Source: Minisyncoccota bacterium (GTDB taxonomy: Bacteria; Patescibacteriota; Minisyncoccia; Phycocordibacterales; JAGLOS01). Taken from it: 64,000 bases of DNA. Positions within the stretch are counted from its first letter, which is position 1. Each line of letters begins with the position of its first letter. The notes beneath the pieces are model-generated. The model was not told the origin of the DNA, did no database searches, and saw only the letters and a list, made by a program, of their open reading frames with translations. The DNA is taken from the NCBI GenBank assembly GCA_023137615.1, contig JAGLOS010000001.1, positions 1,067-65,066 of the forward strand. The letters run 5' to 3'. Position numbers and translations under genes: made by a program. Shown here piece after piece: positions 1 to 64,000 of this stretch.

Positions 1-86
1 TTATATCTTTCAAGAGATCTAGATATTGATATTCCGGATGTTTTTTGTTTTTATCCATACAAAATGAAAATTTATTTACTAACTAT

Positions 87-641
87 TTACTTTTCTTGTC
101 CTTTTTTCTTAGGAGTAAAATTATTCCAATTGTCTCCATTGTACCTCCCCGTTTTTTTATAGTCGCGCTTCACAGGTGAAGCAAGTTTGGAAAACAAAAG
201 CTGAGCAATCTCCATTTTTGGACGCAGAACAATGGGCACATTATTTAAATTACACAATTCCAACGTGATATTAAGATAGTGTCCGGGATTTATAATACCC
301 GCCGTGTTGTGCACCAAAAGCCCGATCCGTGCCAATGATGACTTTCCGGAAAGCTGTATCAAATAATCTTTTGAACCAAAATAATCCCAAGACACACCAA
401 GAATACTTACTCCGGGATGAAGCACGAATTCCTCACTGTCAGCAATCTCGACTTCTCTTGTTTTGGGGAAGATCTTTTTTACCGGATCAATGTATTGACT
501 TTGATGCGACTCAGTTAGGATAAATTTATTGCCAAGTAAAATATCATAACTTGCCGGCTGAACTCTCTCTTTGTCAAAATCATCAATGCAAATTTTTCCA
601 TTCTCAACTTCTTTTTTAATATCTTCGTCAGAAAGAAACAT
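87..641 (-). CDS. dcd: dCTP deaminase
   Basis: 184 aa. Has ASYDILLG-like motif and overall dCTP deaminase/dUTPase-fold signature with an acidic catalytic region. Confidence 0.75.
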   Translation of the reverse strand: MFLSDEDIKKEVENGKICIDDFDKERVQPASYDILLGNKFILTESHQSQYIDPVKKIFPKTREVEIADSEEFVLHPGVSILGVSWDYFGSKDYLIQLSGKSSLARIGLLVHNTAGIINPGHYLNITLELCNLNNVPIVLRPKMEIAQLLFSKLASPVKRDYKKTGRYNGDNWNNFTPKKKGQEK

Positions 642-654
642 AATTCATTAAATA

Positions 655-1329
655 TTACTCGATAACAAAAATTTTGTCGGTGCCATAATAATCCGGCCAG
701 TTCTCATTATAATGCGCAAACATCCTCTCCAGACGATCCTGCTGTAGTTCCTCAACTTCCAATTTTTGCATAATATCCCGAAGAGATCTTTTTATCTCTT
801 CAACTTCATTTGTGTCCTCAACTACTTTTTCAAATTCAGCCAAATACCCATAACCGGCGTTTTTGTCAATACAAATATTCATGCCGTTGCTTTCATATTC
901 TTCCCTCTGTCGTGACCATTTCGCCTGATATGAAAAATCGCAGTCCAGAAGAATTTTGTCCAATTCGTCCAGCGACATATCAACTTCCGATTCAAATTCC
1001 ATTCGCGATATTCCATTTGAACTTGTTGTGTCGTCAATTGACGCCTTTACCACTAAAATTACAGTGTCATTGAGCTGGCGAGTACGAATAGAATGATCTT
1101 CACCCTCGGTTAATATTTTTTTGAATTTTTCACGTGACCTTTTGGAGACATGCTTTGTCATTTTTTGATACAACAGATCCGTATCGCCATCAATAAAATA
1201 ATGATTGAGTTGTTTATTTTGCGATTTTAATTTTAGGTCCGGATCAAGTTTCTTTAGGTCTTTCTTTAGTTTATCAGCGTTTTCTTTACTGCCAAGCAAA
1301 CTTTTTATCTCTATTTCAAACTGGGACAT
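655..1329 (-). CDS. CYTH-domain protein (class IV adenylyl cyclase / triphosphatase-like)
   Basis: 224 aa. N-terminal EIEIK-type strand and alternating acidic residues typical of the CYTH triphosphate tunnel. Weak call. Confidence 0.4.
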   Translation of the reverse strand: MSQFEIEIKSLLGSKENADKLKKDLKKLDPDLKLKSQNKQLNHYFIDGDTDLLYQKMTKHVSKRSREKFKKILTEGEDHSIRTRQLNDTVILVVKASIDDTTSSNGISRMEFESEVDMSLDELDKILLDCDFSYQAKWSRQREEYESNGMNICIDKNAGYGYLAEFEKVVEDTNEVEEIKRSLRDIMQKLEVEELQQDRLERMFAHYNENWPDYYGTDKIFVIE

Positions 1330-1507
1330 AAATTTGATATCATTAATGCTTATAATCAGCTTTTCTTAAGTATAATACATACACAAGCACTGGAACAAAC
1401 AGTATATCTGTGGCATAACACACAAAAAGAACCGCTCTATAAAGCGGTTCTTTTTGTCCTGTGTCACAAGCATAGCAACCTGTGGACAGTCGTTCGATCG
1501 ATACCGG

Positions 1508-2053
1508 CTATTCACTCATCACTTTATCAATTGCCCCAAAGAGTTCTTCAATAGACCCATCGTTTTTAATGACAATATCGGCATGCACTTCGAGTTCGTG
1601 TATTTCTATTTCTGCTTCCTGTTCTTGTTCTTTTTGGAATATTTCAAATGTTTTTCCTTTATCATCAACATTTTGTGTACGCTTTGTAATACGATCGTAT
1701 CTTGATTCAAGTGATCCTTTTATATACAACAGCTTAAATTCCGGAAGCTCATGTAAAGATCTGATGTCGCCCAGACGACGAACACCATCAACAACGATAA
1801 CATCATGCGGATCTCTGGAAACTTCTTGCGACACTACTTTAGCAAAAAGATCTTCTCCGTACGTTTTTCTTAGTATCGTTGAAAGCTCTCCTAAATTTTT
1901 TCTACTCTGCTCCAAACGAAGCCGATCGAGAATATCTCGAAGAGGTGTTGAAAATTTATGTGAGACCGCACCGTATTTTTCCGTAAGATATCTTGCAACG
2001 GTACTTTTTCCACTTCCCATTTCACCGGTCAATCCAATAATGTGTTTTTTCAT
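1508..2053 (-). CDS. P-loop nucleotide/nucleoside kinase (dephospho-CoA kinase / dNMP kinase-like)
   Basis: 181 aa. Walker A IGLTGEMGSGKST at the N-terminus, a small kinase fold with DG..R lid region. Confidence 0.5.
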   Translation of the reverse strand: MKKHIIGLTGEMGSGKSTVARYLTEKYGAVSHKFSTPLRDILDRLRLEQSRKNLGELSTILRKTYGEDLFAKVVSQEVSRDPHDVIVVDGVRRLGDIRSLHELPEFKLLYIKGSLESRYDRITKRTQNVDDKGKTFEIFQKEQEQEAEIEIHELEVHADIVIKNDGSIEELFGAIDKVMSE

Positions 2054-2193
2054 GTCCCTTTGTATATTTTAAATACGATCTTAAATTTATAATCGCCTCT
2101 TTATTATTTTATATTCTGCAACACACAACAGTATACTACACACGCCCCTGACAAACAAAAAACTCCGCATATGCGGAGCTTTTTGTTCTTTCT

Positions 2194-2619
2194 TTATACT
2201 TCTACTTCTACACCCATGGAGCGACATGAACCTTCAATGATCTTCGACGCCGCTTCTATGTCATTTGCATTAAGATCCTCCTTTTTTATTTCAGCGATCT
2301 CCCTAATCTGTTGTTTGGTGATCTTTCCAACTTTTTTTGTCGTGTTCTTACCCGATCCTTTCGGAATACCGACTGCTTTCAAAATAAGCGACGAAGCCGG
2401 AGGGCTTTTGAGAATAAAATCGAACGAACGGTCGTCATAGACACTGATCACTGTCGATACGATGTCTCCCATCATCTCTTTGGTTTTATCGTTGAATTGA
2501 TTTACAAACTCACCAATATTGATCCCTGCCTGACCAAGAGCCGGACCCAATGGCGGTGCCGGATTTGCTTTACCTGCCGGAATTTGTAATTTGATCACTT
2601 TCGTTACTTTTTTTGCCAT
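2194..2619 (-). CDS. rplK: 50S ribosomal protein L11
   Basis: 141 aa. Contains the conserved L11 stretch [26 protein letters not shown]. Confidence 0.92.
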
Positions 2620-2675
2620 AATTTTAGTTTTTAGTTTGTAGTAATATATTTCTTTGACCCTTGTGAGAAGCGAAC

Positions 2676-3221
2676 TTATACTTTCTTCACCTGAAGGAAA
2701 TCAAGCTCCACAGGAGTTTCTCTTCCAAACATTGATACCAATATCTTAACTTTTCCGCGTTCTTCGTCAACCTCTGACACTTTTCCTTCAAGTTCTTTAA
2801 ACGGACCGTCTACGATAGTTACCGAATCATCTATATTCAGATCGATCTTATGTTTTATCGTTTCTGAATTCATTCGACTAAAGAGGGCGTCTACTTCTGT
2901 TTTATCCAAAGGAACAGGTGTTACGCCCGAACCAACAAACCCGGTTACCCGCGGAGTATTACGTACCACATACCATGAATCATCGGTTACGATCATATCC
3001 ACCATTACATAACCCGGATATATCTTTTCTTCAACTTCAACGCGCTTACCTCCTTTGATCTTGATCTTTTTCTCCATCGGCACTGTCACGCTAAAGATCT
3101 TGTCTTCCATACTCAGTGACTCAATACGTTGTTTAAGATTACGACATACGGCATTCTCATACCCCACATAAGTATGGATCGCGTACCAATTTCGTTCTGC
3201 TTTTATCTCTTGTTTTGCCAT
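2676..3221 (-). CDS. nusG: transcription termination/antitermination factor NusG
   Basis: 181 aa. N-terminal NGN domain ([11 protein letters not shown]) and C-terminal KOW domain ([14 protein letters not shown]). Sits between secE and rplK. Confidence 0.9.
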
Positions 3222-3227
3222 ATAAAT

Positions 3228-3413
3228 TTATTTAAGTTCCATTACAAACTGCAGTATCCTTGAAAAACCAAGATCTGCTACTCCTAAAAAGACTGCCGTG
3301 ATGATAGAAATAATAATTACCACGATCGTAAAGTAAGTTATCTGCTTTTGTGTCGGCCAACTAACGTGTTTTAGCTCTGCCTGTGTTTCTTTTAGATATT
3401 GTCCTAATCCCAT
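3228..3413 (-). CDS. secE: preprotein translocase subunit SecE
   Basis: 61 aa with a single TM helix, immediately upstream of nusG in the conserved order. Confidence 0.75.
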   Translation of the reverse strand: MGLGQYLKETQAELKHVSWPTQKQITYFTIVVIIISIITAVFLGVADLGFSRILQFVMELK

Positions 3414-3619
3414 AATAATTTTCTTATTATTAGTCGTATATTAAAAACCGCCCCTATCGGGCTTGTTCTTTATATTACCCACATTCACAAAAAAGTCAAT
3501 ACCATGACAATGTCTAAATACCCACCTTTTGGTTATCTTACAAATGGTTTTATGTTCATTTTTTGTGTATTATATATATTGTAAAGTAGTTTTTATAAAT
3601 TTAAGTATTAAATATCAAT

Positions 3620-4069
3620 ATGGATGAACAACCAACAACACAACAAAATGGAGAAGTTCCTTTTGAACAGTCTTCTGGCAATACACCCACACCGGCACCA
3701 ACACAAAAAAATGCCGAAGGGTGGTCATGGGGAGGTTTTATGTTTGAGCCAATACTCATTATCGCTACCAAAAAATATGTTTATCTGCTCTTCTTTTTTT
3801 TATATTTGATCCCGCTTATCAACTTCATCGCGATTATCGGAATAAAGATCTTCTTTGGTCTCAAGGGACGCGAAATTGTAATGCAAAGCCCCGCTTTCAG
3901 CAACAGTGACGAAGCACGGGGATTCATGAAAGGTCTCGACCATGCGGGATTTATAAGTTTTATTTTCACGGTCGTTATGTTTGCACTATCTTTCCTCTTT
4001 CTAGGCGCGTTGTTCAGCGGTTTGCTTAGTGGCGGAATGGAAATATCTCCGGATATCTACGGATATTAA
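3620..4069 (+). CDS. hypothetical membrane protein
   Basis: 149 aa. Low-complexity N-terminus followed by three predicted TM helices. No recognisable domain. Confidence 0.45.
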   Translation: MDEQPTTQQNGEVPFEQSSGNTPTPAPTQKNAEGWSWGGFMFEPILIIATKKYVYLLFFFLYLIPLINFIAIIGIKIFFGLKGREIVMQSPAFSNSDEARGFMKGLDHAGFISFIFTVVMFALSFLFLGALFSGLLSGGMEISPDIYGY

Positions 4070-4088
4070 ACTCAACCTCCAAAAAACA

Positions 4089-4112
4089 AAAAGCTCCGAA
4101 TTCGGAGCTTTT
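4089..4112. terminator. bidirectional rho-independent terminator hairpin
   Basis: aaagctccgaattcggagcttt stem-loop flanked by A-run and T-run, between convergent genes. Confidence 0.6.
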
Positions 4113-4131
4113 TGTTTTTATGCAAAGATCC

Positions 4132-5466
4132 CTACAAATTTTGCTCTTGATGTGTGAGGTTGTGTACACATTTCTTGAACAAATCACCTTTTTCTTCAAA
4201 ATTTTTATACAAACTATAGCTCGGTGACGCCGTTGAAAGTAAGCTCATTTTACCTTTTGGTGTATTAGCCGTGCAATATTGCACGGCTTCTTCCATATTA
4301 TCAGTAGAAAGAACTTTTGGAGAATATTCTTTTTCAGTATTTATAAGTTCCCCAATCTTTTTTCCTGTGTCCGGAAGAAGGACAATGGTCGATACCGAAT
4401 ATTCTTTCAATTTTCGCACAAGTCCACTAAACTCATAGCCCCGATCCTCTCCACCCAAGATAATAGATCCAAGTTTTTCCTTAAAAACTTCAATACCCGC
4501 GATTGTTGATTCCGGTGTTGTTGAAATAGCATCATCATAAAAATGAACACCTTTGACATTATCAACATATTCCAATCGATGAGGCAGTCCATAAAATTGT
4601 GAGATCGATCTTTCAATAACATTATTCTCAACCCCTAATAAATGTGTCGCGGAAATAACAGCAAGAACATTATCTTTATTATGATCACCGGGTATTTTTA
4701 CTGCGCCAACGGGAAATATCTTATTTCCACCTTCATAAAACCATTTTTCGTCATACCACACATTATCTTGTTCACCATATATTATTTTTTTTGCTTTGGT
4801 TTCTAACTCTGTCAATTTTTCATATTGTTTGTTTACAATAAGAAGATCTTCTTCGGATTGACCGCGCGTAATATTTTTTTTTGCGTTGAAATAATTATCA
4901 AATCCTCCGTGGTAGGTAAGATGATCCGGGAATAAGCTTGTAATAATTGCGATATGCGGATGAATATGCGTGCCTTCAAGTTGATAGCTGGAAAGCTCAC
5001 AAACAAAAGTAGTATTTTTACACTCAACGTATTTGAGAGCGGGAACACCTATATTTCCGATAAGTTCTGTTTGCCTGCCATCCTCTTTGAGTACCTCAAA
5101 AAGCATGGATACAACCGTACTCTTGCCCTTAGAGCCGGTAACACCAACAACAGTATTAGACGAATCTATAGAATCAAAAAATATTTGAGTCGCTGATGTT
5201 ATTTTTTCAGCAAGTGGTTTAAGCTCGGGCGACATAGAGATCCCCGGTGTTTTTATAATAACGTCAAAATCTCCAAGACTATCTTGATAATTTTCCCCTT
5301 TTAAAAGGCTCACATTTTTATCTGAGCAAGATAAATTTTCATTCTGGTCTGCTATAGCAAAATGTTTATCCGGAAAATATTTTCTGAGCACACGAAGAGT
5401 TTCCACACCTTCCCTGCCAAACCCAAGTAAAACTATTTTTTTATTTCCAAGAGTGCTGATATTCAT
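4132..5466 (-). CDS. murD: UDP-N-acetylmuramoyl-L-alanine--glutamate ligase (MurD family)
   Basis: 444 aa. N-terminal Rossmann LLGFGREG and Mur ligase P-loop GVTGSKGKST, plus C-terminal Mur ligase domain. Confidence 0.85.
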   Translation of the reverse strand: MNISTLGNKKIVLLGFGREGVETLRVLRKYFPDKHFAIADQNENLSCSDKNVSLLKGENYQDSLGDFDVIIKTPGISMSPELKPLAEKITSATQIFFDSIDSSNTVVGVTGSKGKSTVVSMLFEVLKEDGRQTELIGNIGVPALKYVECKNTTFVCELSSYQLEGTHIHPHIAIITSLFPDHLTYHGGFDNYFNAKKNITRGQSEEDLLIVNKQYEKLTELETKAKKIIYGEQDNVWYDEKWFYEGGNKIFPVGAVKIPGDHNKDNVLAVISATHLLGVENNVIERSISQFYGLPHRLEYVDNVKGVHFYDDAISTTPESTIAGIEVFKEKLGSIILGGEDRGYEFSGLVRKLKEYSVSTIVLLPDTGKKIGELINTEKEYSPKVLSTDNMEEAVQYCTANTPKGKMSLLSTASPSYSLYKNFEEKGDLFKKCVHNLTHQEQNL

Positions 5467-6866
5467 AATTTTTTGATAATATTTCTAAACTCCTGCGGAA
5501 CAGTATCTACAGAGCTTACGGTAAGAGCTTCTTTTATAAGTCTATCCGGATCTTCAACGTTTCCAAGAATGTTGTCGTCAAAATATTTCATAATAAAGTC
5601 ATTTGCATATTCCCCTTTTCTACTTGCTAATATAAATGCTGCCATACTTTCCTCCAGTGTTCCTACACACTCAAAAGGCTTGAACTTATGTTTACCAATA
5701 AGAGAAAGAAAAAGGGGCTGAAGTTTTTCGTCCGCAAAAAGATTTTTACCAAATATTTTTACAACCTCTTCTTTAGGAAGAAAGGCAGATAAAGCCAAGA
5801 AAATAAAAGCACACTTAGGACAAAAGCCGCACCATTTCCCCTTAGGTTTTTCTTTTGTTATTGTCCAATTCGCGTTACAACTCGCAAAAAGTGGAAAATA
5901 ATCTTTGTATTGTGAAAATATTTTTATTATCTTAAGCTCGCAAAGAGGTCGCAGTAGACTGAAAACTTCAATACTGGGAGTAATATACTTATGTAGATAT
6001 TCTGAGAAAGCTTTTTCAAACGTTAGACTTTTGCTGTACTGATGATTTATGACTTCACCAAGGTACTCTACATTTCCCTCGTCCGCACTTTTTTCAATTG
6101 AATGAACAACATGTTTATAGCCAAACAATATACAAAACACCACAGAAAGAAAGTTGATATACGCTGTAATGGGAATATGTCCATTATACGCACCCTCTTC
6201 GTTGAGACGGAAAAGCTCCGGCGATAATTCTCTTTTAATATATAGAGTTCCCTTTCCGGCTTTTTCCGCTATCTTCCGGATCGTCTCATTCTCCCCGTAT
6301 CTTAAAAGATCAAAATCTATTTCTTCGTGCTTCATTAATTCTGTCGCCACAATGGAATCTTTGCCTCCGCCTAAGAGCACCAGTGTACGCGAAGGAAGTT
6401 TCACCTCGGAAGCAGAGCTATGAACATCTTTCTCAAAGGGAAAATTAACAAGACCCCTAAAATCAATATTATTCTTGAAAAAGAATTCGCCAAGACCCTT
6501 GGTGTAAATATCATTCCAAAAAACAGCTTGTTCTTTTGAGAGATTGCCCGAGGAAATTTTTATCTCAGGAGGACAATATATTTTATAATAACTTACCCCC
6601 GCTATTAAATGGAGGTTAAATAATGCTTTATCTAATAATTCTTTATCAAATTCAAAATAATCATTGTCCGGTAGTTTTATTTTTTCACAGAAAAAAACGT
6701 TACTATCAAGAGAATAAAAAAGTTTAATTTCTCTCTTTTCTTTATTGAATTCATACGATTCAAATATAAAAGTCTTGTACTTACCCATGTAGGAATAATA
6801 CAATGTTATTTGTAATTTATAAACCGGTTTAACTCTCGTTGAAAGTGGTTTTACCCTAAATATCAT
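5463..6866 (-). CDS. PP-loop ATP pyrophosphatase-superfamily protein; candidate MurL-type UDP-MurNAc-L-Ala-L-Glu epimerase
   Basis: 467 aa. PP-loop LVLLGGGKDS and Cys cluster WCGFCPKC. Its stop overlaps the murD start by 4 bp, suggesting translational coupling. The MurL assignment is inference only. Confidence 0.5.
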   Translation of the reverse strand: MIFRVKPLSTRVKPVYKLQITLYYSYMGKYKTFIFESYEFNKEKREIKLFYSLDSNVFFCEKIKLPDNDYFEFDKELLDKALFNLHLIAGVSYYKIYCPPEIKISSGNLSKEQAVFWNDIYTKGLGEFFFKNNIDFRGLVNFPFEKDVHSSASEVKLPSRTLVLLGGGKDSIVATELMKHEEIDFDLLRYGENETIRKIAEKAGKGTLYIKRELSPELFRLNEEGAYNGHIPITAYINFLSVVFCILFGYKHVVHSIEKSADEGNVEYLGEVINHQYSKSLTFEKAFSEYLHKYITPSIEVFSLLRPLCELKIIKIFSQYKDYFPLFASCNANWTITKEKPKGKWCGFCPKCAFIFLALSAFLPKEEVVKIFGKNLFADEKLQPLFLSLIGKHKFKPFECVGTLEESMAAFILASRKGEYANDFIMKYFDDNILGNVEDPDRLIKEALTVSSVDTVPQEFRNIIKKL

Positions 6867-7078
6867 CTACAACAATGAATCGCCCCCCCAGCAAAGCTAC
6901 GGGGTATCAGTGGTTACTCCATACTCTCAAACAAATTCGATCGTACTTGGTAAACTGCTTGTAAGGAGAGATCCCTTATACTTTGTTACACCTCATACAT
7001 TAACCCACGCAGTAGAACTGCGAAGAATTCTTTTTGATTAAAAGTGTTTTGGGGTCATTTATATACTATATGTTATTC

Positions 7079-7459
7079 CTATGAGGATCCGAGGATGTCT
7101 TCTATTCGTGCAATGATCCCATCAAGACTGTAATCCGACTTTACCACATATCCTTTTACTCCAAGTTCAAGCCCCTCACTTATCTTTTCATTATCAGAAA
7201 AATTTGAACTTATGAGTACAGGTGTCTGTGATTCACCGTTTTTCTCTTTAAGAGCACGTAAAAATTCAAGTCCATCCATTTTGGGCATTTTTATATCAAG
7301 AACAATAAGATCAGGATGTTCTTCTCCTACTTTCAAGAGTCCTTCTTCCCCATCTTCCGCAGAAACAACTTCATATTTGTCCGCATAAGATTTACTAAAT
7401 GTGTCTCGAAATATCTTCAAAAAGATCTTGTCGTCATCTATAATAAGTATTTTTTTCAT
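7079..7459 (-). CDS. response regulator, stand-alone receiver domain
   Basis: 126 aa CheY-like. DDD acidic pocket, phospho-acceptor Asp in LDIKMP, conserved Thr and Lys. Confidence 0.8.
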   Translation of the reverse strand: MKKILIIDDDKIFLKIFRDTFSKSYADKYEVVSAEDGEEGLLKVGEEHPDLIVLDIKMPKMDGLEFLRALKEKNGESQTPVLISSNFSDNEKISEGLELGVKGYVVKSDYSLDGIIARIEDILGSS

Positions 7460-7474
7460 ATTGCTTTCACTATA

Positions 7475-9247
7475 TTAAATATTTATCGTAAAGTAAAAAG
7501 TACTTCCTTTCCCCTCTTGTGACGCAACACCGACAAACCCTCCGTGGGCCTCTATTACGCCTTTTACCACAACAAGTCCCAGTCCCAAGCTTGTTCTGCT
7601 TTCTCCTTTCCTTGTAACAATATTGTCTTTGTCAAATTTGGTAAACAACGCCCCAATTTTCGATCGTGGAATACCGACACCGGAATCAGTGATTCCAATA
7701 ATAACACAATCCTGTCTTTCTCGAAACGTCACATCCTCCTTTTCTTCTACAAACCACTCAACGCCGGCGGTTTTCGCTTCTCTACTGAGAATTTCTTCTT
7801 TTTTATGACGAAATATATCCACCGAAATAGTCCCGCCGAGTTCGGTATATTTTATTGCATTGGAAAGAAGGTTGTTTAATACCTGTTCGATCCGTATTGA
7901 GTCCATTTCAAGCTCGACCGGCACATTTTCCGAATAATTCATCTCCATTGTTATATTTCTGTCTTTTGCGGCAATGTCGAAGAAATGAAATCTCCCTTGT
8001 ATAACTTGCTTCAATTTAGTTACCCGTGTTGAAAGAATCAATTTTTCATTCTCAATGTTTGAAACATCCAAAAGATCATTTACCAATTCAAGCATTTGAG
8101 ATGACCCTTTGAATATCATTTTTATATATTCATCATATGTCTTCTTGTCTGTCCGTACTGTATCATCATGCATTACTTCACTCACTTTCTTAATACCATC
8201 AAGCGGTCCTCGAAGCTCATGTATCATAAGTGATGTAAATTCTTCCTTGAGCTTCTCTGCCTCTTTCTCCTTTGTCACGTCGTGCAGAACCACTACCCCA
8301 CCGAGGATCTGATCCTTCACAATATCTGCAAAACCTTTGACCGGAGACACGGAAAGCTGAAAAAAATTATCTTCCACTTTTACCTCAGGTGTAATAATGA
8401 TCTTATTCAAAGTAATACTTTCCTTGAGAGTTTCCCGTATATCAAAAGAGTCCCCTAGCCCATTAATAAGATCAAAAATATCAATACTGGAGTTATCTTT
8501 CAACCCAAGGTATCTCTTAGCGGCAGGATTTACCGCCATCACCTTATATTCACGATCAGTCATTACCACACCATCGGTCAAGCTCTCCACCACAGCACTA
8601 AGTTTTGCTTGTTCGGTCTTCACCACTTGCTCAAGTTTTGTAACCGCCTGTGATGCTTGTGCCACTATTTTGTAAAGGATCATAACATCCTGTTCTTTGT
8701 ATTGCTCCTTTCTTGTATGAGCCACTGTAAGTAATCCAACAACCCGCCCACCAATAACAAGTGGGATATTAAAAAAAGACTCGATCTTTTCCGGTGAACC
8801 ATCCAAGACAAGGGCTCCGGAGAGACTTTCTTTGATATCTTTTGTACGAACCTCCTTTTCAAGAAGAGCGGTAAGAGAATCTTCCATCTTTTTTTTAACT
8901 CCATCAACAAATTTTCGGCAAACAGACTCTTTTAGATCGATCTTAAAGGAAACCGGGTTATTTTCTTTTTGATCTACAAGCATGTATGACACCGTGGTAT
9001 ATTCGATGAATTGTCTGAGAGATCCTGTGATCATCTCGACCACCTTTTCGACATCAAGAGAATACCCCATTCCCTCACCCAATTTCTCAAGAACAGCAAG
9101 TTCGTACACCTTACGACGTACCTCGATCTCACAAGCATGTGCTCGTATACGAAACGACCTCTCTCTCCAACAGAGAACACAACCGGCTATCAGCACAATA
9201 ATTCCAATAATTCCAATAAGGGTATTTTCCATACACTCTAAAAACAC
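7475..9247 (-). CDS. sensor histidine kinase (TM-GAF-PAS-HisKA-HATPase)
   Basis: 590 aa. N-terminal TM helix, H-box HELRGPL, N/G boxes (LLSNAIKYT, GLGLVVVKGVIEAHGG). Adjacent to the response regulator. Confidence 0.85.
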   Translation of the reverse strand: MFLECMENTLIGIIGIIVLIAGCVLCWRERSFRIRAHACEIEVRRKVYELAVLEKLGEGMGYSLDVEKVVEMITGSLRQFIEYTTVSYMLVDQKENNPVSFKIDLKESVCRKFVDGVKKKMEDSLTALLEKEVRTKDIKESLSGALVLDGSPEKIESFFNIPLVIGGRVVGLLTVAHTRKEQYKEQDVMILYKIVAQASQAVTKLEQVVKTEQAKLSAVVESLTDGVVMTDREYKVMAVNPAAKRYLGLKDNSSIDIFDLINGLGDSFDIRETLKESITLNKIIITPEVKVEDNFFQLSVSPVKGFADIVKDQILGGVVVLHDVTKEKEAEKLKEEFTSLMIHELRGPLDGIKKVSEVMHDDTVRTDKKTYDEYIKMIFKGSSQMLELVNDLLDVSNIENEKLILSTRVTKLKQVIQGRFHFFDIAAKDRNITMEMNYSENVPVELEMDSIRIEQVLNNLLSNAIKYTELGGTISVDIFRHKKEEILSREAKTAGVEWFVEEKEDVTFRERQDCVIIGITDSGVGIPRSKIGALFTKFDKDNIVTRKGESRTSLGLGLVVVKGVIEAHGGFVGVASQEGKGSTFYFTINI

Positions 9248-9253
9248 ATCCTT

Positions 9254-9526
9254 TTAGCTGTTCTCTTTTTCAACCGCAGGATATTTTTTAAAGATCGATC
9301 CAAGTGTTGCTTTCACTATCTGTCCAGAGAGTTCCACATACTGATCGATCAAATGTTGCAGTGTTTCTTTTGGATCATTCTCTATGGTTATTACCTGCCC
9401 CTCATCTGTTATTGTCAATCCTTTTACGCCACGTGCACGCATGATCGCAATCTCCGGACCCAAGATCACCGCTTGTTTTGAGATGATTTCCGTCATAAGA
9501 CGTTTATATTCTTCTTTGCTTTCCAT
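9254..9526 (-). CDS. hypothetical protein
   Basis: 90 aa, no recognisable motif. Lies immediately upstream of the histidine kinase on the same strand. Confidence 0.4.
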   Translation of the reverse strand: MESKEEYKRLMTEIISKQAVILGPEIAIMRARGVKGLTITDEGQVITIENDPKETLQHLIDQYVELSGQIVKATLGSIFKKYPAVEKENS

Positions 9527-9554
9527 ATAACTAGTAATTTAATGTGATAAATTA

Positions 9555-9944
9555 TTAACGACCCTCTATCGCACGAGCCATTTTGGTTGCGGCGATAGCC
9601 ATCAATATATACCCAATAATAAAAAGTGCGTTATCTACCGTCGAAACATCTTCTATCGGAATAAGTGAAGGATATTCACCAATAGTATACCCTATAAGAA
9701 CCACTGTCATTCCCACACCAAAATAATTCAGGACTTTACCAAAAACACCTCCTCTCATTTTTCTTGCGTTGCGAAAAACAATAATGCTGGTTGCCGCAGC
9801 AATAATAAGTGCACTTCCCAAAGCATAAGTTTTCAATATGCCCGACATTGCAGTAATCTCCTCCAGTGAGAATAAATACTCGGCATGTGCAATGTTCACA
9901 AAAGTAAAAAGGAAGAGGGATATGCTAATAATTATTTTTTTCAT
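9555..9944 (-). CDS. hypothetical membrane protein with signal peptide
   Basis: 129 aa. Signal peptide plus three TM helices. Confidence 0.4.
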   Translation of the reverse strand: MKKIIISISLFLFTFVNIAHAEYLFSLEEITAMSGILKTYALGSALIIAAATSIIVFRNARKMRGGVFGKVLNYFGVGMTVVLIGYTIGEYPSLIPIEDVSTVDNALFIIGYILMAIAATKMARAIEGR

Positions 9945-10127
9945 ATATATAAAAATTTATTACTTGGTAAAATAAGCATACTGGAAAAATCCTCGGTACT
10001 TTAATAATACCATACGAACCCACTTTTAAAGTCAGTGCTTATCCACAAAAATTACTCGTCCTGAAAATTCGTCTACCTCTAAAAATCGAAGAATATACCT
10101 CATATTTCAACTACTAAAGGAACGCTA

Positions 10128-11474
10128 TCACTGATGAGCTCTTAAAAATGCCTGTGTTTCTTTTTTATAATACTCGACACTCGGTTGATCAAAAGCGTTG
10201 ATATTCATTAAATGTGCCATATACATCGTTTCCATCATCTTATATTGAAGATACTGACCAAGAGTAAAAGCTGACAATTCCGGAAATTCCACAACAATGA
10301 ACGGAAGCTTTAATTTTTTGTACGTTGTATGCACGCCGGAAATGATCGCTCTCATAAGATCAACAGCGCTTTTTCCGTTCATATTCTCCACCAGTCTCTC
10401 AAAAACCGTTGCCTCCGGCACCGTATGGACACCCATCATGTCCTGCACAGTTATTATCGTCGTGAACTTATCACGCGGACCTCCAAAATATAACTGCGCC
10501 ATTGAATGAAGGTCCGTCGAACCGATCGAGATGATCGGTGTTATGCCCGCATGCACTTTATTTCCATCAATATCCTCCTCTTTCCCAAGACTTTCTCCCA
10601 CCAGTTGTCGACACCATTTGCCGACCGATTCCATCTGCGGAGAAAAGAAAAAACTATTATGAATAAAATTACCATGACTATTTGCCTCGTATAATGCAAG
10701 TGCAGATACAAGCGCCGGATTTCCCCACCAATCGGAAGACAGACATTCTTCGCGCATCACGCAAGCTCCTTCGAGAAGTTCACGAATAGGCACACCTGCC
10801 AAACCAAGCGGGAACAACCCGACCGGAGAAAAAACAGAATACCGACCCCCCACTCTTTTTTGTATTGGAAGTCGCTTATACCCAAGGTCGTGTGCTTGAT
10901 CCCAAAGCAACGATCCCTCCTCTGTTGTTACCACTATCCTGTCTGAAATATCTCCAAAATATTTTGAAAGTTCATTGTGCAATATCTCAAAGTTGGCTAT
11001 CGTTTCTGTTGTGTGACCCGATTTACTAATGACATTAATAACAAACTCCCTATCGTCTTGTGCTTCGTCTATAAGTAATTCACGTATTGTTGTTAATCTT
11101 TCTTCATTTATCGTGTTGAGAAAAAGTAATTTGGGAAAACGATCTCTCTTATACGTATCGTACACACCGAACAACGCTTCAGAAACCGCTTGCGCACCCA
11201 AACTTGATCCACCGATACCGACAACCACTACATATTTTAGCTCCGGTTTTTTGTATACCGCGATCGCATCTTCAACCGTCTGCAAAGACAACGTGTCTGA
11301 CGGACAGTTAAGTGACGCCTCCGGTGCCGCAAAGTCACCCTCCTCTACCACCTTTTGCATATAAATACGGTATGCTTCAAGTTTTTTTGAGCCGTTTTCA
11401 AAAGAACTTTCATCAAGTCCGCTTTCTTTAAAATCAAATTGTATATTTTTCATGTATTTAAAAATACTGTTCAA
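10128..11474 (-). CDS. pgi: glucose-6-phosphate isomerase
   Basis: 448 aa. Phosphate-binding VVVGIGGSSLGAQAV and SIS-domain architecture. Confidence 0.85.
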   Translation of the reverse strand: MNSIFKYMKNIQFDFKESGLDESSFENGSKKLEAYRIYMQKVVEEGDFAAPEASLNCPSDTLSLQTVEDAIAVYKKPELKYVVVVGIGGSSLGAQAVSEALFGVYDTYKRDRFPKLLFLNTINEERLTTIRELLIDEAQDDREFVINVISKSGHTTETIANFEILHNELSKYFGDISDRIVVTTEEGSLLWDQAHDLGYKRLPIQKRVGGRYSVFSPVGLFPLGLAGVPIRELLEGACVMREECLSSDWWGNPALVSALALYEANSHGNFIHNSFFFSPQMESVGKWCRQLVGESLGKEEDIDGNKVHAGITPIISIGSTDLHSMAQLYFGGPRDKFTTIITVQDMMGVHTVPEATVFERLVENMNGKSAVDLMRAIISGVHTTYKKLKLPFIVVEFPELSAFTLGQYLQYKMMETMYMAHLMNINAFDQPSVEYYKKETQAFLRAHQ

Positions 11475-11633
11475 ACCACCAAGTCCGCAATTTTATAATA
11501 CCATAGATGATAAACGCTACCCATCTATATATAAGTGTGGTATTGTGCTAAAATTATCATTACACAACATATACCCGTTTTTGTAACGTTTTGATAAAAA
11601 CTTGCATATAATAGGTAGTAAAAACATGATGCA

Positions 11634-12179
11634 TTGAGCTTACCAAAGGAAAAAACGTTGGAAAACCTTGTTATTTCAAGTGTAAAGGGCGATGAACGGG
11701 CTTTTCGTTTTCTTTATGAGCGGCTCAATGACCCGTTGTTTAAATATATTCTCTCTCGAACAAAAGACAGAGATGACGCGACCGACATTCTTCAAGATGT
11801 CTTTGTTGATCTTTGGAGAGCATTAGATACGTTTACTTATACATCAGATGGTCAGTTTTACGGATTTGTATTTACTATCACCAAACGCAAGCTTGGAAAA
11901 CATTATAAAAACAAAAAAGTTTTCCGCGAGATCGATGAGAATCTTCTTGAAAATAGTTATAAAATGGACGTGGAGTTCGCCGATGATGCACGAATCCTCA
12001 TGAAGGCGATCGAGGAATTAAAAGAAAAATACCGCACCGTCATTAAACTTCGTTATTGGTCGGGGCTCACCTTCCCCGAAATGGGAAAACTTCTAGGAGA
12101 TAAAGAAACAACCGTAAAGGTGCGACACCATAGAGCGTTAAAGCTATTGGAAGACATTTTAAAAACATATGAACAATAA
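11634..12179 (+). CDS. RNA polymerase sigma-70 factor, ECF subfamily
   Basis: 181 aa. Region 2 (ILQDVFVDLWRALDTF) and region 4 HTH (GLTFPEMGKLLGDKETTVKVRHHRALKLL). Confidence 0.8.
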   Translation: MSLPKEKTLENLVISSVKGDERAFRFLYERLNDPLFKYILSRTKDRDDATDILQDVFVDLWRALDTFTYTSDGQFYGFVFTITKRKLGKHYKNKKVFREIDENLLENSYKMDVEFADDARILMKAIEELKEKYRTVIKLRYWSGLTFPEMGKLLGDKETTVKVRHHRALKLLEDILKTYEQ

Positions 12180-13785
12180 AAAGATACAGAAAATTTTAAA
12201 AAACATTCATGTAAAACCGCTTACTTTGCGCGAGCAAGATTTGGTATGGGAGAGAATCCGTTTTGACATGACACAAACCCCAATACAGAAAGCTGTACAC
12301 TCTCGAGCTATTTCTCCTTTTAAAAAGTCTATTGCCATTACCCTTATTTTCGGACTTACCGCGGGAACAGCTTTTGCGGCAGACAGCGCCAAACCAGGTG
12401 ACCGGCTTTTTGTAATTGATCGTGCCTTGGAAGGTATTCAAATGTCTGTTGCATCTGAAGAAAAGAAAGACGACCTTCGTGTTAAATTTGCGCTTGAACG
12501 CGTCAAGGAGGTAAAAGAAATATTTAAGGAGATCGATGTACACTCAACAAATACTTCGATAAAGGTTGCCCCAGTTACCCCAGAGGAAGACGATCAACCC
12601 ATAGAAACCCCTGCGGAAGAAAGTGACGACACTCCCCCAGAAACAGACAACACAGATTTAGAGATCGAAGTTACGGATGATGTTGAGGTTGAAGAAATAA
12701 CAGATCTCGACATAGAGACAGTCGATGAGCCGGAAGAAATTGAAGATAGGCCAGTGGTAACGGAAGACATTGAGGTCAATCCTATTGAGTCGGAAGAAGG
12801 TGCTTTGGAAGAAACCGCAACTGAAGATCAGGACACTAAAACCGAACCGGAGTCCCCTTCTGACACCACAAAAGATATTCTTTCTTCTGATGAGACACCG
12901 GAACCTGTTGGCATTGGAGAAAACCCCGCAGACACAACAGACGATCCTGCCAATATGTCCGATATCGAACATATTGAAGACCAATTGGAACAGGTTGGCG
13001 CTGATGCTTCACTCTCAGACGGAGACAAAAAACGTATTGAGCTTGCGCTCGGCACAGCCCTTTCGTTCTTGGGAGATGTTAAAGGCGAGCTTATCGAACA
13101 AGAAAATACTGACGCTGTCTCATATATCGACCTAATGCTTGAACAACTTAACAATGAGATCGCTTCACTTCCGGAAAATGTAGTATTTGAGATCAACCTT
13201 TCTGCAAAAAAAGAAACGGTAAAATTTGAAATAACATCACAAGACGACAAACCAAAAGTGCAGATCGAAGTGCAAGAGAAAGACAATGTTGCCCAAGAAA
13301 TAGAAACCGAACCAATACAGAAAGAAAAAACAGAACCTGCCAAATCAACTCTTGAGATCAAAGAAGGCGGTCTTAAAATAACGTCTCAGGAAGAGGTGGT
13401 AGAAGATATTGAAAAAGACGTAGAAGAAGGTGAAAGCGTAGATATCGTAGATATTGATATTGATGAAACAAAAGACGGAGATGGCGCAGAAAAAAAAGAA
13501 AATGAAGACGGGACGCTTCTGGATGTAGAGGTTGTTATAGAAAAAGCCGAAGGAGAAGAAAATGAAGAAGGTACTACTGAGGACGAAAGTCTAAAAGAAG
13601 AATTGCCGGAAGAAGAGTCAACAGACACCACAGAAGTAGAACCACAAGAAAAAGATGACGGTACTACCACAGTAAAAATGATCATTGAACAATGGGAAGG
13701 CGATCTTGAGATATCAGTAACCGATCAAGGTGCGGGTCTTCACGATATTATTGAAGAATATACTGACGAAAAAGGAGATGTTTAG
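12169..13785 (+). CDS. putative membrane-anchored anti-sigma factor (DUF5667-like) with long D/E-rich tail
   Basis: 538 aa. Start overlaps the sigma stop by 11 bp. One TM helix, then a PGDRLFVIDRALEGIQ...KFALERVKEVKE segment resembling DUF5667, then about 400 aa very acidic low-complexity repetitive sequence. Confidence 0.6.
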   Translation: MNNKKIQKILKNIHVKPLTLREQDLVWERIRFDMTQTPIQKAVHSRAISPFKKSIAITLIFGLTAGTAFAADSAKPGDRLFVIDRALEGIQMSVASEEKKDDLRVKFALERVKEVKEIFKEIDVHSTNTSIKVAPVTPEEDDQPIETPAEESDDTPPETDNTDLEIEVTDDVEVEEITDLDIETVDEPEEIEDRPVVTEDIEVNPIESEEGALEETATEDQDTKTEPESPSDTTKDILSSDETPEPVGIGENPADTTDDPANMSDIEHIEDQLEQVGADASLSDGDKKRIELALGTALSFLGDVKGELIEQENTDAVSYIDLMLEQLNNEIASLPENVVFEINLSAKKETVKFEITSQDDKPKVQIEVQEKDNVAQEIETEPIQKEKTEPAKSTLEIKEGGLKITSQEEVVEDIEKDVEEGESVDIVDIDIDETKDGDGAEKKENEDGTLLDVEVVIEKAEGEENEEGTTEDESLKEELPEEESTDTTEVEPQEKDDGTTTVKMIIEQWEGDLEISVTDQGAGLHDIIEEYTDEKGDV

Positions 13786-13939
13786 AGTTTGAGAGCGACC
13801 AAAACTTTTTTTGACAATATATTTACTTCTGATCATAATTAAATTATTAAAAATTAACTTTAAAAATTATGAAAGTACTATTTGATATAACCTATTAAAA
13901 TCATGAAGGCACTTGATAGAACAATGTAGTTCTCTAAGA

Positions 13940-13978
13940 CAAAAACCACCAGACCTTTTAAAAGGTTCGGTGGTTTTT
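13940..13978. terminator. bidirectional terminator hairpin
   Basis: aaccaccagaccttttaaaaggttcggtggtt between convergent anti-sigma and maf genes. Confidence 0.5.
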
Positions 13979-13997
13979 GTTTGAGTGTTTGTATCTT

Positions 13998-14567
13998 CTA
14001 AACTCCAAATCTCTTAAGAGCTTTTTTCAACGCATCCATGGGTAGACCGATAATACTGTTTGTGTCACCTTCAATATTGTCAACAAATGCTTTCGCTCCC
14101 CCCTGTATTGCATATGACCCCGCTTTATCAAGCGGTTCCCCGGATGCTACATATTCATCGATCTGTTTTTGAGAAAGTTCTTTAAAAAAGAGAGTACATT
14201 CAACCGCTTCGGAATATATTTCTTTGGTTTTTGTGTCGAGTATCGTAAAACCGGTTATCACTGAATGTCTATTGCCGCTTAGTCGCGAGAGCGTACTTTT
14301 GGCATCTTCTTTTGAAACCGGCTTCCCTATAACTTTGCCCTTAAACACAACAAAAGTGTCTGCGGCAATAACAAGCGCGGGTTCGAGCACACTCTGCGCC
14401 ACTTCTTGCGCTTTCCCTCTTGAGAGATGTTTTGCCAACTCCGGAGGATCCATCGGCAGAGTCATGTCTTCGCGATAATTACTTTTAATTATTTCGAATT
14501 CAAAACCCGCATCTTTAAGCAATTCCCTGCGGCGCGGCGACCCCGAAGCCAGTATTATTTTTTTCAT
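13998..14567 (-). CDS. maf: Maf-like nucleoside triphosphate pyrophosphatase
   Basis: 189 aa. N-terminal ILASGSPRRRELL signature. Confidence 0.85.
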   Translation of the reverse strand: MKKIILASGSPRRRELLKDAGFEFEIIKSNYREDMTLPMDPPELAKHLSRGKAQEVAQSVLEPALVIAADTFVVFKGKVIGKPVSKEDAKSTLSRLSGNRHSVITGFTILDTKTKEIYSEAVECTLFFKELSQKQIDEYVASGEPLDKAGSYAIQGGAKAFVDNIEGDTNSIIGLPMDALKKALKRFGV

Positions 14568-15041
14568 TATTTTAAGTTTACCTTTCTTTGAGGCAAAACA
14601 AAAGCCAGCAGAAGCTGGCTTTTAAAAACTATCCCACGCTTTCGCGCAGCATAAATTCTATATGTTCCGGAACCTTTGGTGGTCTCCCTCGAGAATTGGT
14701 CTTTAAATACAAAACAATTCTGCTTATTAATATCTTGTCTTGTTGGGATAACCTTTCACGCTTTTCTAGGTCAGAACAAATGAAATTTATGTATCCTGGA
14801 AAAAAATTGATAATTTTTCTTAAAATATTTTCGCTCATAATAATATTATACAGAGCAACCTTTTTTGTGCGCTGGAGACGCACAGACAAAAGGTCTATAC
14901 GCTCCTTAAAATTGATAAAGATAAAGGCGGGAAGTCAAAAAAAGTTAATTATAAAAGGACTCCTTACCTGTCTTTAGTCATACATAATATGATCCAAAGA
15001 GTCAAGGGCTCGTAATGGTTCAATATCTTTAGAACTTTTGA

Positions 15042-15797
15042 TCAACCTGCGTTGACCTTCCCCTGCTGCTCCACTTCTTTAATAACTTTTTCTATTTCTC
15101 CAGAATCTCCCAGATAATATGACCTGATAACATTAAGATCGTCGTCGAATTCATACACAAGCGGCACTGTGTAAGGAATATTGAGCTTCACAACTTCCTC
15201 CGGCGGCATCTTGTCAAGAAAAGTTTTAAAGGCACGTAGACCGCTTCCGTGTCCTGAGATCAAAATTTTCTTTCCTGCTTTCAGTTCAGGCACAATGTTA
15301 TTTTCCCAATATGGCACAACTCGCTCAATCGTATCTTTAAGAGATTCTGCGAAAGGTAAATATTTCTCGTCAACATCTTTATATAATTCATCGTTCCCGG
15401 ACCATCGCGGGTCATCTTTCGTGATCTCCGGCGGACGAATATCAAAACTTCTTCGCCATATCAATACTTGATCTTCCCCTTCTTTTTCGGCTGTTTCTCT
15501 TTTATTGAGCCCTTGCAAAGCTCCATAATTGCGCTCGTTAAGACGCCAAGATCTATGAACCGGAATGTCGTCAGTTTGTCCTAACTCTTCAAGAATTATA
15601 TCCAGCGTTCGCGTCGCGCGTTTGAGCACAGAAGTAAACGCAACATCAAAAAAATACCCTTCTTCTTTTAGTAATTTTCCAGCTTCGCTCGCTTCTTTAA
15701 TGCCACGTTCCGACAGATCAACATCTGTCCAACCGGTAAATTTGTTCTCTTTGTTCCACTGGCTTTCCCCGTGCCGCAAAAATACTAATTTTTTCAT
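15042..15797 (-). CDS. gpmA: 2,3-bisphosphoglycerate-dependent phosphoglycerate mutase
   Basis: 251 aa. LVFLRHGESQWNKENKFTGW catalytic His motif. Confidence 0.9.
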   Translation of the reverse strand: MKKLVFLRHGESQWNKENKFTGWTDVDLSERGIKEASEAGKLLKEEGYFFDVAFTSVLKRATRTLDIILEELGQTDDIPVHRSWRLNERNYGALQGLNKRETAEKEGEDQVLIWRRSFDIRPPEITKDDPRWSGNDELYKDVDEKYLPFAESLKDTIERVVPYWENNIVPELKAGKKILISGHGSGLRAFKTFLDKMPPEEVVKLNIPYTVPLVYEFDDDLNVIRSYYLGDSGEIEKVIKEVEQQGKVNAG

Positions 15798-16290
15798 AAT
15801 GTATCCATTTTAGCATGGGATCATATAAATTTATATATTAATTCCGTATTGCTAAAAATTTTTAAGTTTAACCCATCAACCGTAACATATTTATTCCCCA
15901 AAAAACCGCCCCTGAGGATTGAGAGGATTGGAGAGACTTGGTGTTTCTCCACTTGGTAACCATGTTACCAAATAATTTTTAAAACTTAAAACTTCTTATA
16001 CGTTCCTTCATTTCGTCTGCTTATCATAACCAGAATTATATCTTCTCCTTTTTTCTGATATATTATCCACAGTTTTCCTTTACGCGCGCGATAATGCCTG
16101 CCTTACTTCTGTTAGTAGCACGCCTCCCTTTTTTATCTTGGTAAAATCAATGGTCGTTTCCCACACATCCTCTTGAGCACTGTGCTCGTCAAGATTTTGA
16201 CGAAGTTCTTTTGCTCTGACAAGATTATCTTGTGTGTCTTTTGTTTTCATATTTCTTAAATTAACTTTTAGGTTAATACCCTTCTTTCCC

Positions 16291-17385
16291 TTATTGCACA
16301 ACATCTTCCAAAATAGGTCTTTCGAACACTTCTTCGATCACAAAATCATATCGCCCCAAAAGCTGCCCACGCGGTGTCATAACATCAACCCGCCAACGCC
16401 CCGGAAATATATTTTCTTTTAAAGAATATCCACGATATCCCCCATCGCGACCGCCGACAATATCATAAGATATATTAGACGATTCTACCCACTCTTTGTT
16501 TGCCTCATTATAATACGCCCATCTGTGTACTATTTTTGTGTCGAGATCGGTGGGAGAAAAAACGGAACTGAAAAAATAGACAGGTTCGTTTTGAAAACGG
16601 TGATATGTTGGTTTGTACTTTTTATAAAATTGATACCATTCAACCCGCTCTTGTCGTACAACATAACCGTTATCTATCCTTTCCACAAGATGATAGATCC
16701 CTGCGTTTTTAAGAGAAAGCGGTATCGGAGGTATTACGTTGGTAAAATACATTGCGTTTATCGCTATATATGCACCCCCTATTATTACAACAAGCTGCTT
16801 TGCTCCTTGTTGTACACGCCACGGGATGATCTTGTAAATAAAATACAAAAAAGCACCCATCAAACCAATACTCACCAAACCACTCAATAGAAATACCCAT
16901 ACACCAATAGAACCGACAAGTATCGGAATGTAGAATATCGTAAATGAAAATAGCGCAATATAAAAAATAGCTATTTGAAATCCAAAACGAAGATAGCGTG
17001 TTTTGAATAATTCATTACCGACAAGCAATACGCCGAGAAAAATAATAAATATCCAACTCCCTGCAAGAGAAGCGCTTCTGGAGTAAAAAATAAAGTACCC
17101 TGAAAAGAGTCCCCCGAAAGCAAATTGAATAACAAGAGGCAGTAACGGCATCAATTTTTCGACAACCCGCCCCCGTATCCTACCGCTTTCGTACAAATTC
17201 ACCGACACAATACCCAGTCCGGCGACACCCAAATAGCTGAACAAAACGAGATTCTCAAACCAAAGATCGATACGTTGCAGAGTAAAATTATCGACAACAA
17301 AACCAACCAAAAGTGCAAGCGAGCTCAGATGACGCTCGTGACTTGTATAAAAATTCTTTATCTTTTCACCCCGCTCAAACCACAT
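16291..17385 (-). CDS. polytopic membrane protein with C-terminal soluble domain (DUF2914-like)
   Basis: About 365 aa from the internal Met MWFERGEK. The longer ORF would overlap the upstream gene. Six to eight TM helices followed by a W/Y-rich C-terminal domain. Confidence 0.5.
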   Translation of the reverse strand: MWFERGEKIKNFYTSHERHLSSLALLVGFVVDNFTLQRIDLWFENLVLFSYLGVAGLGIVSVNLYESGRIRGRVVEKLMPLLPLVIQFAFGGLFSGYFIFYSRSASLAGSWIFIIFLGVLLVGNELFKTRYLRFGFQIAIFYIALFSFTIFYIPILVGSIGVWVFLLSGLVSIGLMGAFLYFIYKIIPWRVQQGAKQLVVIIGGAYIAINAMYFTNVIPPIPLSLKNAGIYHLVERIDNGYVVRQERVEWYQFYKKYKPTYHRFQNEPVYFFSSVFSPTDLDTKIVHRWAYYNEANKEWVESSNISYDIVGGRDGGYRGYSLKENIFPGRWRVDVMTPRGQLLGRYDFVIEEVFERPILEDVVQ

Positions 17386-17395
17386 CTTAAAATAT

Positions 17396-17602
17396 CTACT
17401 CGATCTTATTCTTATCCTCCACCATACTCTTAACATCTTTTGCCTGTTCAAGCAGATCAGTATGTTGCTCAAATACAGACTTCGTCTCATCAAAACCCTC
17501 AACCTTTACATCCTCCGCGGGTTTTGCATAAATGGACACAAAGACAATAGCCACAACAGCTACACTCATCAACACGATCAAAAGCCCTGATCCCTTTTTA
17601 TT
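17396..17602 (-). CDS. small membrane protein
   Basis: About 69 aa from MNKKGSG. One TM helix then acidic tail. The longer start would overlap the HIT gene. Confidence 0.3.
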   Translation of the reverse strand, partial: NKKGSGLLIVLMSVAVVAIVFVSIYAKPAEDVKVEGFDETKSVFEQHTDLLEQAKDVKSMVEDKNKIE

Positions 17603-17628
17603 CATAGCAATAAGTATAACATGAGATA

Positions 17629-17988
17629 CTATAGCCCTTCGCGTATCCACATATCCAATCCATCATCCTTTCGACGGGGGATAATATGCACGTGAAGATG
17701 AAATATAGATTGTTGAGCATCTTTCCCGGACGCATTTAAGATATTTACAGCTGTCACACCGTCTTTCCCAACCTTTTTTTGACTCAAGGTCTGTACAACA
17801 CTCATAACTTCTTTAAAAATATCCGGATCAACATCAAGGACACTTTCAAAATGTCGCTTGGGAATTACAAGCGTATGCCCGGAAGTTACCCCCGGCGCAG
17901 CTTCAAACGCTATTACCGAATCGCTCTCAAACACAACAGATGCCGGAGCTTGACCCCTTGCTATTTTGCAAAAAATACAATCCTTCAT
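17629..17988 (-). CDS. HIT-family nucleotide hydrolase
   Basis: 119 aa. Histidine triad HLHVHIIPR. Confidence 0.85.
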   Translation of the reverse strand: MKDCIFCKIARGQAPASVVFESDSVIAFEAAPGVTSGHTLVIPKRHFESVLDVDPDIFKEVMSVVQTLSQKKVGKDGVTAVNILNASGKDAQQSIFHLHVHIIPRRKDDGLDMWIREGL

Positions 17989-17992
17989 GAGA

Positions 17993-18379
17993 CTACTTGC
18001 TTATCTTTCCGTCAAAATGCTCCTCCTGCTCATCTGATTTTGTGGGGTGTATCGTGCCATCTTTGTGCTCGGGCGGTGAATAGATACTATAGAGTTTTAG
18101 GTCCATATCTCCGGTGTTTATTACATTATGATCAGTACCTGCCGGAATCACAACCGCCCAATCATCTTCAGCGCTGTGTTCTTCCCCATCCAAGATCACT
18201 TTTGCTTTCCCTTTTTCAATACGAATGAATTGATCGAGTTCGTGTACCTCCATACCGATCTCATCGCCCGGCTTTATATTCATAAGTACCAATTGACTAT
18301 TTTTCGCAGTATAAAGAACACGACGATAATCTTCATTTTCTAATGTTGCTTTTTCAATGTTTGTTAGATATCCTTTCAT
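17993..18379 (-). CDS. cupin-domain protein
   Basis: 128 aa. Two cupin motifs with metal-binding His residues (EVHELDQF, AGTDHNVIN). Confidence 0.65.
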   Translation of the reverse strand: MKGYLTNIEKATLENEDYRRVLYTAKNSQLVLMNIKPGDEIGMEVHELDQFIRIEKGKAKVILDGEEHSAEDDWAVVIPAGTDHNVINTGDMDLKLYSIYSPPEHKDGTIHPTKSDEQEEHFDGKISK

Positions 18380-18398
18380 AATATTTTTAAATTATACT

Positions 18399-18574
18399 AA
18401 TAACAGGTATTAAACTCCAGAGCAAGCTCTGGACTCAATTTTGAGTTCGCTTCGCTCACACTGACCCGCGGCAAGCCGACGGGGTATTTACCTGATATTA
18501 GCTCCTCGGCTCGGGAATGTAAAAGTTACGCTTCGCTCCACTTTTACATTCCGCTCGCTCTACGTCGCTAATAA
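18399..18574 (+). repeat. MITE-like intergenic repeat, family R1, copy A
   Basis: 176 bp between divergent cupin and U32 genes. Termini are taataacaggtattaaactccagag ... cgctcgctctacgtcgctaataa. Contains internal inverted repeat gaatgtaaaagt/acttttacattc. An inverted, longer copy lies at 52081-52370. Confidence 0.7.
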
Positions 18575-18683
18575 CAAACCCTAACTGCCATTATACTACA
18601 CTCCCATACATACACCATTAAGCTAACCGATCTGCTCTTTTTTTGCTTGGTGCTTTTCGTATCGACATACTTCTGCTATTCTA

Positions 18684-19958
18684 ATGGTCAACAAACATCA
18701 CAATATAAAACATATGAAAAAACCTGAAATATTATCCCCCATACAAGACTTCACATCGCTCAGCGCCGCTATCGAGGCAGGAGCTGACGCAATATATTTT
18801 GGTGTACATGGATACAATATGCGCGTTACTGCAAAAAACTTCACAAAAGACGACATCGTCAAGATCACAACGATCACACATGATGCCGGAGTAAAAGCAT
18901 ACATGGCTCTAAATACGATCATCTACGAAGAAGAACTTGATAAAATGTATACAATATTACAGAGTGCATATAATGCAAATGTAGACGCGGTCATATGTTG
19001 GGACCCGGCAGTAATACAGGCGGCACGAAAGATCGGGCTTGAAGTACATTTAAGCACACAGGCAAGTGTTGCCAATTCACAAGCCGCATTATTTTTCAAA
19101 AACCTTGGAGTTGCTCGTATTGTACTCGCCCGAGAGTGCTCTCTGGAACAAATAAAAAAGATCAAAAAGGAAACGAATATCGAGATCGAAACTTTTATAC
19201 ATGGAGCCATGTGTGTATCAATATCCGGCAGATGTTTTTTGTCACAATTCACAACAGGTCAATCAGCAAACCGCGGAGCGTGCCGTCAGCCATGCCGGCG
19301 GAACTATATAATAAAAGACACCGAGGGAGAATTTGAATATGAGGTTGGTCCAAACTACGTTTTGAGCCCCAAAGACCTCTGCACTCTCCCCTTTTTTGAA
19401 AAACTTGTTTTCTCGGGTATCGACTGCTTCAAGATCGAAGGAAGAAACAAAAGCCCGGAATACGTACACGACACAACGGCTGTCTATCGAGAGTTATTGG
19501 ATCTTATATGGAACAACAAAGACCACCCGGCAGACAAAGATTTTAAAAAAGAACTCGCTGAGCTTAAAAAGAAGCTACTGCCAAAGCTGAAAAGAGTATT
19601 CAATCGAGAGTTCTCGAGTGGCTTTTATCTGGGAAAACCAATGGACGAATGGACGGACGCTTCCGGAAACGCTGGGACTGAGAAAAAAATATACATCGGC
19701 AAGGTTACAAAATTTTATGGGAAACTAAGTGTCGCAGAGATCATATTACATGCAAATGAAACGCTTGCCGTAGGAGATGAGATACTAATACAAGGAAATG
19801 CTACGGGGAGTGTCCGTACAAAGATCGAATCTATGGAAATAGATCATAAAAAGATCAAGCAAGCGACACAAAGTGATATTGTTGCAATAAAAGTTGATAC
19901 GAAAGTCCGCACCAATGACACTGTTGGACGCATTGATCGGGTTGATCATACTGAATAG
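18684..19958 (+). CDS. peptidase U32 family protein (RlhA/TrhP-like RNA hydroxylation factor family)
   Basis: 424 aa. U32 signature region and Cys cluster ISGRCFLS...ACRQPCRR. TIM-barrel N-terminal domain. Confidence 0.8.
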   Translation: MVNKHHNIKHMKKPEILSPIQDFTSLSAAIEAGADAIYFGVHGYNMRVTAKNFTKDDIVKITTITHDAGVKAYMALNTIIYEEELDKMYTILQSAYNANVDAVICWDPAVIQAARKIGLEVHLSTQASVANSQAALFFKNLGVARIVLARECSLEQIKKIKKETNIEIETFIHGAMCVSISGRCFLSQFTTGQSANRGACRQPCRRNYIIKDTEGEFEYEVGPNYVLSPKDLCTLPFFEKLVFSGIDCFKIEGRNKSPEYVHDTTAVYRELLDLIWNNKDHPADKDFKKELAELKKKLLPKLKRVFNREFSSGFYLGKPMDEWTDASGNAGTEKKIYIGKVTKFYGKLSVAEIILHANETLAVGDEILIQGNATGSVRTKIESMEIDHKKIKQATQSDIVAIKVDTKVRTNDTVGRIDRVDHTE

Positions 19959-20002
19959 ATCTCTGCTCAATTACAAAAGTTGCTATTCAGAGTTTATGTC
20001 CG

Positions 20003-20206
20003 TTATTTCTCCCAATCCTCTACGATAAGCTTTTTGCCTACCTTACGAACGGTGAGTTTTTGTCTTTCTTTCCACCCGAGTTCTCGAATGTACCCTATCG
20101 GTAATGTTATGCCGTAACTTGAGCCACCGGCAAACTTGGTGAGCTTGCGAATGTTCTCTTCCCCTATTTTTCGCCGTGTTTTCATATACCCCATTATACC
20201 AAACAT
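20003..20206 (-). CDS. AbrB/MazE/SpoVT-family swapped-hairpin DNA-binding protein
   Basis: 50-67 aa depending on start. GGSSYGITLPIGYIRELGWKERQKLTV matches the AbrB/MazE fold motif. No adjacent toxin gene. Confidence 0.6.
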   Translation of the reverse strand: MFGIMGYMKTRRKIGEENIRKLTKFAGGSSYGITLPIGYIRELGWKERQKLTVRKVGKKLIVEDWEK

Positions 20207-20229
20207 CTACGTAGATATCTACGTAGATG
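20204..20229. promoter_or_regulatory. perfect 26-bp palindrome, candidate operator
   Basis: catctacgtagat|atctacgtagatg is two tandem self-complementary 12-mers atctacgtagat. It overlaps the 5' end of the AbrB-like gene and sits next to a TATAAT on the minus strand. Confidence 0.55.
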
Positions 20230-20369
20230 TTTGAGGTTAAAATAGATGAGTTCTGACCCTCCCCTCCTGATTTTTTTTGTTTCCTTTTTATTCTTTATGT
20301 TAAACTGGTATTAATTAGTGGTAATAATTACATTACGCAGAATTTGGATAAATTTCGATAAACAAAAAT

Positions 20370-21893
20370 ATGAAAAAGGTAATAATAATATTTTTATTTA
20401 TAATAATAATTTTTGCAGCCTACGCATTTTACGAAAACGAGCGGCAGAATAGTAAATATTTTATTTACACAAATGATTATAAGCCGAGTCTTAGTAGTAA
20501 AACCGCTGAATACGACAAGCTTGATTGCTCAAACGATGGAACCAAAGATTGCATAATACTAGCTGAAGAGATCAAAAATGTTTCCGAAAAAATTGCAAAT
20601 TTATTAACAAAAGAAGATAATTTTTATGATCAAATTAAAAATTATGAATATGAAGAAATTAACAGTCAAGATGCCAACCTGTTAAAAAAAGAAAGCAATA
20701 GTAATTTTGTTGATAGTACCTTAGAAAAATATAAAGAAATGGGTTTTGATATAGAATACTTCAAACATGGCAAAATTGAAGCTATTTTAGATGACGGGGG
20801 TATATTATTTACCGACAATACTGATGAAGATCTATATTTTTATGACACCGGATACATATTCAAGGCACCATGTGATAATGATGTAAAAAAGGCAAAAGCG
20901 GTTTTGAATAAAGATGGTTTTATAGATGGGATATACCAAATTGATAATAATTGTGAAACTTATTATTACATTGGTCGTAAAAAATTTTACGATAGAATAA
21001 TAAAATCATATACGGGAAGGGAAAAACTTTTAGGATATGATTATGCAAACAGATTAACACTTAATGACGATAAAACAGCTTTTGCTTTTTTTTATTCATA
21101 CCCCCATGAAGCAAGTTTATTAAGCGCAAAAGACAGAAGCCGTAGTAATTTTTTAGCATATCAAGATATTTCAGAGATAAGAACAACCATGAATATTCTT
21201 GATACCTTAACGGATAAAGGTCTGGAAGTATCAGAAAAAATTCTTGAAATAAATGAAAAATTTGAAAAAAGTATCGTTACAAACACTTTAAACACTCTTT
21301 TACCAAAAAAAATAACAAATAGTGGAATTGAGCCCGAAGAAATGTACGATATTGTCATAGGAAATGAAACTAATATTTATAACAAACTAATGGGAAAGAA
21401 AACTCTCGATGATAGCGAGAATAGCGAGGAGGAAGAGATGAATACTAATAGTTATACTTTTGAAACAATAACTATGTATGACAAAGATGGCAAAAGATAC
21501 CCGACCGGCAGTGCAATACCGGAGATCTATAAAATGTGCTGGATTGGAAATGATCTATATTTTAGAGCTGACATTAACCCTAGGACCAAAGTGGTTGCAG
21601 ATATCTATACGATCAATTTTGAAAAAGTAGATTCTCGTAAAGAACCAAAATTAATACTAACAAATGACCCCGATGACCGTTCAAAATATTATTATCTTAC
21701 CGGGTGTTCTTCAAAGTTCGATCGTTTATATGTTGAATCATCCGGGGCTGAAAAATTTGGATATCTTGATCTAGACACCAAGGATATAACTTATCTTTTT
21801 GATACTAATGATATTACAGATTTACGAATCAATAATGAACTCATGAGCTTCGTTGATGAGTTTGGAAATAACTATATATTGGAATTAAATTAA
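20370..21893 (+). CDS. hypothetical secreted/membrane-anchored protein, N/K/D/Y-rich
   Basis: 507 aa. N-terminal hydrophobic anchor. Very AT-rich codon usage unlike neighbours. No recognisable domain. Confidence 0.5.
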   Translation: MKKVIIIFLFIIIIFAAYAFYENERQNSKYFIYTNDYKPSLSSKTAEYDKLDCSNDGTKDCIILAEEIKNVSEKIANLLTKEDNFYDQIKNYEYEEINSQDANLLKKESNSNFVDSTLEKYKEMGFDIEYFKHGKIEAILDDGGILFTDNTDEDLYFYDTGYIFKAPCDNDVKKAKAVLNKDGFIDGIYQIDNNCETYYYIGRKKFYDRIIKSYTGREKLLGYDYANRLTLNDDKTAFAFFYSYPHEASLLSAKDRSRSNFLAYQDISEIRTTMNILDTLTDKGLEVSEKILEINEKFEKSIVTNTLNTLLPKKITNSGIEPEEMYDIVIGNETNIYNKLMGKKTLDDSENSEEEEMNTNSYTFETITMYDKDGKRYPTGSAIPEIYKMCWIGNDLYFRADINPRTKVVADIYTINFEKVDSRKEPKLILTNDPDDRSKYYYLTGCSSKFDRLYVESSGAEKFGYLDLDTKDITYLFDTNDITDLRINNELMSFVDEFGNNYILELN

Positions 21894-22108
21894 CTCCTAT
21901 TTTCAAGCAAGGTCAGACCTTGCTAGGAATTTGCTATCCGGCTCTGAAACTCTTTAGTAAAAAGAAAGGGGAACAATAAGAAATGCTACACCATATCTTT
22001 TGTTATTAAACCGTGGTTCTATTTACACAGAGCAGAGATTTATGCCTATTTAGTTGGATAATTTTTTGGTAAAATAAGGAAGAAATTAAGAGCTAATGAT
22101 TTAAATAT

Positions 22109-22723
22109 ATGAAAAACAATTCTTCTAAAAAATGCGTTCTGATTGCAGTTATTATCGTTCTCGGGATCATCGCTATACTCTTTTATTTATTTAACCCACC
22201 AACCAAAAATTATTTTCTTAATTCCGGTAATACTCATTCAGTCGTTTCAGACGAATATCACAAGACTGGAACTGTAGACGCTTGGGTTTATCATTTTGGA
22301 GAATGGACTCCGAATAAAGCAGAAACCTATGGTTCTTTAATAAAATTTAATATTCTGGAATTAGAGAATGAAAAAACAGCGATGCTCCATCTTAATATCC
22401 AGGCTTTTGATAATAAAACGATCAAGGGTCAGCGTTGTTCTGAATCTAAAAAATTTAATGTTAAGAAAATTCTTTCTTCTTGGGATTACAAAACCGTAGG
22501 TTATTCTGGGATAGAGAATTTGCAAAACAACGGTGAGGTAATTGCTAATTTTACCGTTGACCCGGACGACAGTTTCGTAGAAGTGGAACTGCCGGTTAGC
22601 GAGCTCGCTGCTAATGGTTTTACCATTAGCCAAGCAGACGGAGTTTTATGTAGAGTTTCTTTTTATTCCCATTCAGACGATAATAATTCTGAAAAACATC
22701 CTTATTTTATTGTGAATAATTAG
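22109..22723 (+). CDS. hypothetical secreted protein
   Basis: 204 aa. N-terminal TM/signal anchor. Followed by the same aaggtcRgaccttgctRgg hairpin motif as the previous gene. Confidence 0.5.
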   Translation: MKNNSSKKCVLIAVIIVLGIIAILFYLFNPPTKNYFLNSGNTHSVVSDEYHKTGTVDAWVYHFGEWTPNKAETYGSLIKFNILELENEKTAMLHLNIQAFDNKTIKGQRCSESKKFNVKKILSSWDYKTVGYSGIENLQNNGEVIANFTVDPDDSFVEVELPVSELAANGFTISQADGVLCRVSFYSHSDDNNSEKHPYFIVNN

Positions 22724-23421
22724 TTTTTTAAGAAGGTTTAACTCTCTGTAAGGTCGGACCTTGCTGGGAACACCTTTTATAATTAACCCCTCCCATTAAC
22801 TCGCAGAGTTTGATTTTGACTCTTATTAAAAGTATAGTATATATATTATTATGTCTATATTTGGATTCCTAAAAAAGAATAAAAAAGACTTTAAAGCTGT
22901 TGCGGAAAGACAGCTGATTGAGAATGCATCAGTGCTTAAATCTTTGCGAGATCATGATGAAGGGAAAAAAGAAATTTCAACCACTGACGTCAAAAAACGT
23001 TTGCCAAATATACAAACTACTTCATAGTAGAGGTCTTGTTTCGTTTCCAATCACCCAAGATGCAAAAAATTCACAGCTTCTTTGTCATTGGAAATTATTT
23101 GCGAATTAAATGATCTGGAACCAAATTATTATGATTTCTCTCTTGACCAACTGGCTGTTTTTGTGGAACAAGTAAAAACACAAAAACATCAGCAATTTAT
23201 ACGCTTGTTAGCAAGCACTTTATTCGTGAGCAAGTAATAATAATTTCTAACCTTAACTTGCCTGTCCGCATTGCAAACAAGGCAGCATTTGCCGCCTTGC
23301 TCTAAAATTTTTTAGTAAAAAGAAAAAAACTTACCCACTTTTTTTAATGGGTAAATGAATCTTATAATGGTAAAATATCAGGTAATAAGAATCTCCGGTA
23401 TTTAGCGATAATCAAAACTTT

Positions 23422-24516
23422 ATGTCAAAAAAAGAACTAACGAAAAAGATTAGTTGCTCCTTGATCTTTCTATACCTTTTTCTTCTAAGCATGAAGCTTA
23501 TGTCCTCTTCGTTCAAAATGTTCGGGGAGGATTTTTCAGATCAGCTGATCTCTCTAACCTCTGATCCGTTCGTTGCTTTGTTCGTCGGAATTTTGGTTAC
23601 GAGTGTTGTACAGAGTTCTTCTTTTACGACATCTCTAACAGTGGGACTGGTTGCCAGCGGATGTCTAACGCTCGGCGGGGCAATACCGATCGTACTGGGT
23701 GCGAATATCGGGACGACCATTACCAACACTATCGTTTCAATTTCGCACATCCGCAAAAAAGGTGAATTCAAAAAAGCGTTTGAAGCAGCGATCCTCCACG
23801 ACATTCATAATGTGCTCGCGGTAATTATCTTTTTTCCGCTTGAATTAAAATTTCATCTTCTGGAAAGATCATCACTAGCAGTGACAAATTTTATTTTTAA
23901 CTGCGGCTCTGCCTCTGACGCTATTGCCAAAAGTTCGTTTACAAGCCCCCTTAGTTACATTCTTAATCCTCCTGTAAACCTTTTTAAAAGCGCGTTGAGC
24001 GACCATGCTTTTATTCTCGCAATAATATCTTTGGCAATGCTTTTCTTTTCACTTTCGTCTTTTGTAAAAATTCTCAAACCTCTTGCCAAAACAGAGCTCA
24101 AAGAGATCATTCATCATTCAATTTTCAAAAACCCGCGAAGAAGTTTTGTTTTTGGAATATTGCTTACCGCGTTTGTGCAAAGCAGCTCAGTAACCACATC
24201 AATGATCATTCCTTTTGCCGGTTTGGGTATCTTAGAGCTGGAAGCGATCTACCCTTATGTTCTGGGAGCAAACGTCGGCACCACAATAACGGCTCTTTTG
24301 GTCGCTTTTACTCTGGGAAGTTATGCTGCGGTTACTGTTGCCATGGCGCACTGTTTGTTCAATTTGTTCGGCGGTCTTCTTATTTATCCTTTTAAATTTA
24401 TTCCAATAGGTATTTCCAGAAAGATCGGGAATACTGCTTTAACTTCCAGAGCAATCCCTCTGATCTATATCGCGGTTGTGTTTTTCTTGGTTCCCTTTTT
24501 GATCGTGTTTTTGTAG
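23422..24516 (+). CDS. Na+/phosphate cotransporter family protein (NptA-like)
   Basis: 364 aa. Duplicated VQSSSxTTSL and GANIGTTIT motifs of the Na/Pi-cotransporter II-related family. Confidence 0.8.
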   Translation: MSKKELTKKISCSLIFLYLFLLSMKLMSSSFKMFGEDFSDQLISLTSDPFVALFVGILVTSVVQSSSFTTSLTVGLVASGCLTLGGAIPIVLGANIGTTITNTIVSISHIRKKGEFKKAFEAAILHDIHNVLAVIIFFPLELKFHLLERSSLAVTNFIFNCGSASDAIAKSSFTSPLSYILNPPVNLFKSALSDHAFILAIISLAMLFFSLSSFVKILKPLAKTELKEIIHHSIFKNPRRSFVFGILLTAFVQSSSVTTSMIIPFAGLGILELEAIYPYVLGANVGTTITALLVAFTLGSYAAVTVAMAHCLFNLFGGLLIYPFKFIPIGISRKIGNTALTSRAIPLIYIAVVFFLVPFLIVFL

Positions 24517-24580
24517 TTTTGGCGGTTATGTCACTAAAACTACTCTATACAAGGAGTCTTTACTACTTATTTGTCATGGG

Positions 24581-24678
24581 GTGCACTGCTCGCTCCACTT
24601 CGTTACGCTCCCAGCACTGTCCTTTGACAAAGCGACATAAAAACCGATGCTTTCGCATCGGTTTTTATGTCGGTCAAA
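24581..24678 (+). repeat. tRNA-flanking repeat, family R3, copy 1
   Basis: gtgcactgctcgctccacttcgttacgctcccagcac ... aaaaccgatgctttcgcatcggttttt. A related copy lies at 30490-30576. Both abut a minus-oriented tRNA 3' end. Confidence 0.6.
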
Positions 24679-24864
24679 GGGTGCCTACCCGGAATATTCA
24701 CTGCTCACTCCTTTCAGTCGTTGCGCTTTCGGAACCCACGGTTCCGAATGACCTCCTCCACGGGGGCGTTCCGCTGCCCCCGACCCCCTACGGGTTCAAA
24801 TCCGGGTAGACAACTTCTGATAACAAATAAACGACTAGCAAAAAGCTAGCCGTTTATTTGTTAT

Positions 24865-24939
24865 GGGGTGCCTACCCGGATTTGAACCGGGACTGGGGGC
24901 TCCACAAACCCCCGTGCTAACCATTACACCATAGGCACC
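24865..24939 (-). tRNA. tRNA-His(GTG)
   Basis: Cloverleaf with extra G-1 and C73 discriminator. Anticodon loop TTGTGGA. T-arm CCGGGTTCAAATCCGGG. Confidence 0.8.
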
Positions 24940-25203
24940 ATGGTTTTTTAAAAGCGGCATATGCCGCTTGTGTTATATTTTTACCACATGACAGTACTTA
25001 CCGCAAGAGTTCCTTTACATATTTTCCCAGTTGTTTTTGGCTTTATTACAAGATATAATAAAAAAAAGAAACATAAGTAACAACACCAAAAAGAACCAAA
25101 GCGACTCCGCTTAATACAACAATTAAAGCAGTGCTTTTTCATATTGTCGGTTTTTTTATTAATTATATTGCACAACATTTTTTAAATTTTGTGACAAATA
25201 TCT

Positions 25204-26184
25204 TTACATATCCCAAGTGAAACCGTTCCCAAAATGACCATATTGCGCGGTTTGGTAAAATTGCGGTTTGCGCAGATCAAGAAATTCAATAATAGCTTGC
25301 GGACGAAGATCATAACCTTTTACTTTTTCTTCTCTTCCGTCAACAAACGCAGTTGCCGCAAGCGGCTCGGGGTGTCCAATAGCGTATGCGATCTTCACCA
25401 CAGCTTCTTTCGCTCCCGCTTTTACATGATCCACGGCAATCTTGCGCGCCATGTATGCGGCGCTTCTATCTACTTTTGTTGCATCTTTTCCGGAAAAAGC
25501 GCCTCCCCCAACCGCAACACGCGGACCATACGCGTCCACTACGATCTTTCTGCCTGTGAGTCCCGCATCCGCGGCAAACCCACCTATTCTCCATTTACCG
25601 TTTGGATTTTTCATCCATGTTTTTTTAATATCGCCGTCAATATATGAGGCTATTTCTTTTTCAAAAACTTCATTCAAAACGACATCGCTTAAATCCCCAC
25701 TTTCACATAATGAAGTTATCACGTTAATGATCCTGCCCTCTTTTACTGTAACTTGCGCTTTGCCGTCGTGCCGCCCCATTGATCTTATCAATTTCCGAGC
25801 AAGTGACATCTCAAGCGGCATGAATTCCGGCGTCTCGTCGGTGGCATATCCAACCATGATACCTTGATCCCCCGCACCTTCATTGTCAACTCCTTTTTTA
25901 ATTTCATTACTTTGTCCGGAAACATAAACGGATATATCAACGTCATCTGTATATCCATTGTCTTTATATACTTGTTTAGCAATACTCTTGTAAACATTTT
26001 CTTCAATTGGCGCGTTTGTGGTGATCTCTCCTGTAAGCACAATATTGCCGTGCCCGCCAAGTGTCTCTATCGCCACTCGCGAATACGAGTCATGCTCCAA
26101 ACAAAAATCTAAAATAGCATCTGAGATTTGATCGCACACTTTGTCGGGGTGCGCCCGAGATACTGCTTCTGCTGTTTGAATCAT
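25204..26184 (-). CDS. metK: S-adenosylmethionine synthetase (short form)
   Basis: 326 aa. GHPDKVCDQISDA, GAGDQG and GGGAFSGKD motifs. Confidence 0.85.
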   Translation of the reverse strand: MIQTAEAVSRAHPDKVCDQISDAILDFCLEHDSYSRVAIETLGGHGNIVLTGEITTNAPIEENVYKSIAKQVYKDNGYTDDVDISVYVSGQSNEIKKGVDNEGAGDQGIMVGYATDETPEFMPLEMSLARKLIRSMGRHDGKAQVTVKEGRIINVITSLCESGDLSDVVLNEVFEKEIASYIDGDIKKTWMKNPNGKWRIGGFAADAGLTGRKIVVDAYGPRVAVGGGAFSGKDATKVDRSAAYMARKIAVDHVKAGAKEAVVKIAYAIGHPEPLAATAFVDGREEKVKGYDLRPQAIIEFLDLRKPQFYQTAQYGHFGNGFTWDM

Positions 26185-26210
26185 ATTTGTAACGTAATTA
26201 TTTAATAAAC

Positions 26211-26278
26211 AAAAAACTTTCCTCGTGAGGGAAAGATACGTTTAAGTCTGCTAGACAATAGTATCTTTCCCAAAAGGG
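26211..26278 (-). promoter_or_regulatory. metK leader terminator/antiterminator (attenuator-type expression platform)
   Basis: On the metK strand: gggaaagatac (21 nt) gtatctttccc tcac gaggaaag tttttt. The 11-bp antiterminator stem and the ctttcc/ggaaag terminator stem share ctttccc. The T-run ends about 26 nt before the ATG. Confidence 0.5.
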
Positions 26279-26385
26279 TACGAATGGAGCACCTTCCAAT
26301 TTGTGTCACCAAAAAGTGGTTGCTGGACGGATCATAGAGTCGTATCTCTTCCCGCCGCTCGTGATATTTTTCTATATTCGATTAT

Positions 26386-26410
26386 AAATACATACTATCA
26401 GTATGTATTT
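26386..26410. promoter_or_regulatory. 11-3-11 palindrome adjacent to putative metK -10 box
   Basis: aaatacatact atc agtatgtattt lies immediately next to TATAAT (minus strand) about 200 nt upstream of the metK start. Confidence 0.4.
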
Positions 26411-26567
26411 AGGATAACAAGATTGACAAGAAAGTAGTTACAAAAAAATACGCTTGACATATTTTGTGCTGAGCTAGTAGGGAGTTAGTCGCGAACACTT
26501 AGTTTTTTGAATATTTCATTTCGTTTCACTCATAAAATATTCTTAAAAGGTCTTGCGGAATGGGTCC

Positions 26568-26692
26568 CAGCCCCTTCTCCTCCACTTCGTTACAGAGCGG
26601 GGACCCGCTGCTCCGTCTTTCAACTCCCGCTCTGGGCTACATAATACAGCAACCCCGAAGCGCTGCTTCAGGGTTGGTATTTTGTGCTGAGT
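26568..26692 (+). repeat. 121-bp direct repeat unit B, copy 1
   Basis: Identical to the 26776-26895 copy. Contains an inverted copy of the tRNA-Leu 3' end (tcaactcccgctctgggc) and the ctccacttcgttac motif shared with family R3. Confidence 0.75.
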
Positions 26693-26775
26693 TGGTAGGG
26701 AGCTGGTCACGAATCACTAAGCTTTTTGTTCGTCTTTCAGACTCCAAAAAACTAAGTGTTCGCGACCCCGACTCG

Positions 26776-26895
26776 CAGCCCCTTCTCCTCCACTTCGTTA
26801 CAGAGCGGGGACCCGCTGCTCCGTCTTTCAACTCCCGCTCTGGGCTACATAATACAGCAACCCCGAAGCGCTGCTTCAGGGTTGGTATTTTGTGC
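26776..26895 (+). repeat. 121-bp direct repeat unit B, copy 2
   Basis: 100 percent identical to copy 1. Runs directly into the 3' end of tRNA-Leu. Confidence 0.75.
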
Positions 26896-26977
26896 CCAGA
26901 GCGGGAGTTGAACCCGCACGGTCGCAATGACCACTAGCCCCTCAAGCTAGCGTGTATACCAGTTTCACCACCTGGGC
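26893..26977 (-). tRNA. tRNA-Leu(GAG)
   Basis: 85 nt with long variable arm. Anticodon loop TTGAGGG. T-arm GCGGGTTCAACTCCCGC. Confidence 0.8.
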
Positions 26978-27047
26978 AATATTAGGATTCTACCAAAAAT
27001 ATGCAAAAAAGAAAGAGCCGGTATTACCGGCTCTTTCTTTTTTAAAA

Positions 27048-27587
27048 TTATTTTTCTTCTTTTTTCTCTTCCTTTGGTTTTTCCTCAATTTTTTCTTCGG
27101 TCTTTTCTTCCTTTTCTCTTTTGTCCGCAGGAGCTTCGGTGATAGACGTTGCTTCAGATATTGTATCACCTTCTGTTTGTTTTTCCTCCTCTTTGGACTC
27201 TTCTACTGAAATTTCTTCTACGACAGGAGCCGACATGATCTTTCGCATCTTTCGACGAATCTCACGAGCAACCTTCTCGCGAATATAATAAAGCTTTGCC
27301 CGTCGAACTTTTGAGCGTTTTACTATTTCAACTTTATCAATGGAAGGAGAATAAATTGGGAATATCTTCTCAACCCCCACTCCGCTCATAACCTTTCGTA
27401 CCGTGAAAGTCCCACCTGTTTCTTTTCCATGTTTTACCGCAAGTACCACGCCCTCAAATTTTTGAATACGTATCTTGCCCTTTTCCTGAATTTTCAAATG
27501 AACCCGAACAGTGTCTCCTGACCGGATGTCTAATTTCTTTCGCTCCTCAATATTTACCGGCGACAATGTGATTGTTGTATTTTCCAT
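27048..27587 (-). CDS. rplS: 50S ribosomal protein L19 with K/E-rich C-terminal extension
   Basis: 179 aa. L19 core ([32 protein letters not shown]...RRAKLYYIR) plus about 60 aa of EEK repeats. Confidence 0.85.
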
Positions 27588-27656
27588 ATAATCATTAAAA
27601 AATGTGAGTATTTACAATACCCACTAAAATAAGTACTTAGTAATCTACCACACAAA

Positions 27657-28376
27657 TTATAACTGTGCAATGGCTTTTTCAAAATCTTGAGGAAATGGAG
27701 CTTCGACAGTAATATCTTCTCCTTCTCGTGTGGAAAAACTAACAGATCTGGCATGGAGAGCAAGGCGTTCAAATTCAAGCAAACACTCACGTTTTGGGGC
27801 GTAGAGACTATCACAAACAATAGGATGATGTATTGCCTTAAGATGTACTCGTAATTGATGAGTCCGTCCTGTTTTCAGATGTAACTCTAAATACGCAACG
27901 TTTTCGCCACGTGCTAATACTTTATACTCAGTTACCGCTTCCCTTTTTAGCCCACGACTACCCGGCTGCGCGCTCCACTGTCGAAAATCCTTTTTGCTTT
28001 TCCCGATCGGTTTATCAATGACGCCCTCTTTTTCTTTTATATTTCCATACACAAAGGCATTATATATTTTTTTTATCCTCCTTTTCTGAAATTGTTCTTT
28101 AAGATATAGATATGTCTCTTGATCTTTTGCAATCACAAGCGCACCTGATGTGTCTCGATCGAGTCGATGCACGATGCCGGGGCGATAGATCACTTTCCCC
28201 TTCTGGCTTTCCCAAGGTTCCCCAACCTCTTTCATGTCCGGATACTTCTCAACAAGAATATCCGCAAGCGTCCTCTCATTTGACCGTCCGTCGCCATGTA
28301 CCATTAAACCGGTCGGTTTATTCACCGCCAGTATGTGCTCGTCTTCATACACAATGTTGAGTTGTTCAATAAACAT
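27657..28376 (-). CDS. RluA-family 23S rRNA/tRNA pseudouridine synthase
   Basis: 239 aa. Catalytic HRLDRDTSGALVIAKD motif. Confidence 0.85.
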   Translation of the reverse strand: MFIEQLNIVYEDEHILAVNKPTGLMVHGDGRSNERTLADILVEKYPDMKEVGEPWESQKGKVIYRPGIVHRLDRDTSGALVIAKDQETYLYLKEQFQKRRIKKIYNAFVYGNIKEKEGVIDKPIGKSKKDFRQWSAQPGSRGLKREAVTEYKVLARGENVAYLELHLKTGRTHQLRVHLKAIHHPIVCDSLYAPKRECLLEFERLALHARSVSFSTREGEDITVEAPFPQDFEKAIAQL

Positions 28377-28411
28377 AAATCAAAACACGTCTCCTGTAGA
28401 CTTGTTTTACT

Positions 28412-28717
28412 CTATCTCATTTCCTTACTCTTTTCCACTCTTTGTGTTTCTTGTTCAACAAGACCCTGTTCAAACGAGAGTACTTTTTGCCAAGTGTCTG
28501 AATTGTTTTGTATCAACGCCTCCTTACGCTGTTCAAGCAATCGTGCAACAAGTACCAAATTACTCTCGTCCTCCTTACACAAATTCAAAATTTCAGAGAC
28601 CTCTTCGTCGCTCAGACCGGAAAAAAATATGTGCAAATCCTCTTTTACTTCTTCCGGCAGATTCGCATTTGTTGTTAAAATATGAAGTTGTTCTAATTCT
28701 TCGCTCATATGATTCAT
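28412..28717 (-). CDS. hypothetical acidic protein
   Basis: 101 aa, helical and acidic, no motif. Confidence 0.35.
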   Translation of the reverse strand: MNHMSEELEQLHILTTNANLPEEVKEDLHIFFSGLSDEEVSEILNLCKEDESNLVLVARLLEQRKEALIQNNSDTWQKVLSFEQGLVEQETQRVEKSKEMR

Positions 28718-28811
28718 TTTTCTTTTCTCTTACCCCCGTATTCTCCAATAATAACTTTAAATTACTCCTCAGTAAACGCGGTTTTCCACACAAATGTTTG
28801 TCGAATAAAAT

Positions 28812-29525
28812 TTATCCCCCTTTTCTCCTTTTACGCTCCTTATACTTTTCAACGATCTCCATAAATTCTTTTTTTGTAAATGAAGGCCAGCATACTTTCG
28901 GAAAAAAGAGCTCACTATAAACCGCCTGCCAAGACAAAAAGTTAGAAAGCCTTTTTTCGCCGCTCGTACGGATAATAAGATCTGGGTCAGGCATGTCTTT
29001 TGTCCACAGATATTTAGAAAAATCTTGTTCTTTCATGGATTCAATTTCTTCGGGTGTTTTTTCACGAGAGATCTTCTTTACCGCGGAGAGTATCTCTGCT
29101 CGACCACCATATGAGACGGCAACATATAATGTGCATAAACCTTCTTCTGTTTCTTTTTCAAGCTTTTTGATCCCTTTTTGCATATCAGAAGCAAGGCGTT
29201 CTATTTGTCCAACAAATTTTATTCTCATATTTTCTTCTTTAAGCCAACTCATTTCTTTAAAAACAAGATTTCGAAAAAGATCCATCAGATAATCTATTTC
29301 TTTTTCGCTTCTATTCCAATTTTCCGTAGAAAAAGCGTAAACAATAATGTGATGAACGTCTATTTTTTTACACCACAAAGAGATCTCCTTGAGTTTTCTG
29401 TACCCTTTTCTGTGTCCTTCAAGAGTTGGGAGTCCGCGCTTTTTAGCCCAACGCCTATTACCATCCATGATTATTCCCACACACTGAGGAATATTTGCTT
29501 TCTCCGGCTGATCATTTTTTACCAT
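28812..29525 (-). CDS. uppS: undecaprenyl-diphosphate synthase (cis-prenyltransferase)
   Basis: 237 aa. HIGIIMDGNRRWAKKRGL and ENWNR, RTSGE motifs. Confidence 0.9.
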   Translation of the reverse strand: MVKNDQPEKANIPQCVGIIMDGNRRWAKKRGLPTLEGHRKGYRKLKEISLWCKKIDVHHIIVYAFSTENWNRSEKEIDYLMDLFRNLVFKEMSWLKEENMRIKFVGQIERLASDMQKGIKKLEKETEEGLCTLYVAVSYGGRAEILSAVKKISREKTPEEIESMKEQDFSKYLWTKDMPDPDLIIRTSGEKRLSNFLSWQAVYSELFFPKVCWPSFTKKEFMEIVEKYKERKRRKGG

Positions 29526-29568
29526 AAACTATTTTGAGTTACTATAAATAAAAGCACTTCGTCTTATG

Positions 29569-29644
29569 TTATCTCCTCGGCTCGGAAGTAAAAAGTTTCG
29601 TTTTACTTCACTTTTTACTTCTCTCGCTCTACGTCGCTAATAAT
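29569..29644 (+). repeat. family R1 partial copy C
   Basis: ctcctcggctcggaagtaaaaagtttcgttttacttcactttttacttctctcgctctacgtcgctaataa. Overlaps the last codons and stop of acyP. Confidence 0.65.
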
Positions 29645-29914
29645 ATTAAACTCTGAAAACTCGCCCGTTGCTTCTTCCCAAAAACTTTCCACATTATCAA
29701 CACGAGAGAGTAAGGGTCCTTTTTTTAGAAGAACTAAAAGCTGTTTCAATTTTTCTTCTTCACCTTCAGCTATCACTTCTACTGAACCGTCCTTTATATT
29801 TTGCACCCTACCAACCAGACCAAGCCGACGAGCTTTTCTCGTCGTAAAATCACGAAACATAACCAACTGCACTCGACCCGCTATCCGGCATTTTAATCTC
29901 TTTGTCATTGCCAT
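29615..29914 (-). CDS. acyP: acylphosphatase
   Basis: 99 aa. VQLVMFRDFT (VxGxVQGVxFR-type) and acylphosphatase fold. The C-terminal codons lie inside repeat R1-C. Confidence 0.8.
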   Translation of the reverse strand: MAMTKRLKCRIAGRVQLVMFRDFTTRKARRLGLVGRVQNIKDGSVEVIAEGEEEKLKQLLVLLKKGPLLSRVDNVESFWEEATGEFSEFNIISDVEREK

Positions 29915-30088
29915 TTATTATATAACATAATAAGAATATGCAACGTTACAGATATCCAGAGTGCTTGAAAAAAGTCAAAAAGTGCGGTATTCTAGAAAAA
30001 CAAATGGGACAAAGTGTTCTTGATTATAAGTTTAATAAAATAAAAATATGGGTAGAGTAGGACCATAATGTAATTAATAAAACATGAT

Positions 30089-30162
30089 GGGCGATTAGCT
30101 CAGTTGGCTAGAGCAACCCGTTTACACCGGGTAGGTCGGGGGTTCAAATCCCTCATCGCCCA
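30089..30162 (+). tRNA. tRNA-Val(TAC)
   Basis: 74-nt cloverleaf. Anticodon loop TTTACAC. T-arm GGGGGTTCAAATCCCTC. Confidence 0.85.
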
Positions 30163-30164
30163 CA

Positions 30165-30207
30165 CGCAAAATTAAAATCACCCTTTTGGGGTGATTTTAA
30201 TTTTGCG
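30165..30207 (+). terminator. terminator hairpin after tRNA-Val
   Basis: cgcaaaattaaaatcaccccttttggggtgattttaattttgcg is a perfect long inverted repeat. Confidence 0.6.
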
Positions 30208-30399
30208 CTGTGACGATAGGAAGTGAACTGCTTCACTTCCGTGGGGATTTGAACGGCGGAGTATGTTGGTAAACACCGAGCAAAGCTTGGCGTTTACCAA
30301 CAGCGAGCCGCGTCCAGCGATACTTATTAGATTTCGATTCGTCTTTGACGAAAAAGAAATATAATTAGTAATCGTGGGACGAATCCCTCATCGCCCACA
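30208..30399 (+). repeat. tRNA-linked repeat family R2, copy 1 (ends in a duplicate of the tRNA-Val 3' end)
   Basis: Shares ggatttgaacggcggag, gcgagccgcgtccagcgaYacttaYtagatttcga and aaatataRttagtRatYgtgggac with 55470-55695. Its last 18 bp (aatccctcatcgcccaca) are a direct repeat of the tRNA-Val 3' end 220 bp upstream. Confidence 0.7.
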
Positions 30400-30489
30400 G
30401 CCGCCAAAACAGCACTTATCAGTGCTGTTTTGTTTTGCAACTTAGTAACAGCAACGAAAAAAAGATGCTTCGCAATCTATTTAAGTATA

Positions 30490-30576
30490 AGTGCACTGCT
30501 CACTCCTCTTCGTCCCATTCCCAGCACGACTTACGTAACAACAAAAAAACCGATGCTTTCGCATCGGTTTTTTGTT
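30490..30576 (+). repeat. family R3 copy 2, abutting tRNA-Arg 3' end
   Basis: gtgcactgctcactcctcttcgtcccattcccagcac ... aaaaaccgatgctttcgcatcggttttt. Confidence 0.6.
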
Positions 30577-30648
30577 GGTTACTAAGTGCCCCCGGCAGGA
30601 ATCGAACCTGCAATAAGAGCTTAGAAGGCTCTCGTTATATCCATTTAA
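30577..30648 (-). tRNA. tRNA-Arg(TCT)
   Basis: 72 nt. Anticodon loop CTTCTAA. T-arm GCAGGTTCGATTCCTGC. Acceptor GCCCCTG/CGGGGGC. Confidence 0.8.
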
Positions 30649-30791
30649 CTACAGGGGCATATTTACTCTATCATATTATCAAAAGACCGTTCACTCGTCA
30701 CAAAACTTATTACAATGCGTCTGATAATCAAACACTCTGTTTGTCCGCTGTCAGCTTGTATCATTCCGAGAGTGACGGGCTTCATGGTTCT

Positions 30792-30816
30792 GCGTTATAT
30801 CCATTTAACTACAGGG
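30792..30816 (-). repeat. 25-bp direct duplicate of tRNA-Arg(TCT) 5' half
   Basis: cgttatatccatttaactacagggg repeats positions 30623-30647 of the gene 143 bp away. Confidence 0.7.
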
Positions 30817-30870
30817 GATAGTACTCAAACCACACAAGCCTCTTCATGGTCGTTCAAAAATATAGCAGTA

Positions 30871-31353
30871 TTACTTAAGAAGGTCAACAAACAACGCTTT
30901 CCATACCGATGCTTCATTCGACATTCTTGTCACAACCTTTTCTATATATTGAATCGCGTTTACACTTATTTCATCGGAAGAAAGTTCTTCCGATGGGACC
31001 ATGCTACTGCTTTCCGTAGTTGTCGACAGTATGCTTTCGAATGTTCTTTTTTCTTTTAAAAGTTCCGCGTGTTCCTGTTCTTTTTTCTCAAAATACACCA
31101 CGGTCTCTGCTAATTTACTCTGTAACGCCTTTACCTCTAACACCTCTTGCGTCTGCCCTTCTGACACCACCTGATCGGCGCCATGAATATAATATTTATT
31201 GAAAGCATGATATCCAAACACAGATACTCCGACAAGAGACACAAACACTCCGATAAGAATAACTGTCCATTCTCTGTATGGAGTTATGTATAATTTTGAT
31301 CTGTCTCGATGACAACAATATTTTATTTTTTTCTTTAAAAGCAGAATGTCCAT
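30871..31353 (-). CDS. hypothetical membrane protein in pilMNO operon
   Basis: About 160 aa. One TM helix then coiled-coil. Last gene of the pilM-N-O operon, possibly PilP-like. Confidence 0.4.
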   Translation of the reverse strand: MDILLLKKKIKYCCHRDRSKLYITPYREWTVILIGVFVSLVGVSVFGYHAFNKYYIHGADQVVSEGQTQEVLEVKALQSKLAETVVYFEKKEQEHAELLKEKRTFESILSTTTESSSMVPSEELSSDEISVNAIQYIEKVVTRMSNEASVWKALFVDLLK

Positions 31354-31365
31354 AATATAGATCAC

Positions 31366-31884
31366 TTAATTATTTCCACCGGAGCCCGGTAGAGAGAAAC
31401 TCACACCACCTCTCCATAAATCATCCTCTGTAGAGATTTTCTCAACATAAACACTGTCAACAGACATATTATACGGAAGACTCTCAATAAGCGCCACATA
31501 ATACATGACATTATCAAATGCACCCTCATATGTGGTAGTAAATCTCAGAGACCCCTCTGTCGTATTCCCCTTTACGCTCGCGGTAACCCCTGCCAAACCG
31601 GAAAGACCTTCTAAATAGTCCAAAAAGTCTATATAATTATCTCTTCCAATAAAATACTGTTCTATCTTTTCCCTACCCGGCTCTATCTCCTTTAACACTG
31701 TTGCAAGTTGATGGGCGCCGCTGCCTTCGGCACTAAGAGACGCTACCTCTTTTTGACGAATAGCAACTTCAGCAGAAAGTGTCTCTATTTTATTTAAAGC
31801 AAAAGCAAAAACCCCCGCAAGTGCAATGTTTACAATAACAACCGCGCCGAAGATTATTTGTAATATATTTGTTTTTTTCTGCAT
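31366..31884 (-). CDS. pilO: type IV pilus assembly protein PilO-like
   Basis: 172 aa. N-terminal TM, coiled-coil, periplasmic domain. Position after pilN. Confidence 0.5.
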   Translation of the reverse strand: MQKKTNILQIIFGAVVIVNIALAGVFAFALNKIETLSAEVAIRQKEVASLSAEGSGAHQLATVLKEIEPGREKIEQYFIGRDNYIDFLDYLEGLSGLAGVTASVKGNTTEGSLRFTTTYEGAFDNVMYYVALIESLPYNMSVDSVYVEKISTEDDLWRGGVSFSLPGSGGNN

Positions 31885-31886
31885 TT

Positions 31887-32426
31887 TTATTGTTGTTCTC
31901 TTAATTGGATACTAAAATCAAAAGGCACATCCTTTTTTACACTAAGATTCTCATAAGGATAACTTTCCAAAGGAACAAACATGTCCTCTTGACCAATTCT
32001 TTTGATAAAACGATCAAGCTCTTTTCTTGTGTCTGCACTTCCTTTTACCATGAGCTTATTTGATGCCCTTGCGTATGATATTTTTGATAATGTGATCGTA
32101 TCCGGTTTGATCTCGAATAACCGCGCCATTATCTCGTACGGTATTTTTTTTGTATCGGTATCTTGTTGTACTACAGCCAAACGAGCTTCTATCCTGCTTA
32201 TACTTGTTTTATAGTCTTCATCGGTGTCCTTTTGTTCGTCAGTATCTGATCGATATGCGATGTTCAACCCTTCAAGTTTGCTGTCCAATAACACATATGT
32301 CGGAACAAGAAGAACAGAAGCAACAACGCCAACAGAAGCAACAGCGATAAGCGCAATTATCATAGCCCGTAGGGTGTATTCCCGGTAGACTTTCTTTTTT
32401 GTGTTTTGTGGAAGTAAATTTGCCAT
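31887..32426 (-). CDS. pilN: type IV pilus assembly protein PilN-like
   Basis: 179 aa. Short cytoplasmic N-terminus, one TM, coiled-coil. Immediately follows pilM. Confidence 0.55.
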   Translation of the reverse strand: MANLLPQNTKKKVYREYTLRAMIIALIAVASVGVVASVLLVPTYVLLDSKLEGLNIAYRSDTDEQKDTDEDYKTSISRIEARLAVVQQDTDTKKIPYEIMARLFEIKPDTITLSKISYARASNKLMVKGSADTRKELDRFIKRIGQEDMFVPLESYPYENLSVKKDVPFDFSIQLREQQ

Positions 32427-32429
32427 AAA

Positions 32430-33521
32430 CTAACGACTGGATGACAATGCTAACCCTATTGACGTGGCATACTGTAATGATTTTTCAAATGAAATACTTG
32501 GAATATAATTTTCAAATGAATTTATGTTTCCAAAAATATTTGCAACACGAACGTTGGTATGAATATTAGACGCCAGATACTCGGGAAGTCCTTTAAAATT
32601 AGCAAGTCCTCCGCACAACAGTAATGTATCTATCTTTTGTCGTTTCTTACCAAAAACATCATCGTGATTATTCCAGTATTGATAATGCTTTCCAACCTCA
32701 TCTTTAAGTGCCGAAACAGTCGGCATAAGGGCAAGAAGCATATTTTCATCTCCTTCACCTACCAAGAAACCTTTTTCTGTCTTTAGACGTTCAGCTTCTT
32801 CAAAACTTATTGAAAAATTCCTTGCCACAGCACGAGTGATCATGTCCCCTCCAATACCGATAGTGGAAGTAAATTGAACTACGCCGTTATTCACGATCGT
32901 GATACCTGTTCGTGTCTTTCCAAAATCAAGAACCATGAATGTTCCATCATCATCCTCTGGCACCACCGTCCGCGACACAGCATGAGACTCAACTTCAAAA
33001 CGAAGAGGCACCAGACCTGTCCCAAGAAAAACATCCATATATTCTTCTACGATCTCTCGTGGATATACGGTCACGTTCAATTCAATAAAAGCAAGGTCAT
33101 CATTGGGATCACCTCCTCGAATAATATCATAAGCAAACGTCGCTTCATTTACGGGAATTGGGACATGTTCTTCTATCTGAAGCTCCAGATTGTTATATAT
33201 TTCATCCGGTTGGACTTTTGGTATACGTACAACAACAACATATCCATGTTGCTCCGGTAATGATACGTTTACAAAATGGAGGTTATGGTCTCTTCTTAAT
33301 TTAGTGAAAAACGCTTTTATTTTTTTTGCATCTTTAATATACCCGTCTTCAATAAGACCTTTTGGAATGAGTCTTTTGTCAAACTTCTTTATTTTTTTTC
33401 CTTCCGGTGTATTTTCCAATTCTGCAATATGTACTGACTCGTCAGAAATATCAACCCCCGTTATGGGCATTCTCAAAAATTTTGGTGGAGGAAAAAATCT
33501 ATATAACAGACTCTGCTTCAT
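32430..33521 (-). CDS. pilM: type IV pilus assembly ATPase-like protein PilM
   Basis: 363 aa actin/HSP70-fold (VDISDESVHIAEL, LDFGKTRTGITIV). Confidence 0.75.
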   Translation of the reverse strand: MKQSLLYRFFPPPKFLRMPITGVDISDESVHIAELENTPEGKKIKKFDKRLIPKGLIEDGYIKDAKKIKAFFTKLRRDHNLHFVNVSLPEQHGYVVVVRIPKVQPDEIYNNLELQIEEHVPIPVNEATFAYDIIRGGDPNDDLAFIELNVTVYPREIVEEYMDVFLGTGLVPLRFEVESHAVSRTVVPEDDDGTFMVLDFGKTRTGITIVNNGVVQFTSTIGIGGDMITRAVARNFSISFEEAERLKTEKGFLVGEGDENMLLALMPTVSALKDEVGKHYQYWNNHDDVFGKKRQKIDTLLLCGGLANFKGLPEYLASNIHTNVRVANIFGNINSFENYIPSISFEKSLQYATSIGLALSSSR

Positions 33522-33548
33522 TAGGTTTATTATACGGCAAAAACAACC

Positions 33549-34148
33549 TTATAACAAAACATTTATGAGGATAATGCCAAAAATAAAAATCGCAATAATG
33601 AGAGAAAAGATATTAAAATATTTATAGACCAATGAACCGATTTGACTTCCGTAGCGACGCAATATATAACCTATGGCAAAAAATCGAGTACCCCTCCCAA
33701 AAAGAGCCGCTAAAACAAAAACTAAAAAATTTACATTAAATAATCCCGCCGATATCGTAAATACCTTAAAAGGTATCGGTGTAAATGCCGCTAAAAAGAC
33801 CGCAACAAACGCATTGTCAGAAAACATGTCGCCAACCGTCATCATCTCACTTTCCAGATGATAAAAATTCACCAACGGCCCCCCAACTGTTTGAAAAAGA
33901 AAGAAACCGATAATATATCCAAAGATCGCACCAAGCACAGAGAAGGTAGTGGTCCAAGATGCTTGGAATATCCAATGCCGGCTACTGGTAAGCAGCATTG
34001 CTATAAGCAAAATATCCGGTGGTATCGGAAAGAACGACGCTTCAGAAAAAGCCACCCCGGCAAGCCATGCTTGTGCGTGTTTGCCGTTGGCGTGTTTTAC
34101 CGTCCAACTACGAGTTCTTTCTTTTATTCTTGTTAAAAAATTGTCCAT
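33549..34148 (-). CDS. DedA/YqaA-family (VTT domain) membrane protein
   Basis: About 200 aa from MDNFLTRIKE. FFPIPPDILLIAML motif typical of DedA/SNARE-associated proteins. Confidence 0.65.
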   Translation of the reverse strand: MDNFLTRIKERTRSWTVKHANGKHAQAWLAGVAFSEASFFPIPPDILLIAMLLTSSRHWIFQASWTTTFSVLGAIFGYIIGFFLFQTVGGPLVNFYHLESEMMTVGDMFSDNAFVAVFLAAFTPIPFKVFTISAGLFNVNFLVFVLAALFGRGTRFFAIGYILRRYGSQIGSLVYKYFNIFSLIIAIFIFGIILINVLL

Positions 34149-34149
34149 T

Positions 34150-34476
34150 TTAACCCACAGAACTTCCTGAAGAAACTTCTTTAAGAGGAGACAACGCAAC
34201 AAACCCGACTTCTCCCACAATACCTAATATCATACCATTGCTTTCTACACCACATATAGTTCGCGGTTCAAGATTGTATACAAAGGGACACTGTTTTCCA
34301 ATTATCTCTTCCGGTTGATAATACTGCGCAATACCTGAAACGATCTGTCTCACTTCATCACCAAATTCAACCTCAAGCCGTAACAGTTTGTCAGTGTTCT
34401 CTACTTTTTCAGCTATTTTTATAGTTCCGATACGAATATCCGCTTTCTTAAATTCGTCAAATGATATTTTGTCCAT
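34150..34476 (-). CDS. tRNA-binding protein (CsaA/Trbp111, EMAP-like OB fold)
   Basis: 108 aa. DIRIGTIKIAEKVENTDKLLRLEVEFGDEVRQIVSGIAQYY matches the MetRS C-terminal-like tRNA-binding domain. Confidence 0.7.
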   Translation of the reverse strand: MDKISFDEFKKADIRIGTIKIAEKVENTDKLLRLEVEFGDEVRQIVSGIAQYYQPEEIIGKQCPFVYNLEPRTICGVESNGMILGIVGEVGFVALSPLKEVSSGSSVG

Positions 34477-34524
34477 AATAAGATTAGTTTTTATCCTGCC
34501 TGCCGGCAGGTAGATTAATAATTT

Positions 34525-34929
34525 TTAGTTTGTGGCCTGCGACTCTTTATATTGTTTTTTATCCAAGTAACTTTGTAGAATGATCGCAGCCGCGGACGCA
34601 TCAAGCATGTCGTTCTTTCCTTGAATTTTTTGCGCCTGATGCGAAGTGAAAAACTCGGGCTCAAAATAAAGAGGTACATCTATTTCTTTCTTCGTCTGTT
34701 CCATAAAAGTATCAATGTTTTTCATTAGAGGATTTGGGGTGCCATCCAAATTCCTCGACTCGCCAACAACAACTCCGACAATATTCTCCTCAACACAGAT
34801 CTCTTTGATCTCTTTGATCAAGCTATTTGTATTTTTCAAAACATTTTTTGGAAACGCCAGTCGACCATCTTCGTCAGACGTTGCGATCCCCACTCTTTTT
34901 GTACCATAGTCAACGCCGAGAAATTTCAT
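34525..34929 (-). CDS. ruvX: Holliday junction resolvase-like RNase RuvX/YqgF
   Basis: 134 aa. FLGVDYGTKRVGIATSD RNase H-fold motif. Confidence 0.85.
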   Translation of the reverse strand: MKFLGVDYGTKRVGIATSDEDGRLAFPKNVLKNTNSLIKEIKEICVEENIVGVVVGESRNLDGTPNPLMKNIDTFMEQTKKEIDVPLYFEPEFFTSHQAQKIQGKNDMLDASAAAIILQSYLDKKQYKESQATN

Positions 34930-34951
34930 ATACCTTGAATTACTAAAACTA

Positions 34952-36310
34952 CTAAAACATCAGTATGCCAGGAGCGAACAAAAGAAGACCTCCCAGTAAG
35001 ATCATTAGTATTCCGCCGACCAGTATAGAGAGTTTGGAGTATTTTTCACTGGCATGCAACTTATCAAAGCCATAAAGAGCAAATCCGAATACAACAAAAT
35101 CATCAACCATATACGCAAAGATATAGATCATCAGATACCATTGCTGTGCCCAAAATTCAAGAGCGTTTATCTCTAATATCTTGGTGAAGGCCTGCGGAAT
35201 GCCGATAGAACACGCAAATTCAATAACATTTACGGAAAGAGCCACCCCTAATATTCCAATAACCGTTGCCAAAGTCATGGGAGAAGACACGAGTTTGTGA
35301 ATTTTGTTTTGTATCTTGGATTGTTTTTCTATGCTTGTTACATCACATGTGAACTTATTTTTTGTTTTATTATATTTATATAAAAAGTATATTCCGCAAC
35401 CTATGGCAAATACTCCAACTAACGGCGTTACAATATTATCAAGCCCGACAAAATCCCATGTTTTATACCAAATATTCAAAATGAGATAATACATGATCGA
35501 CTCGGCAAAAATAAAAAGTCCCGCCACATAGAACATTTTTTTTCTGTTTCCTATTTGCATCAATATCAAAAGAAACGCCATAAGTACCCACAATGCACAT
35601 GGGTTAAACCCGTCAACCAAACCAAGGATCACGGAAAGCGAAAAAAGCGACACGCCTTCAATATCAATAACACCAAAAACCGGCAACCTAAGCTCAAAAC
35701 CATTAACATCATAAAGCACTCCTTCGCTGGAAGTCGCCTGCTGGGTACTATCAAAATTATTCTTCGCAATATTTTCGAAGTTCAAGTAATCCTCAATATC
35801 GTAATCGTGCCCATCTTTGGCATATTCAATTGCCTCTTTGATCTGTTTTCCTGTTGTTTCTTCCCCACCAAAACCTTTTATGATCTCTCCCCCGACAAAA
35901 GTATACGGGGTTACACGAGGCAGATCATTTGCTTGCGTTAATCGCCCAAAAAGTAACCCGTGTTCTTCATTTTCAGCGACATTATAATATATCAAACGCA
36001 CATTCGGTTCAGAAATTAAATATTCTTCAATAAATTCTTTTTCCTCTCGGCAATAACCGCATTTGTCCTGCCCAAAAAAATGAACAGAAACTACCGGCTC
36101 GCTTTCACTGGAGACAAGCTTATTTTGAACGTCTTTTTGGACAACAACAAGTTTGTTGCTTTCATTTTCTCCGGCAGTAATTGGAGCAGTGTCAGGTATA
36201 AACATATACGCCGAAGCCATACCAACTAATGTCCACGGCGCTAAAAGAAAGAATGCTATAATTTTTGTATTTTTAGATATCTTTTTCTTTTTTATACTTT
36301 TTATCTGCAT
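34952..36310 (-). CDS. thioredoxin/glutaredoxin-fold domain fused to CcdA/DsbD-like transmembrane thiol-disulfide transporter
   Basis: 452 aa. Signal anchor, CGYC redox motif (GQDKCGYCREEK), C-terminal multi-TM domain with paired cysteines. Confidence 0.55.
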   Translation of the reverse strand: MQIKSIKKKKISKNTKIIAFFLLAPWTLVGMASAYMFIPDTAPITAGENESNKLVVVQKDVQNKLVSSESEPVVSVHFFGQDKCGYCREEKEFIEEYLISEPNVRLIYYNVAENEEHGLLFGRLTQANDLPRVTPYTFVGGEIIKGFGGEETTGKQIKEAIEYAKDGHDYDIEDYLNFENIAKNNFDSTQQATSSEGVLYDVNGFELRLPVFGVIDIEGVSLFSLSVILGLVDGFNPCALWVLMAFLLILMQIGNRKKMFYVAGLFIFAESIMYYLILNIWYKTWDFVGLDNIVTPLVGVFAIGCGIYFLYKYNKTKNKFTCDVTSIEKQSKIQNKIHKLVSSPMTLATVIGILGVALSVNVIEFACSIGIPQAFTKILEINALEFWAQQWYLMIYIFAYMVDDFVVFGFALYGFDKLHASEKYSKLSILVGGILMILLGGLLLFAPGILMF

Positions 36311-36344
36311 AATATATTTTTAGAATCTTATATATTCTCTTCAA

Positions 36345-38039
36345 CTACACATCTAGCAACTGCAGCACTTTTCCTTTATCTTCCACCGCCCATAAAAAAG
36401 TTGCCAATCTCGGACCGGCGTTTTTCCCGATGAGTAAATTATATACCATCTGAAAAAACCGTTTTTGCCTTTTTATGTTTTCTTTCATGTCTAGCTCTTC
36501 TTTTTTGACAATACCATAAACCAGTTCGTTTAATTCAGGTATTGTTCTGTTTGGATTATCTTTTAATTCGCTTTTTAACTTTCTAACATGCCCTAATTCT
36601 TCCTCAGATAATGTTTCTATATATTCAGTATTTTTCTCTTTTTCTAATTTTATTATCTCCTCGCGATTATAAGTTTCTAACCAATTTTTAGCTTTTACGA
36701 GACGTTCTTTTATACTTTTTTCATCATAATCTTCTTCTTGCGCTTTCAATAACTCAATCATTTTATCTTTATCCCATTGAACAATTTGCCCAAAACCAAC
36801 CGCCTGTCTAAACGGAAGAGGTTTTTTGTATTCACCTTCCCTAGAAACACCACTAATTTTCAATGACTGTATATCAAAATCACTCAGGGGTTCTTCTCCT
36901 GTTTTCATTTCTTCAACTTTTCTGTCAAATTCTGCGTACTGTCTGTAAACTTCACTATCAAAAGCCAGCGAAAAAGTCTTGTTGGGCTCGGTTCTGAAAT
37001 AAAGCCACTTCAAAAGTTCCGGGGAATATATTTCCAACAATTTTCCGGGTGAAACACTGTTTCCTTTTGAACCGGACATTTTGTCTCCAAGTCCCCTAAT
37101 CCCTACGAAATCATATCCTTGATAGACAGGTGGCTCAACACAAAAAACCTCTTTTGCAATAACAGTAGAAGTATCGTAACTTCCTCCTGGAGTAGAGTGA
37201 TCTTTCCCGCCAGGTTCAAAACTGACATCTTCCGCCCCCCACCTCATTGCCCAATCAACTTTCCATGCCAATTTTACAATTCTGACCTTAGTAATATCAA
37301 TTGTTTCAGTTTTCCCGGAATCAAAACATTTGTAAGTTATTTTTTTATCTCCATCATAATCAATAACTTTAGTATTATCTTTTCCGGAAAAGCGAGAATA
37401 GACAGCAATTGGATAATAGTTTTTTATATATTCATCATCAACGATATTTTTATTCTCCTTTCCTTTGTCTGTCATGAAAGAAAGCAAAATTTTTGCTATT
37501 TTCTCTCTATTTTTTAGGGCTTCTATTATTTTTTCATCATATCTTCCAGATTTATGCTCGTTGGTTTGGTATATGTATTCTATCTCTATGTCCAAATCAG
37601 TCATTGCTTTCTCAAATTCTTCTTCTTGATATTTGGCATAAGACTTGTCTGTGCCATCTGGTGAAGGTATTCCTGTTAGAGGAAATCCAATATATTTTTC
37701 AAAACTTGGGTCTATACCCTGCGGAACTTTCCTAAACCTATCAAAATCATCCCAAGAAAAGATCATTCTGGCTTTCTTTCCTCTCTTTTTTAATTCTTCA
37801 AAAACCGCATAAGAGGTAACAATATCTCTAAAATTTCCAAAGTGGATAGTGCCCGATGGACTTATTCCCGAAGCGCACACATACTCATCTTTGTCTGGAA
37901 ATTTCTCCAACACTTTATCGGTATAAGCACTAGCCCAATGAAGTTTGTTTTCTAAACTTTCATCCTCATTTTTAACCCTTTCTTCTTTTTCTGAATTATC
38001 AGTTTTAAATTTTTTCATATTATCTCCAAGTTTTTGCAT
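36345..38039 (-). CDS. lysK: lysyl-tRNA synthetase, class I
   Basis: 564 aa. HIGH-type HFGNFRD and KMSKS-type DKMSGSKG motifs of class I LysRS. Confidence 0.85.
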   Translation of the reverse strand: MQKLGDNMKKFKTDNSEKEERVKNEDESLENKLHWASAYTDKVLEKFPDKDEYVCASGISPSGTIHFGNFRDIVTSYAVFEELKKRGKKARMIFSWDDFDRFRKVPQGIDPSFEKYIGFPLTGIPSPDGTDKSYAKYQEEEFEKAMTDLDIEIEYIYQTNEHKSGRYDEKIIEALKNREKIAKILLSFMTDKGKENKNIVDDEYIKNYYPIAVYSRFSGKDNTKVIDYDGDKKITYKCFDSGKTETIDITKVRIVKLAWKVDWAMRWGAEDVSFEPGGKDHSTPGGSYDTSTVIAKEVFCVEPPVYQGYDFVGIRGLGDKMSGSKGNSVSPGKLLEIYSPELLKWLYFRTEPNKTFSLAFDSEVYRQYAEFDRKVEEMKTGEEPLSDFDIQSLKISGVSREGEYKKPLPFRQAVGFGQIVQWDKDKMIELLKAQEEDYDEKSIKERLVKAKNWLETYNREEIIKLEKEKNTEYIETLSEEELGHVRKLKSELKDNPNRTIPELNELVYGIVKKEELDMKENIKRQKRFFQMVYNLLIGKNAGPRLATFLWAVEDKGKVLQLLDV

Positions 38040-38248
38040 CAGTTTGACTCCTTTTTATATCTAAAGACGTCAACCCTTAAGCATTGTATCATCCTATCGT
38101 ACTATCGCTCAATAGTAAATTATAATACAAGCGTGTTTAAAAAAATCTCAAAACATGAAAGTAACCTTCCAGCGCCAAAAAATTACTGTCCAAAGCAAAA
38201 ACGTTGCAAACATAACAGTTTTTGGTACTATGATGGGTACTGTAATGA

Positions 38249-38265
38249 TGGAGAGATGGCTGAGT
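38249..38265 (+). repeat. duplicate of tRNA-Ser 5' end
   Basis: ggagagatggctgagtg 114 bp upstream of the intact gene. A degenerate 3'-end-like fragment lies at 38652-38677. Confidence 0.6.
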
Positions 38266-38378
38266 GTTCAATGAGATCCTGCGAGAGGTGGTAACATCGA
38301 GTAGTTGATCGAATTAATGATTGATACTCGAAGCTACTCAAGAATAAATAAAGTTCTTACAATAAATCAATATAACAT

Positions 38379-38465
38379 GGAGAGATGGCTGAGTGGTCGA
38401 AGGCGACGGTCTTGAAAACCGTTGAGGGTTTACGCCCTCCGTGGGTTCGAATCCCACTCTCTCCG
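38379..38465 (+). tRNA. tRNA-Ser(TGA)
   Basis: 87 nt. Anticodon loop CTTGAAA. Long variable arm. T-arm GTGGGTTCGAATCCCAC. Confidence 0.85.
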
Positions 38466-39162
38466 CATAAAACGTTCAACCCTAATGCGACACAGCATTG
38501 GGGTTGTTACGTTTTACCAGAAGGAGTGGGGTTCGAAAAAAGTCTCGTGCGAAGCCTAACGTAACGAAGTGAAGTCAGAACGAGACGGCGAGGTCACGAG
38601 TTCTTAGAGAAAACAAGTCCGCAGGACGTAGTTTGAACTTAGAACTGGGGACCGAATCCCAATCTCTCCGCAAACAGTAACTTCACGTTCCATACTCAAA
38701 TACCCAAAAAGTCTTTGTGGCAACAATAGACGACTGGTCGATAAACTTAAATAGTCTATCTACATCATAAGTGTAAACAACAGTCCCTGGAGAGGAACCC
38801 GTTGTTGCTGTGTATGGGGTTCCTTCACAATTAGCTTCTAAGTAAAATATTTGATATTAAAACGATTGTTAGTAAGCTCGGAAAACTTGTAAAAGGAAAA
38901 TAAGACTCTTAGCGCGTACTATTACCTATGATACGAGCACAAACAAAATACTCTTGGTAAAAAATACAGAAGCAAAATTTTGGTAAGCCCTTGGTGGTGG
39001 GTGGGAGTATGAGAAAGTTAAAGTATATAATTTATATTATCCCCGTTTATTTAAGTTTTTTACTGGTGTTTATATATTTTACATTTATACTTATAAATAA
39101 GACAAAACTGGGGATTTGTTGATTATTAGTTTTTATCAGTTTTAATAATCAATAACTTTAAT

Positions 39163-39957
39163 ATGAAAAATAAAAAAACATTTTCTTTACTAGCTGTTGT
39201 TTCGCTTGGAACTATCGCAACTGTAGCATTTGCAACAGGAGGATATATTCCTCAAAATCCGGTAATAATTACCATAGGAGGAGGGCATACAAACGGGATT
39301 TCTCCAGCAAACACTCCCTTTTCATCTCCAGATCATTCCGCAGCTCTTTATGGTTCTTCTTACGAAGCCCTTGGAGATACATTGGAACAAGTATATGGAG
39401 AAGTTGCTGTAGTAAATACTGCTCAAGCAGCTTCAATGTCTTATCCTGTATTTATTCCAGATGAATCCGGAGCTCTACAACCTACTGGCTGGAAAGGTGC
39501 TCAGTGGCAATTTGAAGAAGGACTTTCACAAAGTGGTTGGTCAGACGGTCTTCATGTTACAGGTCTCTATGTTGCTTTTTTTGGTGATTGCGGTATGTCA
39601 CCATGCACTCCAGAAGCACTTGTACAATACCACTCAACAATGACCGGTGTTGTACAACAAGCACAAGCTATGGGTATTTCAGTTTTGGTGGAAGAATATC
39701 CAGATTATGAAGATATTGATTTTAATCTTCTTAGTGAATTTGCTTTTGGTGGACACGGATATATTGTTCCGGAAGAAGACTACAACCAACTTAAAAATAG
39801 CTGGAAAAATCTATGGGATAATATGGGGGTGCCAACCGTTCATGTTTGGGAAGATTTTGAAACTATAGACGGTTTTCATCCTACACACAAATCAAGCTTG
39901 AAGGGCGCTCGACGTGTTGAGAATGCTTTTAAGAAAAACTATAGCATAGGGTTGTAG
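39163..39957 (+). CDS. hypothetical secreted protein
   Basis: 264 aa. Signal peptide (LLAVVSLGTIATVAFA). No confident domain; GGGHTNG is only vaguely hydrolase-like. Confidence 0.5.
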   Translation: MKNKKTFSLLAVVSLGTIATVAFATGGYIPQNPVIITIGGGHTNGISPANTPFSSPDHSAALYGSSYEALGDTLEQVYGEVAVVNTAQAASMSYPVFIPDESGALQPTGWKGAQWQFEEGLSQSGWSDGLHVTGLYVAFFGDCGMSPCTPEALVQYHSTMTGVVQQAQAMGISVLVEEYPDYEDIDFNLLSEFAFGGHGYIVPEEDYNQLKNSWKNLWDNMGVPTVHVWEDFETIDGFHPTHKSSLKGARRVENAFKKNYSIGL

Positions 39958-39982
39958 TATTAAAGTATTAACTTTATTTTCT

Positions 39983-40018
39983 AAAAAAAACGGCTCCCAT
40001 TAATGGGAGCCGTTTTTG
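39983..40018 (+). terminator. rho-independent terminator
   Basis: aaaaaaaacggctcccattaatgggagccgtttttg. Confidence 0.65.
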
Positions 40019-40764
40019 ATTGTTAACGAGTTTTATTAAACAACTTACCCAGCAGGCAAGAGCTTTCGTAGACTTTTGTAAATAGGGACAAAAACAATTG
40101 CAATAACAAACCTTCTGGTTCCGATAAATGAATTGATAACATGGGGAAAAACGGACTTGTCCCCATTTAACCATTTAATATTTAATCCAAAAGTAATTAA
40201 TAAGTAACATTATGAGGTTGATAATTATTAGAAATGAAAAGACAGTTGAAAATGTGAACAAAATTTTTCAAAGTCAAACAAATGGCAGATTGTCAAAAAA
40301 GGGGGCTTTGGTCAAGAGAATTATGTCTCAAAGAAGATCTAGAGCAAAAGATAGTAATACTTGGTGAAACCGAAGCTTCAAATTTGATTGACGTACTGCT
40401 TCGAAACATTCATTATATATTTTTATGGTATCTGATTTGTCAATATATTGTGTTGCGGTTGATAAGAGATGAGTATGCTCACATAAGTTTACACAAAAAA
40501 CCTTAATACCAGAATCTGATCTCAATAAACTACAAACCCTATCACCCCGTTCAATTGAATCTTTTGCTCAAAATCTGCTCAAACTTCGTTCAGGAAACTC
40601 CGCAAATTGAAACTCCCTACACCATAGACACAACTCAGGTTTCTTTTTTTTGTTTAAAAGACAGCGCTTGTGTTTATTCGAATAATATGATAGACAGAGG
40701 GTTAAATTCCGTTTCTTAAAAAACGAGAAACGGATATAGTCCTTTAAAATCAAGGGTGATTTAA

Positions 40765-40944
40765 ATGGAAAAACTAGACAAAGTTGTTGATGATATCGGT
40801 ATTGAAGAAGCTGCGGCGCAAATAGACGCATTCTTCGTTCACCGAGATACACAACAAAAAGAAAGAGCACTACAGCAACACGAGAAGACACTAGCCGAAC
40901 AAAAAGAGTTGAGGAGTAGATGGAAAAACCATCGAAACACATAA
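40765..40944 (+). CDS. possible small protein (59 aa)
   Basis: ATG preceded by aagggtga spacer. Helical and charged. Not in the supplied track because it is under 60 aa. Sits in a 1.2-kb otherwise non-coding AT-rich stretch. Confidence 0.25.
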   Translation: MEKLDKVVDDIGIEEAAAQIDAFFVHRDTQQKERALQQHEKTLAEQKELRSRWKNHRNT

Positions 40945-41178
40945 AGTAAAATATGGGCGGACAATCAAATGTCTCGCCCTATTTTTTTAATATTACTGAA
41001 TAGTAAAAATAGTATTGTGTAAGAGTTGCGAGCAAACTGCTATTTTTACATCATAGAGAAAAAGACAATCCTACAGACAAGACACCTCATAATAACTTCC
41101 ATTTTGCTTGTCTCAAAAAACTATGTTATTATTTTGTATGATAAAGTATGATGAATTTCTAATCCCCTTTTTATAACC

Positions 41179-41979
41179 ATGAACCGCGCCAGAATTACAA
41201 TCACCTTAAAAAAAGAATTGCTTAAACACGTTGATGGACTCATCGACGGAACCAAAATAAAAAATCGCTCCCACGCTATTGAGTCTTTGCTGTCCAAGAA
41301 TTTTGCCGAACGAAAAATAAAAAAGGCGGTTATTTTAGCTGGCGGGAAAGGAGCAAAATTTGAAGGAGAAACAAAAAACGTTTCTCGAGTTTTAACCCCT
41401 TATAAAAACAAACTTTTTATTGAACATATCTTTGACCGACTGGAGAAAGAAGGGATTGAAGAAGTCATTGTTTCCGCCGGCAGTCTGGGAAAAGAGATCA
41501 AGGAAAAGATCGGCAATGGGACTAAATATGGTTTAGCGGTTTCTTATTTAGCAAAAGACGCAGGCACGGCAAGCGTTTTAAAATACCTGGCCAGTATAAT
41601 TGACGAAACATTTTTAATGATCAACGGTAACGTTTTAGCTGACGTCGATTTGAATGAAATGTTTAACTTTCATAAAAAGACTGGCGGGGTTTGCACTATC
41701 GGTATGATCTCCATCAAAGAACCCTCCGCCTTTGGAACAATTAAACTAAAAGGAAATCAAATTATTGACTTTATTGAAAAACCAAAAGCGGGAAAAGAGG
41801 AATCTTACTTAATTAACGCCGGAATTTACATTATGGAACCGGAAATTTGCCAGATCACCACTGCAAATTGTCTGAGTTTGGAAAAAGACCTCTTTCCTTC
41901 TCTGGCAAAAAAAGATAACCTTTTCGGATATTATTTGCAGGGAAAATGGTTTCACTTAGACAGTCTTAATAAATTTTAA
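41179..41979 (+). CDS. ribbon-helix-helix (CopG/Arc-like) domain fused to sugar-phosphate nucleotidyltransferase
   Basis: 266 aa. Residues about 5-45 (RITITLKKELLKHVDGLIDGTKIKNRSHAIESLL) match the RHH beta-alpha-alpha pattern. The rest is an NTP_transferase fold (AVILAGGKGAKF) with a divergent G-loop lacking the usual Arg. Confidence 0.65.
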   Translation: MNRARITITLKKELLKHVDGLIDGTKIKNRSHAIESLLSKNFAERKIKKAVILAGGKGAKFEGETKNVSRVLTPYKNKLFIEHIFDRLEKEGIEEVIVSAGSLGKEIKEKIGNGTKYGLAVSYLAKDAGTASVLKYLASIIDETFLMINGNVLADVDLNEMFNFHKKTGGVCTIGMISIKEPSAFGTIKLKGNQIIDFIEKPKAGKEESYLINAGIYIMEPEICQITTANCLSLEKDLFPSLAKKDNLFGYYLQGKWFHLDSLNKF

Positions 41980-41991
41980 CTTTACGCTTGG

Positions 41992-43077
41992 ATGAAATTC
42001 CTAATTATGGCAGGTGGTAAAGGAACACGGCTTTGGCCGGTTTCCAGAACCAAAAAACCGAAACAATTCCAAAAGTTGATCAGCGACAAAACTATGTTGC
42101 AAGAAACCGTCAATCGTCTATTGCCTGATTTTTCTTTGAAAGATATCTATATCGCCACCAATGGATCTTATGCCAAAGAGGTTAAAAAAGAGCTGCCCAA
42201 ATTGCCGGCAGGCAATATCATCAAGGAGCCGTCATTTAGAGAAAGAGCTTCTTGCGTCGCTTTGGCGGCAGCCATTTTTAGCAAAGATGATCCTAATGAG
42301 ACAATGGTTGTTTTTCCTTCCGATCATTTTATTAAAGACAAGAAAAAGCTTCAGCATATTTTAATTGAAGGAGAAAAATTTCTCAATGAAAATCCTGACC
42401 ACTTAATTACTGTCGGGGTTAAACCAACAGGCCCTGAGACTGGTTACGGCTACATTCAACATCAAATAGACCCTTTTAAAAGCACAAATCCAAAAAACGA
42501 TCTGGATTTTTTTCAAGTTAAAAAGTTTATTGAAAAACCGGATCTAAAAACAGCTAAAAAATATTGTGGGCAAGAAAATTTTTTGTGGAATACCAGTATC
42601 TATTTATGGAAAACTTCGGCGATCATTGATAGATTCAAGAAATTTATTCCCGATACTTATGAGCGCCTCTGCAGAATTAAAAAAACGGTCGGTACTCCCC
42701 TCTTTCAAAAAATGCTCAGCGAAGAATATCCTTTAATGGATATGGTCTCCATGGAATATGGAATATTGGAAAATGACACCAAAACAGTCGCTATCTCAAC
42801 AGATCTGGAGTGGTCCGATATTGGCAGTTGGTCAGTATTGAAAGACTCTTTAAACAATTCAGGACATGAGCATCTTGTCAAAGGCGAACATTTGGATATC
42901 GGTTCTAAAAATTTACTTGTTTACGGTTCAAAAAAATTAATCGCCACTGTCGGACTAAAAGATCTGATCATTATTGATACCGATGATGTCATCTTGGTTT
43001 GCGGCAAAGATGACAGTCAACTTGTTAAAGTTATTGTAGATAAACTGGAAAAAAATAAAAATATAAAATTATTGTAA
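41992..43077 (+). CDS. manC: mannose-1-phosphate guanylyltransferase
   Basis: 361 aa. LIMAGGKGTRLWPVSR G-loop. ManC-type architecture without a PMI domain. Confidence 0.8.
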   Translation: MKFLIMAGGKGTRLWPVSRTKKPKQFQKLISDKTMLQETVNRLLPDFSLKDIYIATNGSYAKEVKKELPKLPAGNIIKEPSFRERASCVALAAAIFSKDDPNETMVVFPSDHFIKDKKKLQHILIEGEKFLNENPDHLITVGVKPTGPETGYGYIQHQIDPFKSTNPKNDLDFFQVKKFIEKPDLKTAKKYCGQENFLWNTSIYLWKTSAIIDRFKKFIPDTYERLCRIKKTVGTPLFQKMLSEEYPLMDMVSMEYGILENDTKTVAISTDLEWSDIGSWSVLKDSLNNSGHEHLVKGEHLDIGSKNLLVYGSKKLIATVGLKDLIIIDTDDVILVCGKDDSQLVKVIVDKLEKNKNIKLL

Positions 43078-43103
43078 TTTAATAATCTATCATTGAGACA
43101 ATT

Positions 43104-44015
43104 ATGAAATATTTAGTTACGGGCGGAGCCGGATTTATCGGTTCAAATATGGTTCACGATTTGGTTGGCGAGGGGCACGAAATTATTGTAGTTGATAATC
43201 TCTCAACCGGAAGCTTGGGAAATCTTGCGGAAGTAAAAAATAAAATAAAATTTATTGAAGCGCCGTGCATGGATGTTTTGGAGTTGGATGAACTTGATGG
43301 TCTGGATGGAATTTATCATTATGGTATCCCTTCCACAACAAAACTCTACCACGATAACCGTCTGCTAATCGGCGAAGCAATTAATGAATTCACTAAAATT
43401 TTAGAACTAACAAAAAGGGAAAATTGTAAATTGATCTATGCTTCATCTTCCTCTGTTTATAACGGCAATAAATCACCGTTTAAAGAAAATATGCCAGTGT
43501 TAGTCAAAGACTTCTATACCGAAGCTCGCTATCTGATGGAGCGGATGGCAAAACTTTATTATGATCTTTATAAAGTCAGATCTATCGGCTTTAGATTTTT
43601 CAGTGTTTATGGACCACGTGAAGAAGCTAAAAAAACATTTGCCAATTTGGTTTCACAATTTTTGTGGGATCTAAAAGCAGAAAAACAGCCGCTTATTTAC
43701 GGCGACGGTTCGCAAACCCGCGATTTCACTTATGTAGATGACATCAATCGAGGTTTTAGATTGGGAATGAGATCTGAATATGATCTTGATATTTTTAATC
43801 TCGGCACGGGAAAATGTTACAGCTTAAATGAATTGGTCAACACACTCAACAAAATTCTCGGCACAGACATTGAACCAACTTATCAAAAAAATCTTCTCCA
43901 AAATTACGTCCAAGGAACATTGGCTGACACTTCCAAAGCAAAAGAAAAACTTTGTTTCAAAACAGAGGTTTCTCTTAAAAAAGGAATCGAAAAAGTCCTT
44001 AATTGTTCTGAATGA
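43104..44015 (+). CDS. NAD-dependent sugar-nucleotide epimerase/dehydratase (SDR)
   Basis: 303 aa. VTGGAGFIGSN Rossmann motif and YASSSSVYN...K catalytic region. Confidence 0.85.
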   Translation: MKYLVTGGAGFIGSNMVHDLVGEGHEIIVVDNLSTGSLGNLAEVKNKIKFIEAPCMDVLELDELDGLDGIYHYGIPSTTKLYHDNRLLIGEAINEFTKILELTKRENCKLIYASSSSVYNGNKSPFKENMPVLVKDFYTEARYLMERMAKLYYDLYKVRSIGFRFFSVYGPREEAKKTFANLVSQFLWDLKAEKQPLIYGDGSQTRDFTYVDDINRGFRLGMRSEYDLDIFNLGTGKCYSLNELVNTLNKILGTDIEPTYQKNLLQNYVQGTLADTSKAKEKLCFKTEVSLKKGIEKVLNCSE

Positions 44016-44061
44016 TCCGTCTCTTTTTTTTGTAATACGTTTTTCTAACTAAAATTCATAT

Positions 44062-45306
44062 CTACACCAACACCCCATATAACACATCGTTGCTCTTAAC
44101 ATGTTTATAGTGTATATCGAGTTTGTTCATGCGAGTTAGAAGTGGCTGTAGATCGCTTTTTTTAGAAAGCTCGATACCCACGAGCGCGGGACCTTTTTCT
44201 TTGTTCGTTTTTTTGATGTACTCGAAGCGTACAATATCATCTGTGGAACCAAGGGCTTTGTTTAGAAATGTTTTTAATTCGCCCGGTTTTTGGAAAAATT
44301 CGACAATAAAATAATGCTTGAGCCCTTGATACACTAAACTTTTTTCAACGATCTCAGGATATCGAGAAATATCATTATTCCCTCCCGAAAGCACACACAC
44401 CACCATCTTCCCTTTAATGAGATCTTTATACCACTCGAGCGCCGTGATCGAAAGAGCTCCCGCCGGCTCTGCAATAATACCGTCCTTTTGATATAACTCG
44501 ATCATCGTCATACACACTTGTCCTTCCGGTACTGTCACAATATCATCAAGTACCTGCTTTGCAATTTTGAATGTCTTCGCGCCCACCTTTCTCACCGCCG
44601 CCCCATCAACGAACGTATCAAGTTTTTCAAGCTCGGTTACTTTACCTTTATTCAAAGAACACACCATACCGGCCGCCCCCTCCGGCTCCACACCCAACAT
44701 TTTTGTCGAGGGACTCTCCGACTTAAAATAGGTTCCCACACCTGAAACAAGTCCGCCGCCGCCAATTGGCAACACCACATATTCAACCTTGGGCAACTCT
44801 TCCAATATTTCTATCCCGATCGTACCTTGTCCAGCCATTGTACGATAATCATCGAATGGATGTACATACACTGCTTTTTTCTTTTTGGCATATGTAAGTG
44901 CCTCTATATTACTCTCATCGAAAGTCTTGCCAACAAGCATGATCTTTACATATCCACCACCAAAACTTTGGACTTTGTCGACCTTCTGTCTCGGCGTTGT
45001 CTCCGGCATAAAAACTACGCCTTTTATCTTTAATTTGCAGCAACTAAAAGCTACCCCTTGTCCGTGATTCCCCGCGCTTGCGCAAACTACGCCGCGTTTA
45101 CATTCCTCTTTGCCTAGAGAACTCAAAAAATTATACGCACCGCGTATCTTGTATGATCGCACCGGCTGTAAATCTTCACGTTTGATATATATATTTGCTT
45201 TGTACTGTTTTGAAAGTCGCTGTGAATATTCAAGTGGCGTACGCTTCACAACTCCTTCAATCCTCTCTTTTGCATGAAGTATGTCTTTCGTTTTTAAAGG
45301 GTTCAT
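44062..45306 (-). CDS. ilvA: threonine ammonia-lyase (threonine dehydratase) with C-terminal regulatory domain
   Basis: 414 aa. PLP-fold type II (KREDLQPVRSYKIRGA) and about 90-aa ACT-like C-terminus. Confidence 0.8.
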   Translation of the reverse strand: MNPLKTKDILHAKERIEGVVKRTPLEYSQRLSKQYKANIYIKREDLQPVRSYKIRGAYNFLSSLGKEECKRGVVCASAGNHGQGVAFSCCKLKIKGVVFMPETTPRQKVDKVQSFGGGYVKIMLVGKTFDESNIEALTYAKKKKAVYVHPFDDYRTMAGQGTIGIEILEELPKVEYVVLPIGGGGLVSGVGTYFKSESPSTKMLGVEPEGAAGMVCSLNKGKVTELEKLDTFVDGAAVRKVGAKTFKIAKQVLDDIVTVPEGQVCMTMIELYQKDGIIAEPAGALSITALEWYKDLIKGKMVVCVLSGGNNDISRYPEIVEKSLVYQGLKHYFIVEFFQKPGELKTFLNKALGSTDDIVRFEYIKKTNKEKGPALVGIELSKKSDLQPLLTRMNKLDIHYKHVKSNDVLYGVLV

Positions 45307-45339
45307 AGTTATTGGTTATTATCTTATAAAGGTTAAGTT

Positions 45340-45726
45340 TTAGGAAATATGTGCAATACACGAAATTTCGATCAAAGCACCCTTGGGAAGTGCCGACACT
45401 TCGATCGTTTGTCGTACCGGTTTTACCTCCGCTTCACCAAGCCATGTCTCATAAATTTTATTTACCAAACTGAATTGACCGATGTTTGTCATAAAAATAT
45501 CAACTCGAACAACATCATCCACTGTCACGCCTGCGACCTCAAGTACTTGTGAGAGATTTTCAAACACCTGTTTCACCTCTTCTTCAAGTGATCCATTATT
45601 AAGTTCCCCTGTTTTTGGGTCAAGCGCGATCTGCCCGGAGAGATATAGTACATCCTCTACTTTTACCGCCTGCGAGTACGGCCCTACCGGCTCCGGCGCG
45701 TTTTTTGTATAAATTTCTTCTTTCAT
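45340..45726 (-). CDS. ridA: RidA/YjgF-family reactive enamine/imine deaminase
   Basis: 128 aa. APEPVGPYSQAV and YjgF signature. Immediately upstream of ilvA. Confidence 0.85.
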   Translation of the reverse strand: MKEEIYTKNAPEPVGPYSQAVKVEDVLYLSGQIALDPKTGELNNGSLEEEVKQVFENLSQVLEVAGVTVDDVVRVDIFMTNIGQFSLVNKIYETWLGEAEVKPVRQTIEVSALPKGALIEISCIAHIS

Positions 45727-46002
45727 GTTATTTAATATTAATTATTAATAACGTACGTCAAACAAAAACCCGGCTGTTAGCCGAGTTATTTGAACGTCTC
45801 ATTTTTGCAACACTCAATCATACCCGGCACCTTCCAAGTCCCATAATAATAGTAATGATAATGTTGTTGCCCTGTAATTTCATATTACTTTTTGATAATA
45901 CTCTTATTACACTTAACGTGCAAGAGTAAAATTTTGTACACTTTTAGCGTGTATATTACCGAAAGAGATGTTAAAATATAAACACTCAACTATATATATT
46001 CC

Positions 46003-47784
46003 ATGAGCTTCTTAAAACAAACACAGGAAAAAGGTAGCGCGATCATTCTTGTCGTCGTACTGGTTCTTTCGATCTCTACCATTATGGTTGTTAATGTGGG
46101 TAACAGCACTGCAACAGAAACACGTATCGTGCGTGAAGTTATAAACTCTCGCGCAAGTTATTATTTGGCAGAGAGCGGTATTGAGGATATTTTTATCCAG
46201 ATCAAAAATGGCATATCAGTATCTGATGGAACCCATAGCACCCTTCTTAACGGCACAACAGCAGAAACAACCGTTACCTCAGCAGGAAACAACAAAACAC
46301 TCACTTCGGAAGGCGTGACTGATGATCTTTACAGGAAAGCAACCCTCAGTATCGACACCTCCGTCAGTAGTGGAGCAACGATCGCCTATTCTTTAGCGTC
46401 ACAGAACGGAAGTATGTCTGTGGGTACGGGAGGAGACATTACCGGAGATATTTACACAAAAGATGATCTTGTCTTCTCGACCGATGTCACTATAAATGGA
46501 GACGTGTTTACTGAAGGCGCCTTTTCCGGCGGATGTAGTTCTGATGTTTTTGGGAATGTGCATGCGATCGGCGATGCCGGTTTTTCAACAGCAACGACCG
46601 TGCATGGCGACATGCATACCGGCGGAAAAATGACTCTGGGGACAGGAGGACAAATAAACGGCGATGTGTATGCTCAATCTCTTTCTGATCTTAGCACTGC
46701 TGCAGATGTAACAGGTAACATTTATGTACAAACAGGCGGTTTAACTCTCGGCAGCGGTACTGTTGTACAACAAGGTATTTATGTAGGAGGCGATACTATC
46801 TTAAATACTGATGTACAGATAGGAACTGAAATATACGCAGACGGTACTCTCACTACAGGAACAGGAGCAAAGATAACAGGTGATATATACGCAACACAAG
46901 ACATTGTTATCGGAACAGGTAATGATATATCAGGCACAATAAAAGGAGAAACGACACTCGACATAGGGACTGGGAGTATAATAAATGGTGACGTACATAT
47001 AAACGGAAATATCTCGCTTGGCACATCAGCAATTATAGATGGCGATGTTTATACCGACGGAACTATAACAATAGGGCTTGGTAGCAACATTACCGGTAAC
47101 ACATATCCTGCAGGATCCATTACCCCGCCGATCACATCTATCCCGGCACCGGAAACTACTTTTAGTGTTCCGGCTGACCCTTTTGCAAGTGAGATCGCAA
47201 CATGGAAATCAGAAGCGGAAGCCGGCGGAATAGCAACGTGTAGTTTTGGAAAATACCAAATTGATCTATTCTCGGGTCCACAAACCATTGGTCCGCTTAA
47301 GATTCCTTGCGATCTTGAAGTATTCGGATCATCCAACGATCTTACTCTCAAGGGTCCTGTTTGGGTTACGGGAGAGGTCGATCTCGAAACTTCTGTAAAA
47401 ACACATATTTCACCGTCTCTTGGCAACAAAAGCGCCCCGATCATAAGTGGCGGACAAATTAAAGTCGGCACCGGGGCAAACTTTACCGGCTCAGGTGATT
47501 CAAGTTCTTTTGTTATTCTCGCGACAGAATCTGGCGGCGCGTCGCCAGCAGACATTTCCCTTCTTACTTCCGTTACAGGTGATGTAATCCTTTATGCGCC
47601 AAATGGGAAAATACAAGCCGGCACCGGTTTAGATATTCATGGAACAACATATGGCAATACCGACATCGTCGCAGGGACAGCTGCTATCATCAAGGCAATA
47701 CCGGCAGACTTGCAAAATATAATAACAACGACAACGGGTGGAGGTACCACTATCGTTTCTCAAACGTGGAAAGAGACTGAGTAA
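46003..47784 (+). CDS. PilX-N-like pilus-associated protein with long beta-helical G-D-[IV]-Y repeat region
   Basis: 593 aa. N-terminal EKGSAIILVVVLVLSISTIM (PilX N-terminal type). About 20 tandem degenerate repeats of ..GTG..ITGDIY.. suggest a parallel beta-helix. Confidence 0.55.
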   Translation: MSFLKQTQEKGSAIILVVVLVLSISTIMVVNVGNSTATETRIVREVINSRASYYLAESGIEDIFIQIKNGISVSDGTHSTLLNGTTAETTVTSAGNNKTLTSEGVTDDLYRKATLSIDTSVSSGATIAYSLASQNGSMSVGTGGDITGDIYTKDDLVFSTDVTINGDVFTEGAFSGGCSSDVFGNVHAIGDAGFSTATTVHGDMHTGGKMTLGTGGQINGDVYAQSLSDLSTAADVTGNIYVQTGGLTLGSGTVVQQGIYVGGDTILNTDVQIGTEIYADGTLTTGTGAKITGDIYATQDIVIGTGNDISGTIKGETTLDIGTGSIINGDVHINGNISLGTSAIIDGDVYTDGTITIGLGSNITGNTYPAGSITPPITSIPAPETTFSVPADPFASEIATWKSEAEAGGIATCSFGKYQIDLFSGPQTIGPLKIPCDLEVFGSSNDLTLKGPVWVTGEVDLETSVKTHISPSLGNKSAPIISGGQIKVGTGANFTGSGDSSSFVILATESGGASPADISLLTSVTGDVILYAPNGKIQAGTGLDIHGTTYGNTDIVAGTAAIIKAIPADLQNIITTTTGGGTTIVSQTWKETE

Positions 47785-47801
47785 TATATTACATTTGCCA
47801 T

Positions 47802-48275
47802 ATGAACACTCTTACATCTCATATCTCATATAAAAAAGGTTTTACGTTGGTTGAGCTTCTTGTTACTATCACCATTGTTCTTGTTCTTTTAGCTATTTCC
47901 GTATCAGCATTCATAAACACGCGCGAAGTGCGAGCCCTTGAAAAAGAAGTTGATACTGTCGCTCATTTACTCGAAGAAACTCGCTCTCTCACTCTTGCAT
48001 CCAAAAACGATACCTACTATGGTGTCAATATCGATACGACAAATAATACTGTCACAATTATCATCGCGGGAGATACAAACAATATCTATAGAGAAGTAGT
48101 ATTGGATAACTACGTAACAATATCTGAGATCAATAGCGCTTCGCCCACCACAAATTTCGAGCGTCTCACTGGAAAAGTAAGCGTCTCCGGTGATATTATT
48201 ATCAGTCTTACATCCGACCCAACACAAACAAAAACTATTATTCTTCATCCAACGGGACTTGTTGATGTACAATAA
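47802..48275 (+). CDS. prepilin-type N-terminal cleavage/methylation domain protein (pilin/pseudopilin)
   Basis: 157 aa. KGFTLVELLVTITIVLVLL class III signal. Confidence 0.7.
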   Translation: MNTLTSHISYKKGFTLVELLVTITIVLVLLAISVSAFINTREVRALEKEVDTVAHLLEETRSLTLASKNDTYYGVNIDTTNNTVTIIIAGDTNNIYREVVLDNYVTISEINSASPTTNFERLTGKVSVSGDIIISLTSDPTQTKTIILHPTGLVDVQ

Positions 48276-48286
48276 AAAAACAATGT

Positions 48287-48802
48287 ATGAAATATAAAAA
48301 TACTCAACAAGGTTTTTCGATCGTAGAGGCAATGGTAGGAATTTCTGTCTTGGCATTTTTCCTCATTACTATTATCGGATCTTTTATTCTTTTTATAAAG
48401 ACAACCGCAGATAATACGCAACGAATACAGGCAGTGTATCTTTTGGAAGAAGGCATGGAGAGTATCCGCTTTGAGCGTGATGAAAATTGGAATAATATTA
48501 GCTTACTCAATACTGCGAATACCTACGTCCTTAATATCACTTCAAGCAACATAACACTACCCATACAAGGCGGTGTGAATACGGGAGAAATAATACTTGA
48601 TGATACGGTCTTTACCAGAAAATTCACAGTAGAGGATGTATGCCGTCACAATGGAACCAATGAGATCATGGATGTATGCTCCTTCCCAACCTATACTGAT
48701 TCGAACATACGAAGAATACATATGAGTGTTGAATGGACACCCAGAGATGGCATCGGAGTATATACACAGACACTTGAAGGATACATTGCAAATATTTTTT
48801 AA
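48287..48802 (+). CDS. prepilin-type minor pilin
   Basis: 171 aa. QQGFSIVEAMVGISVLAFFL N-terminal pilin signal. Confidence 0.65.
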   Translation: MKYKNTQQGFSIVEAMVGISVLAFFLITIIGSFILFIKTTADNTQRIQAVYLLEEGMESIRFERDENWNNISLLNTANTYVLNITSSNITLPIQGGVNTGEIILDDTVFTRKFTVEDVCRHNGTNEIMDVCSFPTYTDSNIRRIHMSVEWTPRDGIGVYTQTLEGYIANIF

Positions 48803-48808
48803 AAAATC

Positions 48809-49306
48809 ATGACTTCTAGAAAAAACACAAAACAACGCGGCATGACATTGGTTGAAGTTATCACCTACTCCGCCCTTTTGATCATTATCACATCTGCAGT
48901 GGTGGGTATTGTACTCAACTTTGCGTCGGTATATGAATCAATACACGCATCAAATAAACTCCGAACATCGGCAGTGAGTGCGGCGGACCGTATTGTTTTT
49001 GAAATACGCAATGCACAGGATATTACTTCGGTAAGTAGTAACGATATTACTCTCACCAATATTTCCGGTGACACAATTGACTTTGCCCTCACCTCAGGCA
49101 AGATCACTATAGAAGAGAACGGCGGCGGCACACAAAACCTTACCGGGAGTGATGTCACCGCAACGACGCTCAATTTCGAACACCTTGGGTCCTCCGGCTC
49201 ATCAAACCAAGCGGTAACTGTTGTATTTACACTCGAAACCCCTTACAAAGACACCGTAAAACAAACATCGTTCCAAGACACAATTGTTCTAAGAGGCGCA
49301 TATTAA
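48809..49306 (+). CDS. prepilin-type minor pilin
   Basis: 165 aa. QRGMTLVEVITYSALLIIITSAV N-terminal pilin signal. Confidence 0.65.
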   Translation: MTSRKNTKQRGMTLVEVITYSALLIIITSAVVGIVLNFASVYESIHASNKLRTSAVSAADRIVFEIRNAQDITSVSSNDITLTNISGDTIDFALTSGKITIEENGGGTQNLTGSDVTATTLNFEHLGSSGSSNQAVTVVFTLETPYKDTVKQTSFQDTIVLRGAY

Positions 49307-49394
49307 AATTGTTTTGATACTCCTTTCCCCCAAAGACAAATTTCTTTCCCCAATAATTCTCTACTTCTTTCTGTATGTTTGATACAATACATAT

Positions 49395-49892
49395 ATGGAA
49401 GAGATTAGAGAAAAAAGCCGTGAGGAACATGAGGGAGAAAAGCCGGTGCAATGGCAAACGCCAGAGTTCATATATTATACAAAACATCCTTTTTGGTATT
49501 GGATAGCAGGACTCATTACACTACTTGGCTCATTGAACGCTTATCTTTTAGACAATATTATGCTCTCGACGATCATATTGATCGGGGGAATATCAATGAT
49601 CGGTTTTGCCGACAAAAAACCAAAAATTCTTTCCTGTGAAATTAACTGGAAAGGTGTAACGATAGACGACACTACACACCGTTTTCATGAATTTGTTTCA
49701 TTTTGGATAGTAGAGAAAAAAGATGAAAATCTTCTTTTGCTTACTCCTCAAAAAACAATAGCCCAACAAACTGTTGTTCCTCTCGGCGACGCTGACCTAT
49801 ATACTGTACACTCTATTTTGTCCAAACATCTTCCGGAAGAACAAAGCTCCGAACCTTTCGCTCATAAGCTCACGGATCACTTGGGTTTTTAA
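49395..49892 (+). CDS. hypothetical membrane protein
   Basis: 165 aa, two TM helices, no motif. Confidence 0.4.
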   Translation: MEEIREKSREEHEGEKPVQWQTPEFIYYTKHPFWYWIAGLITLLGSLNAYLLDNIMLSTIILIGGISMIGFADKKPKILSCEINWKGVTIDDTTHRFHEFVSFWIVEKKDENLLLLTPQKTIAQQTVVPLGDADLYTVHSILSKHLPEEQSSEPFAHKLTDHLGF

Positions 49893-50014
49893 TTGTTTTG
49901 TGGTACCTTTCTAAAATATGAATGCGACACATTCTCGTTGTACCTGCCTATCGGCAGACAGGATGTGGTAATGAGAAATAAAAAACATTTACAACAGATC
50001 TTCGAGTACAATAT

Positions 50015-50086
50015 CCTCTCGTCGTTCAACGGATAGGACATAGCTTTGCGGAAGCTAAAATGTAGGTTCGATTCCTGCCGAGAGGA
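50015..50086 (+). tRNA. candidate tRNA-Arg(GCG)
   Basis: 72 nt. Acceptor CCTCTCG/CGAGAGG (7 bp perfect). D-arm GTTC-AACGGATA-GGAC. Anticodon arm TAGCT-TTGCGGA-AGCTA. T-arm GTAGG-TTCGATT-CCTGC. Discriminator A. Unusual C1-G72. Confidence 0.55.
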
Positions 50087-50112
50087 CAACTGAAGAAAGT
50101 GAGGGGGGGGAA

Positions 50113-50131
50113 ATTCCTGCCGAGAGGACAA
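50113..50131 (+). repeat. 19-bp direct duplicate of the candidate tRNA-Arg(GCG) 3' end
   Basis: attcctgccgagaggacaa repeats 50071-50089 after a 23-bp spacer. Confidence 0.65.
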
Positions 50132-50256
50132 ACAGAGACTTCCCGCGCTGTCAGCGCGGAGCGATCGGAGAACAACGAATGCGATCCGACACTTTCAACG
50201 ATTGAAAAAGGTGCAAAAGCGCTTAGTGTTGGCGTTGAGGATTTGATGGAATAATT

Positions 50257-51447
50257 ATGTCGCAAATTTCAAAACAAAAGATCAAAGCAAATATTTGGAA
50301 AACTCAAGTATTCAAAATTGTGCAAAATCTTGCATTTTTCACACCTGTCGCTGTCTTATTTTGGCAGGAAAACGGACTGTCTCTTACCGAAATAATGATT
50401 TTGCAATCACTGTTTTCTGTTGCGCTTGTGTTGCTTGAGATTCCGTCAGGATATTTTGCTGACGTGTTCGGTCGCAGACCGTCACTCATTCTTGCTTCTG
50501 TATTTTATCTTGTCGCCGCAATTGGATACAGCTTGGGACACGACTTTGGCACATTCCTTATTGCTGAGTTGCTTTGGGCTGTTGCATGTGCATTTATTTC
50601 CGGCGCGGACTCCGCACTTGTTTATGACTCTTTGCAAAATGTTGGGGAAGAAAAAAATTATAAACGAATTTGGGGCAGTATTTCGTTTTGGGCCTTTTTG
50701 GCAGTTGCGTTTGGTGGAATAGTTGGCGGTTGGATTGGCAGTATAAACTTGCGATGGACATGGTACGCAATGATCCCAACTTTTGCTCTTTTAATTCCTA
50801 TCGCCTTGAGTTTGCAAGAGCCACACAGACACAGGCGCGTTGTCAAAAAGGGTTACATGTTGGAATTGCTAAAAACGATCAAGAGTATTTTTACCAACAA
50901 CCTAAAATTACGTTGGATCATAATTTACAGCGCAGTGATTCTCACTTTCAATCAAGCGGCTTTATGGCTCTATCAACCGTACATGAAAGAAACCGGGCTT
51001 GATATTGTATATTTTGGAATCGCATTTGCTTCATTCAACGTTGTCGCTGCTATCGGATCAAAATACGCCCACTTGTTTGAGAAACTTTTGGGAATGAAAA
51101 GGGTGCTCATTGCATTACCGATTTTTATATCAACGGCATATTTTTTGATGGGTAACTTCGCAATTGTTCTCGGATTTACTTTTGCATTTCTACAACAATT
51201 CGTACGTGGTGTAAAAGGACCAATCATTACCGATCACATAAATAAACTTACTCCTTCCGATATGCGCGCAACGATATTATCCGCCGAGGGATTTGTTGGT
51301 CGACTTGGTTACGCCGCTGTTATTCCGATTGCCGGCTGGGTTGCGGATGTTTACACACTTCAACAAGCATTCAATATCTTAGGGGTCACAACATTGGTTG
51401 TAAGCGGATTTGTTTTGCTTGTTTTACACAGACAGAAGATAATTTAA
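50257..51447 (+). CDS. MFS transporter
   Basis: 396 aa, 12 TM. D-R/K-x-G-R-like motif in loop 2-3 (ADVFGRRPS). Confidence 0.8.
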   Translation: MSQISKQKIKANIWKTQVFKIVQNLAFFTPVAVLFWQENGLSLTEIMILQSLFSVALVLLEIPSGYFADVFGRRPSLILASVFYLVAAIGYSLGHDFGTFLIAELLWAVACAFISGADSALVYDSLQNVGEEKNYKRIWGSISFWAFLAVAFGGIVGGWIGSINLRWTWYAMIPTFALLIPIALSLQEPHRHRRVVKKGYMLELLKTIKSIFTNNLKLRWIIIYSAVILTFNQAALWLYQPYMKETGLDIVYFGIAFASFNVVAAIGSKYAHLFEKLLGMKRVLIALPIFISTAYFLMGNFAIVLGFTFAFLQQFVRGVKGPIITDHINKLTPSDMRATILSAEGFVGRLGYAAVIPIAGWVADVYTLQQAFNILGVTTLVVSGFVLLVLHRQKII

Positions 51448-51604
51448 TTATCAACAAAAAAGCAAATACTACTACTTAAAACAAGAGAGGTAACTACTGT
51501 CGTGTATAAGCGGTGGGTAAAACCTGTTGTGTGATAATTGACAAATATCCTGTATCAATTAGAACTAATGTAATTATAAGTACCTTAAAATAAATTATAT
51601 AAAT

Positions 51605-52054
51605 ATGAAAAAACATAAAAAAGTTATTTTTCTGGATATTGATGGAGTTCTCAATACTGGAGGATCAAACCATATCCATGGTCACGGGACTGCTATGGAT
51701 AAAAAGTGCGTTGAGGTGTTGAGAAAAATTGTGGAAGAATTTAATGCTGTGATCGTTATATCATCAGCGTGGAGAATCGGTCCCGGAATTCTAAGAATAA
51801 AAAAGGGGTTAAGTTGGGTTGGTTGGGATAATCCGCCCATCATTGGAAAAACTCCCAACCTTAATCTTTTGAAAGAAAGACGAGGAAAAGAGATCCAACA
51901 TTGGCTCTCCCATAATCCTACAGAATCATATATAATAATCGAGGATGAGCCTTGCGACTTATTGAAAGAACAATTCCCTTTTCTTGTACAACCAAGTTCT
52001 ACTGATGGTTTACAAGAAAAGCATCTTCAGCAAATACGCAATATGTGGAAATAA
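51605..52054 (+). CDS. HAD-superfamily phosphatase-like protein
   Basis: 149 aa. N-terminal FLDIDGVL motif I. Small cap-less HAD, polynucleotide 3'-phosphatase-like. Confidence 0.55.
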   Translation: MKKHKKVIFLDIDGVLNTGGSNHIHGHGTAMDKKCVEVLRKIVEEFNAVIVISSAWRIGPGILRIKKGLSWVGWDNPPIIGKTPNLNLLKERRGKEIQHWLSHNPTESYIIIEDEPCDLLKEQFPFLVQPSSTDGLQEKHLQQIRNMWK

Positions 52055-52080
52055 CAAAAAACCGCCTTTCGGCGGTTTTT

Positions 52081-52370
52081 TTATTAGCGACGTAGAGCGA
52101 GCGGAATGTAAAAGTGGAGCGAAACGCAACTTTTACATTTCCAAGCCGAGGATCTAATATCGGATAAACCCGTCTGCCGGCAGGCGGGTACTCCGTCGGC
52201 TTGCTGCGGGAAAATGTGAGCAAAACGAATTCAAAATTGAGTCCAGAGTGAGAAGCGAATACTTGGAGCTTCGCAAGACTCATTGAGAGCTTTTATGAGC
52301 AAAGCGAAATAAAAGATCCAATGAGTGGACAGAACCTGTAAGGTTTGCTCTGGGGTTTAATACCTGTTAT
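52081..52370 (-). repeat. MITE-like repeat family R1, copy B (inverted, extended)
   Basis: Reverse complement of copy A, with the same termini (ttattagcgacgtagagcgagcgg ... tttaatacctgttatt). Carries two internal insertions of about 25 and about 100 bp relative to copy A. Confidence 0.7.
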
Positions 52371-52387
52371 TTTTCAGTTTCTAAAAA

Positions 52388-52657
52388 TTATTTTGCAACC
52401 ACTTTCCGAATCGATCTTACCAGTCGGGATTTTTTTCGAGCTGCATTATTTTTCTTGATGACCCCGCCTTTTACGGCTTTATCGATCGCTTTATATGTTT
52501 TTGAAAGCAACTCTTCCGCGCTCTTTGAGTCCTTCTTCTTTACAAGATCTTTTACTTCCTTTATCGTGTTTTTCATTACTCGTTTTCGACGTTCGTTAAA
52601 AACTCTCTTTCGAAGAGATGCCTCGTGTGCTTTCTTTGCTCCTTTTGTAATTGCCAT
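52388..52657 (-). CDS. rpsT: 30S ribosomal protein S20
   Basis: 89 aa, basic and helical. AITKGAKKAHEASLRKRVFNERRK. Confidence 0.85.
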   Translation of the reverse strand: MAITKGAKKAHEASLRKRVFNERRKRVMKNTIKEVKDLVKKKDSKSAEELLSKTYKAIDKAVKGGVIKKNNAARKKSRLVRSIRKVVAK

Positions 52658-52732
52658 GATTTCAAGAGTATACCGTATATTATGAAAAAAGCAAGAGTTT
52701 CAGAACTCGCTAATATCTTGTATTATTAACTT

Positions 52733-53314
52733 ATGATAGGATATCTCACGGGAAAGATCATCTATAATGATGAAAAACATATCATCTTGGATGTAAATGA
52801 TGTCGGATACAAAATATACGTGTCTATGGACACATTAAGCTGTCTTTCGACAGAAAAAGAGATCTCTCTTTGGATACATACCGTAGTACGTGAAGATACG
52901 CTGGATCTTTACGGCTTCAACACAGGACAAGAACTTTCGTTCTTCAAACTGGTTATTGGAGTATCGGGTATTGGACCAAAGGGGGCTCTTGGTGTCATGG
53001 ATATTGCACCGGTAGAAACACTCACTTCTGCAATTGCAGCAGGTGACACGTCGTACCTTACCAAAGTGTCCGGGGTTGGTAAAAAGATCGCTGAGAAGAT
53101 CGTGCTTGAGCTCAGAGACAAGGTTGACACAACAGGAACGGCTACGGAAGAAACGGGCGTAATACGCCATGAAGACCTCGATGTTCTCGAAGCCCTTAAG
53201 TCTCTCGGTTATCGTGAACACGAAGCAAGGGAAGCGGTCAAAAACCTCTCAAAAAACGTCGCCGGCACCAGTCAAAAAATAACCGAGGCACTAAAACTAT
53301 TAAGCAATGATTAG
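52733..53314 (+). CDS. ruvA: Holliday junction branch-migration protein RuvA
   Basis: 193 aa. N-terminal OB (MIGYLTGKI), HhH motifs (GVSGIGPKGAL..), C-terminal domain III. Confidence 0.85.
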   Translation: MIGYLTGKIIYNDEKHIILDVNDVGYKIYVSMDTLSCLSTEKEISLWIHTVVREDTLDLYGFNTGQELSFFKLVIGVSGIGPKGALGVMDIAPVETLTSAIAAGDTSYLTKVSGVGKKIAEKIVLELRDKVDTTGTATEETGVIRHEDLDVLEALKSLGYREHEAREAVKNLSKNVAGTSQKITEALKLLSND

Positions 53315-54581
53315 CATGGAATTCATTTTGCGAATAACAAAAAAGTTAATTCCGAATTTTATTTTTTCGGCATTACAACCGGTATATCATTATCTTTTTG
53401 CATTCTGCAGCGCTGTTCGCTTCGGTTCCCCCTCCCGAAAGATCTTTGTAGTAGGAGTGACCGGTACCAAAGGCAAATCAAGCACCACCGAGATCATCAA
53501 CGCACTGCTTGAAGGTGCGGGATACAAAACTGCGATGGTAAATGGTATTCGTTTTAAGGTTGGTAACGATTCCATACCAAACAAACTCAAGATGACTATG
53601 CCAGGACGAATGCTTATTCAGCAATATATTAAAAAAGCCGTTGCCGCTAAATGCGATTATTTTATTTTGGAAATGACTTCAGAGGGAGCGAAGCAGTTTC
53701 GCCATAAATTTTTAAATCTTGACACTCTTATTTTCACAAACATATCACCGGAGCATATAGAATCCCACGGCTCGTATGAAAAATATCTACAGGCAAAACT
53801 CTCTATCGCGCAAGAGCTAAAAAACTCTTGCAAAAGAAAAACTACTGTCATTGCAAACATCGATGATAAAGAGGGTGAAAAATTTCTTGCGGCAGGCATG
53901 GGTAAAAAAATATCTTTTTCTTTAAATGATCTTATCTCTTTCAAATTAAAAGATAACGGTATTGATCTCGTTTACATGGGTGAAAAATATTCTTCTCCGC
54001 TTTTGGGAAAATTCAATCTTTATAATATTCTCGCCGCAATGACTTTTGCAAAAAGTATCGACGTTTCAAACAAAGAAACAAGAGAATCTCTGAAAAATTT
54101 TCCCGGTATTCGAGGACGTGTTGAAAAAGTAAAGGCAGGGCAAGATTTTGACGTAGTAGTTGACTATGCTCACACCGCTGATTCACTCCGGCAATTTTAC
54201 GGCGCTTTCGAAGGGAAAAGAAAGATTTGTGTTCTAGGCTCATGCGGAGGTGGACGCGACAACTGGAAACGTCCTGATATGGGCGCGGTGGCTGACACTT
54301 TTTGTGACACGATAATCCTCGCCAACGAAGACCCTTACGATGAAGACCCGATGCAAATAATAAACGATGTCGCCGGTGGAATTAAAAACCATAAGCCAAT
54401 TATTACTTTAGACCGACGCAAAGCTATCGCGCGCGCTCTTGGAGAAGCCCGCGTCGGGGATGCGGTCCTCATCACCGGCAAAGGCACTGACCCATATATA
54501 ATGGAAGCAAACGGTAAAAAGATTCAATGGGACGATGCGACTGTAGCAAGAGAGGAGTTGGGGAAGTTCTTAAATTTCTAA
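53307..54581 (+). CDS. murE: Mur ligase family protein, MurE-like (lacks N-terminal domain)
   Basis: 424 aa. P-loop VVGVTGTKGKSST, GKFNLYNILAAM and DYAHTADSL motifs of MurE-type ligases. Overlaps ruvA by 8 bp. Confidence 0.65.
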   Translation: MISMEFILRITKKLIPNFIFSALQPVYHYLFAFCSAVRFGSPSRKIFVVGVTGTKGKSSTTEIINALLEGAGYKTAMVNGIRFKVGNDSIPNKLKMTMPGRMLIQQYIKKAVAAKCDYFILEMTSEGAKQFRHKFLNLDTLIFTNISPEHIESHGSYEKYLQAKLSIAQELKNSCKRKTTVIANIDDKEGEKFLAAGMGKKISFSLNDLISFKLKDNGIDLVYMGEKYSSPLLGKFNLYNILAAMTFAKSIDVSNKETRESLKNFPGIRGRVEKVKAGQDFDVVVDYAHTADSLRQFYGAFEGKRKICVLGSCGGGRDNWKRPDMGAVADTFCDTIILANEDPYDEDPMQIINDVAGGIKNHKPIITLDRRKAIARALGEARVGDAVLITGKGTDPYIMEANGKKIQWDDATVAREELGKFLNF

Positions 54582-55045
54582 CTATCTAAAATTCTAAACA
54601 ATGCGATCCCCGCTGTCACTGAAACATTCAACGATTCCTTTTCCCCTTTCATCGGTACCTCCGCGATGATGTCACATTTATCTAAAACTTCCTTTTCAAT
54701 ACCATCGGGTTCATTTCCAAAAACAAAAGCTATCTTTCCTTCTACCTTGATCTCTTTATAATCTACAGAATTTTCATTCTGCTCTATAGCAACCACTTTA
54801 AACCCCTCTTTCTGAAGTTTTGGTATTAAATTTTTTATATCTTCTACATATTCCCAATTTACTGACTTCTCTGCACCAAGTGCCACCTTCGCAAGGTCCG
54901 ACCTTGCAATATTAAAACGATCTACCGGCTGTGGAGTATACCCGCACAAAACTATTTCATCTATCCCCGCCGCATCACACGTGCGGAAGATCGAGCCGAC
55001 ATTATAGACACTTCGAACATTATAAAGAATTACTTTTGTTTGCAT
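54578..55045 (-). CDS. SpoU/TrmH-family RNA 2'-O-methyltransferase (TrmL-like)
   Basis: 155 aa SPOUT fold. NVGSIFRTCDAAG and FVFGNEPDGI motifs. Confidence 0.8.
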   Translation of the reverse strand: MQTKVILYNVRSVYNVGSIFRTCDAAGIDEIVLCGYTPQPVDRFNIARSDLAKVALGAEKSVNWEYVEDIKNLIPKLQKEGFKVVAIEQNENSVDYKEIKVEGKIAFVFGNEPDGIEKEVLDKCDIIAEVPMKGEKESLNVSVTAGIALFRILDS

Positions 55046-55166
55046 ATTTCACAACAATATCAGCAAACAACACACTCCACAACCTCTTGTTTTTTCACTC
55101 TTTTGTGGTATTATCGTTATGTTAAACAACTCCCGAAAGGGATTTTTTAACATTAGCTTTTAATAT

Positions 55167-55239
55167 CCGCCCATAGCTCAGTTGGTAGAGCAGTTGCCTT
55201 TTAAGCAAACGGTCGTAGGTTCAAGTCCTACTGGGCGGA
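55167..55239 (+). tRNA. tRNA-Lys(TTT)
   Basis: 73 nt. Acceptor CCGCCCA/TGGGCGG. Anticodon loop CTTTTAA. T-arm GTAGGTTCAAGTCCTAC. Confidence 0.8.
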
Positions 55240-55242
55240 CAA

Positions 55243-55285
55243 GCGCAAAACAAAAGCACCCGTTTAGGGTGCTTTTGTTTTAGCA
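55243..55285 (+). terminator. terminator hairpin after tRNA-Lys
   Basis: gcgcaaaacaaaagcacccgtttagggtgcttttgttttagc. Confidence 0.6.
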
Positions 55286-55469
55286 AGCAAACTGCTTTGC
55301 TTGCGACGCTTGTCCGAGGCGGAACCATAATTTTTCTGTAATGAAATGGAAGAAAAATAGGTGAGCCGGGGTCGCGAGCACTTAGCAGATTTGAATCTGA
55401 GTTTACGAAGATGCGACATTGTTTTCTTATGAGTGAAACGAATTAGAAAACAAGAAGTGCCCTTGTGGT

Positions 55470-55695
55470 GAAAAATATGCTTAGTGACTTGTGACGACAA
55501 TGGATCTGAACGGCGGAGCATGGGTCCCTGCCTGAAACGAAGTGTAAGGTAGGGCTGCGAGCCGCGTCCAGCGACACTTACTAGATTTCGAGTGAAGCGG
55601 AGAAATATAGTTAGTGATTGTGGGACAAGTCCTGTGTTTATCTTTAAATTCGAGCCTTGCGAGAACAAAAAATATGCTTAGTGACTTGTGACGAC
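55470..55695 (+). repeat. tRNA-linked repeat family R2, copy 2, flanked by 27-bp direct repeats
   Basis: The core shares three blocks with 30208-30399. It is flanked by aaaaatatgcttagtgacttgtgacgac at 55472-55498 and again at 55668-55694. Confidence 0.7.
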
Positions 55696-55834
55696 TGTAA
55701 ATCAGTAAACCGGAGGTTTTCCTTGTTTTCCCAACAGAACTTGTGACAAAGTTCTATAAATATTTCTGTCTCTTATAAATTTAAACGTTTTTGCAAAACC
55801 AACACAAGCTATTATTTTCTGTTATCATATACCC

Positions 55835-56077
55835 ATGTCTAAAAAGAAAAAAGACAATACTAATATCGAACATATCGTCTCCGAAATACAATCACTTCAT
55901 GCCAACCTTGATGAATTTCGTAAGGGAATTGAAAAAATAGAAAATTACCCAAAAGAAAAAGATGCTGAAGCGGTCGGCTATCATCATGAAAATCTTGTTT
56001 TGGACCTTAAGCAAATTGCCGACAAAATAGAAAAACTTCCTGAAAAATGGGAGAAAGAAAATACTAAGGACAATTAA
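55835..56077 (+). CDS. hypothetical small protein
   Basis: 80 aa, charged and helical. Plausible RBS. No motif. Confidence 0.35.
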   Translation: MSKKKKDNTNIEHIVSEIQSLHANLDEFRKGIEKIENYPKEKDAEAVGYHHENLVLDLKQIADKIEKLPEKWEKENTKDN

Positions 56078-56784
56078 CTCTTTTGGATAACATCCCAGAC
56101 CGGAACCCCCAGAAAAATAGAGAGTTTTTGTGCATCTTTTCGTATTTTATTTAGGTTGCCATGATCTATCACATTCACCCTTTTGGAATTTTGTAATACT
56201 AAATTGAGTTCATAACTATAATATGAACCGTTTTTGCCAGATATACGCTCCTTTATTATTTGAAGGGCATGGATCTCTCTAAACGGGATCACTTTATTTT
56301 TTTGTCGCTCATCATGTGCCAAAACCGGCTCCTTATATCCCTTCCAAAAAAATCCTCTGCTTTTGTCAAAAACAATAGGTTTTGAAAAAGTTCTTAACAT
56401 AAAAACACCCGCAATAACAAAAATAAGAGGGACTAACAAAAAAGTTATTGGAAAAAGACCTTCCGAAAAAGAACTGTTAAAAAAAGAAACAGCTGTACAA
56501 CCCACACCGACAGCAATAGCTATAAAAAGGAGAGGAAATAGACGAGCCATGGCTGTCGGTTTAAATTCATATCTGGATCGAGACACTTCAACCAACTTAC
56601 GTGTTGCAAAACTCGCGCCCCCACCTTTGAGATGTTTCCAGTTTGTTTTCAATGCTATCGAGTCGTTTATCTTTCTATCAGTAAAAGCTCCGTGGATCTT
56701 TTCTTTTCTTGATCGTTTTTTATTTTTATTGAATACATAAATAAAAATAATTATATACAAACCAAATATGAGAGTATTGAACAT
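56074..56784 (-). CDS. hypothetical membrane protein
   Basis: 236 aa. Three TM helices plus soluble C-terminal domain. Confidence 0.4.
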   Translation of the reverse strand: MFNTLIFGLYIIIFIYVFNKNKKRSRKEKIHGAFTDRKINDSIALKTNWKHLKGGGASFATRKLVEVSRSRYEFKPTAMARLFPLLFIAIAVGVGCTAVSFFNSSFSEGLFPITFLLVPLIFVIAGVFMLRTFSKPIVFDKSRGFFWKGYKEPVLAHDERQKNKVIPFREIHALQIIKERISGKNGSYYSYELNLVLQNSKRVNVIDHGNLNKIRKDAQKLSIFLGVPVWDVIQKS

Positions 56785-56788
56785 ATGT

Positions 56789-57520
56789 CTATAAGTTTAA
56801 CACGAACTTTTCTAACGCAACACCAAGCTCGTCCCCTCCTCCCCGCGCATTGTGGTAGGCATGCAGCAGTGTACGAGAATGATTCTCGAGTTCGTTCTCT
56901 TCAAAATTTTTAGTGAACCCTTTCGTTTTGGTGACCACAAAAGGATGGAGCCCAAGTTTACCGATATTAACCCCCTCTTTCTCTGCGCGTTTCAAAAGTG
57001 CCATATTTTTTATCTGTGTAAAAAGTGTTCCGTGTATTTGCTCCGGAACAACGCCTGCACGAAGAGCTTGAACATAAAGTATCCATAATTGTTTTTTATC
57101 TTTTTTGCCAAGAGCATCGCTGAGTGCAAAAATATTAAATTCCTGTTTTTTCTTTTCAATCCTCTTTGTATCAAAAATCTCTGCTTTTATCGCAACTTTT
57201 TCAATCTTGGTAAATGTCGGCTTGGCAAGTTTATTCTCACTTATCACAAACGCATTCTCCGATTCGGCAAGCTCATCGAGGTGTTTTAAAACAAACTCTC
57301 GCGCGTCTTTGTTTTCCATCACACGATGCAGATGTACAATAAATTTTTTATCAAAAAGCCCCTGACTGAATATCAATTCTTCAAACTGTGCTTCGTCAAA
57401 ACTCTCGTCATCCATCTTAAAAAAACCGGCATCCGGACGTTTTATTTTCAATCCCTCAAGGCGCTTTTTCGCCTGAGTCAAAACTTTATCTATTTCTTGT
57501 CCATATATGAAAACGATCAT
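56789..57520 (-). CDS. holA: DNA polymerase III delta subunit-like protein
   Basis: About 243 aa from MIVFIYGQE, the typical HolA N-terminal pattern. AAA+-like lid. Downstream of polA. Confidence 0.5.
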   Translation of the reverse strand: MIVFIYGQEIDKVLTQAKKRLEGLKIKRPDAGFFKMDDESFDEAQFEELIFSQGLFDKKFIVHLHRVMENKDAREFVLKHLDELAESENAFVISENKLAKPTFTKIEKVAIKAEIFDTKRIEKKKQEFNIFALSDALGKKDKKQLWILYVQALRAGVVPEQIHGTLFTQIKNMALLKRAEKEGVNIGKLGLHPFVVTKTKGFTKNFEENELENHSRTLLHAYHNARGGGDELGVALEKFVLNL

Positions 57521-57606
57521 AAAACTAGTATATAGTATAAAGTATCTAGTATCTAGCAAACACAAAAACGCACGGGCTTCGCCCACATGTTTTTACTTTA
57601 TACTAT

Positions 57607-60009
57607 TTACTTGCTACTTAATACTCGTTTACTCATCTCACCCAAATTCTTCCCGACTTCAACCGTCACCTCAAGTGGTACGGCAAAGTCAACAGCCTTC
57701 TCCATGGACTCTTTTAAAATTTTTATCACCTCGTCTATCTTTTTATCCCTTACTTCATATACCAATTCATCATGTATCTGTAATACTATCTTTGCATCAA
57801 CTTCGAGTTTTTCTTTCTCAACCCGCTTCTCTGCTTTTTGCATCGCAATCTTAACAATATCCGCCGCTGTCCCTTGGATAGGCGCATTCATTGCCATTCG
57901 TTCTGCCGCCGCGCGAATATATGGGATAGAAGATCTCATCCCACTAAAATATCGACGTCTACCAAAAAAAGTTTCCGAGTAACCGCTTTTTCGCGCCTGT
58001 GCTTTTACTTTTTCAAAATAGTTTGAAATGGTTGGAAATTTGTCAAAATAGTTGTTGTAAAACTCCTGCGCTTCCTTTCTGCCAGTGCCCAAGTTCTCTT
58101 TAAGAGCATTCACCCCCATTCCGTAAATAATGCCGAAGTTGATCACTTTTGCTTTGCGTCGCATGTCTTTGGTCACTTCGTTCTCTTTTACACCAAAAAC
58201 ATGTGTTGCAACAGCCGTATGCACATCTTCGCCTTTCTTAAAAATACTCGTCAGTTTTTCATCACCAGAGAGAACCGCAAGTACGCGCATTTCAATTTGT
58301 GAATAATCAAGTGCCACAAATGAATATCCCTTCTTGGCAACAAATCCTTTACGGATCGCTTTACCTAGATCACCGGTATTTGGAATATTTTGCATATTTG
58401 GATCACTCGACGAAAATCGCCCTGTGGTTGTACCCGCTTGATGTAGTTTTGCATGCACACGTCCATCTTGACCTACCATATTAGGGATCGTATCAATATA
58501 TGTTGAAAGCATTTTTTGCAATTCCCGATATGAAAGTATCTCATCGATGATCTTATGTTCACCGTGTAATTTTACAAGTTCAGACTCCCGAGTTGAACGT
58601 GCTCCTCCCGCTGTCTTCTTGAGCCCTTTGGTAGAAAGATTTATTTTGTCGAACAAAATTTCTCCCAATTGTTTTGGTGAATTGATATTAAATTCCTCGC
58701 CGGCAAGATCCCATATTTTCTGCTCAAAAATAGTAAGCTTTTTATGGTATTTTATTGAAAGTTTTTTAAAATACGGCACGTCTATCAAAATACCGTTCTT
58801 GTGTGCTCTCTTGAGAATGTTGATAAGTGGCAATTCGATATCGTAATATACTTTATCAAGTTTTCGTTTTTTAAGTTCTTCGATAAGGATCGGTGCTGAT
58901 CCTTTAAATGTTTTTTTGTGAGTAAATGTCAAAATATCTTCGAGCGTAGGATTAGTGAGATCGGAATTTATGATCCACAGTGCCAAATTAGCGCGAAGTA
59001 ATTCCGCTTCGTCTATCTCTTCTTGTTTTTCTTCCGGCAACATACTTTCTGTTACACCTATACCCAACACTGTATTAAGACGTGCAATCATACGACGAAA
59101 TTCCAATTCTTCAAAAAGTTTTTCAACTTTATCGATATCAATGGACTCTGACCACGTTTTCTTTGGTAATTCAAACTCGATCGGTGCATCGCGCCTGATC
59201 GTGGCAAGGGTCTTTGAAAAGAGAGCTTCTTCCTCTCCTTCTTTTAAAAGGTTCACTATACGCGGCTTGATCCCCACTTTTTCAAATTTTGATTCGTCCT
59301 TTTTAAGAATTTTATATATATCCTCAAGTGGACCAAACGATGTAATAAGAGTGGTTGCGGTCTTCTCACCAATCCCTTTTATGCCAATGATATTATCGGA
59401 AGGATCGCCACGAAGTCCTTTATAATCCACAAGCAACGCCGGCTCGAAACCAAATCGATCAAACACCGCTTTTTCATCATATAAAATAGTGTCGTTGATC
59501 CCTTTTTTTAAAGTATAGACAAGTACTTTTTTATTATCAACCAACTGCAGTGTATCCATATCACCGGAAGCAATGATCGTTTTCAGGTCTTTTTGCTTTT
59601 TGGTCTTTTCGACGATCGTTCCGAGAATGTCATCTGCCTCAAACCCTACAGCGTCATACATGGGAATATGGAACGCCTCAAAAATATCCCGCGAACGCTT
59701 TATCTGCTCTATGAGATCATCCTCGGCTTTTGCTCTTCCTCGCTTATAGTCATCATAAACTTCATGACGGAATGTCGGCTCCGGAAGATCATAACACGCT
59801 ATAATATGATCCGGTTTCAATTCATCAACGATCTTGATCACCATCGCAGACACTCCATAGAGCGCGCCGGTAGGCACTCCTTTACTCGATACAAAGTTTG
59901 GCAATGCATGATAAGCGCGGTGCAAGATGGCATGCACATCCAAAAGTACCAGTGTTTTTTGTTTTTTCTTTTCTGTCATACTACCAATCAATATCCCTGA
60001 CCGTCTCAT
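57607..60009 (-). CDS. polA: DNA polymerase I (5'-3' exonuclease + polymerase domains)
   Basis: 800 aa. N-terminal 5' nuclease (LVLLDVHAILHRAYHA) and family A polymerase motifs (DYSQIEMRVLA, RRKAKVINFGIIYG, QIHDELV). No room for a full 3'-5' exonuclease domain. Confidence 0.9.
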   Translation of the reverse strand: MRRSGILIGSMTEKKKQKTLVLLDVHAILHRAYHALPNFVSSKGVPTGALYGVSAMVIKIVDELKPDHIIACYDLPEPTFRHEVYDDYKRGRAKAEDDLIEQIKRSRDIFEAFHIPMYDAVGFEADDILGTIVEKTKKQKDLKTIIASGDMDTLQLVDNKKVLVYTLKKGINDTILYDEKAVFDRFGFEPALLVDYKGLRGDPSDNIIGIKGIGEKTATTLITSFGPLEDIYKILKKDESKFEKVGIKPRIVNLLKEGEEEALFSKTLATIRRDAPIEFELPKKTWSESIDIDKVEKLFEELEFRRMIARLNTVLGIGVTESMLPEEKQEEIDEAELLRANLALWIINSDLTNPTLEDILTFTHKKTFKGSAPILIEELKKRKLDKVYYDIELPLINILKRAHKNGILIDVPYFKKLSIKYHKKLTIFEQKIWDLAGEEFNINSPKQLGEILFDKINLSTKGLKKTAGGARSTRESELVKLHGEHKIIDEILSYRELQKMLSTYIDTIPNMVGQDGRVHAKLHQAGTTTGRFSSSDPNMQNIPNTGDLGKAIRKGFVAKKGYSFVALDYSQIEMRVLAVLSGDEKLTSIFKKGEDVHTAVATHVFGVKENEVTKDMRRKAKVINFGIIYGMGVNALKENLGTGRKEAQEFYNNYFDKFPTISNYFEKVKAQARKSGYSETFFGRRRYFSGMRSSIPYIRAAAERMAMNAPIQGTAADIVKIAMQKAEKRVEKEKLEVDAKIVLQIHDELVYEVRDKKIDEVIKILKESMEKAVDFAVPLEVTVEVGKNLGEMSKRVLSSK

Positions 60010-60424
60010 CTACATGTTTTAGTGTCACCCAAAGTGTATTGTCCGGCAGACATTGCCGTACATTTTTCGGCCATTCAATAAATATCAAATTTTGCGGATC
60101 ATTCACAATTCTGTGCCATCCAAGCACGTCAAGCTCGTCGCTTCCTTCAAGCCGATATGCATCAATATGTACAAAACGCGAAAACCGACTCTTTCCTTTT
60201 TTTGGCAGACCATATATCTTCTCTATAACAAACGTCGGGCTCGTGATCGCGCCTTTAACCCCAAGAACATGTGCCACTTCTCTGGTGAAAGTTGTTTTCC
60301 CCGCACCCAGATCTCCTTGAAGTGCCACAACAGTTGCCCAATCTGAATGATATCTTTCGCAATCCGCAACAAGTTTTTTCGCAACAGTCTTTAAGTCTTT
60401 TTGTGTTACTCTCTGCTTTGTCAT
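59981..60424 (-). CDS. tsaE: tRNA t6A37 threonylcarbamoyladenosine biosynthesis protein TsaE
   Basis: 147 aa. P-loop ALQGDLGAGKTTFTR and FVHIDAYRL motif. Confidence 0.8.
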   Translation of the reverse strand: MTKQRVTQKDLKTVAKKLVADCERYHSDWATVVALQGDLGAGKTTFTREVAHVLGVKGAITSPTFVIEKIYGLPKKGKSRFSRFVHIDAYRLEGSDELDVLGWHRIVNDPQNLIFIEWPKNVRQCLPDNTLWVTLKHVDETVRDIDW

Positions 60425-60571
60425 AAGTCCATTCTATCATCATGCTTTGAATTATGAAACAAAAAGAAAAACGCCTTTCGAAAGGCGTTTTTCTTTTTGT
60501 TTGGAGCTTTAGGCACTCAAATTTGGAATAATGTTTTTTGTTTATTCCAAATTTGAGGGCCTATGATCATT

Positions 60572-61843
60572 TTATGCAGGTTGACTGCTTTTCTCTTGTG
60601 TAAAACACACTTCCTGATGTTGTTTCATCTCTTCCATCTCTTCCTCGCGATTTTCTCTCTCTTCTTGTTTTCTTTTCTTTGAAACAAAATGGTAATGAGC
60701 TCTTGAAATGACAACATATATGATCACCAGCCATAGTATCCATTCAACAAATGAATCCGGGAGAATACCTCCCGTGGAAAAAGTATTCGTAAGATATGAT
60801 GTTTTTGATCTTGACGTATCAAATCCAAACGAATCCTTTGGTTTACTTATATTTCCATATTCATCCATCACAAAAAGCTGTTCCCGAATAGTACTGCCCC
60901 ATCCAAGCGCCCTGATGATCTCTTTTTGTTCAGATTGCACACCATTGCTTTTGGGAAACAATTCCGTATCGCCGTTCAACTGCATGTCACCTGATATGTC
61001 ACTCGCCGTAATTCCACAAAACGAAACTCCCCCGGAAGCCGCAGTATCATTGTTTATGCTAGGTTTCGAATCCCCGCTTTTCTTTGTGGTAAACCCAACT
61101 ACCGGACCTTCGGTTACACCCGCATCGGTTGAAACAACTGTTCGGTAGTAGTAGGTAAGGTTCGGAGAAAGACCTTTGATCGTATCGTTTATTTCAACAA
61201 GAGAGCGGCTTGCGGGAACATTTTGTTTCTCTGTCTTATTCCCAAGGTATTTAGACACCCCCCATTCAAACCACCCTTGTGCGGGCAGACCACCGGTAAC
61301 AATAGAACCACGAAGTACTGCGGAAGTATCGGTAGACAAAACAATATTTCCGGCGGAAGTTACAACCGGTTTAATGGTCTCCGACCCTACCGCAGCCCCG
61401 CTTGACGAATTCGAAATTGATGAGCCGCCGGCAACCCACTCATTTATAGTAAATCGTTTTATTTCACCATATATAGTCCGGTTTGTCTGTTTATGTCGAG
61501 CAACAGCACGATACACATACTCAACATTCATATCAAGGTAATACACACTGTCTCGAAAATCATCACTTCCTTTAATTGTTTTTTTACCGGTACTTTGTTC
61601 AAAAACACCATTTTTTCCATATTCAAACCATGCAACAGCACTCTCATTTTCATTATTACCCACAAAACCGGAAAAGACCGACCGGTAATCATCGAGTTTA
61701 ATGGGCGGCTGTGTTACAACTTGGAATGTCGCAGCAAAAGCTCCTTCTGATGAGAACAGACTAAGACTAATACCAACCGAAACGACCAATGCTCCACGAA
61801 GAAGATATCCTGCTATTGAATTTTGTAATTGTGTGAAAGTCAT
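60572..61843 (-). CDS. cell-surface protein with tandem Fn3/Ig-like repeats and C-terminal membrane anchor
   Basis: 423 aa. Signal peptide. Two repeats each with W.EYG...YYYR pattern. C-terminal TM helix followed by K/R/E-rich tail. Confidence 0.5.
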   Translation of the reverse strand: MTFTQLQNSIAGYLLRGALVVSVGISLSLFSSEGAFAATFQVVTQPPIKLDDYRSVFSGFVGNNENESAVAWFEYGKNGVFEQSTGKKTIKGSDDFRDSVYYLDMNVEYVYRAVARHKQTNRTIYGEIKRFTINEWVAGGSSISNSSSGAAVGSETIKPVVTSAGNIVLSTDTSAVLRGSIVTGGLPAQGWFEWGVSKYLGNKTEKQNVPASRSLVEINDTIKGLSPNLTYYYRTVVSTDAGVTEGPVVGFTTKKSGDSKPSINNDTAASGGVSFCGITASDISGDMQLNGDTELFPKSNGVQSEQKEIIRALGWGSTIREQLFVMDEYGNISKPKDSFGFDTSRSKTSYLTNTFSTGGILPDSFVEWILWLVIIYVVISRAHYHFVSKKRKQEERENREEEMEEMKQHQEVCFTQEKSSQPA

Positions 61844-61983
61844 AAGAAATCCTTTAACTTTGAGATATTAGCACAAATTTGTGTTTTTGTCAACCTCAAG
61901 GGTGGAGGTACTTTCTTGCTCAAACGTTGTCTTTGTTATTTCGACCAGCATGCAAGTAGGCGGGCGTTAGAAAGAATAACAAA

Positions 61984-63765
61984 GTGGTAAAAAATAAATC
62001 ATCTCGCAGTAGAATCAACGGGGGTAATCCATTTGTTTTTTCATTCGAAAAACGATATTATTTAGTAACAATGATAAAATTTGACGACAACGATCAAAAT
62101 CTTCGGGTTGACGCTCTTCACAAACAAGAAGAGGAACGTCTTATCGAAATGTTATCTAAAAAATATGATCTCCCTTATATAAAGATCGTTCCTCAAATGG
62201 TCAACATTGAGGCGGTATCACTTATCCCTGAAAAGGTTGCTCGAGAATCATTCATCGCTTCATACGACATACCCTCAAAAAATCAAATTGCTCTAGCTGT
62301 TTTTTCCCCCAACAACCCAAAAACACAGAAAGTCATAGATTCTTTAAACCAAAAAGGCCTTTCCACAACCGTATCGATGGCATCGAGAGATAGCTTGAAC
62401 ATTGTGTGGGAAAGGTACAAAGAAATATCTTTGGCAAAAAAATCTGAGGTCGGGGTTCTTGATGTCACTAGCGATGATATTAGTGTCCTTATGGAAGGGG
62501 TCTCTAATATAAACGAACTTACTACAAAGATAACTGAACTGCTCAACTCAAAATCCACAAACAGACTTTCACGAATATTTGAATTCATCCTTTCCGGTGC
62601 TTTTGTGATCAAATCATCAGACATACATATGGAACCACAAGAGAACGGGGTTCGTGTTCGCTACAGAATAGATGGTGTTCTTCAAGATGTGATAAATATT
62701 GATCATGAAATATACAAAAGGATCAGCACACGAGTTAAGCTCCTCTCCGGTCTAAAATTAAACGTACAAAGAGACACACAAGACGGACGTTTTAGTATTC
62801 GATTTAAAAATACAGACATTGAAATACGCACATCAGTCCTTCCGGGGCAACATGGAGAATCAATTGTTTTACGTATTCTTGATCCTGAATCCATTTCCGT
62901 ATCCCTTGAGGGGCTTGGGATCAATAACCAACTCCTCACAATCTTAAAAAAAGAGATAACTAAACCAACAGGAATGATCCTCACCACAGGACCAACAGGA
63001 GCCGGAAAGACCACCACTCTCTACGCTTTTTTGAAAAAAGTACTTAATCCTGATATTAAAATAATTACTATTGAAGATCCGGTAGAGTACCATATCAACA
63101 ACATTGTTCAAACGCAGGTCAATCGTTCAACCAACTACACGTTCTTGAGTGGACTCCGTGCAGCATTGAGACAAGATCCGGACATTATTATGATAGGTGA
63201 GATTCGAGACGGTGAAACAGCAAAGATCGCCGTTAACGCCTCACTCACAGGACATTTGGTGCTCTCAACCCTGCATACAAATTCAGCGGCAGGAACGATC
63301 CCTCGATTGATCGATCTGGGAATCAACCCAAAAGTGCTTGCAACAGCAATGAGTGTCTCAATGGCCCAGCGTCTTGTCCGCAAACTGTGTAATGATTGTA
63401 AAGTTGCAAGTACACCCAAGGCAGGTGAATTGACGATCTTAAAACATATTGTTAAAAAAATAAACATCAAACATCCCGACTCTCAAGTTACGGTACCACA
63501 AACAATATATAATGCCCGCGAGGGTGGTTGTGAAAAATGTAATGGTGTTGGATATATTGGACGAATCGGAGTGTATGAAGCAATCCTTATGGATGAAACA
63601 ATAGAAGAACTCCTTGATAAAAACCCAAGTGAAAAAGAGATCGTCACCGCCGCGATCCCGCAAGGGATATTCAATATGCAAGAAGACGGTATTATGAAAG
63701 TCATTGAAGGAACCACTTCACTTCATGAACTTGGACGAGTGCTTGATATTGAGATAGATACATAA
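61984..63765 (+). CDS. pilB: type IV pilus assembly / type II secretion ATPase (PilB/GspE family)
   Basis: 593 aa. Walker A TGPTGAGKTTTLYA, Asp and His boxes (IMIGEIRD, LVLSTLHTNSA), tetracysteine CNDC...CEKC. Confidence 0.85.
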   Translation: MVKNKSSRSRINGGNPFVFSFEKRYYLVTMIKFDDNDQNLRVDALHKQEEERLIEMLSKKYDLPYIKIVPQMVNIEAVSLIPEKVARESFIASYDIPSKNQIALAVFSPNNPKTQKVIDSLNQKGLSTTVSMASRDSLNIVWERYKEISLAKKSEVGVLDVTSDDISVLMEGVSNINELTTKITELLNSKSTNRLSRIFEFILSGAFVIKSSDIHMEPQENGVRVRYRIDGVLQDVINIDHEIYKRISTRVKLLSGLKLNVQRDTQDGRFSIRFKNTDIEIRTSVLPGQHGESIVLRILDPESISVSLEGLGINNQLLTILKKEITKPTGMILTTGPTGAGKTTTLYAFLKKVLNPDIKIITIEDPVEYHINNIVQTQVNRSTNYTFLSGLRAALRQDPDIIMIGEIRDGETAKIAVNASLTGHLVLSTLHTNSAAGTIPRLIDLGINPKVLATAMSVSMAQRLVRKLCNDCKVASTPKAGELTILKHIVKKINIKHPDSQVTVPQTIYNAREGGCEKCNGVGYIGRIGVYEAILMDETIEELLDKNPSEKEIVTAAIPQGIFNMQEDGIMKVIEGTTSLHELGRVLDIEIDT

Positions 63766-63767
63766 AA

Positions 63768-63790
63768 AACCGCGACACGCGCGGTTAATG
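63768..63790 (+). terminator. terminator hairpin after pilB
   Basis: aaaaaccgcgacacgcgcggtt. Confidence 0.5.
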
Positions 63791-64000
63791 ATCATATTCT
63801 CTATTCTTCACAACAACACTCTTACGCCTTGGACGCAAGATTAATCCAATAAACTAAGGAGTATTGCAGTAATCATTTGTTGTAAAACAAAGATAAAAAA
63901 AGAGATCATGCTCTTTCCACCACAAAGTCCTCGTCTACTAAACGTGAACGCATTTGGTAAAATGCGTGGTAAAATGCGCGGCTACTGTGAAGAGTGGAAA

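Follow-up and report, generated by a model that had tools for sequence, protein, structure and literature searches.

Why should the tRNA genes in one stretch of a bacterial genome be accompanied by partial copies of their own ends? The stretch analyzed here (the window) comprises 64,000 nucleotides from a Minisyncoccota bacterium (GCA_023137615.1 JAGLOS010000001.1:1067-65066), in which ARAGORN and Rfam agreed on seven tRNA genes. A sequence-only reading of this DNA had reported nearby end copies for six of the seven, and a search of both window strands for maximal exact matches to each tRNA confirmed this, with exact own-end copies of 15 to 25 nt at distances of 26 to 255 nt. Background matches to the same seven tRNAs were 10 to 12 nt long, and with a chance expectation of only ~7e-6 for a given 17-mer in 128 kb (both strands), the copies are far beyond chance. 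For tRNA-Val, the direct copy of the 3′ end was found 219 nt downstream (17 nt in the match search, 18 nt including the next base), and for tRNA-Arg(tct), a direct 25-nt copy from the 5′ half lay 135 nt upstream, rather than at the 143 nt given earlier. tRNA-His had its direct 15-nt copy at the reported distance of 171 nt and, additionally, an inverted 17-nt copy 55 nt away. The inverted Leu 3′ end (19 nt) did occur twice within two repeats, although these were 123 nt long and 99% identical, not identical over 121 bp. At tRNA-Ser, both the 17-mer from the 5′ end, 113 nt upstream, and the degenerate 3′ copy downstream were recovered, and at tRNA-Arg(gcg), the direct copy measured 17 nt beyond a 25-nt spacer (previously 19 bp and 23 bp). 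tRNA-Lys showed only an 8-nt degenerate copy. The tRNA genes beside the inserts scored normally with Rfam.

These end copies mark insertion elements of ~100 to 230 nt, gene-less and rich in hairpins, which are found across the Patescibacteria (CPR) in the 3′ portion of tRNA genes, rebuild the tRNA that they interrupt, and are apparently undescribed. The best-defined family, D1/D2, was found in the window behind tRNA-Val, -Lys, -Leu, and probably -Ser. In its plan, a sense arm (S) running from tRNA position 57 to discriminator +2 forms the working 3′ end of the gene. After the tRNA 3′ end comes a loop that often holds a terminator hairpin. The antisense arm (S′) is next; it is complementary to tRNA positions 53-75, and a small hairpin (P2) interrupts it where its acceptor part meets its T-stem part. 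The conserved core then consists of P3 and a long hairpin, P4, and has a GGGAC terminus; behind it the sense sequence is repeated, again starting at T-loop position 57 and reaching two bases beyond the discriminator. Being complementary to positions 53-75, S′ spans the proposed insertion point between positions 56 and 57. The direct repeat matched its own tRNA exactly over 7 to 24 nt, starting at (C)GAATCC in the T-loop and ending at discriminator +2, and the antisense blocks likewise matched the element's own tRNA. The inverted copies at Leu, His, and Val are this integral antisense arm and no separate oddity. Sense arm, loop, and antisense arm were present in every D copy, with the arms pairing in the fold. 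All copies abutted the GGTTC of the T-loop, directly after its last base, and GTTC elsewhere in the genome was unused. The terminal arms varied with each tRNA; only subterminal parts were conserved, and ~40 nt of the core were nearly invariant across CPR classes. Such near-invariance is unusual for selfish DNA and fits a functional RNA or ribozyme too. Many copies had a short loop without a terminator between tRNA and element, and several, the Val copy of the window included, lay behind a strong terminator-like hairpin. Insert sizes in the window ranged from 25 to 230 nt.

The stems of the D family covary and are strand specific. Paired cells amounted to 83%, compared to 38-44% when partners were slid by 1-3 columns, and the covariation score of 0.335, compared to 0.10-0.145 for slid partners, was reached by none of 500 shuffles. 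Compensatory changes occurred in 16 of 36 predicted pairs, and P4 of the D2 subfamily was maintained through such changes. G.U pairs were found on the tRNA-sense strand only, and the loop motif was strand biased (54 elements contained 46 instances of CGAAG and a single CTTCG); CGAAG/GCGAAGC tips are very stable DNA mini-hairpins. The fold of the Val locus had a z of -14.4. The core consists of two or three helices only. Coordinates of the individual features are collected in Table 1.

Table 1. tRNA genes, inserts, and end copies in the window, counted from its first nucleotide.
Feature	Coordinates	Strand	Description
tRNA-Val(tac)	30089..30164	+	30146-30164 is the proximal sense arm S (position 57 to discriminator +2)
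Val hairpin P0 loop	30165..30207	+	Perfect terminator-like hairpin "term2" between sense and antisense arms
Val antisense arm S′	30208..30254	+	Acceptor part CTGTGACGATAGG, P2, T-stem part GTGGGGATTTGAAC; 11-nt inverted match
Val hairpin P2	30219-30240	+	Loop ACTGCT
Val D1 core	30255..30380	+	GGCGGAGTATG, variable hairpin, GCGAGCCGCGTCCAGCGATACTTA, long hairpin P4, TTAGTAATCGTGGGAC; covariance-model match 158.6 bits, E 5.5e-33
Val distal direct repeat GAATCCCTCATCGCCCACA	30381..30399	+	Then terminator "term1" (30400-30437)
Val direct copy AATCCCTCATCGCCCAC(A)	30382-30398		From match search
tRNA-Lys	55167-55240	+	
Lys first insert	55241..55495	+	Terminator hairpin, P2-like hairpin (loop ACTGCT), D2-type element ending CTTAGTGACTTGTGAC, with nested mini-hairpin insert of ~58 nt; weak covariance-model match 55272-55396, E 0.07-0.2
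Lys nested D1	55496..55640	+	At right junction of the D2-type element; 115.5 bits; then decayed Lys 3′ copy (AAGTCCTGTG...)
Lys third partial copy	55668-55715		
tRNA-Leu(gag)	26892-26977	-	
Leu inserts	26460..26891	-	Two tandem D2-type units, ~210 nt each (terminator-like loop, antisense arm, core, decayed Leu 3′ copy), plus third partial junction; covariance-model match 26681-26868, 44.2 bits, E 5e-8
Leu antisense arms, inverted copies TTCAACTCCCGCTCTGGGC	26827-26845 and 26619-26637		+ coordinates
tRNA-Ser(tga)	38379-38466	+	
Ser 3′ insert	38467..38672	+	Loop hairpin, antisense arm 38516-38537, divergent core ending CTGGGGAC, distal copy CGAATCCCAATCTCTCCGCA (38653-38672); by eye
Ser 5′-side duplication	38250..38378	+	Displaced copy of positions 1-17 (38250-38266) and 112-nt insert with promoter-like sequence
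tRNA-His	24864-24938	-	
His element	24679..24863	-	Terminator loop, antisense arm (24784-24812, + coordinates; inverted copy 24793-24809), body, distal copy TCCGGGTAGGCACCC (24679-24693)
His "A" element	24576..24678	-	Behind first His element: terminator hairpin AAAACCGATGCGAAAGCATCGGTTTT, ~45-nt body ending GAGCAGT; 9-nt copy of His end (GCACCCCAT)
tRNA-Arg(tct)	30586-30658	-	
Arg(tct) "A" element	30487..30585	-	77-97% identical to His "A" copy; ends in 7-nt Arg-end copy (GCACTTA)
Arg(tct) 5′-side duplication	30659..30817	-	Displaced 25-nt 5′-half copy (30793-30817) and 134-nt insert with promoter-like site TTGTGA-17-GATAAT (30703-30675)
tRNA-Arg(gcg)	50015-50087	+	
Arg(gcg) insert	50088..50131	+	25-nt remnant (ACTGAAGAAAGTGAGGGGGGGGAA) and 17-19-nt direct 3′-end copy (50113-50129 in match search)

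The Val distal repeat probably represents the original 3′ end after its displacement, and the "term2" hairpin of this locus also precedes the D1 antisense arm in a related locus, L104. Assignment of the Ser 3′ insert to the D family is tentative, since its covariance-model match (38510-38677, right strand) reached only 11 bits (E 1.2); the unit on the 5′ side of this gene occurs as two tandem copies in L085. The His element kept the D plan with a different core family and did not match covariance model R1. The His and "A" elements, neither of which is detected by the D model, may be included in the same superfamily on the strength of their shared layout; the duplications of the "A" elements are short (7 to 9 nt), and the GCAC within them may be the element's own. 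The Arg(gcg) insert would represent an internally deleted element. The repeat families R2, R3, and unit B of the earlier reading are largely subfamilies of one superfamily.

Comparison of orthologous loci, which the sequence-only reading had suggested, revealed polymorphism in both presence and order. tRNA-Val(tac) was empty in L063, carried a single D1 with differing variable hairpins in the window, L084, L085, and L088, and was followed by D2 and then D1, with a nested mini-insert or truncation, in L103 and L104. By protein identity, L063 is nearer to the window than L084, L085, and L088 and farther from it than L103/L104 (prenyltransferase, 73% versus 83-84%). The Leu and His sites were also empty in L063 and L064, and Arg-TCT was plain in L103, with neither the "A" element behind the gene nor the 5′-side duplication. 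At position 57, the window and L088 had A in the proximal copy, a matching T in the antisense arm, and G in the distal copy, as in the empty L063 orthologue. Over the differing positions of all copies, some rows of which were out of register, the antisense arm matched the proximal copy in 37 cases, the distal copy in 6, and neither of them in 19. From these few nucleotide differences we infer that the distal copy is the original 3′ end. The same agreement between antisense arm and proximal copy would result if the distal copy had decayed.

The cores were also sought in related genomes, again as suggested earlier, and many further copies were found behind tRNAs across the CPR. A 19-nt core word and covariance model R1 gave ~90 copies in ~55 loci of Paceibacteria, Campbellbacteria, Saccharibacteria, and other CPR; the core word accounted for ~20 CPR loci, all with the same layout, and 38 more from metagenomes, and R1 for 34 and 59 matches in two sets. 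In the first set, 31 of the 34 followed a same-strand tRNA, either at no more than 50 nt or as part of a series, and the 59 of the second showed the same placement pattern. Association was exclusively with tRNA 3′ ends, nearly all copies lying just downstream of a same-strand tRNA that their arms fitted, and at least 14 amino-acid specificities were targeted (including Val, Lys, Leu, Pro, Ser, Thr, Trp, Glu, Tyr, Phe, Arg, Gly, and Cys). The complete genome CP011215.1 had the same architecture. The L035/L046 genome carried a D element 88% identical over 171 nt, its proteins being 30-50% identical to those of the window.

No gene was associated with the elements, in line with the earlier statement that no integrase is present, nor was a free or circular form of any element seen. 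Recombinase, transposase, and reverse-transcriptase domains were absent from 50 window ORFs and a further set of gene calls, and from the recurrent families among 143 ORFs within 3 kb of elements; window ORFs had no Y1 HUH transposase domain. Rfam gave no match at any threshold, even when the element was searched by itself with E values up to 10, and a 16-nt core word gave only chance coding-sequence matches in 2.9 million viral contigs (IMG/VR). No tmRNA or known tRNA-like RNA was detected by ARAGORN or Rfam models. TIGR arrays of CPR and phages consist of alternating 8-12-nt repeats and 9-nt spacers with an adjoining Tas (Nop-domain) gene (PMC12045711); unit size and layout were wholly different here, and no Tas gene was found in window ORFs or recurrent neighbors.

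We consider it fairly probable that the inserts form a superfamily of small (~100-230 nt), non-coding, non-autonomous elements that target the 3′ part of Patescibacteria tRNA genes, insert at T-loop 56/57, and are moved in trans. Small non-autonomous tRNA-targeting elements had been proposed from the window, and the fixed-boundary units, covarying structure, range of tRNAs and CPR genomes, lack of a recombinase gene among window ORFs and recurrent neighbors, and presence/absence polymorphism at orthologous loci support that proposal; serial insertion, the other suggestion, was right as well, given the nested and tandem copies. In the mechanism we propose, an element entering the T-loop at 56/57 would push the original 3′ end downstream, where it would persist as the directly repeated "shadow" copy. 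Further elements entering at that junction, whether of the live tRNA or of a displaced copy, would build nested and tandem arrays, and recombination between direct repeats would remove the element precisely and restore a plain gene. Movement would depend on an enzyme encoded elsewhere and on a single-stranded intermediate, most likely DNA, in which an S-S′ hairpin would imitate and/or pair with the target, as with CTX-phage attP, integron attC, and IS200/IS605 ends; the arms would be re-matched to new tRNAs. Against this reading, both arms match more than 13 different tRNAs, and an insertion with mismatched arms would break an essential tRNA. DNA rather than RNA is argued for indirectly, by the terminators in the loop of several copies and by the CGAAG/GCGAAGC tips.

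Both CTX-phage attP(+), used by Xer (PMC3442271), and integron attC (PMC4792948) are folded single-strand recombination sites. The elements resemble them in having two inverted arms on one strand, foldable into a hairpin imitating a double-stranded target, in keeping both arms after integration (sense arm, loop, antisense arm, body, displaced target half), and in their strand-specific features; as modeled, every D copy retains both of these target-mimicking arms. They differ in that the target is the tRNA T-loop rather than dif or attI, the arms vary from copy to copy by tRNA, and we infer the single-strandedness here. IS200/IS605-type single-strand elements and their miniature derivatives (PATEs, REP/RAYT) resemble the present elements in their subterminal one-strand hairpins and, as proposed here, in base-paired target choice and precise excision; like the present elements, they have no recognized terminal inverted repeats and no fixed target duplication. 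They insert 3′ of a short sequence, as the present elements may do with the T-loop GTTC. The pairing would here be ~23 nt, not 4, and insertion is in tRNA genes only. Rickettsia palindromic elements, Neisseria Correia elements, and mitochondrial GC clusters/double-hairpin elements are similarly tiny, gene-less, hairpin-forming, nested, and abundant in small genomes, and they likewise cause assembly breaks; however, they occupy many kinds of site with family-constant termini, whereas the present elements use one tRNA-gene position and have termini that copy the target sequence. A MITE was rejected, as there were no family-constant terminal inverted repeats (the arms vary with the tRNA) and no fixed-length target-site duplication (repeats of 7-24 nt, always from the same tRNA position).

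It seems unlikely that the elements move as RNA, co-transcribed with the tRNA in a tRNA-like fold and inserted as a copy by a ribozyme and/or reverse transcriptase encoded elsewhere. In such a fold, S′ and the distal copy would mimic the acceptor/T-stem, P2 would replace the anticodon domain, and the core would be a large T-loop insertion; S′ could serve as an intron's internal guide or exon-binding sequence, pairing across target positions 53-75. That S′ straddles the insertion point like IGS/EBS pairings is consistent with this, as are G.U pairs and covariation on the transcribed strand, the many copies with a short, terminator-free loop, a core conserved like catalytic or protein-binding RNA, and the self-splicing group I introns that occur in Patescibacteria tRNA genes (10.1101/2025.07.03.662931). 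Like group I/II introns, these are compact structured elements in tRNA genes, in the same phylum, and contain an internal stretch that is complementary to the sequence on either side of where they insert (cf. IGS/P1-P10, EBS/IBS). Unlike introns, they stand behind an uninterrupted tRNA and duplicate the "3′ exon", a product that splicing does not yield, and a core of so few helices is far too small for either fold. No Rfam intron or ribozyme family matched the element alone (E up to 10), strong terminator-like hairpins precede several copies, window Val included, and no reverse transcriptase was found in window ORFs or among recurrent neighbors. A group I intron as such was rejected by the lack of an Intron_gpI match (gathering threshold or E <= 10) and the complete tRNAs upstream of every element (ARAGORN, Rfam). 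We hold it improbable that the element is a host-serving structured RNA or cis-element on tRNA genes (a tRNA-like decoy, a 3′-processing/termination module, or a regulator), gained and lost through ordinary duplication and deletion without selfish mobility. The very strong core conservation across CPR classes, covarying helices, constant position and orientation behind tRNAs, and terminators often supplied by the loop would suit such a role; yet the element is absent from three orthologous tRNAs in a close relative with no visible replacement, its copies can be tandem, nested, truncated, or decayed, and the same tRNA holds different subfamilies in different orders. Moreover, folding of the tRNA would face competition from the antisense arm, and element identity between distant genomes is far above host protein identity.

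tRNA 3′-end direct repeats starting in the T-loop, as found here, are the classic att signature, and a serine-recombinase/defence island lies near tRNA-His in L063. Even so, the inserts are not remnants of large islands: it is very unlikely that integrase-carrying islands or prophages once occupied these genes and left the short inserts behind by deletion, as random deletion would not produce the same boundaries and a ~180-nt unit in ~90 copies, the core had no true match in the 2.9 million viral contigs, and no integrase was found among recurrent neighbors. tRNA-targeting integrative elements (tyrosine-integrase prophages, genomic islands, ICEs, and integrase-less CIMEs) likewise enter the tRNA 3′ part with crossover in the T-loop, bring in a replacement 3′ end that keeps the gene intact, leave the displaced end as a direct repeat, and through repeated events produce arrays of partial tRNA ends. 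The present elements differ in measuring 100-230 nt, not kilobases, in having no genes, in their conserved covarying hairpin core with an obligatory antisense target copy, and in that one core family serves at least 14 tRNA species. An integrase-borne island or prophage was rejected as a candidate: the tRNA direct repeat was present, but there was no integrase in window ORFs or among recurrent neighbors, no kilobase cargo, and no true core match in IMG/VR. That the copies arose by local slippage or duplication, by chance, or through misassembly, and share no common element, is scarcely credible. A plain tandem duplication is present at the Leu locus, and contigs of other assemblies break in these repeats, two independent assemblies of the strain exactly within the Lys locus. 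Nevertheless, the exact 15-25-mers exceed chance by far, and the core-word loci and covariance-model matches in other genomes contradict such an origin. The repeats are not assembly artefacts, an alternative raised by the sequence-only reading, as the same sequences are present in independent assemblies of the same strain and the same architecture in dozens of other genomes, one of them complete.

We tentatively raise the possibility of a new class of nucleic-acid-guided miniature mobile element, in which the 23-nt antisense arm would be an exchangeable guide directing a ~130-nt core to T-loop 56/57. The arm (positions 53-75) would pair with the tRNA-sense strand, and the core would either act as a small ribozyme or provide a conserved host enzyme with a docking site. 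If the sense arm were made as the guide's complement, the tRNA that was hit would stay functional, and an arm swap would retarget the same core to any tRNA, which would explain how one core family serves at least 14 tRNA species across the CPR.

The window carries seven tRNA genes, His, Leu(gag), Val(tac), Arg(tct), Ser(tga), Arg(gcg), and Lys(ttt), on which ARAGORN and Rfam agreed. Maximal exact matches of each tRNA against both strands recovered all the partial tRNA-end duplicates that a sequence-only reading had named (see the table). These duplicates are far beyond chance, since the remaining matches to these tRNAs in the window were only 10 to 12 nt long. The genome belongs to Candidatus Pacebacteria (Patescibacteria/CPR), and independent assemblies of the same strain were 99.85 to 100% identical to the window. 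In two of these assemblies (GCA_030634645.1 contig 4 and a Logan contig), a contig ends in the tRNA-Lys locus (window positions 55208 and 55559), which is what multi-copy repeats would be expected to cause. CCA was encoded neither in the window tRNA genes nor in most CPR loci examined. CA very often followed the discriminator directly (ACA for Val, Lys, Arg-GCG, and Leu; GCA for Ser), also at element-free genes (Val in L063 and Cys in L037, both loci from other CPR genomes), and the direct repeats stopped exactly after this CA.

Positions of tRNA-end copies, element parts and neighboring features (window coordinates unless a locus from another CPR genome is named)
Feature	Position	Orientation	Details
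Val, terminator-like hairpin behind tRNA 3' end	30165-30207		hairpin perfect
Val, antisense copy of tRNA 3' end	30208-30254		split by small hairpin, loop ACTGCT
Val, core	30255-30380		GGCGGAGTATG, variable hairpin, GCGAGCCGCGTCCAGCGATACTTA, long hairpin, TTAGTAATCGTGGGAC
Val, direct tRNA copy	30381-30399		T-loop position 57 to discriminator +2; second terminator next
Val 3'-end copy, 17-18 nt	30382-30398	direct	219 nt downstream
Arg-TCT 5'-half copy, 25 nt	30793-30817	direct	135 nt upstream
His 3'-end copy, 15 nt	24679-24693	direct	distance 171 nt
His copy, 17 nt	24793-24809	inverted	distance 55 nt
Leu 3'-end copies, 19 nt, two	26619-26637, 26827-26845	inverted	within two 123-nt repeats, 99% identity
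Leu units, R1 match	26681-26868		E 5e-8
Ser 5'-end copy, 17 nt	38250-38266		113 nt upstream
Ser degenerate 3' copy	38653-38672		downstream
Arg-GCG 3'-end copy, 17 nt	50113-50129		begins after 25 nt
Tandem arrays of D elements	L031/L082 2770-3360; L071 12269-12634; L100 225-934		
Repeat family E	18378-18581, 29563-29643, 52074-52391		core CTCGCTCTACGTCGCTAATAA
Hairpin mini-element, ~58 nt	~55405-55468; L062 568-893; L103 ~3995-4035; L104 ~1320-1385		three copies in L062
SAM riboswitch match	26258-26370	-	sub-threshold
metK	25204-26184		
Class I lysyl-tRNA synthetase	36345-38039	-	tRNA-synt_1f, E 7e-109
Small island in L063	L063 7954-11844		

One recurrent layout was found across loci, and tRNA-Val is its clearest example: the working tRNA 3' end (proximal copy, or sense arm) is followed by an inverted copy (antisense arm), a core, and a downstream direct repeat (distal copy). 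Together with its element, tRNA-Val folded with z = -14.4 compared to shuffles. At the Lys locus, an element nested behind another one has a core closely related to that of Val (94% identity over 35 nt). We refer to the best-defined family of these gene-less inserts (~100 to 230 nt overall) as D elements, with the subfamilies D1, to which the Val element belongs, and D2. The D2 core reads GAGTCGGGGTCGCGARYACTTAG...CTTAGTRAYTYGTGAC, with its long hairpin (P4) preserved by compensatory changes, and D2 includes the Leu units of the window, the first Lys element, and copies in L085, L103, and L104. The Ser element was aligned by eye, and its match to the covariance model R1 (described below) lies at the right place and is not significant (11 bits). 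The first His element shares this layout, with a terminator loop and antisense and direct copies of 17 and 15 nt, but has a different body, and a short 'A' element common to His and Arg-TCT combines a terminator hairpin with a ~45-nt body, adjoined by a tRNA-end copy of only 7 to 9 nt. Neither the His nor the 'A' elements matched the D model or had a counterpart in the other loci compared, and their kinship with the D elements as one superfamily is unproven. Tandem arrays of two to three near-identical D elements were found behind single tRNAs in other genomes, with each unit closing with a tRNA-end copy.

A scan of species-representative genomes with a 19-nt core word gave 39 loci. About half were chance matches in GC-rich coding sequence (actinobacteria and similar); the others were all from Patescibacteria (Saccharibacteria, Campbellbacteria, Paceibacterota, Parcubacteria, and unclassified lineages), and in every one of these a tRNA preceded the same arrangement. 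Another 38 loci came from a scan of metagenomes. R1, built from an alignment of 18 copies (A1), matched 34 times in the window and the first set of loci and 59 times in the second set. Of the 34 matches in the first set, 31 followed a same-strand tRNA at a distance of no more than 50 nt or formed part of a tandem series behind such a tRNA, with two of the three exceptions at locus edges, and the association was alike in the second set. Host tRNAs include Val, Lys, Leu, Pro, Ser, Thr, Trp, Glu, Tyr, Phe, Arg, Gly, and Cys. Each direct repeat matched the tRNA of its own element exactly over 7 to 24 nt, always starting at (C)GAATCC in the T-loop, and both antisense blocks likewise matched that tRNA. 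In the distant genome of L035 and L046, the D element was 88% identical over 171 nt, compared to 30 to 50% protein identity. The proposal in the sequence-only reading of small non-autonomous tRNA-targeting elements was supported, and it extends to the whole CPR.

The elements are structured, and the structure is strand specific. RNAalifold predicted 36 pairs, 16 of them with compensatory changes. When the arms were added in A1, pairing was found in 83% of cells, compared to 38 to 44% when partners were slid by 1 to 3 columns, and the covariation score was 0.335, compared to 0.10 to 0.145 for slid partners; none of 500 shuffles reached it. The small hairpin splitting the antisense arm (P2, 9 bp) showed covariation at eight of its nine pairs, and the base of P4 was nearly invariant. 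G.U (or G.T) pairs were confined to the tRNA-sense strand, e.g., at column 134-192 in 12 of 18 copies. Hairpin tips in 54 elements read CGAAG 46 times and CTTCG once, and GCGAAGC occurred 17 times and its complement once, a bias indicating that one strand is the structured strand. The GCGAAGC heptamer is an exceptionally stable DNA mini-hairpin.

We then compared relatives fetched via the flanking MetK and undecaprenyl-diphosphate synthase genes, in all of which the tRNA-Val(tac) gene adjoining the acylphosphatase gene is orthologous. In L063 (MetK 86% identical, other proteins 69 to 79%), this tRNA is followed directly by its own terminator, with no element. The window, L084, L085, and L088 each carry a single D1 with differing variable hairpins, and L103 and L104 (synthase 83 to 84% identical) carry a D2 and then a D1, the latter with a nested 58-nt mini-insert in L103 and truncated in L104. 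The tRNA-Leu(gag) and tRNA-His genes of L063 were also bare, as was tRNA-His in L064. In L063, a small island downstream of the element-free tRNA-His encodes GmrSD, a HEPN protein, and a large serine recombinase. The loop terminator of the window D1 is that of the L104 D1, and the terminator after the window distal repeat is the one inside the D2 loop of L103 and L104. These shared terminators fit successive insertions at the T-loop junction together with unit loss by recombination between direct repeats.

We regard the element as a non-autonomous insertion element that acts site-specifically at tRNA genes. What the comparisons show is a gene-less structured unit at one position of the tRNA gene and in one orientation, whose presence, number, and order vary among relatives. 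Which of its tRNA copies came with it is suggested by their differences. In the window and L088, A57 of the working tRNA is matched by a T in the antisense arm, and the distal repeat carries G57, which is also seen at the empty L063 site and in L085. Over all copies, where proximal and distal repeats differed, the antisense arm agreed with the proximal one at 37 positions, with the distal one at 6, and with neither at 19, some rows being out of register; the single differences that could be read cleanly, in L056 (two copies), L079, L048, L077, and L089, all sided with the proximal copy. In the simplest reading, the sense and antisense arms would arrive together with the element, and the distal repeat would be the native end after displacement, the junction lying between positions 56 and 57. 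This last step is inferred from sequence, since decay of an unselected distal copy would yield part of the same pattern. A target-site duplication made by the enzyme is unlikely, as the antisense arm is target specific too and the differences pair it with the proximal copy.

As for the mechanism, movement would depend on an enzyme encoded elsewhere. The sequence-only reading had noted that no integrase is present, and no integrase, transposase, HUH, or reverse-transcriptase domain was found in a Pfam scan of 50 window ORFs or in the gene calls. In the 143 ORFs lying up to 3 kb from elements at ~55 loci, the recurrent families were housekeeping genes. UPF0102 (YraN-like, nuclease fold), the sole nuclease-like family listed, recurred in 4 of the 143 ORFs, which may be plain synteny. 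L058, considered as an ORF-carrying autonomous copy, was merely a truncation. Two lines favor a single-stranded DNA intermediate, in which the arms would fold so as to reproduce the target half-site. The order of sense arm, loop, antisense arm, body, and displaced half-site is that of a folded-single-strand integration product, as known for CTX phage with Xer (PMC3442271) and for integron attC sites (PMC4792948). Several copies, including the window Val element, lie behind terminator hairpins, and the loop motif is a mini-hairpin of the DNA type. An IS200/IS605-like 'peel and paste' event 3' of GTTC would leave an identical product. An RNA route is possible, with the antisense arm as an intron-like guide spanning positions 53-75 and a ribozyme or reverse transcriptase acting in trans. 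The arms might come to match a new tRNA through modular recombination between elements, through gene conversion from the distal repeat with later correction of the quasi-palindrome, or through true re-templating.

Compared to known systems, the element functions like a tRNA-integrating island cut down to its att region, is similar in shape to folded single-strand recombination sites, and has a guide-like arm recalling target recognition by introns, but it fails defining tests of the islands and the introns. A phage attP was rejected after two viral scans gave chance coding-sequence matches or nothing, with no true match to the core word in 2.9 million viral contigs. For group I or group II introns, there was no model match, the tRNA is intact, and a D5-like reading of GAGCCGCG lacks the D5 fold. 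A tmRNA or permuted tmRNA, suggested by GGATTYGAAC and the tRNA-like 3' end, was negative in ARAGORN and Rfam, and the copies mimic many tRNAs. The antisense arm complements genomic sequence (discriminator plus CA...) and not a CCA-tailed tRNA, which argues against a retroviral-type primer-binding site, and TIGR arrays have an unrelated layout. Rfam searches of the whole window (gathering threshold and E <= 5) and of the Val element alone (E <= 10) yielded nothing beyond tRNAs, noise resembling terminators, and a SAM riboswitch below threshold, and no description of these elements was found in Rfam or in full-text literature searches. The nearest literature describes group I introns that sit at position 35/36 in Patescibacteria tRNAs (10.1101/2025.07.03.662931), another element at another site.

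If this reading is true, Patescibacteria carry an abundant, seemingly undescribed class of tRNA-gene parasites, and streamlined genomes of ~1 Mb tolerate selfish DNA that is dense and nested at essential genes. The elements break up CPR assemblies, as seen here where contigs of other assemblies end within them, and the pseudo-ends padding tRNA loci can mislead annotation of tRNAs and att sites. Sense and antisense target copies around a core conserved superphylum-wide would point to one of two mechanisms, single-strand hairpin-mimic recombination aimed at the universal T-loop or base-pairing-guided targeting, either of which would be relevant to work on mobile DNA and programmable insertion. 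That the targeting principle itself is new is a real possibility, though less likely than not.

The 5'-side duplicates look like a mirror-image insert type replacing the 5' end and promoter. At Ser and Arg-TCT, the first 17 or 25 nt recur as a displaced copy, after which comes an insert of 112 to 134 nt that ends promoter-like just before the working gene. The Ser 5' unit occurs twice in tandem in L085, and in L103 the Arg-TCT gene lacks both the 5' duplication and the 'A' element. The class I lysyl-tRNA synthetase gene lies immediately upstream of the tRNA-Ser locus.

Two further repeat families were observed. Family E, not adjoining tRNAs, has hairpins with GGAGCGAARCG loops next to its core. 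One copy encodes the final codons of the acylphosphatase ORF. Over an 88-nt stretch, identity to L046 is 96.6%, compared to just 30 to 50% between the proteins of L046 and those of the window, and pieces of E are inserted within a D1 element in L084. The hairpin mini-element (GCGAC...AAGTGCCCTTGTGGTG) nests in other elements and, in L103 and L104, splits TTTG|AAC of the D1 antisense arm. Finally, the SAM riboswitch match (33.8 bits compared to a gathering score of 44.4, E 9e-4) lies directly upstream of metK, with the tRNA-Leu elements just upstream of it, and is probably a real, divergent S-box.

What the first reader, a model, noticed from the sequence alone, without database searches (positions are those of the whole stretch)
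26185..26420. metK leader with mutually exclusive terminator/antiterminator hairpins and a palindromic operator at the promoter
On the metK strand the 5' UTR contains gggaaagatac-(21 nt)-gtatctttccc. This overlaps a ctttcc/ggaaag terminator stem followed by TTTTTT about 26 nt before the ATG, the architecture of a riboswitch or attenuator expression platform. Upstream, an 11-3-11 palindrome (aaatacatact atc agtatgtattt) abuts a TATAAT. SAM riboswitches commonly control metK, but the aptamer region shows only loose similarity to SAM-I (GCAACC, GGTGC). It may be a divergent SAM class or a different mechanism.
Basis: partly seen in the sequence, partly recalled or inferred. Interest (0 to 1): 0.5.

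Follow-up and report, generated by a model that had tools for sequence, protein, structure and literature searches.

The report
SAM-I riboswitch before metK
The leader of the S-adenosylmethionine synthetase gene in this ultrasmall (Patescibacteria) bacterium is an ordinary SAM-I (S-box) riboswitch that stops transcription when SAM is plentiful; it scores just under the standard database cut-off, and the neighbouring promoter palindrome has no support as an operator.

Summary
On the minus strand, 26370..26258 is a full-length match to Rfam SAM-I (RF00162). It scores 33.8 bits, below the 44.4 gathering score, with E=1.4e-5. The same element sits before orthologous metK genes of related Paceibacteria. 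Four of those copies pass the Rfam cut-off. A clade-specific covariance model scores the window copy as typical (106 bits).

Across 31 distinct leaders, 87.8% of cells are paired and 24 of 37 pairs show compensatory changes. This includes the SAM-I pseudoknot, which is UACGA/UCGUA in the window.

It uses the 3' strand of P4/P1 and is mutually exclusive with a weak 6-bp terminator plus U6 that ends 26 nt before the ATG.

So this is SAM-I itself, not a new SAM class or a different mechanism.

The perfect 12-3-12 palindrome overlaps the core promoter. It occurs once in the window and is absent from every relative at 86-94% metK identity, so the operator idea is untested and unsupported.

Interest is low.

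The parts
25204..26184 (-). metK (S-adenosylmethionine synthetase, short 326-aa Patescibacteria form), the regulated gene
   Evidence: ORF list and translation. Pfam S-AdoMet_synt N, M and C domains. 100% identical to a Candidatus Pacebacteria MAG protein.
26258..26370 (-). SAM-I (S-box) aptamer. P1 is 26370-26363 with 26265-26258. P2a is 26358-26352 with 26330-26325. P2b is 26348-26346 with 26339-26337. P3 is 26324-26310 with 26303-26288. P4 is 26278-26276 with 26271-26269.
   Evidence: Rfam RF00162, model 1-108, 33.8 bits, E=1.4e-5. Clade model R1 scores 106.4 bits. Covariation in 24 of 37 pairs.
26340..26344 (-). P2 loop bases UACGA, 5' half of the SAM-I pseudoknot
   Evidence: Complementary to UCGUA in J3/4. 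The pair columns covary across leaders: AU/CG/UA, UA/CG, GC/AU.
26279..26283 (-). J3/4 bases UCGUA, 3' half of the pseudoknot
26229..26271 (-). Antiterminator hairpin. The 5' arm GGGAAAGAUAC (26271-26261) is the P4 3' strand plus J4/1 plus the P1 3' strand. The 3' arm GUAUCUUUCCC (26239-26229) contains the terminator 5' arm. The loop holds a small GUCU-AGC-AGAC hairpin.
   Evidence: I2. -17.6 kcal/mol as an isolated hairpin, and present in the MFE fold of the whole leader.
26211..26235 (-). Intrinsic terminator: CUUUCC-CUCACGA-GGAAAG (26235-26217) plus U6 (26216-26211)
   Evidence: Terminator scan. -5.5 kcal/mol. Orthologous leaders have equally short stems plus U-runs at the same place.
26385..26411 (.). 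Perfect 12-3-12 palindrome overlapping the core promoter; function unproven
   Evidence: I1. 0.05 expected per window. Single copy. Absent from relatives. Identical in same-species contigs L125 and L126.
26375..26386 (-). TATAAT (26386-26381) within T-ATAATCGAATA. This is the window's version of the conserved leader-start motif ACAAYTGAATA, and also a possible -10 box.
   Evidence: Alignment with relatives. Motif survey.
26394..26420 (-). Promoter elements homologous to those of relatives: -35-like TTGTTA (26420-26415), 15-nt spacer, -10-like GATAGT (26399-26394). The consensus scan gives an alternative: TTGTCA (26429-26424), 18 nt, CATACT (26405-26400).
   Evidence: Alignment of promoter regions. 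Promoter scan. The assignment is ambiguous because there are no TSS data.

Best explanation
The 5' leader of metK is a SAM-I (S-box) riboswitch that acts as a transcriptional OFF switch.

1. **Start of transcription.** Transcription starts within or just downstream of the palindrome/TATAAT region.
2. **Aptamer fold.** The nascent RNA folds into the SAM-I four-way junction (P1-P4). The junction is held together by a kink in P2 and a 5-bp pseudoknot between the P2 loop and J3/4.
3. **High SAM.** Ligand binding between P1 and P3 locks P1 (UAUC/GAUA plus outer pairs). GAUAC is then unavailable, so the downstream CUUUCC...GGAAAG hairpin forms. With the U6 tract it terminates transcription 26 nt before the start codon.
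4. **Low SAM.** P1 is not held. The P4-3'/J4-1/P1-3' strand GGGAAAGAUAC pairs with GUAUCUUUCCC (11 bp). This consumes the terminator's 5' arm, and RNA polymerase reads into metK.

**Shown:** sequence and structure membership, covariation, conservation of position before metK, and the mutually exclusive pairings.

**Inferred:** SAM binding, termination in vivo, and the transcription start.
For: 1. Rfam RF00162 matches over its whole length (1-108) at 26370..26258, E=1.4e-5. No other Rfam family gave a credible match in the region; the other five matches have E-values of 0.03-7.7 and lie far below their gathering scores.
2. The same element lies directly upstream of orthologous metK (72-93% identity). 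It scores 60.6, 58.4, 48.3 and 45.0 bits, all at or above the gathering score of 44.4, in L082, L081, L091 and L084. It scores 44.0 and 39.8 bits in L090 and L088.
3. A covariance model built from 26 Patescibacteria leaders scores the window copy at 106.4 bits, rank 16 of 32. It finds one hit only in the 64-kb window.
4. That model also finds the element immediately before metK in 46 of 80 distant loci, including Saccharibacteria, Clostridia, Bacillales and Chloroflexi.
5. For the SAM-I structure with pseudoknot, 87.8% of cells are paired, against 34-45% when partners are slid by 1-3 columns. 24 of 37 pairs have compensatory changes, and 0 of 500 shuffles reach the observed value on any measure.
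6. RNAalifold recovers P2a, P2b and P3 de novo.
7. The pseudoknot covaries: UACGA/UCGUA (window), UAUGG/CCAUA, CUGG/CCAG, UUGG/CCAA, CUAG/CUAG.
8. The antiterminator is -17.6 kcal/mol and the terminator -5.5 kcal/mol. The ligand-free MFE fold contains the antiterminator. With the aptamer helices enforced, the terminator forms.
9. The aptamer 3' strand can pair with the terminator 5' arm at <= -8 kcal/mol in 17 of 24 leaders. The window is the strongest at -17.0.
Against: - The window copy is below Rfam's gathering score (33.8 vs 44.4) and is not reported at default thresholds.
- P1 has A.C and A.A mismatches beyond its 4 inner pairs.
- In the SAM-I register, P3 has A.G and two U.U mismatches.
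- The K-turn 2n position is A instead of the consensus G.
- The terminator stem is only 6 bp.
- The nearest-neighbour energy of the aptamer-plus-terminator state (-31.1 kcal/mol) is 12 kcal/mol above the antiterminator state (-43.4). Switching must therefore rely on ligand and tertiary energy and on kinetics.
- One close relative (L124, 94% metK identity) has no riboswitch at all, and L087 has a degenerate one. The element is therefore dispensable in this clade.
- No binding or transcription data exist.
Confidence: 0.92

Rival explanations
1. The aptamer is a decaying relic. It no longer binds SAM well, the strong antiterminator wins, and metK is expressed constitutively.
For: - The Rfam score is sub-threshold.
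- P1 and P3 carry mismatches, and the K-turn has a G-to-A change.
- The antiterminator state is 12 kcal/mol more stable in the nearest-neighbour model.
- The riboswitch is lost in L124 and degenerate in L087, both close relatives.
Against: - All conserved core segments are intact (UAUC-ACGAG, GA...UGA, GCAACC, AAGGUGC, GAAAGAUA).
- The pseudoknot is a perfect 5 bp.
- The 11-bp antiterminator and the terminator plus U6 are perfect.
- The clade-specific model scores the window copy as average for its clade.
- The leader is identical in three independent assemblies of the species.
Confidence: 0.06
2. The aptamer belongs to another SAM class (SAM-IV, SAM-I/IV or an undescribed class), or it senses another ligand.
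For: Only the sub-threshold Rfam score. Some metagenomic relatives found with the same core pattern do lack the internal P4 (L093, L096).
Against: - The window RNA has P4 inside the junction (CCC-UUUU-GGG).
- It has the SAM-I pseudoknot and a full-length match to RF00162. After clan competition among overlapping related families, RF00162 is the match reported for this stretch.
- Orthologues pass the SAM-I gathering score.
Confidence: 0.02
3. The 12-3-12 palindrome is an operator for a dimeric repressor. This would add a protein-mediated layer, by promoter occlusion, on top of the riboswitch.
For: - It is a perfect palindrome far beyond chance: 0.05 expected per window.
- It covers the spacer, the homologous -10 (GATAGT) and the start region of the promoter.
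- It is identical in three assemblies of the species.
Against: - It is a single copy in 64 kb, even allowing 3 mismatches.
- It is absent from all 127 fetched loci.
- Relatives at 86-94% metK identity have a non-palindromic sequence at the same place. L082 shares only ATAGTATGTA.
- None of the seven neighbouring ORFs scanned matched a regulator family: four are L19, a pseudouridine synthase, an Na/Pi transporter and UPP synthase, and three have no Pfam match.
- A perfect arm pair can arise in one step by quasi-palindrome template switching, a known mutational mechanism (own knowledge).
Confidence: 0.15
4. The palindrome is a neutral, lineage-specific by-product. A few changes, or one template-switch event, occurred in an already partly symmetric, AT-rich promoter spacer. 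It has no regulatory role.
For: It is not conserved beyond the species. The L082 sequence AAATAAAAAGTATAGTATGTA differs from the window's AAATACATACTGATAGTATGTA at a handful of positions, confined to the left arm and the centre.
Against: It cannot be distinguished from a young operator with the data at hand. Perfect 12-bp arms are statistically unusual.
Confidence: 0.6

Closest known systems
SAM-I riboswitch / S-box leader (Rfam RF00162), for example the B. subtilis S-box genes and the Thermoanaerobacter tengcongensis aptamer whose crystal structure defined the fold (own knowledge: Grundy & Henkin 1998; Winkler 2003; Montange & Batey 2006)
   Same: - Four-way junction P1-P4.
- GA/UGA kink-turn region in P2.
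- P2-loop/J3-4 pseudoknot.
- Conserved core sequences.
- Location before metK.
- Terminator/antiterminator platform in which the P1 3' strand is shared with the antiterminator (P1 acts as the anti-antiterminator).
   Different: - The window copy scores 10.6 bits under the Rfam gathering score.
- The pseudoknot uses UACGA/UCGUA instead of the common CUGG/CCAG.
- P4 is minimal: 3 bp plus a tetraloop.
- P1 has only 4 uninterrupted pairs.
- The K-turn 2n base is A. In the clade it is G, U or A.
- The terminator stem is only 6 bp.
- The host is a Patescibacteria (CPR) organism. I found no published description of SAM-I in that group in the searchable library.
SAM-IV (RF00634) and SAM-I/IV variant (RF01725), same Rfam clan CL00012
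   Same: Same ligand-binding core (P1, P2, P3 and the GCAACC/GGUGC junction), and the same gene classes regulated.
   Different: These classes lack the P4 hairpin inside the junction and place a hairpin 3' of P1. The window RNA has the internal P4. Some metagenomic relatives (L093, L096) look like the P4-less type, but the window does not.
Protein operators at methionine-gene promoters, such as the palindromic MET box of MtaR/MetR in streptococci and the MetJ boxes of enterobacteria (own knowledge)
   Same: A palindrome overlapping the promoter of a methionine/SAM gene.
   Different: There is no sequence resemblance, no second site, no conservation and no cognate regulator found. This is a lead only.

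Membership tests
SAM-I riboswitch (RF00162) | Score at or above the curated Rfam gathering threshold (44.4 bits) | tested here: not met
   The window scores 33.8 bits, E=1.4e-5, full length, and is not listed at gathering. Orthologous leaders before orthologous metK score 60.6, 58.4, 48.3 and 45.0 bits. The shortfall is therefore a property of this copy and clade, not of homology.
SAM-I riboswitch (RF00162) | Four-way junction with helices P1, P2 (a/b), P3 and P4, supported by covariation | tested here: met
   All helices can be drawn in the window. On 31 distinct leaders, 87.8% of cells are paired, 24 of 37 pairs have compensatory changes, and slid controls give 34-45%. The two modelled P4 pairs are invariant, so they are uninformative.
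SAM-I riboswitch (RF00162) | Pseudoknot between the P2 terminal loop and J3/4 | tested here: met
   Window UACGA (26344-26340) pairs with UCGUA (26283-26279). The four core pseudoknot pairs covary: AU 11 / CG 11 / UA 4; UA 19 / CG 6 / AU 1; GC 28 / AU 1 / UA 1; GC 24 / AU 6.
SAM-I riboswitch (RF00162) | Kink-turn in P2 (3-nt bulge, tandem G.A/A.G) | tested here: inconclusive
   The 3' strand UAU-GA-U and the 5' strand A adjacent to P2b are conserved, so the G1b.A1n pair is possible. The 2n base is A in the window and G, U or A in the clade. A.A at 2b.2n is known to be compatible with K-turn folding (own knowledge: Lilley lab work on Kt-23). Folding was not tested.
SAM-I riboswitch (RF00162) | Conserved ligand-contacting core: P1 A-U/U-A pairs next to J1/2, the G of J1/2 (A)GAG, GCAACC (J2/3-P3) and AAGGUGC (P3 3' side) | tested here: met
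   The window reads UAUC-ACGAG ... GCAACC ... AAGGUGC ... GAAAGAUA. All upper-case consensus positions in these segments match in the cmscan alignment. They are invariant or near-invariant in the clade alignment.
SAM-I riboswitch (RF00162) | Located in the 5' leader of a methionine/SAM metabolism or transport gene | tested here: met
   It lies 74 nt upstream of metK. It holds the same position in relatives.
SAM-I riboswitch (RF00162) | Specific binding of S-adenosylmethionine | not testable with these tools
   Needs in-line probing, ITC or equilibrium dialysis.
S-box transcription attenuation system | Intrinsic terminator whose 5' arm can alternatively pair with the 3' strand of P1 (antiterminator), with P1 as anti-antiterminator | tested here: met
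   for the window. 17 of 24 related leaders have an equivalent duplex at <= -8 kcal/mol.
SAM-IV / SAM-I/IV variant | No P4 inside the junction; an extra hairpin and pseudoknot 3' of P1 | tested here: not met
   The window has an internal P4 (CCC UUUU GGG, 26278-26269). After clan competition among overlapping related families, RF00162 is the match reported for this stretch.
Transcription-factor operator | Site conserved in orthologous promoters and/or repeated before other regulon members, with a cognate regulator | tested here: not met
   Single copy in the window. Absent from 127 loci and from aligned orthologous promoters. None of the seven neighbouring ORFs scanned matched a regulator family, and three of them have no Pfam match. 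The rest of the genome could not be searched.

The most novel reading that the evidence does not exclude
The promoter-proximal part of this leader may hold something not yet described for S-box genes. It is seen in most Patescibacteria and in several Clostridia. It is always 5-8 nt after a canonical -10 box and 0-8 nt before P1, whether the regulated gene is metK or an unknown 140-aa protein. It could be a functional companion of the riboswitch, for example a -10-like element causing sigma-dependent promoter-proximal pausing, a second overlapping promoter, or a protein or RNase site. In this species it is combined with a young palindromic operator.
Probability: 0.15. Interest if true: 0.45.

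Novelty: new member of a known kind. Interest (0 to 1): 0.15.

Why it matters
The value is mostly practical.

- **Annotation.** A genuine SAM-I riboswitch in a candidate-phyla-radiation genome falls below the curated Rfam cut-off. Default annotation will therefore miss it, and probably many others in this clade. A clade-specific model recovers them easily.
- **Biology of the clade.** SAM-I before metK is widespread across Patescibacteria, including Paceibacteria and Saccharibacteria. These organisms have very small regulatory repertoires, so RNA-based feedback on SAM synthesis is one of the few controls they keep. It can still be lost, as in L124.
- **Genetic tools.** A recent perspective (PMC11665869) names riboswitches as promising tools for controlled expression in Patescibacteria. 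Native SAM-I leaders such as this one are natural starting parts.

None of this changes what is known about how SAM-I works.

Tried and rejected
- **Genome-contig scan.** Orthologues were obtained through exact-protein look-ups instead and through a DNA-pattern scan of metagenomes. Three of the 27 pattern hits (L099, L102, L107) were chance matches in GC-rich coding DNA and were dropped.
- **MAFFT alignment A3.** It misaligned P4 and the P1 3' strand, so RNAalifold missed P1. Re-alignment to a covariance model (A4) fixed most rows. A few rows (L084, L116, L118) remain shifted by 1-2 nt, which makes the P1 counts conservative.
- **MFE test for the antiterminator in relatives.** It was uninformative because the terminator competes within the same segment. 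It was replaced by a duplex calculation.
- **Does the 5' motif pair with the expression platform?** No consistent complement was found: 30 leaders, with only 1 at or below 5% of shuffles. Rejected.
- **Is the motif a general promoter feature of this genome?** No: 8 matches against 11 expected.
- **Extra copies of the palindrome.** None in the window or the loci.
- **Other Rfam families in the region.** Only chance-level hits: S774, PART1_3 and miRNAs.
- **Literature.** Searches for SAM-I in Patescibacteria/CPR found nothing specific.

Full report
**1. Observation**

On the minus strand the window holds a 326-aa ORF (26184..25204) with all three S-adenosylmethionine synthetase domains. It is 100% identical to a protein of a Candidatus Pacebacteria (Patescibacteria/CPR) MAG.
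- The 11/21/11 inverted repeat GGGAAAGATAC/GTATCTTTCCC is at 26271-26261 and 26239-26229.
- The CTTTCC/GGAAAG stem is at 26235-26217. It is followed by T6 at 26216-26211, which ends 26 nt before the ATG.
- The perfect palindrome is really 12-3-12 (26385-26411) and shares two bases with TATAAT (26386-26381).

Such repeats are rare by chance. 0.9 inverted repeats with arms >=11 nt are expected per 64 kb, and 0.05 palindromes with arms >=12 nt.

**2. What the leader is**

A sensitive Rfam scan of 25900-26900 gives one meaningful hit: SAM (RF00162) over the whole model (1-108) at 26370..26258. It scores 33.8 bits with E=1.4e-5, below the gathering score of 44.4. At default thresholds nothing is reported.

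I fetched orthologous metK loci (72-94% protein identity) by exact-protein look-up. An intergenic leader with the same element lies in front of metK in all of them, and the Rfam scan was run on seven. RF00162 scores 60.6, 58.4, 48.3 and 45.0 bits in L082, L081, L091 and L084, and 44.0 and 39.8 bits in L090 and L088. L087 gives nothing at E<=0.01. The window copy is therefore the low end of a continuous series of orthologous S-box leaders.

A metagenome scan with a core pattern (GATCCGTCCRGCAACC-N10-40-RAGGTGCY) added 24 more leaders. A covariance model built from 26 of these sequences scores the window copy at 106.4 bits. That is rank 16 of 32, so it is typical for its clade, and there is only one hit in the 64-kb window.

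The same model finds the element ending just before metK in 46 of 80 distant metK loci. These include Saccharibacteria, other Patescibacteria, Clostridia, Bacillales (Lysinibacillus, Halobacillus) and Chloroflexi. This ties the clade model to the classic S box.

**3. Structure**

RNAalifold on a plain MAFFT alignment recovers P2a, P2b and P3 de novo, with 12 compensatory pairs. I then counted pairs on the model-based alignment for the SAM-I structure with the pseudoknot written in:
- 87.8% of 1093 cells form standard pairs, against 34-45% when the 3' partners are slid by 1-3 columns.
- 24 of 37 pairs show changes on both sides.
- No shuffle out of 500 reaches the observed value on any measure.

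The P2-loop/J3-4 pseudoknot, a hallmark of SAM-I, is UACGA/UCGUA in the window. Elsewhere it is UAUGG/CCAUA, CUGG/CCAG, UUGG/CCAA, CUAG/CUAG or CUUG/CAAG.

The conserved core is intact: UAUC-ACGAG, GA...UGA, GCAACC, AAGGUGC and GAAAGAUA.

The window copy departs from the Rfam consensus in these ways:
- an A.C and an A.A mismatch in outer P1;
- an A.G and two U.U mismatches in P3;
- a minimal P4;
- A instead of G at the K-turn 2n position, a position that is G, U or A across the clade.

**4. Mechanism**

Its 5' arm is the 3' strand of P4, J4/1 and the 3' strand of P1. Its 3' arm contains the 5' arm of the terminator.
- As isolated hairpins, the antiterminator is -17.6 kcal/mol and the terminator -5.5 kcal/mol.
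- The ligand-free MFE fold of the leader (-43.4) contains the antiterminator.
- When the aptamer helices are enforced (-31.1), the terminator forms.

This is the textbook S-box OFF switch, with P1 acting as the anti-antiterminator. SAM binding and kinetics must supply the difference, which is inferred and not shown. The same logic is seen in relatives. In 17 of 24 leaders the aptamer's 3' strand can pair with the terminator 5' arm at <= -8 kcal/mol, and the window is the strongest. Short terminator stems of 4-7 bp followed by U-runs are the rule in this clade.

**5. The palindrome and the promoter**

The palindrome is statistically unusual. It occurs once in the window even with 3 mismatches allowed. 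It is absent from all 127 fetched loci.

Three assemblies of the same species carry an identical leader and palindrome. Relatives at 86-94% metK identity do not. L082 shares only ATAGTATGTA, which includes its -10-like TATAGT.

Aligning promoters shows the usual layout in relatives: TTGnCn, about 15-18 nt, TATAAT-like, 5-8 nt, ACAAYTGAATA, 0-8 nt, P1. By homology, the window's -10 is GATAGT (26399-26394), inside the palindrome.

A consensus scan instead proposes TTGTCA-18-CATACT. TATAAT itself remains a plausible -10. All three candidates overlap the palindrome, so a bound protein would occlude the promoter, but nothing shows that one exists. The seven neighbouring ORFs scanned include L19, a pseudouridine synthase, an Na/Pi cotransporter and UPP synthase. 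Three have no Pfam match and none matched a regulator family. A neutral origin is at least as likely. Quasi-palindrome template switching can perfect an inverted repeat in one step (own knowledge).

**6. Comparison with known systems and novelty**

The element meets every testable structural and contextual criterion of SAM-I, with two exceptions. The curated score threshold is not met, although orthologues meet it. The K-turn is plausible but non-consensus. It does not fit SAM-IV or SAM-I/IV, because P4 lies inside the junction.

I found no paper on SAM-I in Patescibacteria in the searchable library. A 2024 perspective only proposes riboswitches as future tools for these bacteria (PMC11665869). 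The family and mechanism are nonetheless long known. I therefore rate it a new, sub-threshold member of a known kind, of low interest.

**7. Limits**

There are no experimental data, and the transcription start is unknown. The rest of the genome could not be searched for further palindrome copies or further S boxes. The alignment used for pair counts was fitted to the model, which favours the structure. A few rows remain misaligned in the P1 3' strand, which works against it.

Noticed in passing
window 26375-26386 (-); L084, L088, L091, L094, L095, L097, L098, L100, L101, L105, L106, L109, L115, L116, L118, L002, L016, L011, L013, L077, L072, L040 (upstream of each aptamer): A conserved 11-nt motif ACAAYTGAATA (variants ACAATTAAATA, AAAATTGAATA) lies 0-8 nt before P1 of SAM-I leaders in most Patescibacteria and several Clostridia. 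It is always 5-8 nt after a canonical -10 box, so at about +1 to +11 of the transcript. It is present whether the downstream gene is metK or an unknown protein. It is not enriched elsewhere in the window and has no consistent complement in the expression platform. Its nACAAT part is itself -10-like, and it is TATAAT in the window. Function unknown.
   Followed up: partly
L095, L101, L116, L118, L119 (gene 39-54 nt after the SAM-I model match): The same SAM-I aptamer plus terminator precedes a roughly 136-192-aa protein (M..GTFFGFIP.RLE...PE...FP.NVLF...GSA.YEP...) with no credible Pfam match. This is an uncharacterised protein family apparently under SAM control in some Patescibacteria.
   Followed up: partly
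L120:2190-2350: In a relative with 94% identical metK, the SAM-I aptamer carries an insertion of about 150 nt inside the P3 loop. The rest of the riboswitch and the terminator are intact.
   Followed up: no
L124:276-444: Another relative with 94% identical metK has no SAM-I riboswitch at all (no R1 hit at E<=1). The space before metK holds a repeat-like element (AGCGACGTAGAGCGAGCG...CCGAGCCGAGGAGCTAAT). The same element is inserted between the terminator and metK in L087, which suggests a small mobile repeat.
   Followed up: partly
window 26440-26977: tRNA-Leu(GAG) (26977..26892, minus strand) is followed by a 460-nt highly structured repeat region (MFE z-score -9.5). It contains two 123-nt direct repeats (26565-26687 and 26773-26895, 99% identical), each holding an inverted copy of the tRNA's last 19 nt. 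It also has a 22-nt perfect long-range inverted repeat (26488-26509 with 26745-26766), and degenerate direct copies of the tRNA 3' end plus flank (ACTCCC...CACAAAATA). A same-species contig (L126) has one repeat unit fewer. It looks like stacked att-site remnants at a tRNA gene, or an unknown structured RNA. There is no Rfam match.
   Followed up: partly
window 20200-20233: A 17-0-17 perfect palindrome, CAAACATCTACGTAGAT|ATCTACGTAGATGTTTG. It lacks the A-run/GC-stem/T-run form of the many bidirectional terminators in the window.
   Followed up: no
L093, L096, L108, L113/L114: Some metagenomic SAM-I-like leaders with the same core lack a terminator. They place the ribosome-binding site or the metK start codon inside or next to the P1 3' strand, which suggests translational control. 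L093 and L096 also lack the internal P4, like SAM-I/IV.
   Followed up: no
window, whole: Most long perfect inverted repeats in the window are A-run/GC-stem/T-run bidirectional intrinsic terminators between genes, for example 4082-4119, 27005-27043, 30165-30207 and 60457-60502. By comparison the metK leader terminator is unusually weak.
   Followed up: no

Follow-up and report, generated by a model that had tools for sequence, protein, structure and literature searches.

The gene for tRNA-Leu(GAG) in a 64,000-nucleotide stretch of DNA from a Minisyncoccota bacterium (the window, in what follows) is bordered by two identical sequences, each of which holds the 3′ end of that same tRNA in inverted orientation. 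What are these repeats, and how did the end of a tRNA come to be copied backwards next to its own gene? A preliminary description of the locus divided it into two kinds of repeat, a unit A and a longer unit B, and we have examined both in the context of related genomes.

Anatomy of the repeats behind tRNA-Leu(GAG)

Base-by-base comparison at an offset of 208 nt gives an unbroken 120/120 match between 26568-26687 and 26776-26895; a repeat search returns nearly the same pair (26565-26687 and 26773-26895; 123 nt, 99%). Three sites carry the last 19 nt of tRNA-Leu(GAG), TTCAACTCCCGCTCTGGGC: the tRNA itself (26894-26912, minus strand) and two on the plus strand (26619-26637; 26827-26845). Chance would give 0.01. 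Unit B is thus, as first described, a perfect repeat with a 19-nt inverted segment of the tRNA in each copy, and its second copy does adjoin the gene, the identical run ending at 26895 and the tRNA occupying 26892/26893-26977 (minus strand). The spacer between the copies had been said to contain inverted copies of a 45-bp unit; it actually holds one direct copy of unit A (26460-26495 and 26678-26713 are 86% identical) and a separate 22-nt inverted block (26745-26766, 100% complementary to 26488-26509). The perfect identity of the B copies, next to A units that are merely 86% alike, supports the earlier suggestion of a very recent duplication or gene conversion. The strand of that first reading was wrong, since the locus lies 3′ of tRNA-Leu and is to be read on the minus strand, and it therefore cannot be a tRNA-Leu promoter, as had been entertained. 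A and B are not distinct units but make up, one half each, an element of about 210 nt (Table 1).

Table 1. Features of the tRNA-Leu(GAG) locus and its two cassettes, with positions in the window
Feature	Position	Strand	Basis or remark
tRNA-Leu(GAG)	26893-26977 (start also given as 26892)	minus	ARAGORN; Rfam tRNA, 50.2 bits
Target sequence S_L, 3′ 19 nt of tRNA-Leu	26894-26912	minus
Cassette 2 (tRNA proximal): trailer CAAAATACC, terminator-like hairpin (stem 26858-26884), and CTGTATTATGTA	26846-26892	minus	Terminator scan, fold
Cassette 2: antisense segment A, GCCCAGAGCGGGAGTTGAA	26827-26845	minus	19/19 complementary to tRNA-Leu T-loop, T-stem, and acceptor 3′ strand
Cassette 2: conserved scaffold	26706-26825	minus	Covariance model R1; helices covary in 61 sequences
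Cassette 2: Px 5′ strand, GACGGAG	26819-26825	minus
Cassette 2: P4	26776-26818	minus
Cassette 2: Px 3′ strand and P5 5′ strand	26745-26775	minus
Cassette 2: P5 loop	26729-26744	minus
Cassette 2: P5 3′ strand	26706-26728	minus
Cassette 2: S_R2, CAGCTCCCTACCAACTCAGCA, decayed direct copy resembling the tRNA 3′ end	26685-26705	minus	8/17 identity to S_L
Cassette 1 (distal): 5′ half, same as that of cassette 2	26568-26684	minus	120/120 identity run
Cassette 1: hairpin	26650-26676	minus
Cassette 1: antisense segment	26619-26637	minus
Cassette 1: GACGGAG	26611-26617	minus
Cassette 1: P4	26568-26610	minus
Cassette 1: degenerate 3′ half	26467-26567	minus	Model, 9.5 bits on 26491-26631
Cassette 1: nested capped hairpin	26509-26542	minus
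Cassette 1: S_R1	26467-26487	minus
AT-rich hairpin with T run, past the last GCACAAAATA junction	26440-26466	minus	Whole-region fold
SAM-I riboswitch-like metK leader	26258-26370	minus	Rfam RF00162, 33.8 bits, under the gathering score of 44.4
metK	25204-26184	minus	Pfam domains

On the tRNA strand, a cassette begins with a capped or terminator-like hairpin, followed by the antisense segment, a scaffold of three helices, and S_R, which in the family is a direct copy of the tRNA 3′ end. The antisense segment, complementary at 19/19 positions in both cassettes, spans the tRNA from the T-loop to the discriminator base, with a predicted duplex energy of -42.5 kcal/mol against the tRNA-Leu 3′ end and of -16 to -19 kcal/mol against the downstream copies. 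Those copies, S_R2 and S_R1, keep AACTCCC/AGCTCCC and the GCACAAAATA junction and agree with S_L at about 8 of 17 positions; S_R2 runs into GCACAAAATA exactly as tRNA-Leu does. A GC-rich hairpin with a T run, as in an intrinsic terminator, is present in both copies (26884-26858 and 26676-26650, minus strand), but these hairpins account for just about 40 nt of each 208-nt unit. The R1 match to cassette 2 (26691-26839, minus strand; 98.8 bits, E = 7.5e-21) starts 54 nt past tRNA-Leu, and cassette 1 is next in tandem. Because it scores just 9.5 bits, we regard cassette 1 as a degenerate member. It carries GGACCC...TTTTAA (26543-26567) in place of the Px 3′ strand and P5 5′ strand, and its P5 3′ strand (26488-26508) could pair at every position with the P5 5′ strand of cassette 2; the proximal cassette is intact and the distal one broken. 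The "long-range stem" cagagcgggg/cccgctctg that had been proposed for unit B does pair, but as an alternative fold in which the antisense segment pairs with scaffold helix P4; its P4 sequence recurs in a relative's tRNA-Val-linked copy. Judging from the fold, the AT-rich hairpin is probably the end of the array, either original flank or a terminator. The SAM-I-like leader and metK are the next transcription unit, outside the cassette.

A structured family at the 3′ ends of tRNA genes

Unit B had been treated as a feature of one locus; the element is instead a member of a large Patescibacteria family found behind many tRNA identities. About 85 matches to an exact pattern, and 120 to the covariance model within 523 kb of retrieved loci, were found in Patescibacteria genomes and metagenomes. 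The 25 loci among species-representative genomes are all from Patescibacteria, save for a 1.9-kb contig labelled Bacteroidetes (L015), and 56 of the 60 metagenome pattern loci are real, the other four being GC-rich chance matches. Of the 120 model matches, 72 (60%) start within 130 nt of a tRNA on the same strand, against a background of 1.5%; 12 more are in arrays and 18 at contig edges. The association is also seen for matches that the exact pattern missed, 20 of 41 starting within the same distance of a tRNA. Cassettes follow tRNAs for 17 amino acids, and in the window itself they are found behind the Leu, Val, Lys (two copies), and Ser tRNAs. The tRNA-His trailer follows the same logic; that of tRNA-Arg(GCG) has just 19 nt of the tRNA 3′ end directly repeated, without a scaffold. 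Tandem arrays are common in other genomes, and many copies have a full intrinsic terminator between tRNA and antisense segment. Cassettes also occur at the 3′ ends of protein genes, where S_R encodes the C terminus of the live gene with synonymous differences.

The scaffold, about 130 nt long, is conserved across distant Patescibacteria. In Px, a GA-rich internal loop lies between GGC/GCC. P4, a hairpin, is variable; the hairpin of P5 is long, with a G.U pair and a bulge that is conserved. Over 61 sequences, 92.4% of helix cells are paired, compared to 34 to 39% when the partners are slid, and the covariation score of 0.499 (versus 0.07 to 0.11) was reached in none of 500 shuffles. A GC-to-AU swap is seen in Px in eight sequences, and G.U pairs far outnumber A.C pairs. 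The scaffold helices therefore covary and fold on the tRNA-sense strand. A further helix, P3, could form between the antisense segment and S_R in young copies (79% of cells paired).

The two ends of the cassette behave differently. S_R is identical to the tRNA end (17/17) in 14 of 47 copies and is often decayed where the antisense segment still fits the tRNA; among elements in which S_L and S_R differ, the antisense segment is nearer S_L in 21, nearer S_R in 9, and tied in 3. Since S_R decays and the antisense segment does not, the idea of an obligatory closing helix between them is weakened. That the antisense segment is kept matched while S_R decays suggests selection on pairing with the tRNA itself, and such selection could, on the sequences compared here, reflect a host or RNA-level function. 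Strand bias among antisense/tRNA mismatches, which would separate RNA from duplex DNA, was not significant (23 versus 18, P = 0.53). An H/ACA-like or box C/D-like guide seems a poor fit, as both parts of the bipartite antisense segment join in one continuous pairing that leaves no target nucleotide unpaired.

No ORF was found in the cassettes, and just housekeeping genes recur near them. No recombinase, transposase, integrase, or reverse transcriptase is encoded among the 47 ORFs of at least 150 amino acids in the window or recurs near cassettes. Candidates for autonomous, ORF-bearing relatives were copies without a 3′ anchor, and these turned out to be short-P5 or long-P5 variants with nested hairpin insertions, or chance matches; the scaffold pattern had no match in viral contigs. 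In Rfam the cassette family is absent: whether run on the whole window at gathering score or on this locus and three others at permissive E values, searches yielded nothing but tRNAs, a subthreshold SAM riboswitch, and chance hairpin matches. A full-text literature search, incomplete in its coverage so that novelty is unproven, found no account of such elements, and the family does not appear to have been described before.

Arrays in relatives and resemblance to known elements

Comparisons between close relatives bear on the history of the arrays. In L005/L098, L009, L096, and L097, nothing but a terminator or plain sequence lies behind tRNA-Leu(GAG), and the model has no match there. The tRNA-Leu genes of these relatives differ in sequence; no filled and empty pair from near-identical genomes was found for tRNA-Leu itself. 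The tRNA-Val gene is identical in the window, L095, and L096, yet followed by different arrays: an intact type 1 cassette, S_R, and terminator T2 in the window; T2, a type 2 cassette, a decayed S_R, and a degenerate type 1 cassette in L096; and a type 2 and then a type 1 cassette in L095. L098 has none at tRNA-Val. The tRNA-Val cassette of the window, at 30164-30399, is a young copy whose S_R is still intact. These alignments show cassettes as present or absent, and differently arrayed, between close relatives. Order is fixed by the comparison of the window with L096 at tRNA-Val alone, where the intact copy is next to the tRNA and the degenerate one downstream. Judged by eye from an alignment, the cassette 2 scaffold and that of the tRNA-Val-linked cassette of L095 are about 85% identical, and despite such alike scaffolds the antisense segments are Leu specific in one and Val specific in the other. 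Similarly, scaffold identity between L052 (Phe) and L089 (Gln) is 98%, yet their antisense segments differ. At the level of sequence, then, members of one scaffold lineage follow different tRNAs, and each has an antisense segment that fits its own tRNA. Gene conversion among copies, rather than recent movement, could account for the near identity of scaffolds at different tRNAs.

Several known systems share some of these properties. Integrative elements that target tRNA genes (tyrosine-integrase islands, prophages, ICEs, and CIMEs) also insert at the tRNA 3′ end and rebuild the tRNA, leave a direct repeat that begins in the T-loop, and accrete in tandem with the newest copy adjoining the tRNA. 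Identical repeats of the attL/attR type, 17 to 39 nt long, are found in the family, for example at Val, Pro, Ser, and Leu(tag), and have decayed at the tRNA-Leu(GAG) locus. Unlike those elements, the cassettes are 150 to 220 nt long, encode no tyrosine or serine integrase or any other ORF, keep one folded scaffold over 17 tRNA identities, hold an internal antisense copy of the target, and occur at protein-gene 3′ ends as well. IS200/IS605 elements and their ORF-less PATE derivatives are likewise strand specific and rich in hairpins, with an internal segment that pairs with the sequence directly 5′ of the left end; in IS608, changing this guide reprograms target choice. Cassette pairing is longer (17 to 20 nt versus 4 to 5 nt), and a sense target copy sits at the right end of the cassette. 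No TnpA, TnpB, or recurrent partner ORF was found near cassettes, and no IS605 or omega-RNA family of Rfam matched at gathering or permissive thresholds.

One can envision the sense and antisense copies, with a loop between them, refolding into a duplex target when single stranded, by analogy with the attP(+) site of CTX phage (used by XerCD) or integron attC sites, in which case the conserved bulged base and mismatch of P5 might correspond to the extrahelical bases of attC. The target here is the tRNA 3′ end and not dif or attI, and no phage genome, cassette gene, or linked recombinase accompanies it. The combination of a constant, structured scaffold of about 130 nt with a target-complementary segment that varies between copies recalls the bridge RNA of IS110 and the omega RNA of IscB/TnpB. 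Unlike those guides, the cassettes adjoin no recombinase or nuclease gene, their segment targets the gene directly upstream, and their scaffold has no relation to any Rfam family.

Primer-binding sites of retroviruses and LTR retrotransposons are also complementary to about 18 nt of a tRNA 3′ terminus, reaching into the T-loop, and the retroviral site is re-copied from the tRNA and hence stays matched. The cassettes lack the CCA complement (GTAGCCCAG, not TGGTGCCCAG) and adjoin the tRNA gene itself; TGTA rather than TGGT precedes the antisense segment, and no reverse-transcriptase domain is encoded in the window, so that we set this idea aside. The group I introns of Patescibacteria tRNA genes lie in the anticodon loop, were found with the Rfam group I model, and were shown to splice (PMC13011429). 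They share the phylum and the host genes with the cassettes, and the arrangement of tRNA end, loop, and antisense segment recalls P1 with its internal guide sequence. The cassettes, by contrast, sit after an intact tRNA; for that reason, and because no core matched RF00028 (at E value limits of 10 for 26000-27400 and 0.1 for L013, L016, and L034), we reject an intron. Nor does a MITE fit: the only inverted terminal pair, made up of antisense segment and S_R, differs from target to target, the duplication is 17 to 40 nt long, and there is no autonomous relative in 85 loci.

Origin and significance of the cassettes

On balance, the 3′ trailer of tRNA-Leu(GAG) is probably occupied by a tandem pair of structured insertion cassettes, each about 210 nt long and lacking an ORF; these cassettes, widespread behind tRNA genes in Patescibacteria, would be mobile but non-autonomous. 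We infer that a cassette would enter by recombination over the shared tRNA 3′-end sequence. Homology alone could drive this, the tRNA and S_R serving as portable arms once DNA has been taken up, for instance, or it could involve a recombinase or transposase acting in trans and reading the sense/antisense pairing, for which the guide/cleavage-site pairing of IS200/IS605, folded single-stranded attP sites, and guide RNAs are precedents. Every entry would rebuild the tRNA and move older cassettes further downstream; the identical 120-nt 5′ halves would go back to an unequal crossover or a gene conversion event that the copies underwent together in the very recent past. The lack of a transposase, integrase, or reverse transcriptase in the window or recurrent nearby speaks against mobility, as does the conservation of sequence and structure with G.U pairs, which fits a functional RNA and would not be needed by a homology-driven DNA parasite. 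Also weighing on that side are the antisense segment's lasting match to the tRNA, the lack of strand bias among its mismatches, the chance of gene conversion among scaffolds, and the want of a filled and empty pair at tRNA-Leu; the two-copy state, for its part, could be a product of assembly.

Under that last possibility, a repeat loop would have been walked once too often, and only one degenerate or hybrid cassette would really follow tRNA-Leu. An independent metagenome scaffold (L002) begins inside tRNA-Leu and has a single B copy without the 208-nt unit, and contigs of this lineage often break near repeats, those with the identical UppS protein being 1.9 kb or shorter. Two copies are present both in the window and in a second MAG (GCA_030634645.1, or L001), whose sequence is 100% identical, and because L001 has two copies and L002 one, copy number at tRNA-Leu either is polymorphic or was collapsed or expanded in assembly. 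The 85-nt "spacer" is the family-typical P5 and S_R, which completes cassette 2 to its 98.8 bits, and tandem arrays are not rare elsewhere; an artefact thus seems improbable to us. There is next to no chance that the region encodes true small proteins (26560-26937, plus; 26637-26927, minus), although a 125-amino-acid ORF is annotated as a gene in a public MAG. The preliminary description called both ORFs artefacts, and we agree: neither has a Pfam match, the ORF reads the two identical B copies in different frames (208 being 3 × 69 + 1) and runs antisense through tRNA-Leu, and the DNA is accounted for by a noncoding family with RNA-type covariation.

A host or domesticated noncoding RNA, cotranscribed with the tRNA, would explain the covariation and G.U pairs on the tRNA-sense strand, the strict co-orientation with the tRNA at short distance behind it, and an antisense complementarity to the live tRNA that outlasts S_R. 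Its antisense segment would pair with the tRNA 3′ strand or with the downstream sense copy, the latter forming a minihelix like an acceptor/T-arm, as the potential P3 of young copies (79% paired) allows, and the scaffold would bind a protein or act as a catalyst; the GA-rich internal loops and GAGCGNAGCGAA-type caps do resemble protein-binding RNA modules. It might serve in the 3′ processing of pre-tRNA or in quality control, act as a decoy for toxins that target tRNAs, or work as a switch in which three segments (tRNA end, antisense, and sense copy) pair alternatively. Such an RNA is, to our minds, rather unlikely, given that cassettes follow some tRNAs only and are missing from orthologous tRNAs of close relatives, that a full intrinsic terminator often separates tRNA from antisense segment, that protein-coding genes carry cassettes too, and that S_R is not kept; selfish DNA, moreover, typically shows the degenerate copies, tandem arrays, and nested insertions seen here. 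At the other extreme, the repeats might be attL/attR scars of integrase-mediated islands or prophages, without function or mobility of their own. The direct repeats of the tRNA 3′ end start in the T-loop, like many tyrosine-integrase att sites, tRNA-Arg(GCG) has a bare, scaffold-free 19-nt duplication, and one relative has a serine recombinase near tRNA-His. We find this very improbable: a 130-nt scaffold conserved with covariation between the repeats, in distant Patescibacteria and at 17 tRNA identities, is foreign to such scars, Campbell-type integration yields no antisense copy of the target, and neither a window-encoded or recurrent integrase nor a pattern match in viral contigs was found.

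If the cassettes are mobile, as we favor, their pairing may also be the means of targeting. It is possible, although we would not count on it, that they are a new class of nucleic-acid-guided mobile element without a protein gene, or of guide RNA, with a partner enzyme acting in trans. We imagine that the scaffold would then bear a programmable segment, rewritten to fit the 3′ end of an abundant gene, mostly a tRNA, and that the target would be recognized by base pairing, in the form of RNA or of folded single-stranded DNA that these naturally competent, ultra-small bacteria have acquired.

At a practical level, cassettes break assemblies and yield spurious ORFs in the annotations of public MAGs. 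They can also swap the 3′ ends of tRNA and protein genes for foreign copies. Programmable systems guided by base pairing have just this signature, a constant folded scaffold joined to an antisense segment that matches the target, and an enzyme that reads the cassette, if found, could reveal a new targeting mechanism. Little tolerance of selfish DNA was expected in the reduced genomes of Patescibacteria; a family so abundant, with a conserved structure and a tight link to tRNA 3′ ends, yet absent from Rfam and the literature searched, would be a new player in these bacteria.

The repeats behind tRNA-Leu(GAG)

The window's MetK is identical to a protein of a Candidatus Pacebacteria/Paceibacteria (Patescibacteria) MAG, and the window takes its source name from this match. 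Along the minus strand, uppS is followed by a pseudouridine synthase gene, rplS and a terminator, then by tRNA-Leu and the repeats, and finally by a SAM-riboswitch-like leader and metK. Since the repeats lie 3' of tRNA-Leu, they have to be read on the minus strand. A repeat search returned a direct repeat of 123 nt, and base-by-base comparison gave an unbroken identity of 120/120 at an offset of 208. Each repeat carries the 19-nt tRNA-Leu 3' end, TTCAACTCCCGCTCTGGGC, on the opposite strand; this sequence has three matches in the window versus 0.01 expected. The perfect identity and inverted tRNA end of the preliminary description thus stand, with small corrections to its unit A: the copies, described there as inverted, form a direct repeat of 86% identity, and a separate 22-nt block is the perfect complement of another stretch.

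Read on the minus strand, units B and A of that description make up a single unit, present twice. The tRNA-proximal copy (cassette 2) runs, on this strand, from the trailer CAAAATACC and a terminator-like hairpin through an antisense segment, GCCCAGAGCGGGAGTTGAA, the motif GACGGAG and hairpin P4 to CGAGTCGGGGTCGCGAACACTTAG..., which comprises the P5 5' strand, loop and 3' strand. It ends in GTGAC, followed by a stretch resembling the tRNA 3' end, whose closing GCACAAAATA junction is the same as the tRNA's. In the distal copy (cassette 1) the 5' half is identical, the 3' strand of Px and the 5' strand of P5 are gone, and a nested capped hairpin is present.

Judged from the sequences, the perfect 120-nt 5' halves, compared with 86% identity in the 3' halves, indicate that unequal crossover or conversion took place between the copies very recently, much as first proposed. 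The 22-nt perfect complementarity, between the P5 5' strand of cassette 2 and the P5 3' strand of cassette 1, is atypical of the family in having neither the usual bulge nor the G.U pair, and suggests a recent copying event at the DNA level. An independent metagenome scaffold of this locus (L002) has one copy only, so copy number is either polymorphic or assembly-dependent.

The suspicion that the ORFs over the repeats are artefacts was borne out: Pfam gave no match to them, and within the 125-aa plus-strand ORF the two repeat copies fall in different frames. The public MAG GCA_030634645.1 (L001) annotates this ORF as a gene, almost certainly spuriously.

Among the neighbours, the SAM-I riboswitch-like leader scores 33.8 bits, under the Rfam gathering score of 44.4; in the relatives L004, L005 and L009, metK is likewise preceded by this sequence. 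Past its Pfam domain, ribosomal protein L19 extends C-terminally by about 65 aa, and the stretch that codes for this tail is purine/pyrimidine-skewed and internally repetitive.

Features of the window and of fetched loci (L0xx)
Feature	Position	Strand	Detail
tRNA-Leu(GAG)	26893-26977	minus
tRNA-Leu(GAG), relatives	L096 5972-6056; L097 3439-3523
Direct repeat	26565-26687; 26773-26895		123 nt
Identical stretch	26568-26687; 26776-26895		120/120
Unit A copies	26460-26495; 26678-26713		86% identity
22-nt block and its complement	26745-26766; 26488-26509
125-aa ORF	26560-26937; L001 2248-2625	plus (window)
SAM-I-like leader	26258-26370	minus
C-terminal tail of L19 (179 aa)	27048-27250	minus	repeats 27051-27121
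R1 match, tRNA-Lys	55498-55640		108 bits
R1 match, tRNA-Val	30241-30394		102 bits
R1 match, tRNA-Leu	26691-26839	minus	99 bits
R1 match, tRNA-Lys, second copy	55318-55495		57 bits
R1 match, behind tRNA-Ser	38525-38667		26.5 bits
tRNA-Val	30089-30163
Copy of tRNA-Val 3' end	30382-30399		exact, 18 nt
tRNA-His trailer	24560-24870	minus
His antisense copy	24786-24807		plus-strand text
His sense copy	near 24686-24702
Terminator, tRNA-His / tRNA-Arg(TCT)	24635-24666 / 30541-30572		97% identical
Trailers of tRNA-His / tRNA-Arg(TCT), sharing a module	24560-24870 / 30430-30585	minus	GTGCTGGGA..GAGCAGTGCAC
tRNA-Arg(GCG)	50070-50131		19-nt repeat behind the gene, ATTCCTGCCGAGAGGACAA
GmrSD-like island	L005 8493-8981; L006 4578-5066		beyond tRNA-His
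Second repeat family, window	52074-52350; 18427-18581; 29563-29643	plus; minus; plus
Second repeat family, relatives	L004 505-910; L009 3805-3980
Nested capped hairpins	55400-55470; 26509-26542; L004 560-620, 760-830		also L095, L096 tRNA-Val arrays

A folded scaffold at tRNA trailers

Structure was predicted with RNAalifold on an alignment of 61 distinct copies (A1). Helix Px is GGC/GCC enclosing a GA-rich internal loop of 3x2, and 8 sequences have AU swapped in for GC; in the long P5, 12 pairs change on both sides. A further helix, pairing the antisense T-arm segment with the downstream copy, was added to this fold. In the fold so completed, 92.4% of cells were paired, versus 34-39% with slid partners, and the covariation score was 0.499 versus 0.07-0.11, a value reached by 0 of 500 shuffles. 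By our own tally from the per-pair tables, G.U pairs (about 40) far exceed A.C pairs (6); hence it is the tRNA-sense strand of the scaffold that folds, as RNA or single-stranded DNA. Two scaffold types occur, GCGAGCCGCGTCCAGCGAT with AATCGTGGGAC (type 1) and GCGAGYCGGGGTCGCGAAC with GATTCGTGAC (type 2); the Leu copies belong to the latter.

A covariance model of the scaffold (R1) has five matches in the window. In the tRNA-Val trailer a terminator precedes an antisense segment, directed against the Val T-arm and acceptor, which is followed by the scaffold and then a copy of the tRNA end. tRNA-Lys has two cassette copies, and at tRNA-Ser the tRNA end and its downstream sense copy (S_R) match at 19/20 positions. 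The tRNA-His trailer follows the same logic with a different scaffold, having both an antisense copy of the His T-arm and acceptor and a sense copy. It shares a terminator and a further module with the tRNA-Arg(TCT) trailer. Behind tRNA-Arg(GCG) there is a bare direct repeat of its own 3' end, the copies 24 nt apart and without a scaffold, which may be a minimal insertion or deletion scar. In a relative with MetK 86% identical (L005/L006), genes for GmrSD-like and HEPN proteins and for a large serine recombinase lie just beyond tRNA-His, an arrangement reminiscent of a small defence or mobile island.

Outside the window, a search of one-genome-per-species contigs with a degenerate scaffold pattern gave 25 loci. 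Of these, 24 carry a Patescibacteria label (Paceibacteria, Campbellbacteria, Nomurabacteria and MAGs labelled 'Saccharibacteria'); the other (L015) is a 1.9-kb contig in a bin labelled Bacteroidetes. A 24-nt core found 60 metagenome loci, four of them GC-rich chance matches, and the viral contigs scanned with the scaffold pattern gave no match. R1 found 120 copies in 523 kb of fetched loci, 72 of which start within 130 nt of a same-strand tRNA (background 1.5%); the rest include 12 further along arrays and 18 at contig edges. Among matches not ascertained by the exact pattern, 20/41 lie within 130 nt of a tRNA. The linked tRNAs cover seventeen amino-acid identities. A few copies instead follow protein genes, rplL and one unnamed gene; there the antisense segment is aimed at the end of the coding sequence, and the sense copy downstream specifies an identical C-terminus, with some codons changed synonymously (CGC/CGT versus CGA/CGA in L023; GGC/GTC/AAC versus GGT/GTT/AAT in L029).

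No copy contains an ORF, and no gene family besides housekeeping genes recurs near the copies. Among the window's 47 larger ORFs there are type IV pilus genes, and no recombinase, transposase or reverse transcriptase. No Rfam family matched the cassette.

The window and its relatives also hold a second intergenic repeat family, unrelated to the cassette. Its members, about 190-280 nt long, begin TTATTAGCGACGTAGAGCGAG..GGAATGTAAAAGT... and are made up of several capped hairpins; they follow protein genes and, in L009, lie between the riboswitch terminator and the metK start. Small capped hairpins are also nested in loops or strands of other elements, for example CACCACAAGGGCACTTCTT...AAGAAGTGCCCTTGTGGTG and TTATGAGTGAAACGAA. 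The cap GAGCGNAGCGAA / GAGTGAAACGAA sits at the tips of most hairpins, in tRNA-trailer cassettes and the second repeat family alike.

Target matching and signs of gain and loss

Among 47 non-redundant copies directly behind a tRNA, S_R equals the tRNA end at 17/17 positions in 14; the others have decayed to varying degrees. Where the two differ, the antisense segment is nearer the live tRNA end in 21 cases, equally near in 3 and nearer S_R in 9. For Leu, the predicted duplex of the antisense segment has -42.5 kcal/mol with the tRNA end versus -16 to -19 with the S_R of either cassette. S_R thus resembles a discarded remnant, while the antisense-tRNA pairing has been kept.

Behind tRNA-Leu(GAG), R1 has no match in the relatives L005/L098, L009, L096 or L097, only a terminator or plain sequence. 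The tRNA-Val sequence is identical in the window, L095 and L096 (UppS 83-84% identical), yet the arrays behind it differ: a type-1 cassette, S_R and terminator T2 in the window; T2, a type-2 cassette, a decayed S_R and a degenerate type-1 cassette in L096; and T2, a type-2 cassette, S_R, a type-1 cassette, S_R and T2 in L095. In L098, tRNA-Val has no cassette. In the window and L096 an intact cassette adjoins the tRNA and a degenerate one lies downstream. That cassette order differs between lineages argues for repeated independent entries at the tRNA 3' end.

Scaffolds also recur at different tRNAs. By visual estimate from the alignment, Leu cassette 2 and the type-2 cassette at tRNA-Val of L095 have scaffolds of about 85% identity, a match that includes the P4 stretch CCCGCTCTG; the antisense segment of the L095 cassette is Val-specific. 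In one metagenome the tRNA-Phe and tRNA-Gln scaffolds are 98% identical and the tRNA-Lys scaffold 93-95% identical to both, each with its own matching antisense segment.

tRNA-Leu(GAG) itself differs from its counterparts in L096 and L097 at many positions (D-arm, anticodon stem, variable arm, T-stem and acceptor); tRNA-Val is identical there. On sequence grounds, this would fit an exchange of the entire gene for a foreign allele that came in with the cassette.

A probable insertion cassette and its possible mode of entry

Presence and absence, array order, degenerate copies, nesting, duplicated target ends and the occurrence of one scaffold lineage at several tRNAs lead us to a mobile-DNA reading, in which the Leu locus holds a non-autonomous insertion cassette twice in tandem. 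That the fold is conserved and the antisense segment maintained shows that selection acts on more than passive homology. Both would also suit a functional RNA, an explanation that we consider improbable.

In mode of working, the insertion cassette comes closest to a miniature tRNA-targeting integrative element, but falls outside that family by its defining tests. Its target-matched internal segment recalls IS200/IS605 guide pairing, folded single-stranded att sites, mobile-element guide RNAs and retroviral primer-binding sites; by their defining tests, it belongs to none of these either. Our full-text literature searches, and a paper on Patescibacteria tRNA introns, yielded no prior description. 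That the cassette is a categorically new, base-pair-guided system is a tentative possibility, on balance doubtful.

We propose that cassettes enter across the shared 3'-end sequence. This might proceed by homologous recombination in which the tRNA and S_R serve as portable arms, for instance once DNA has been taken up, or through a trans-acting enzyme reading the sense/antisense pairing and the scaffold; both routes are compatible with the data. Such entry would explain why the intact cassette is next to the tRNA in the window and L096, and why the downstream copy at protein genes resembles a different allele. It would likewise account for the direct copy that remains downstream and decays, and for the intact state of the target, whether tRNA or protein gene.
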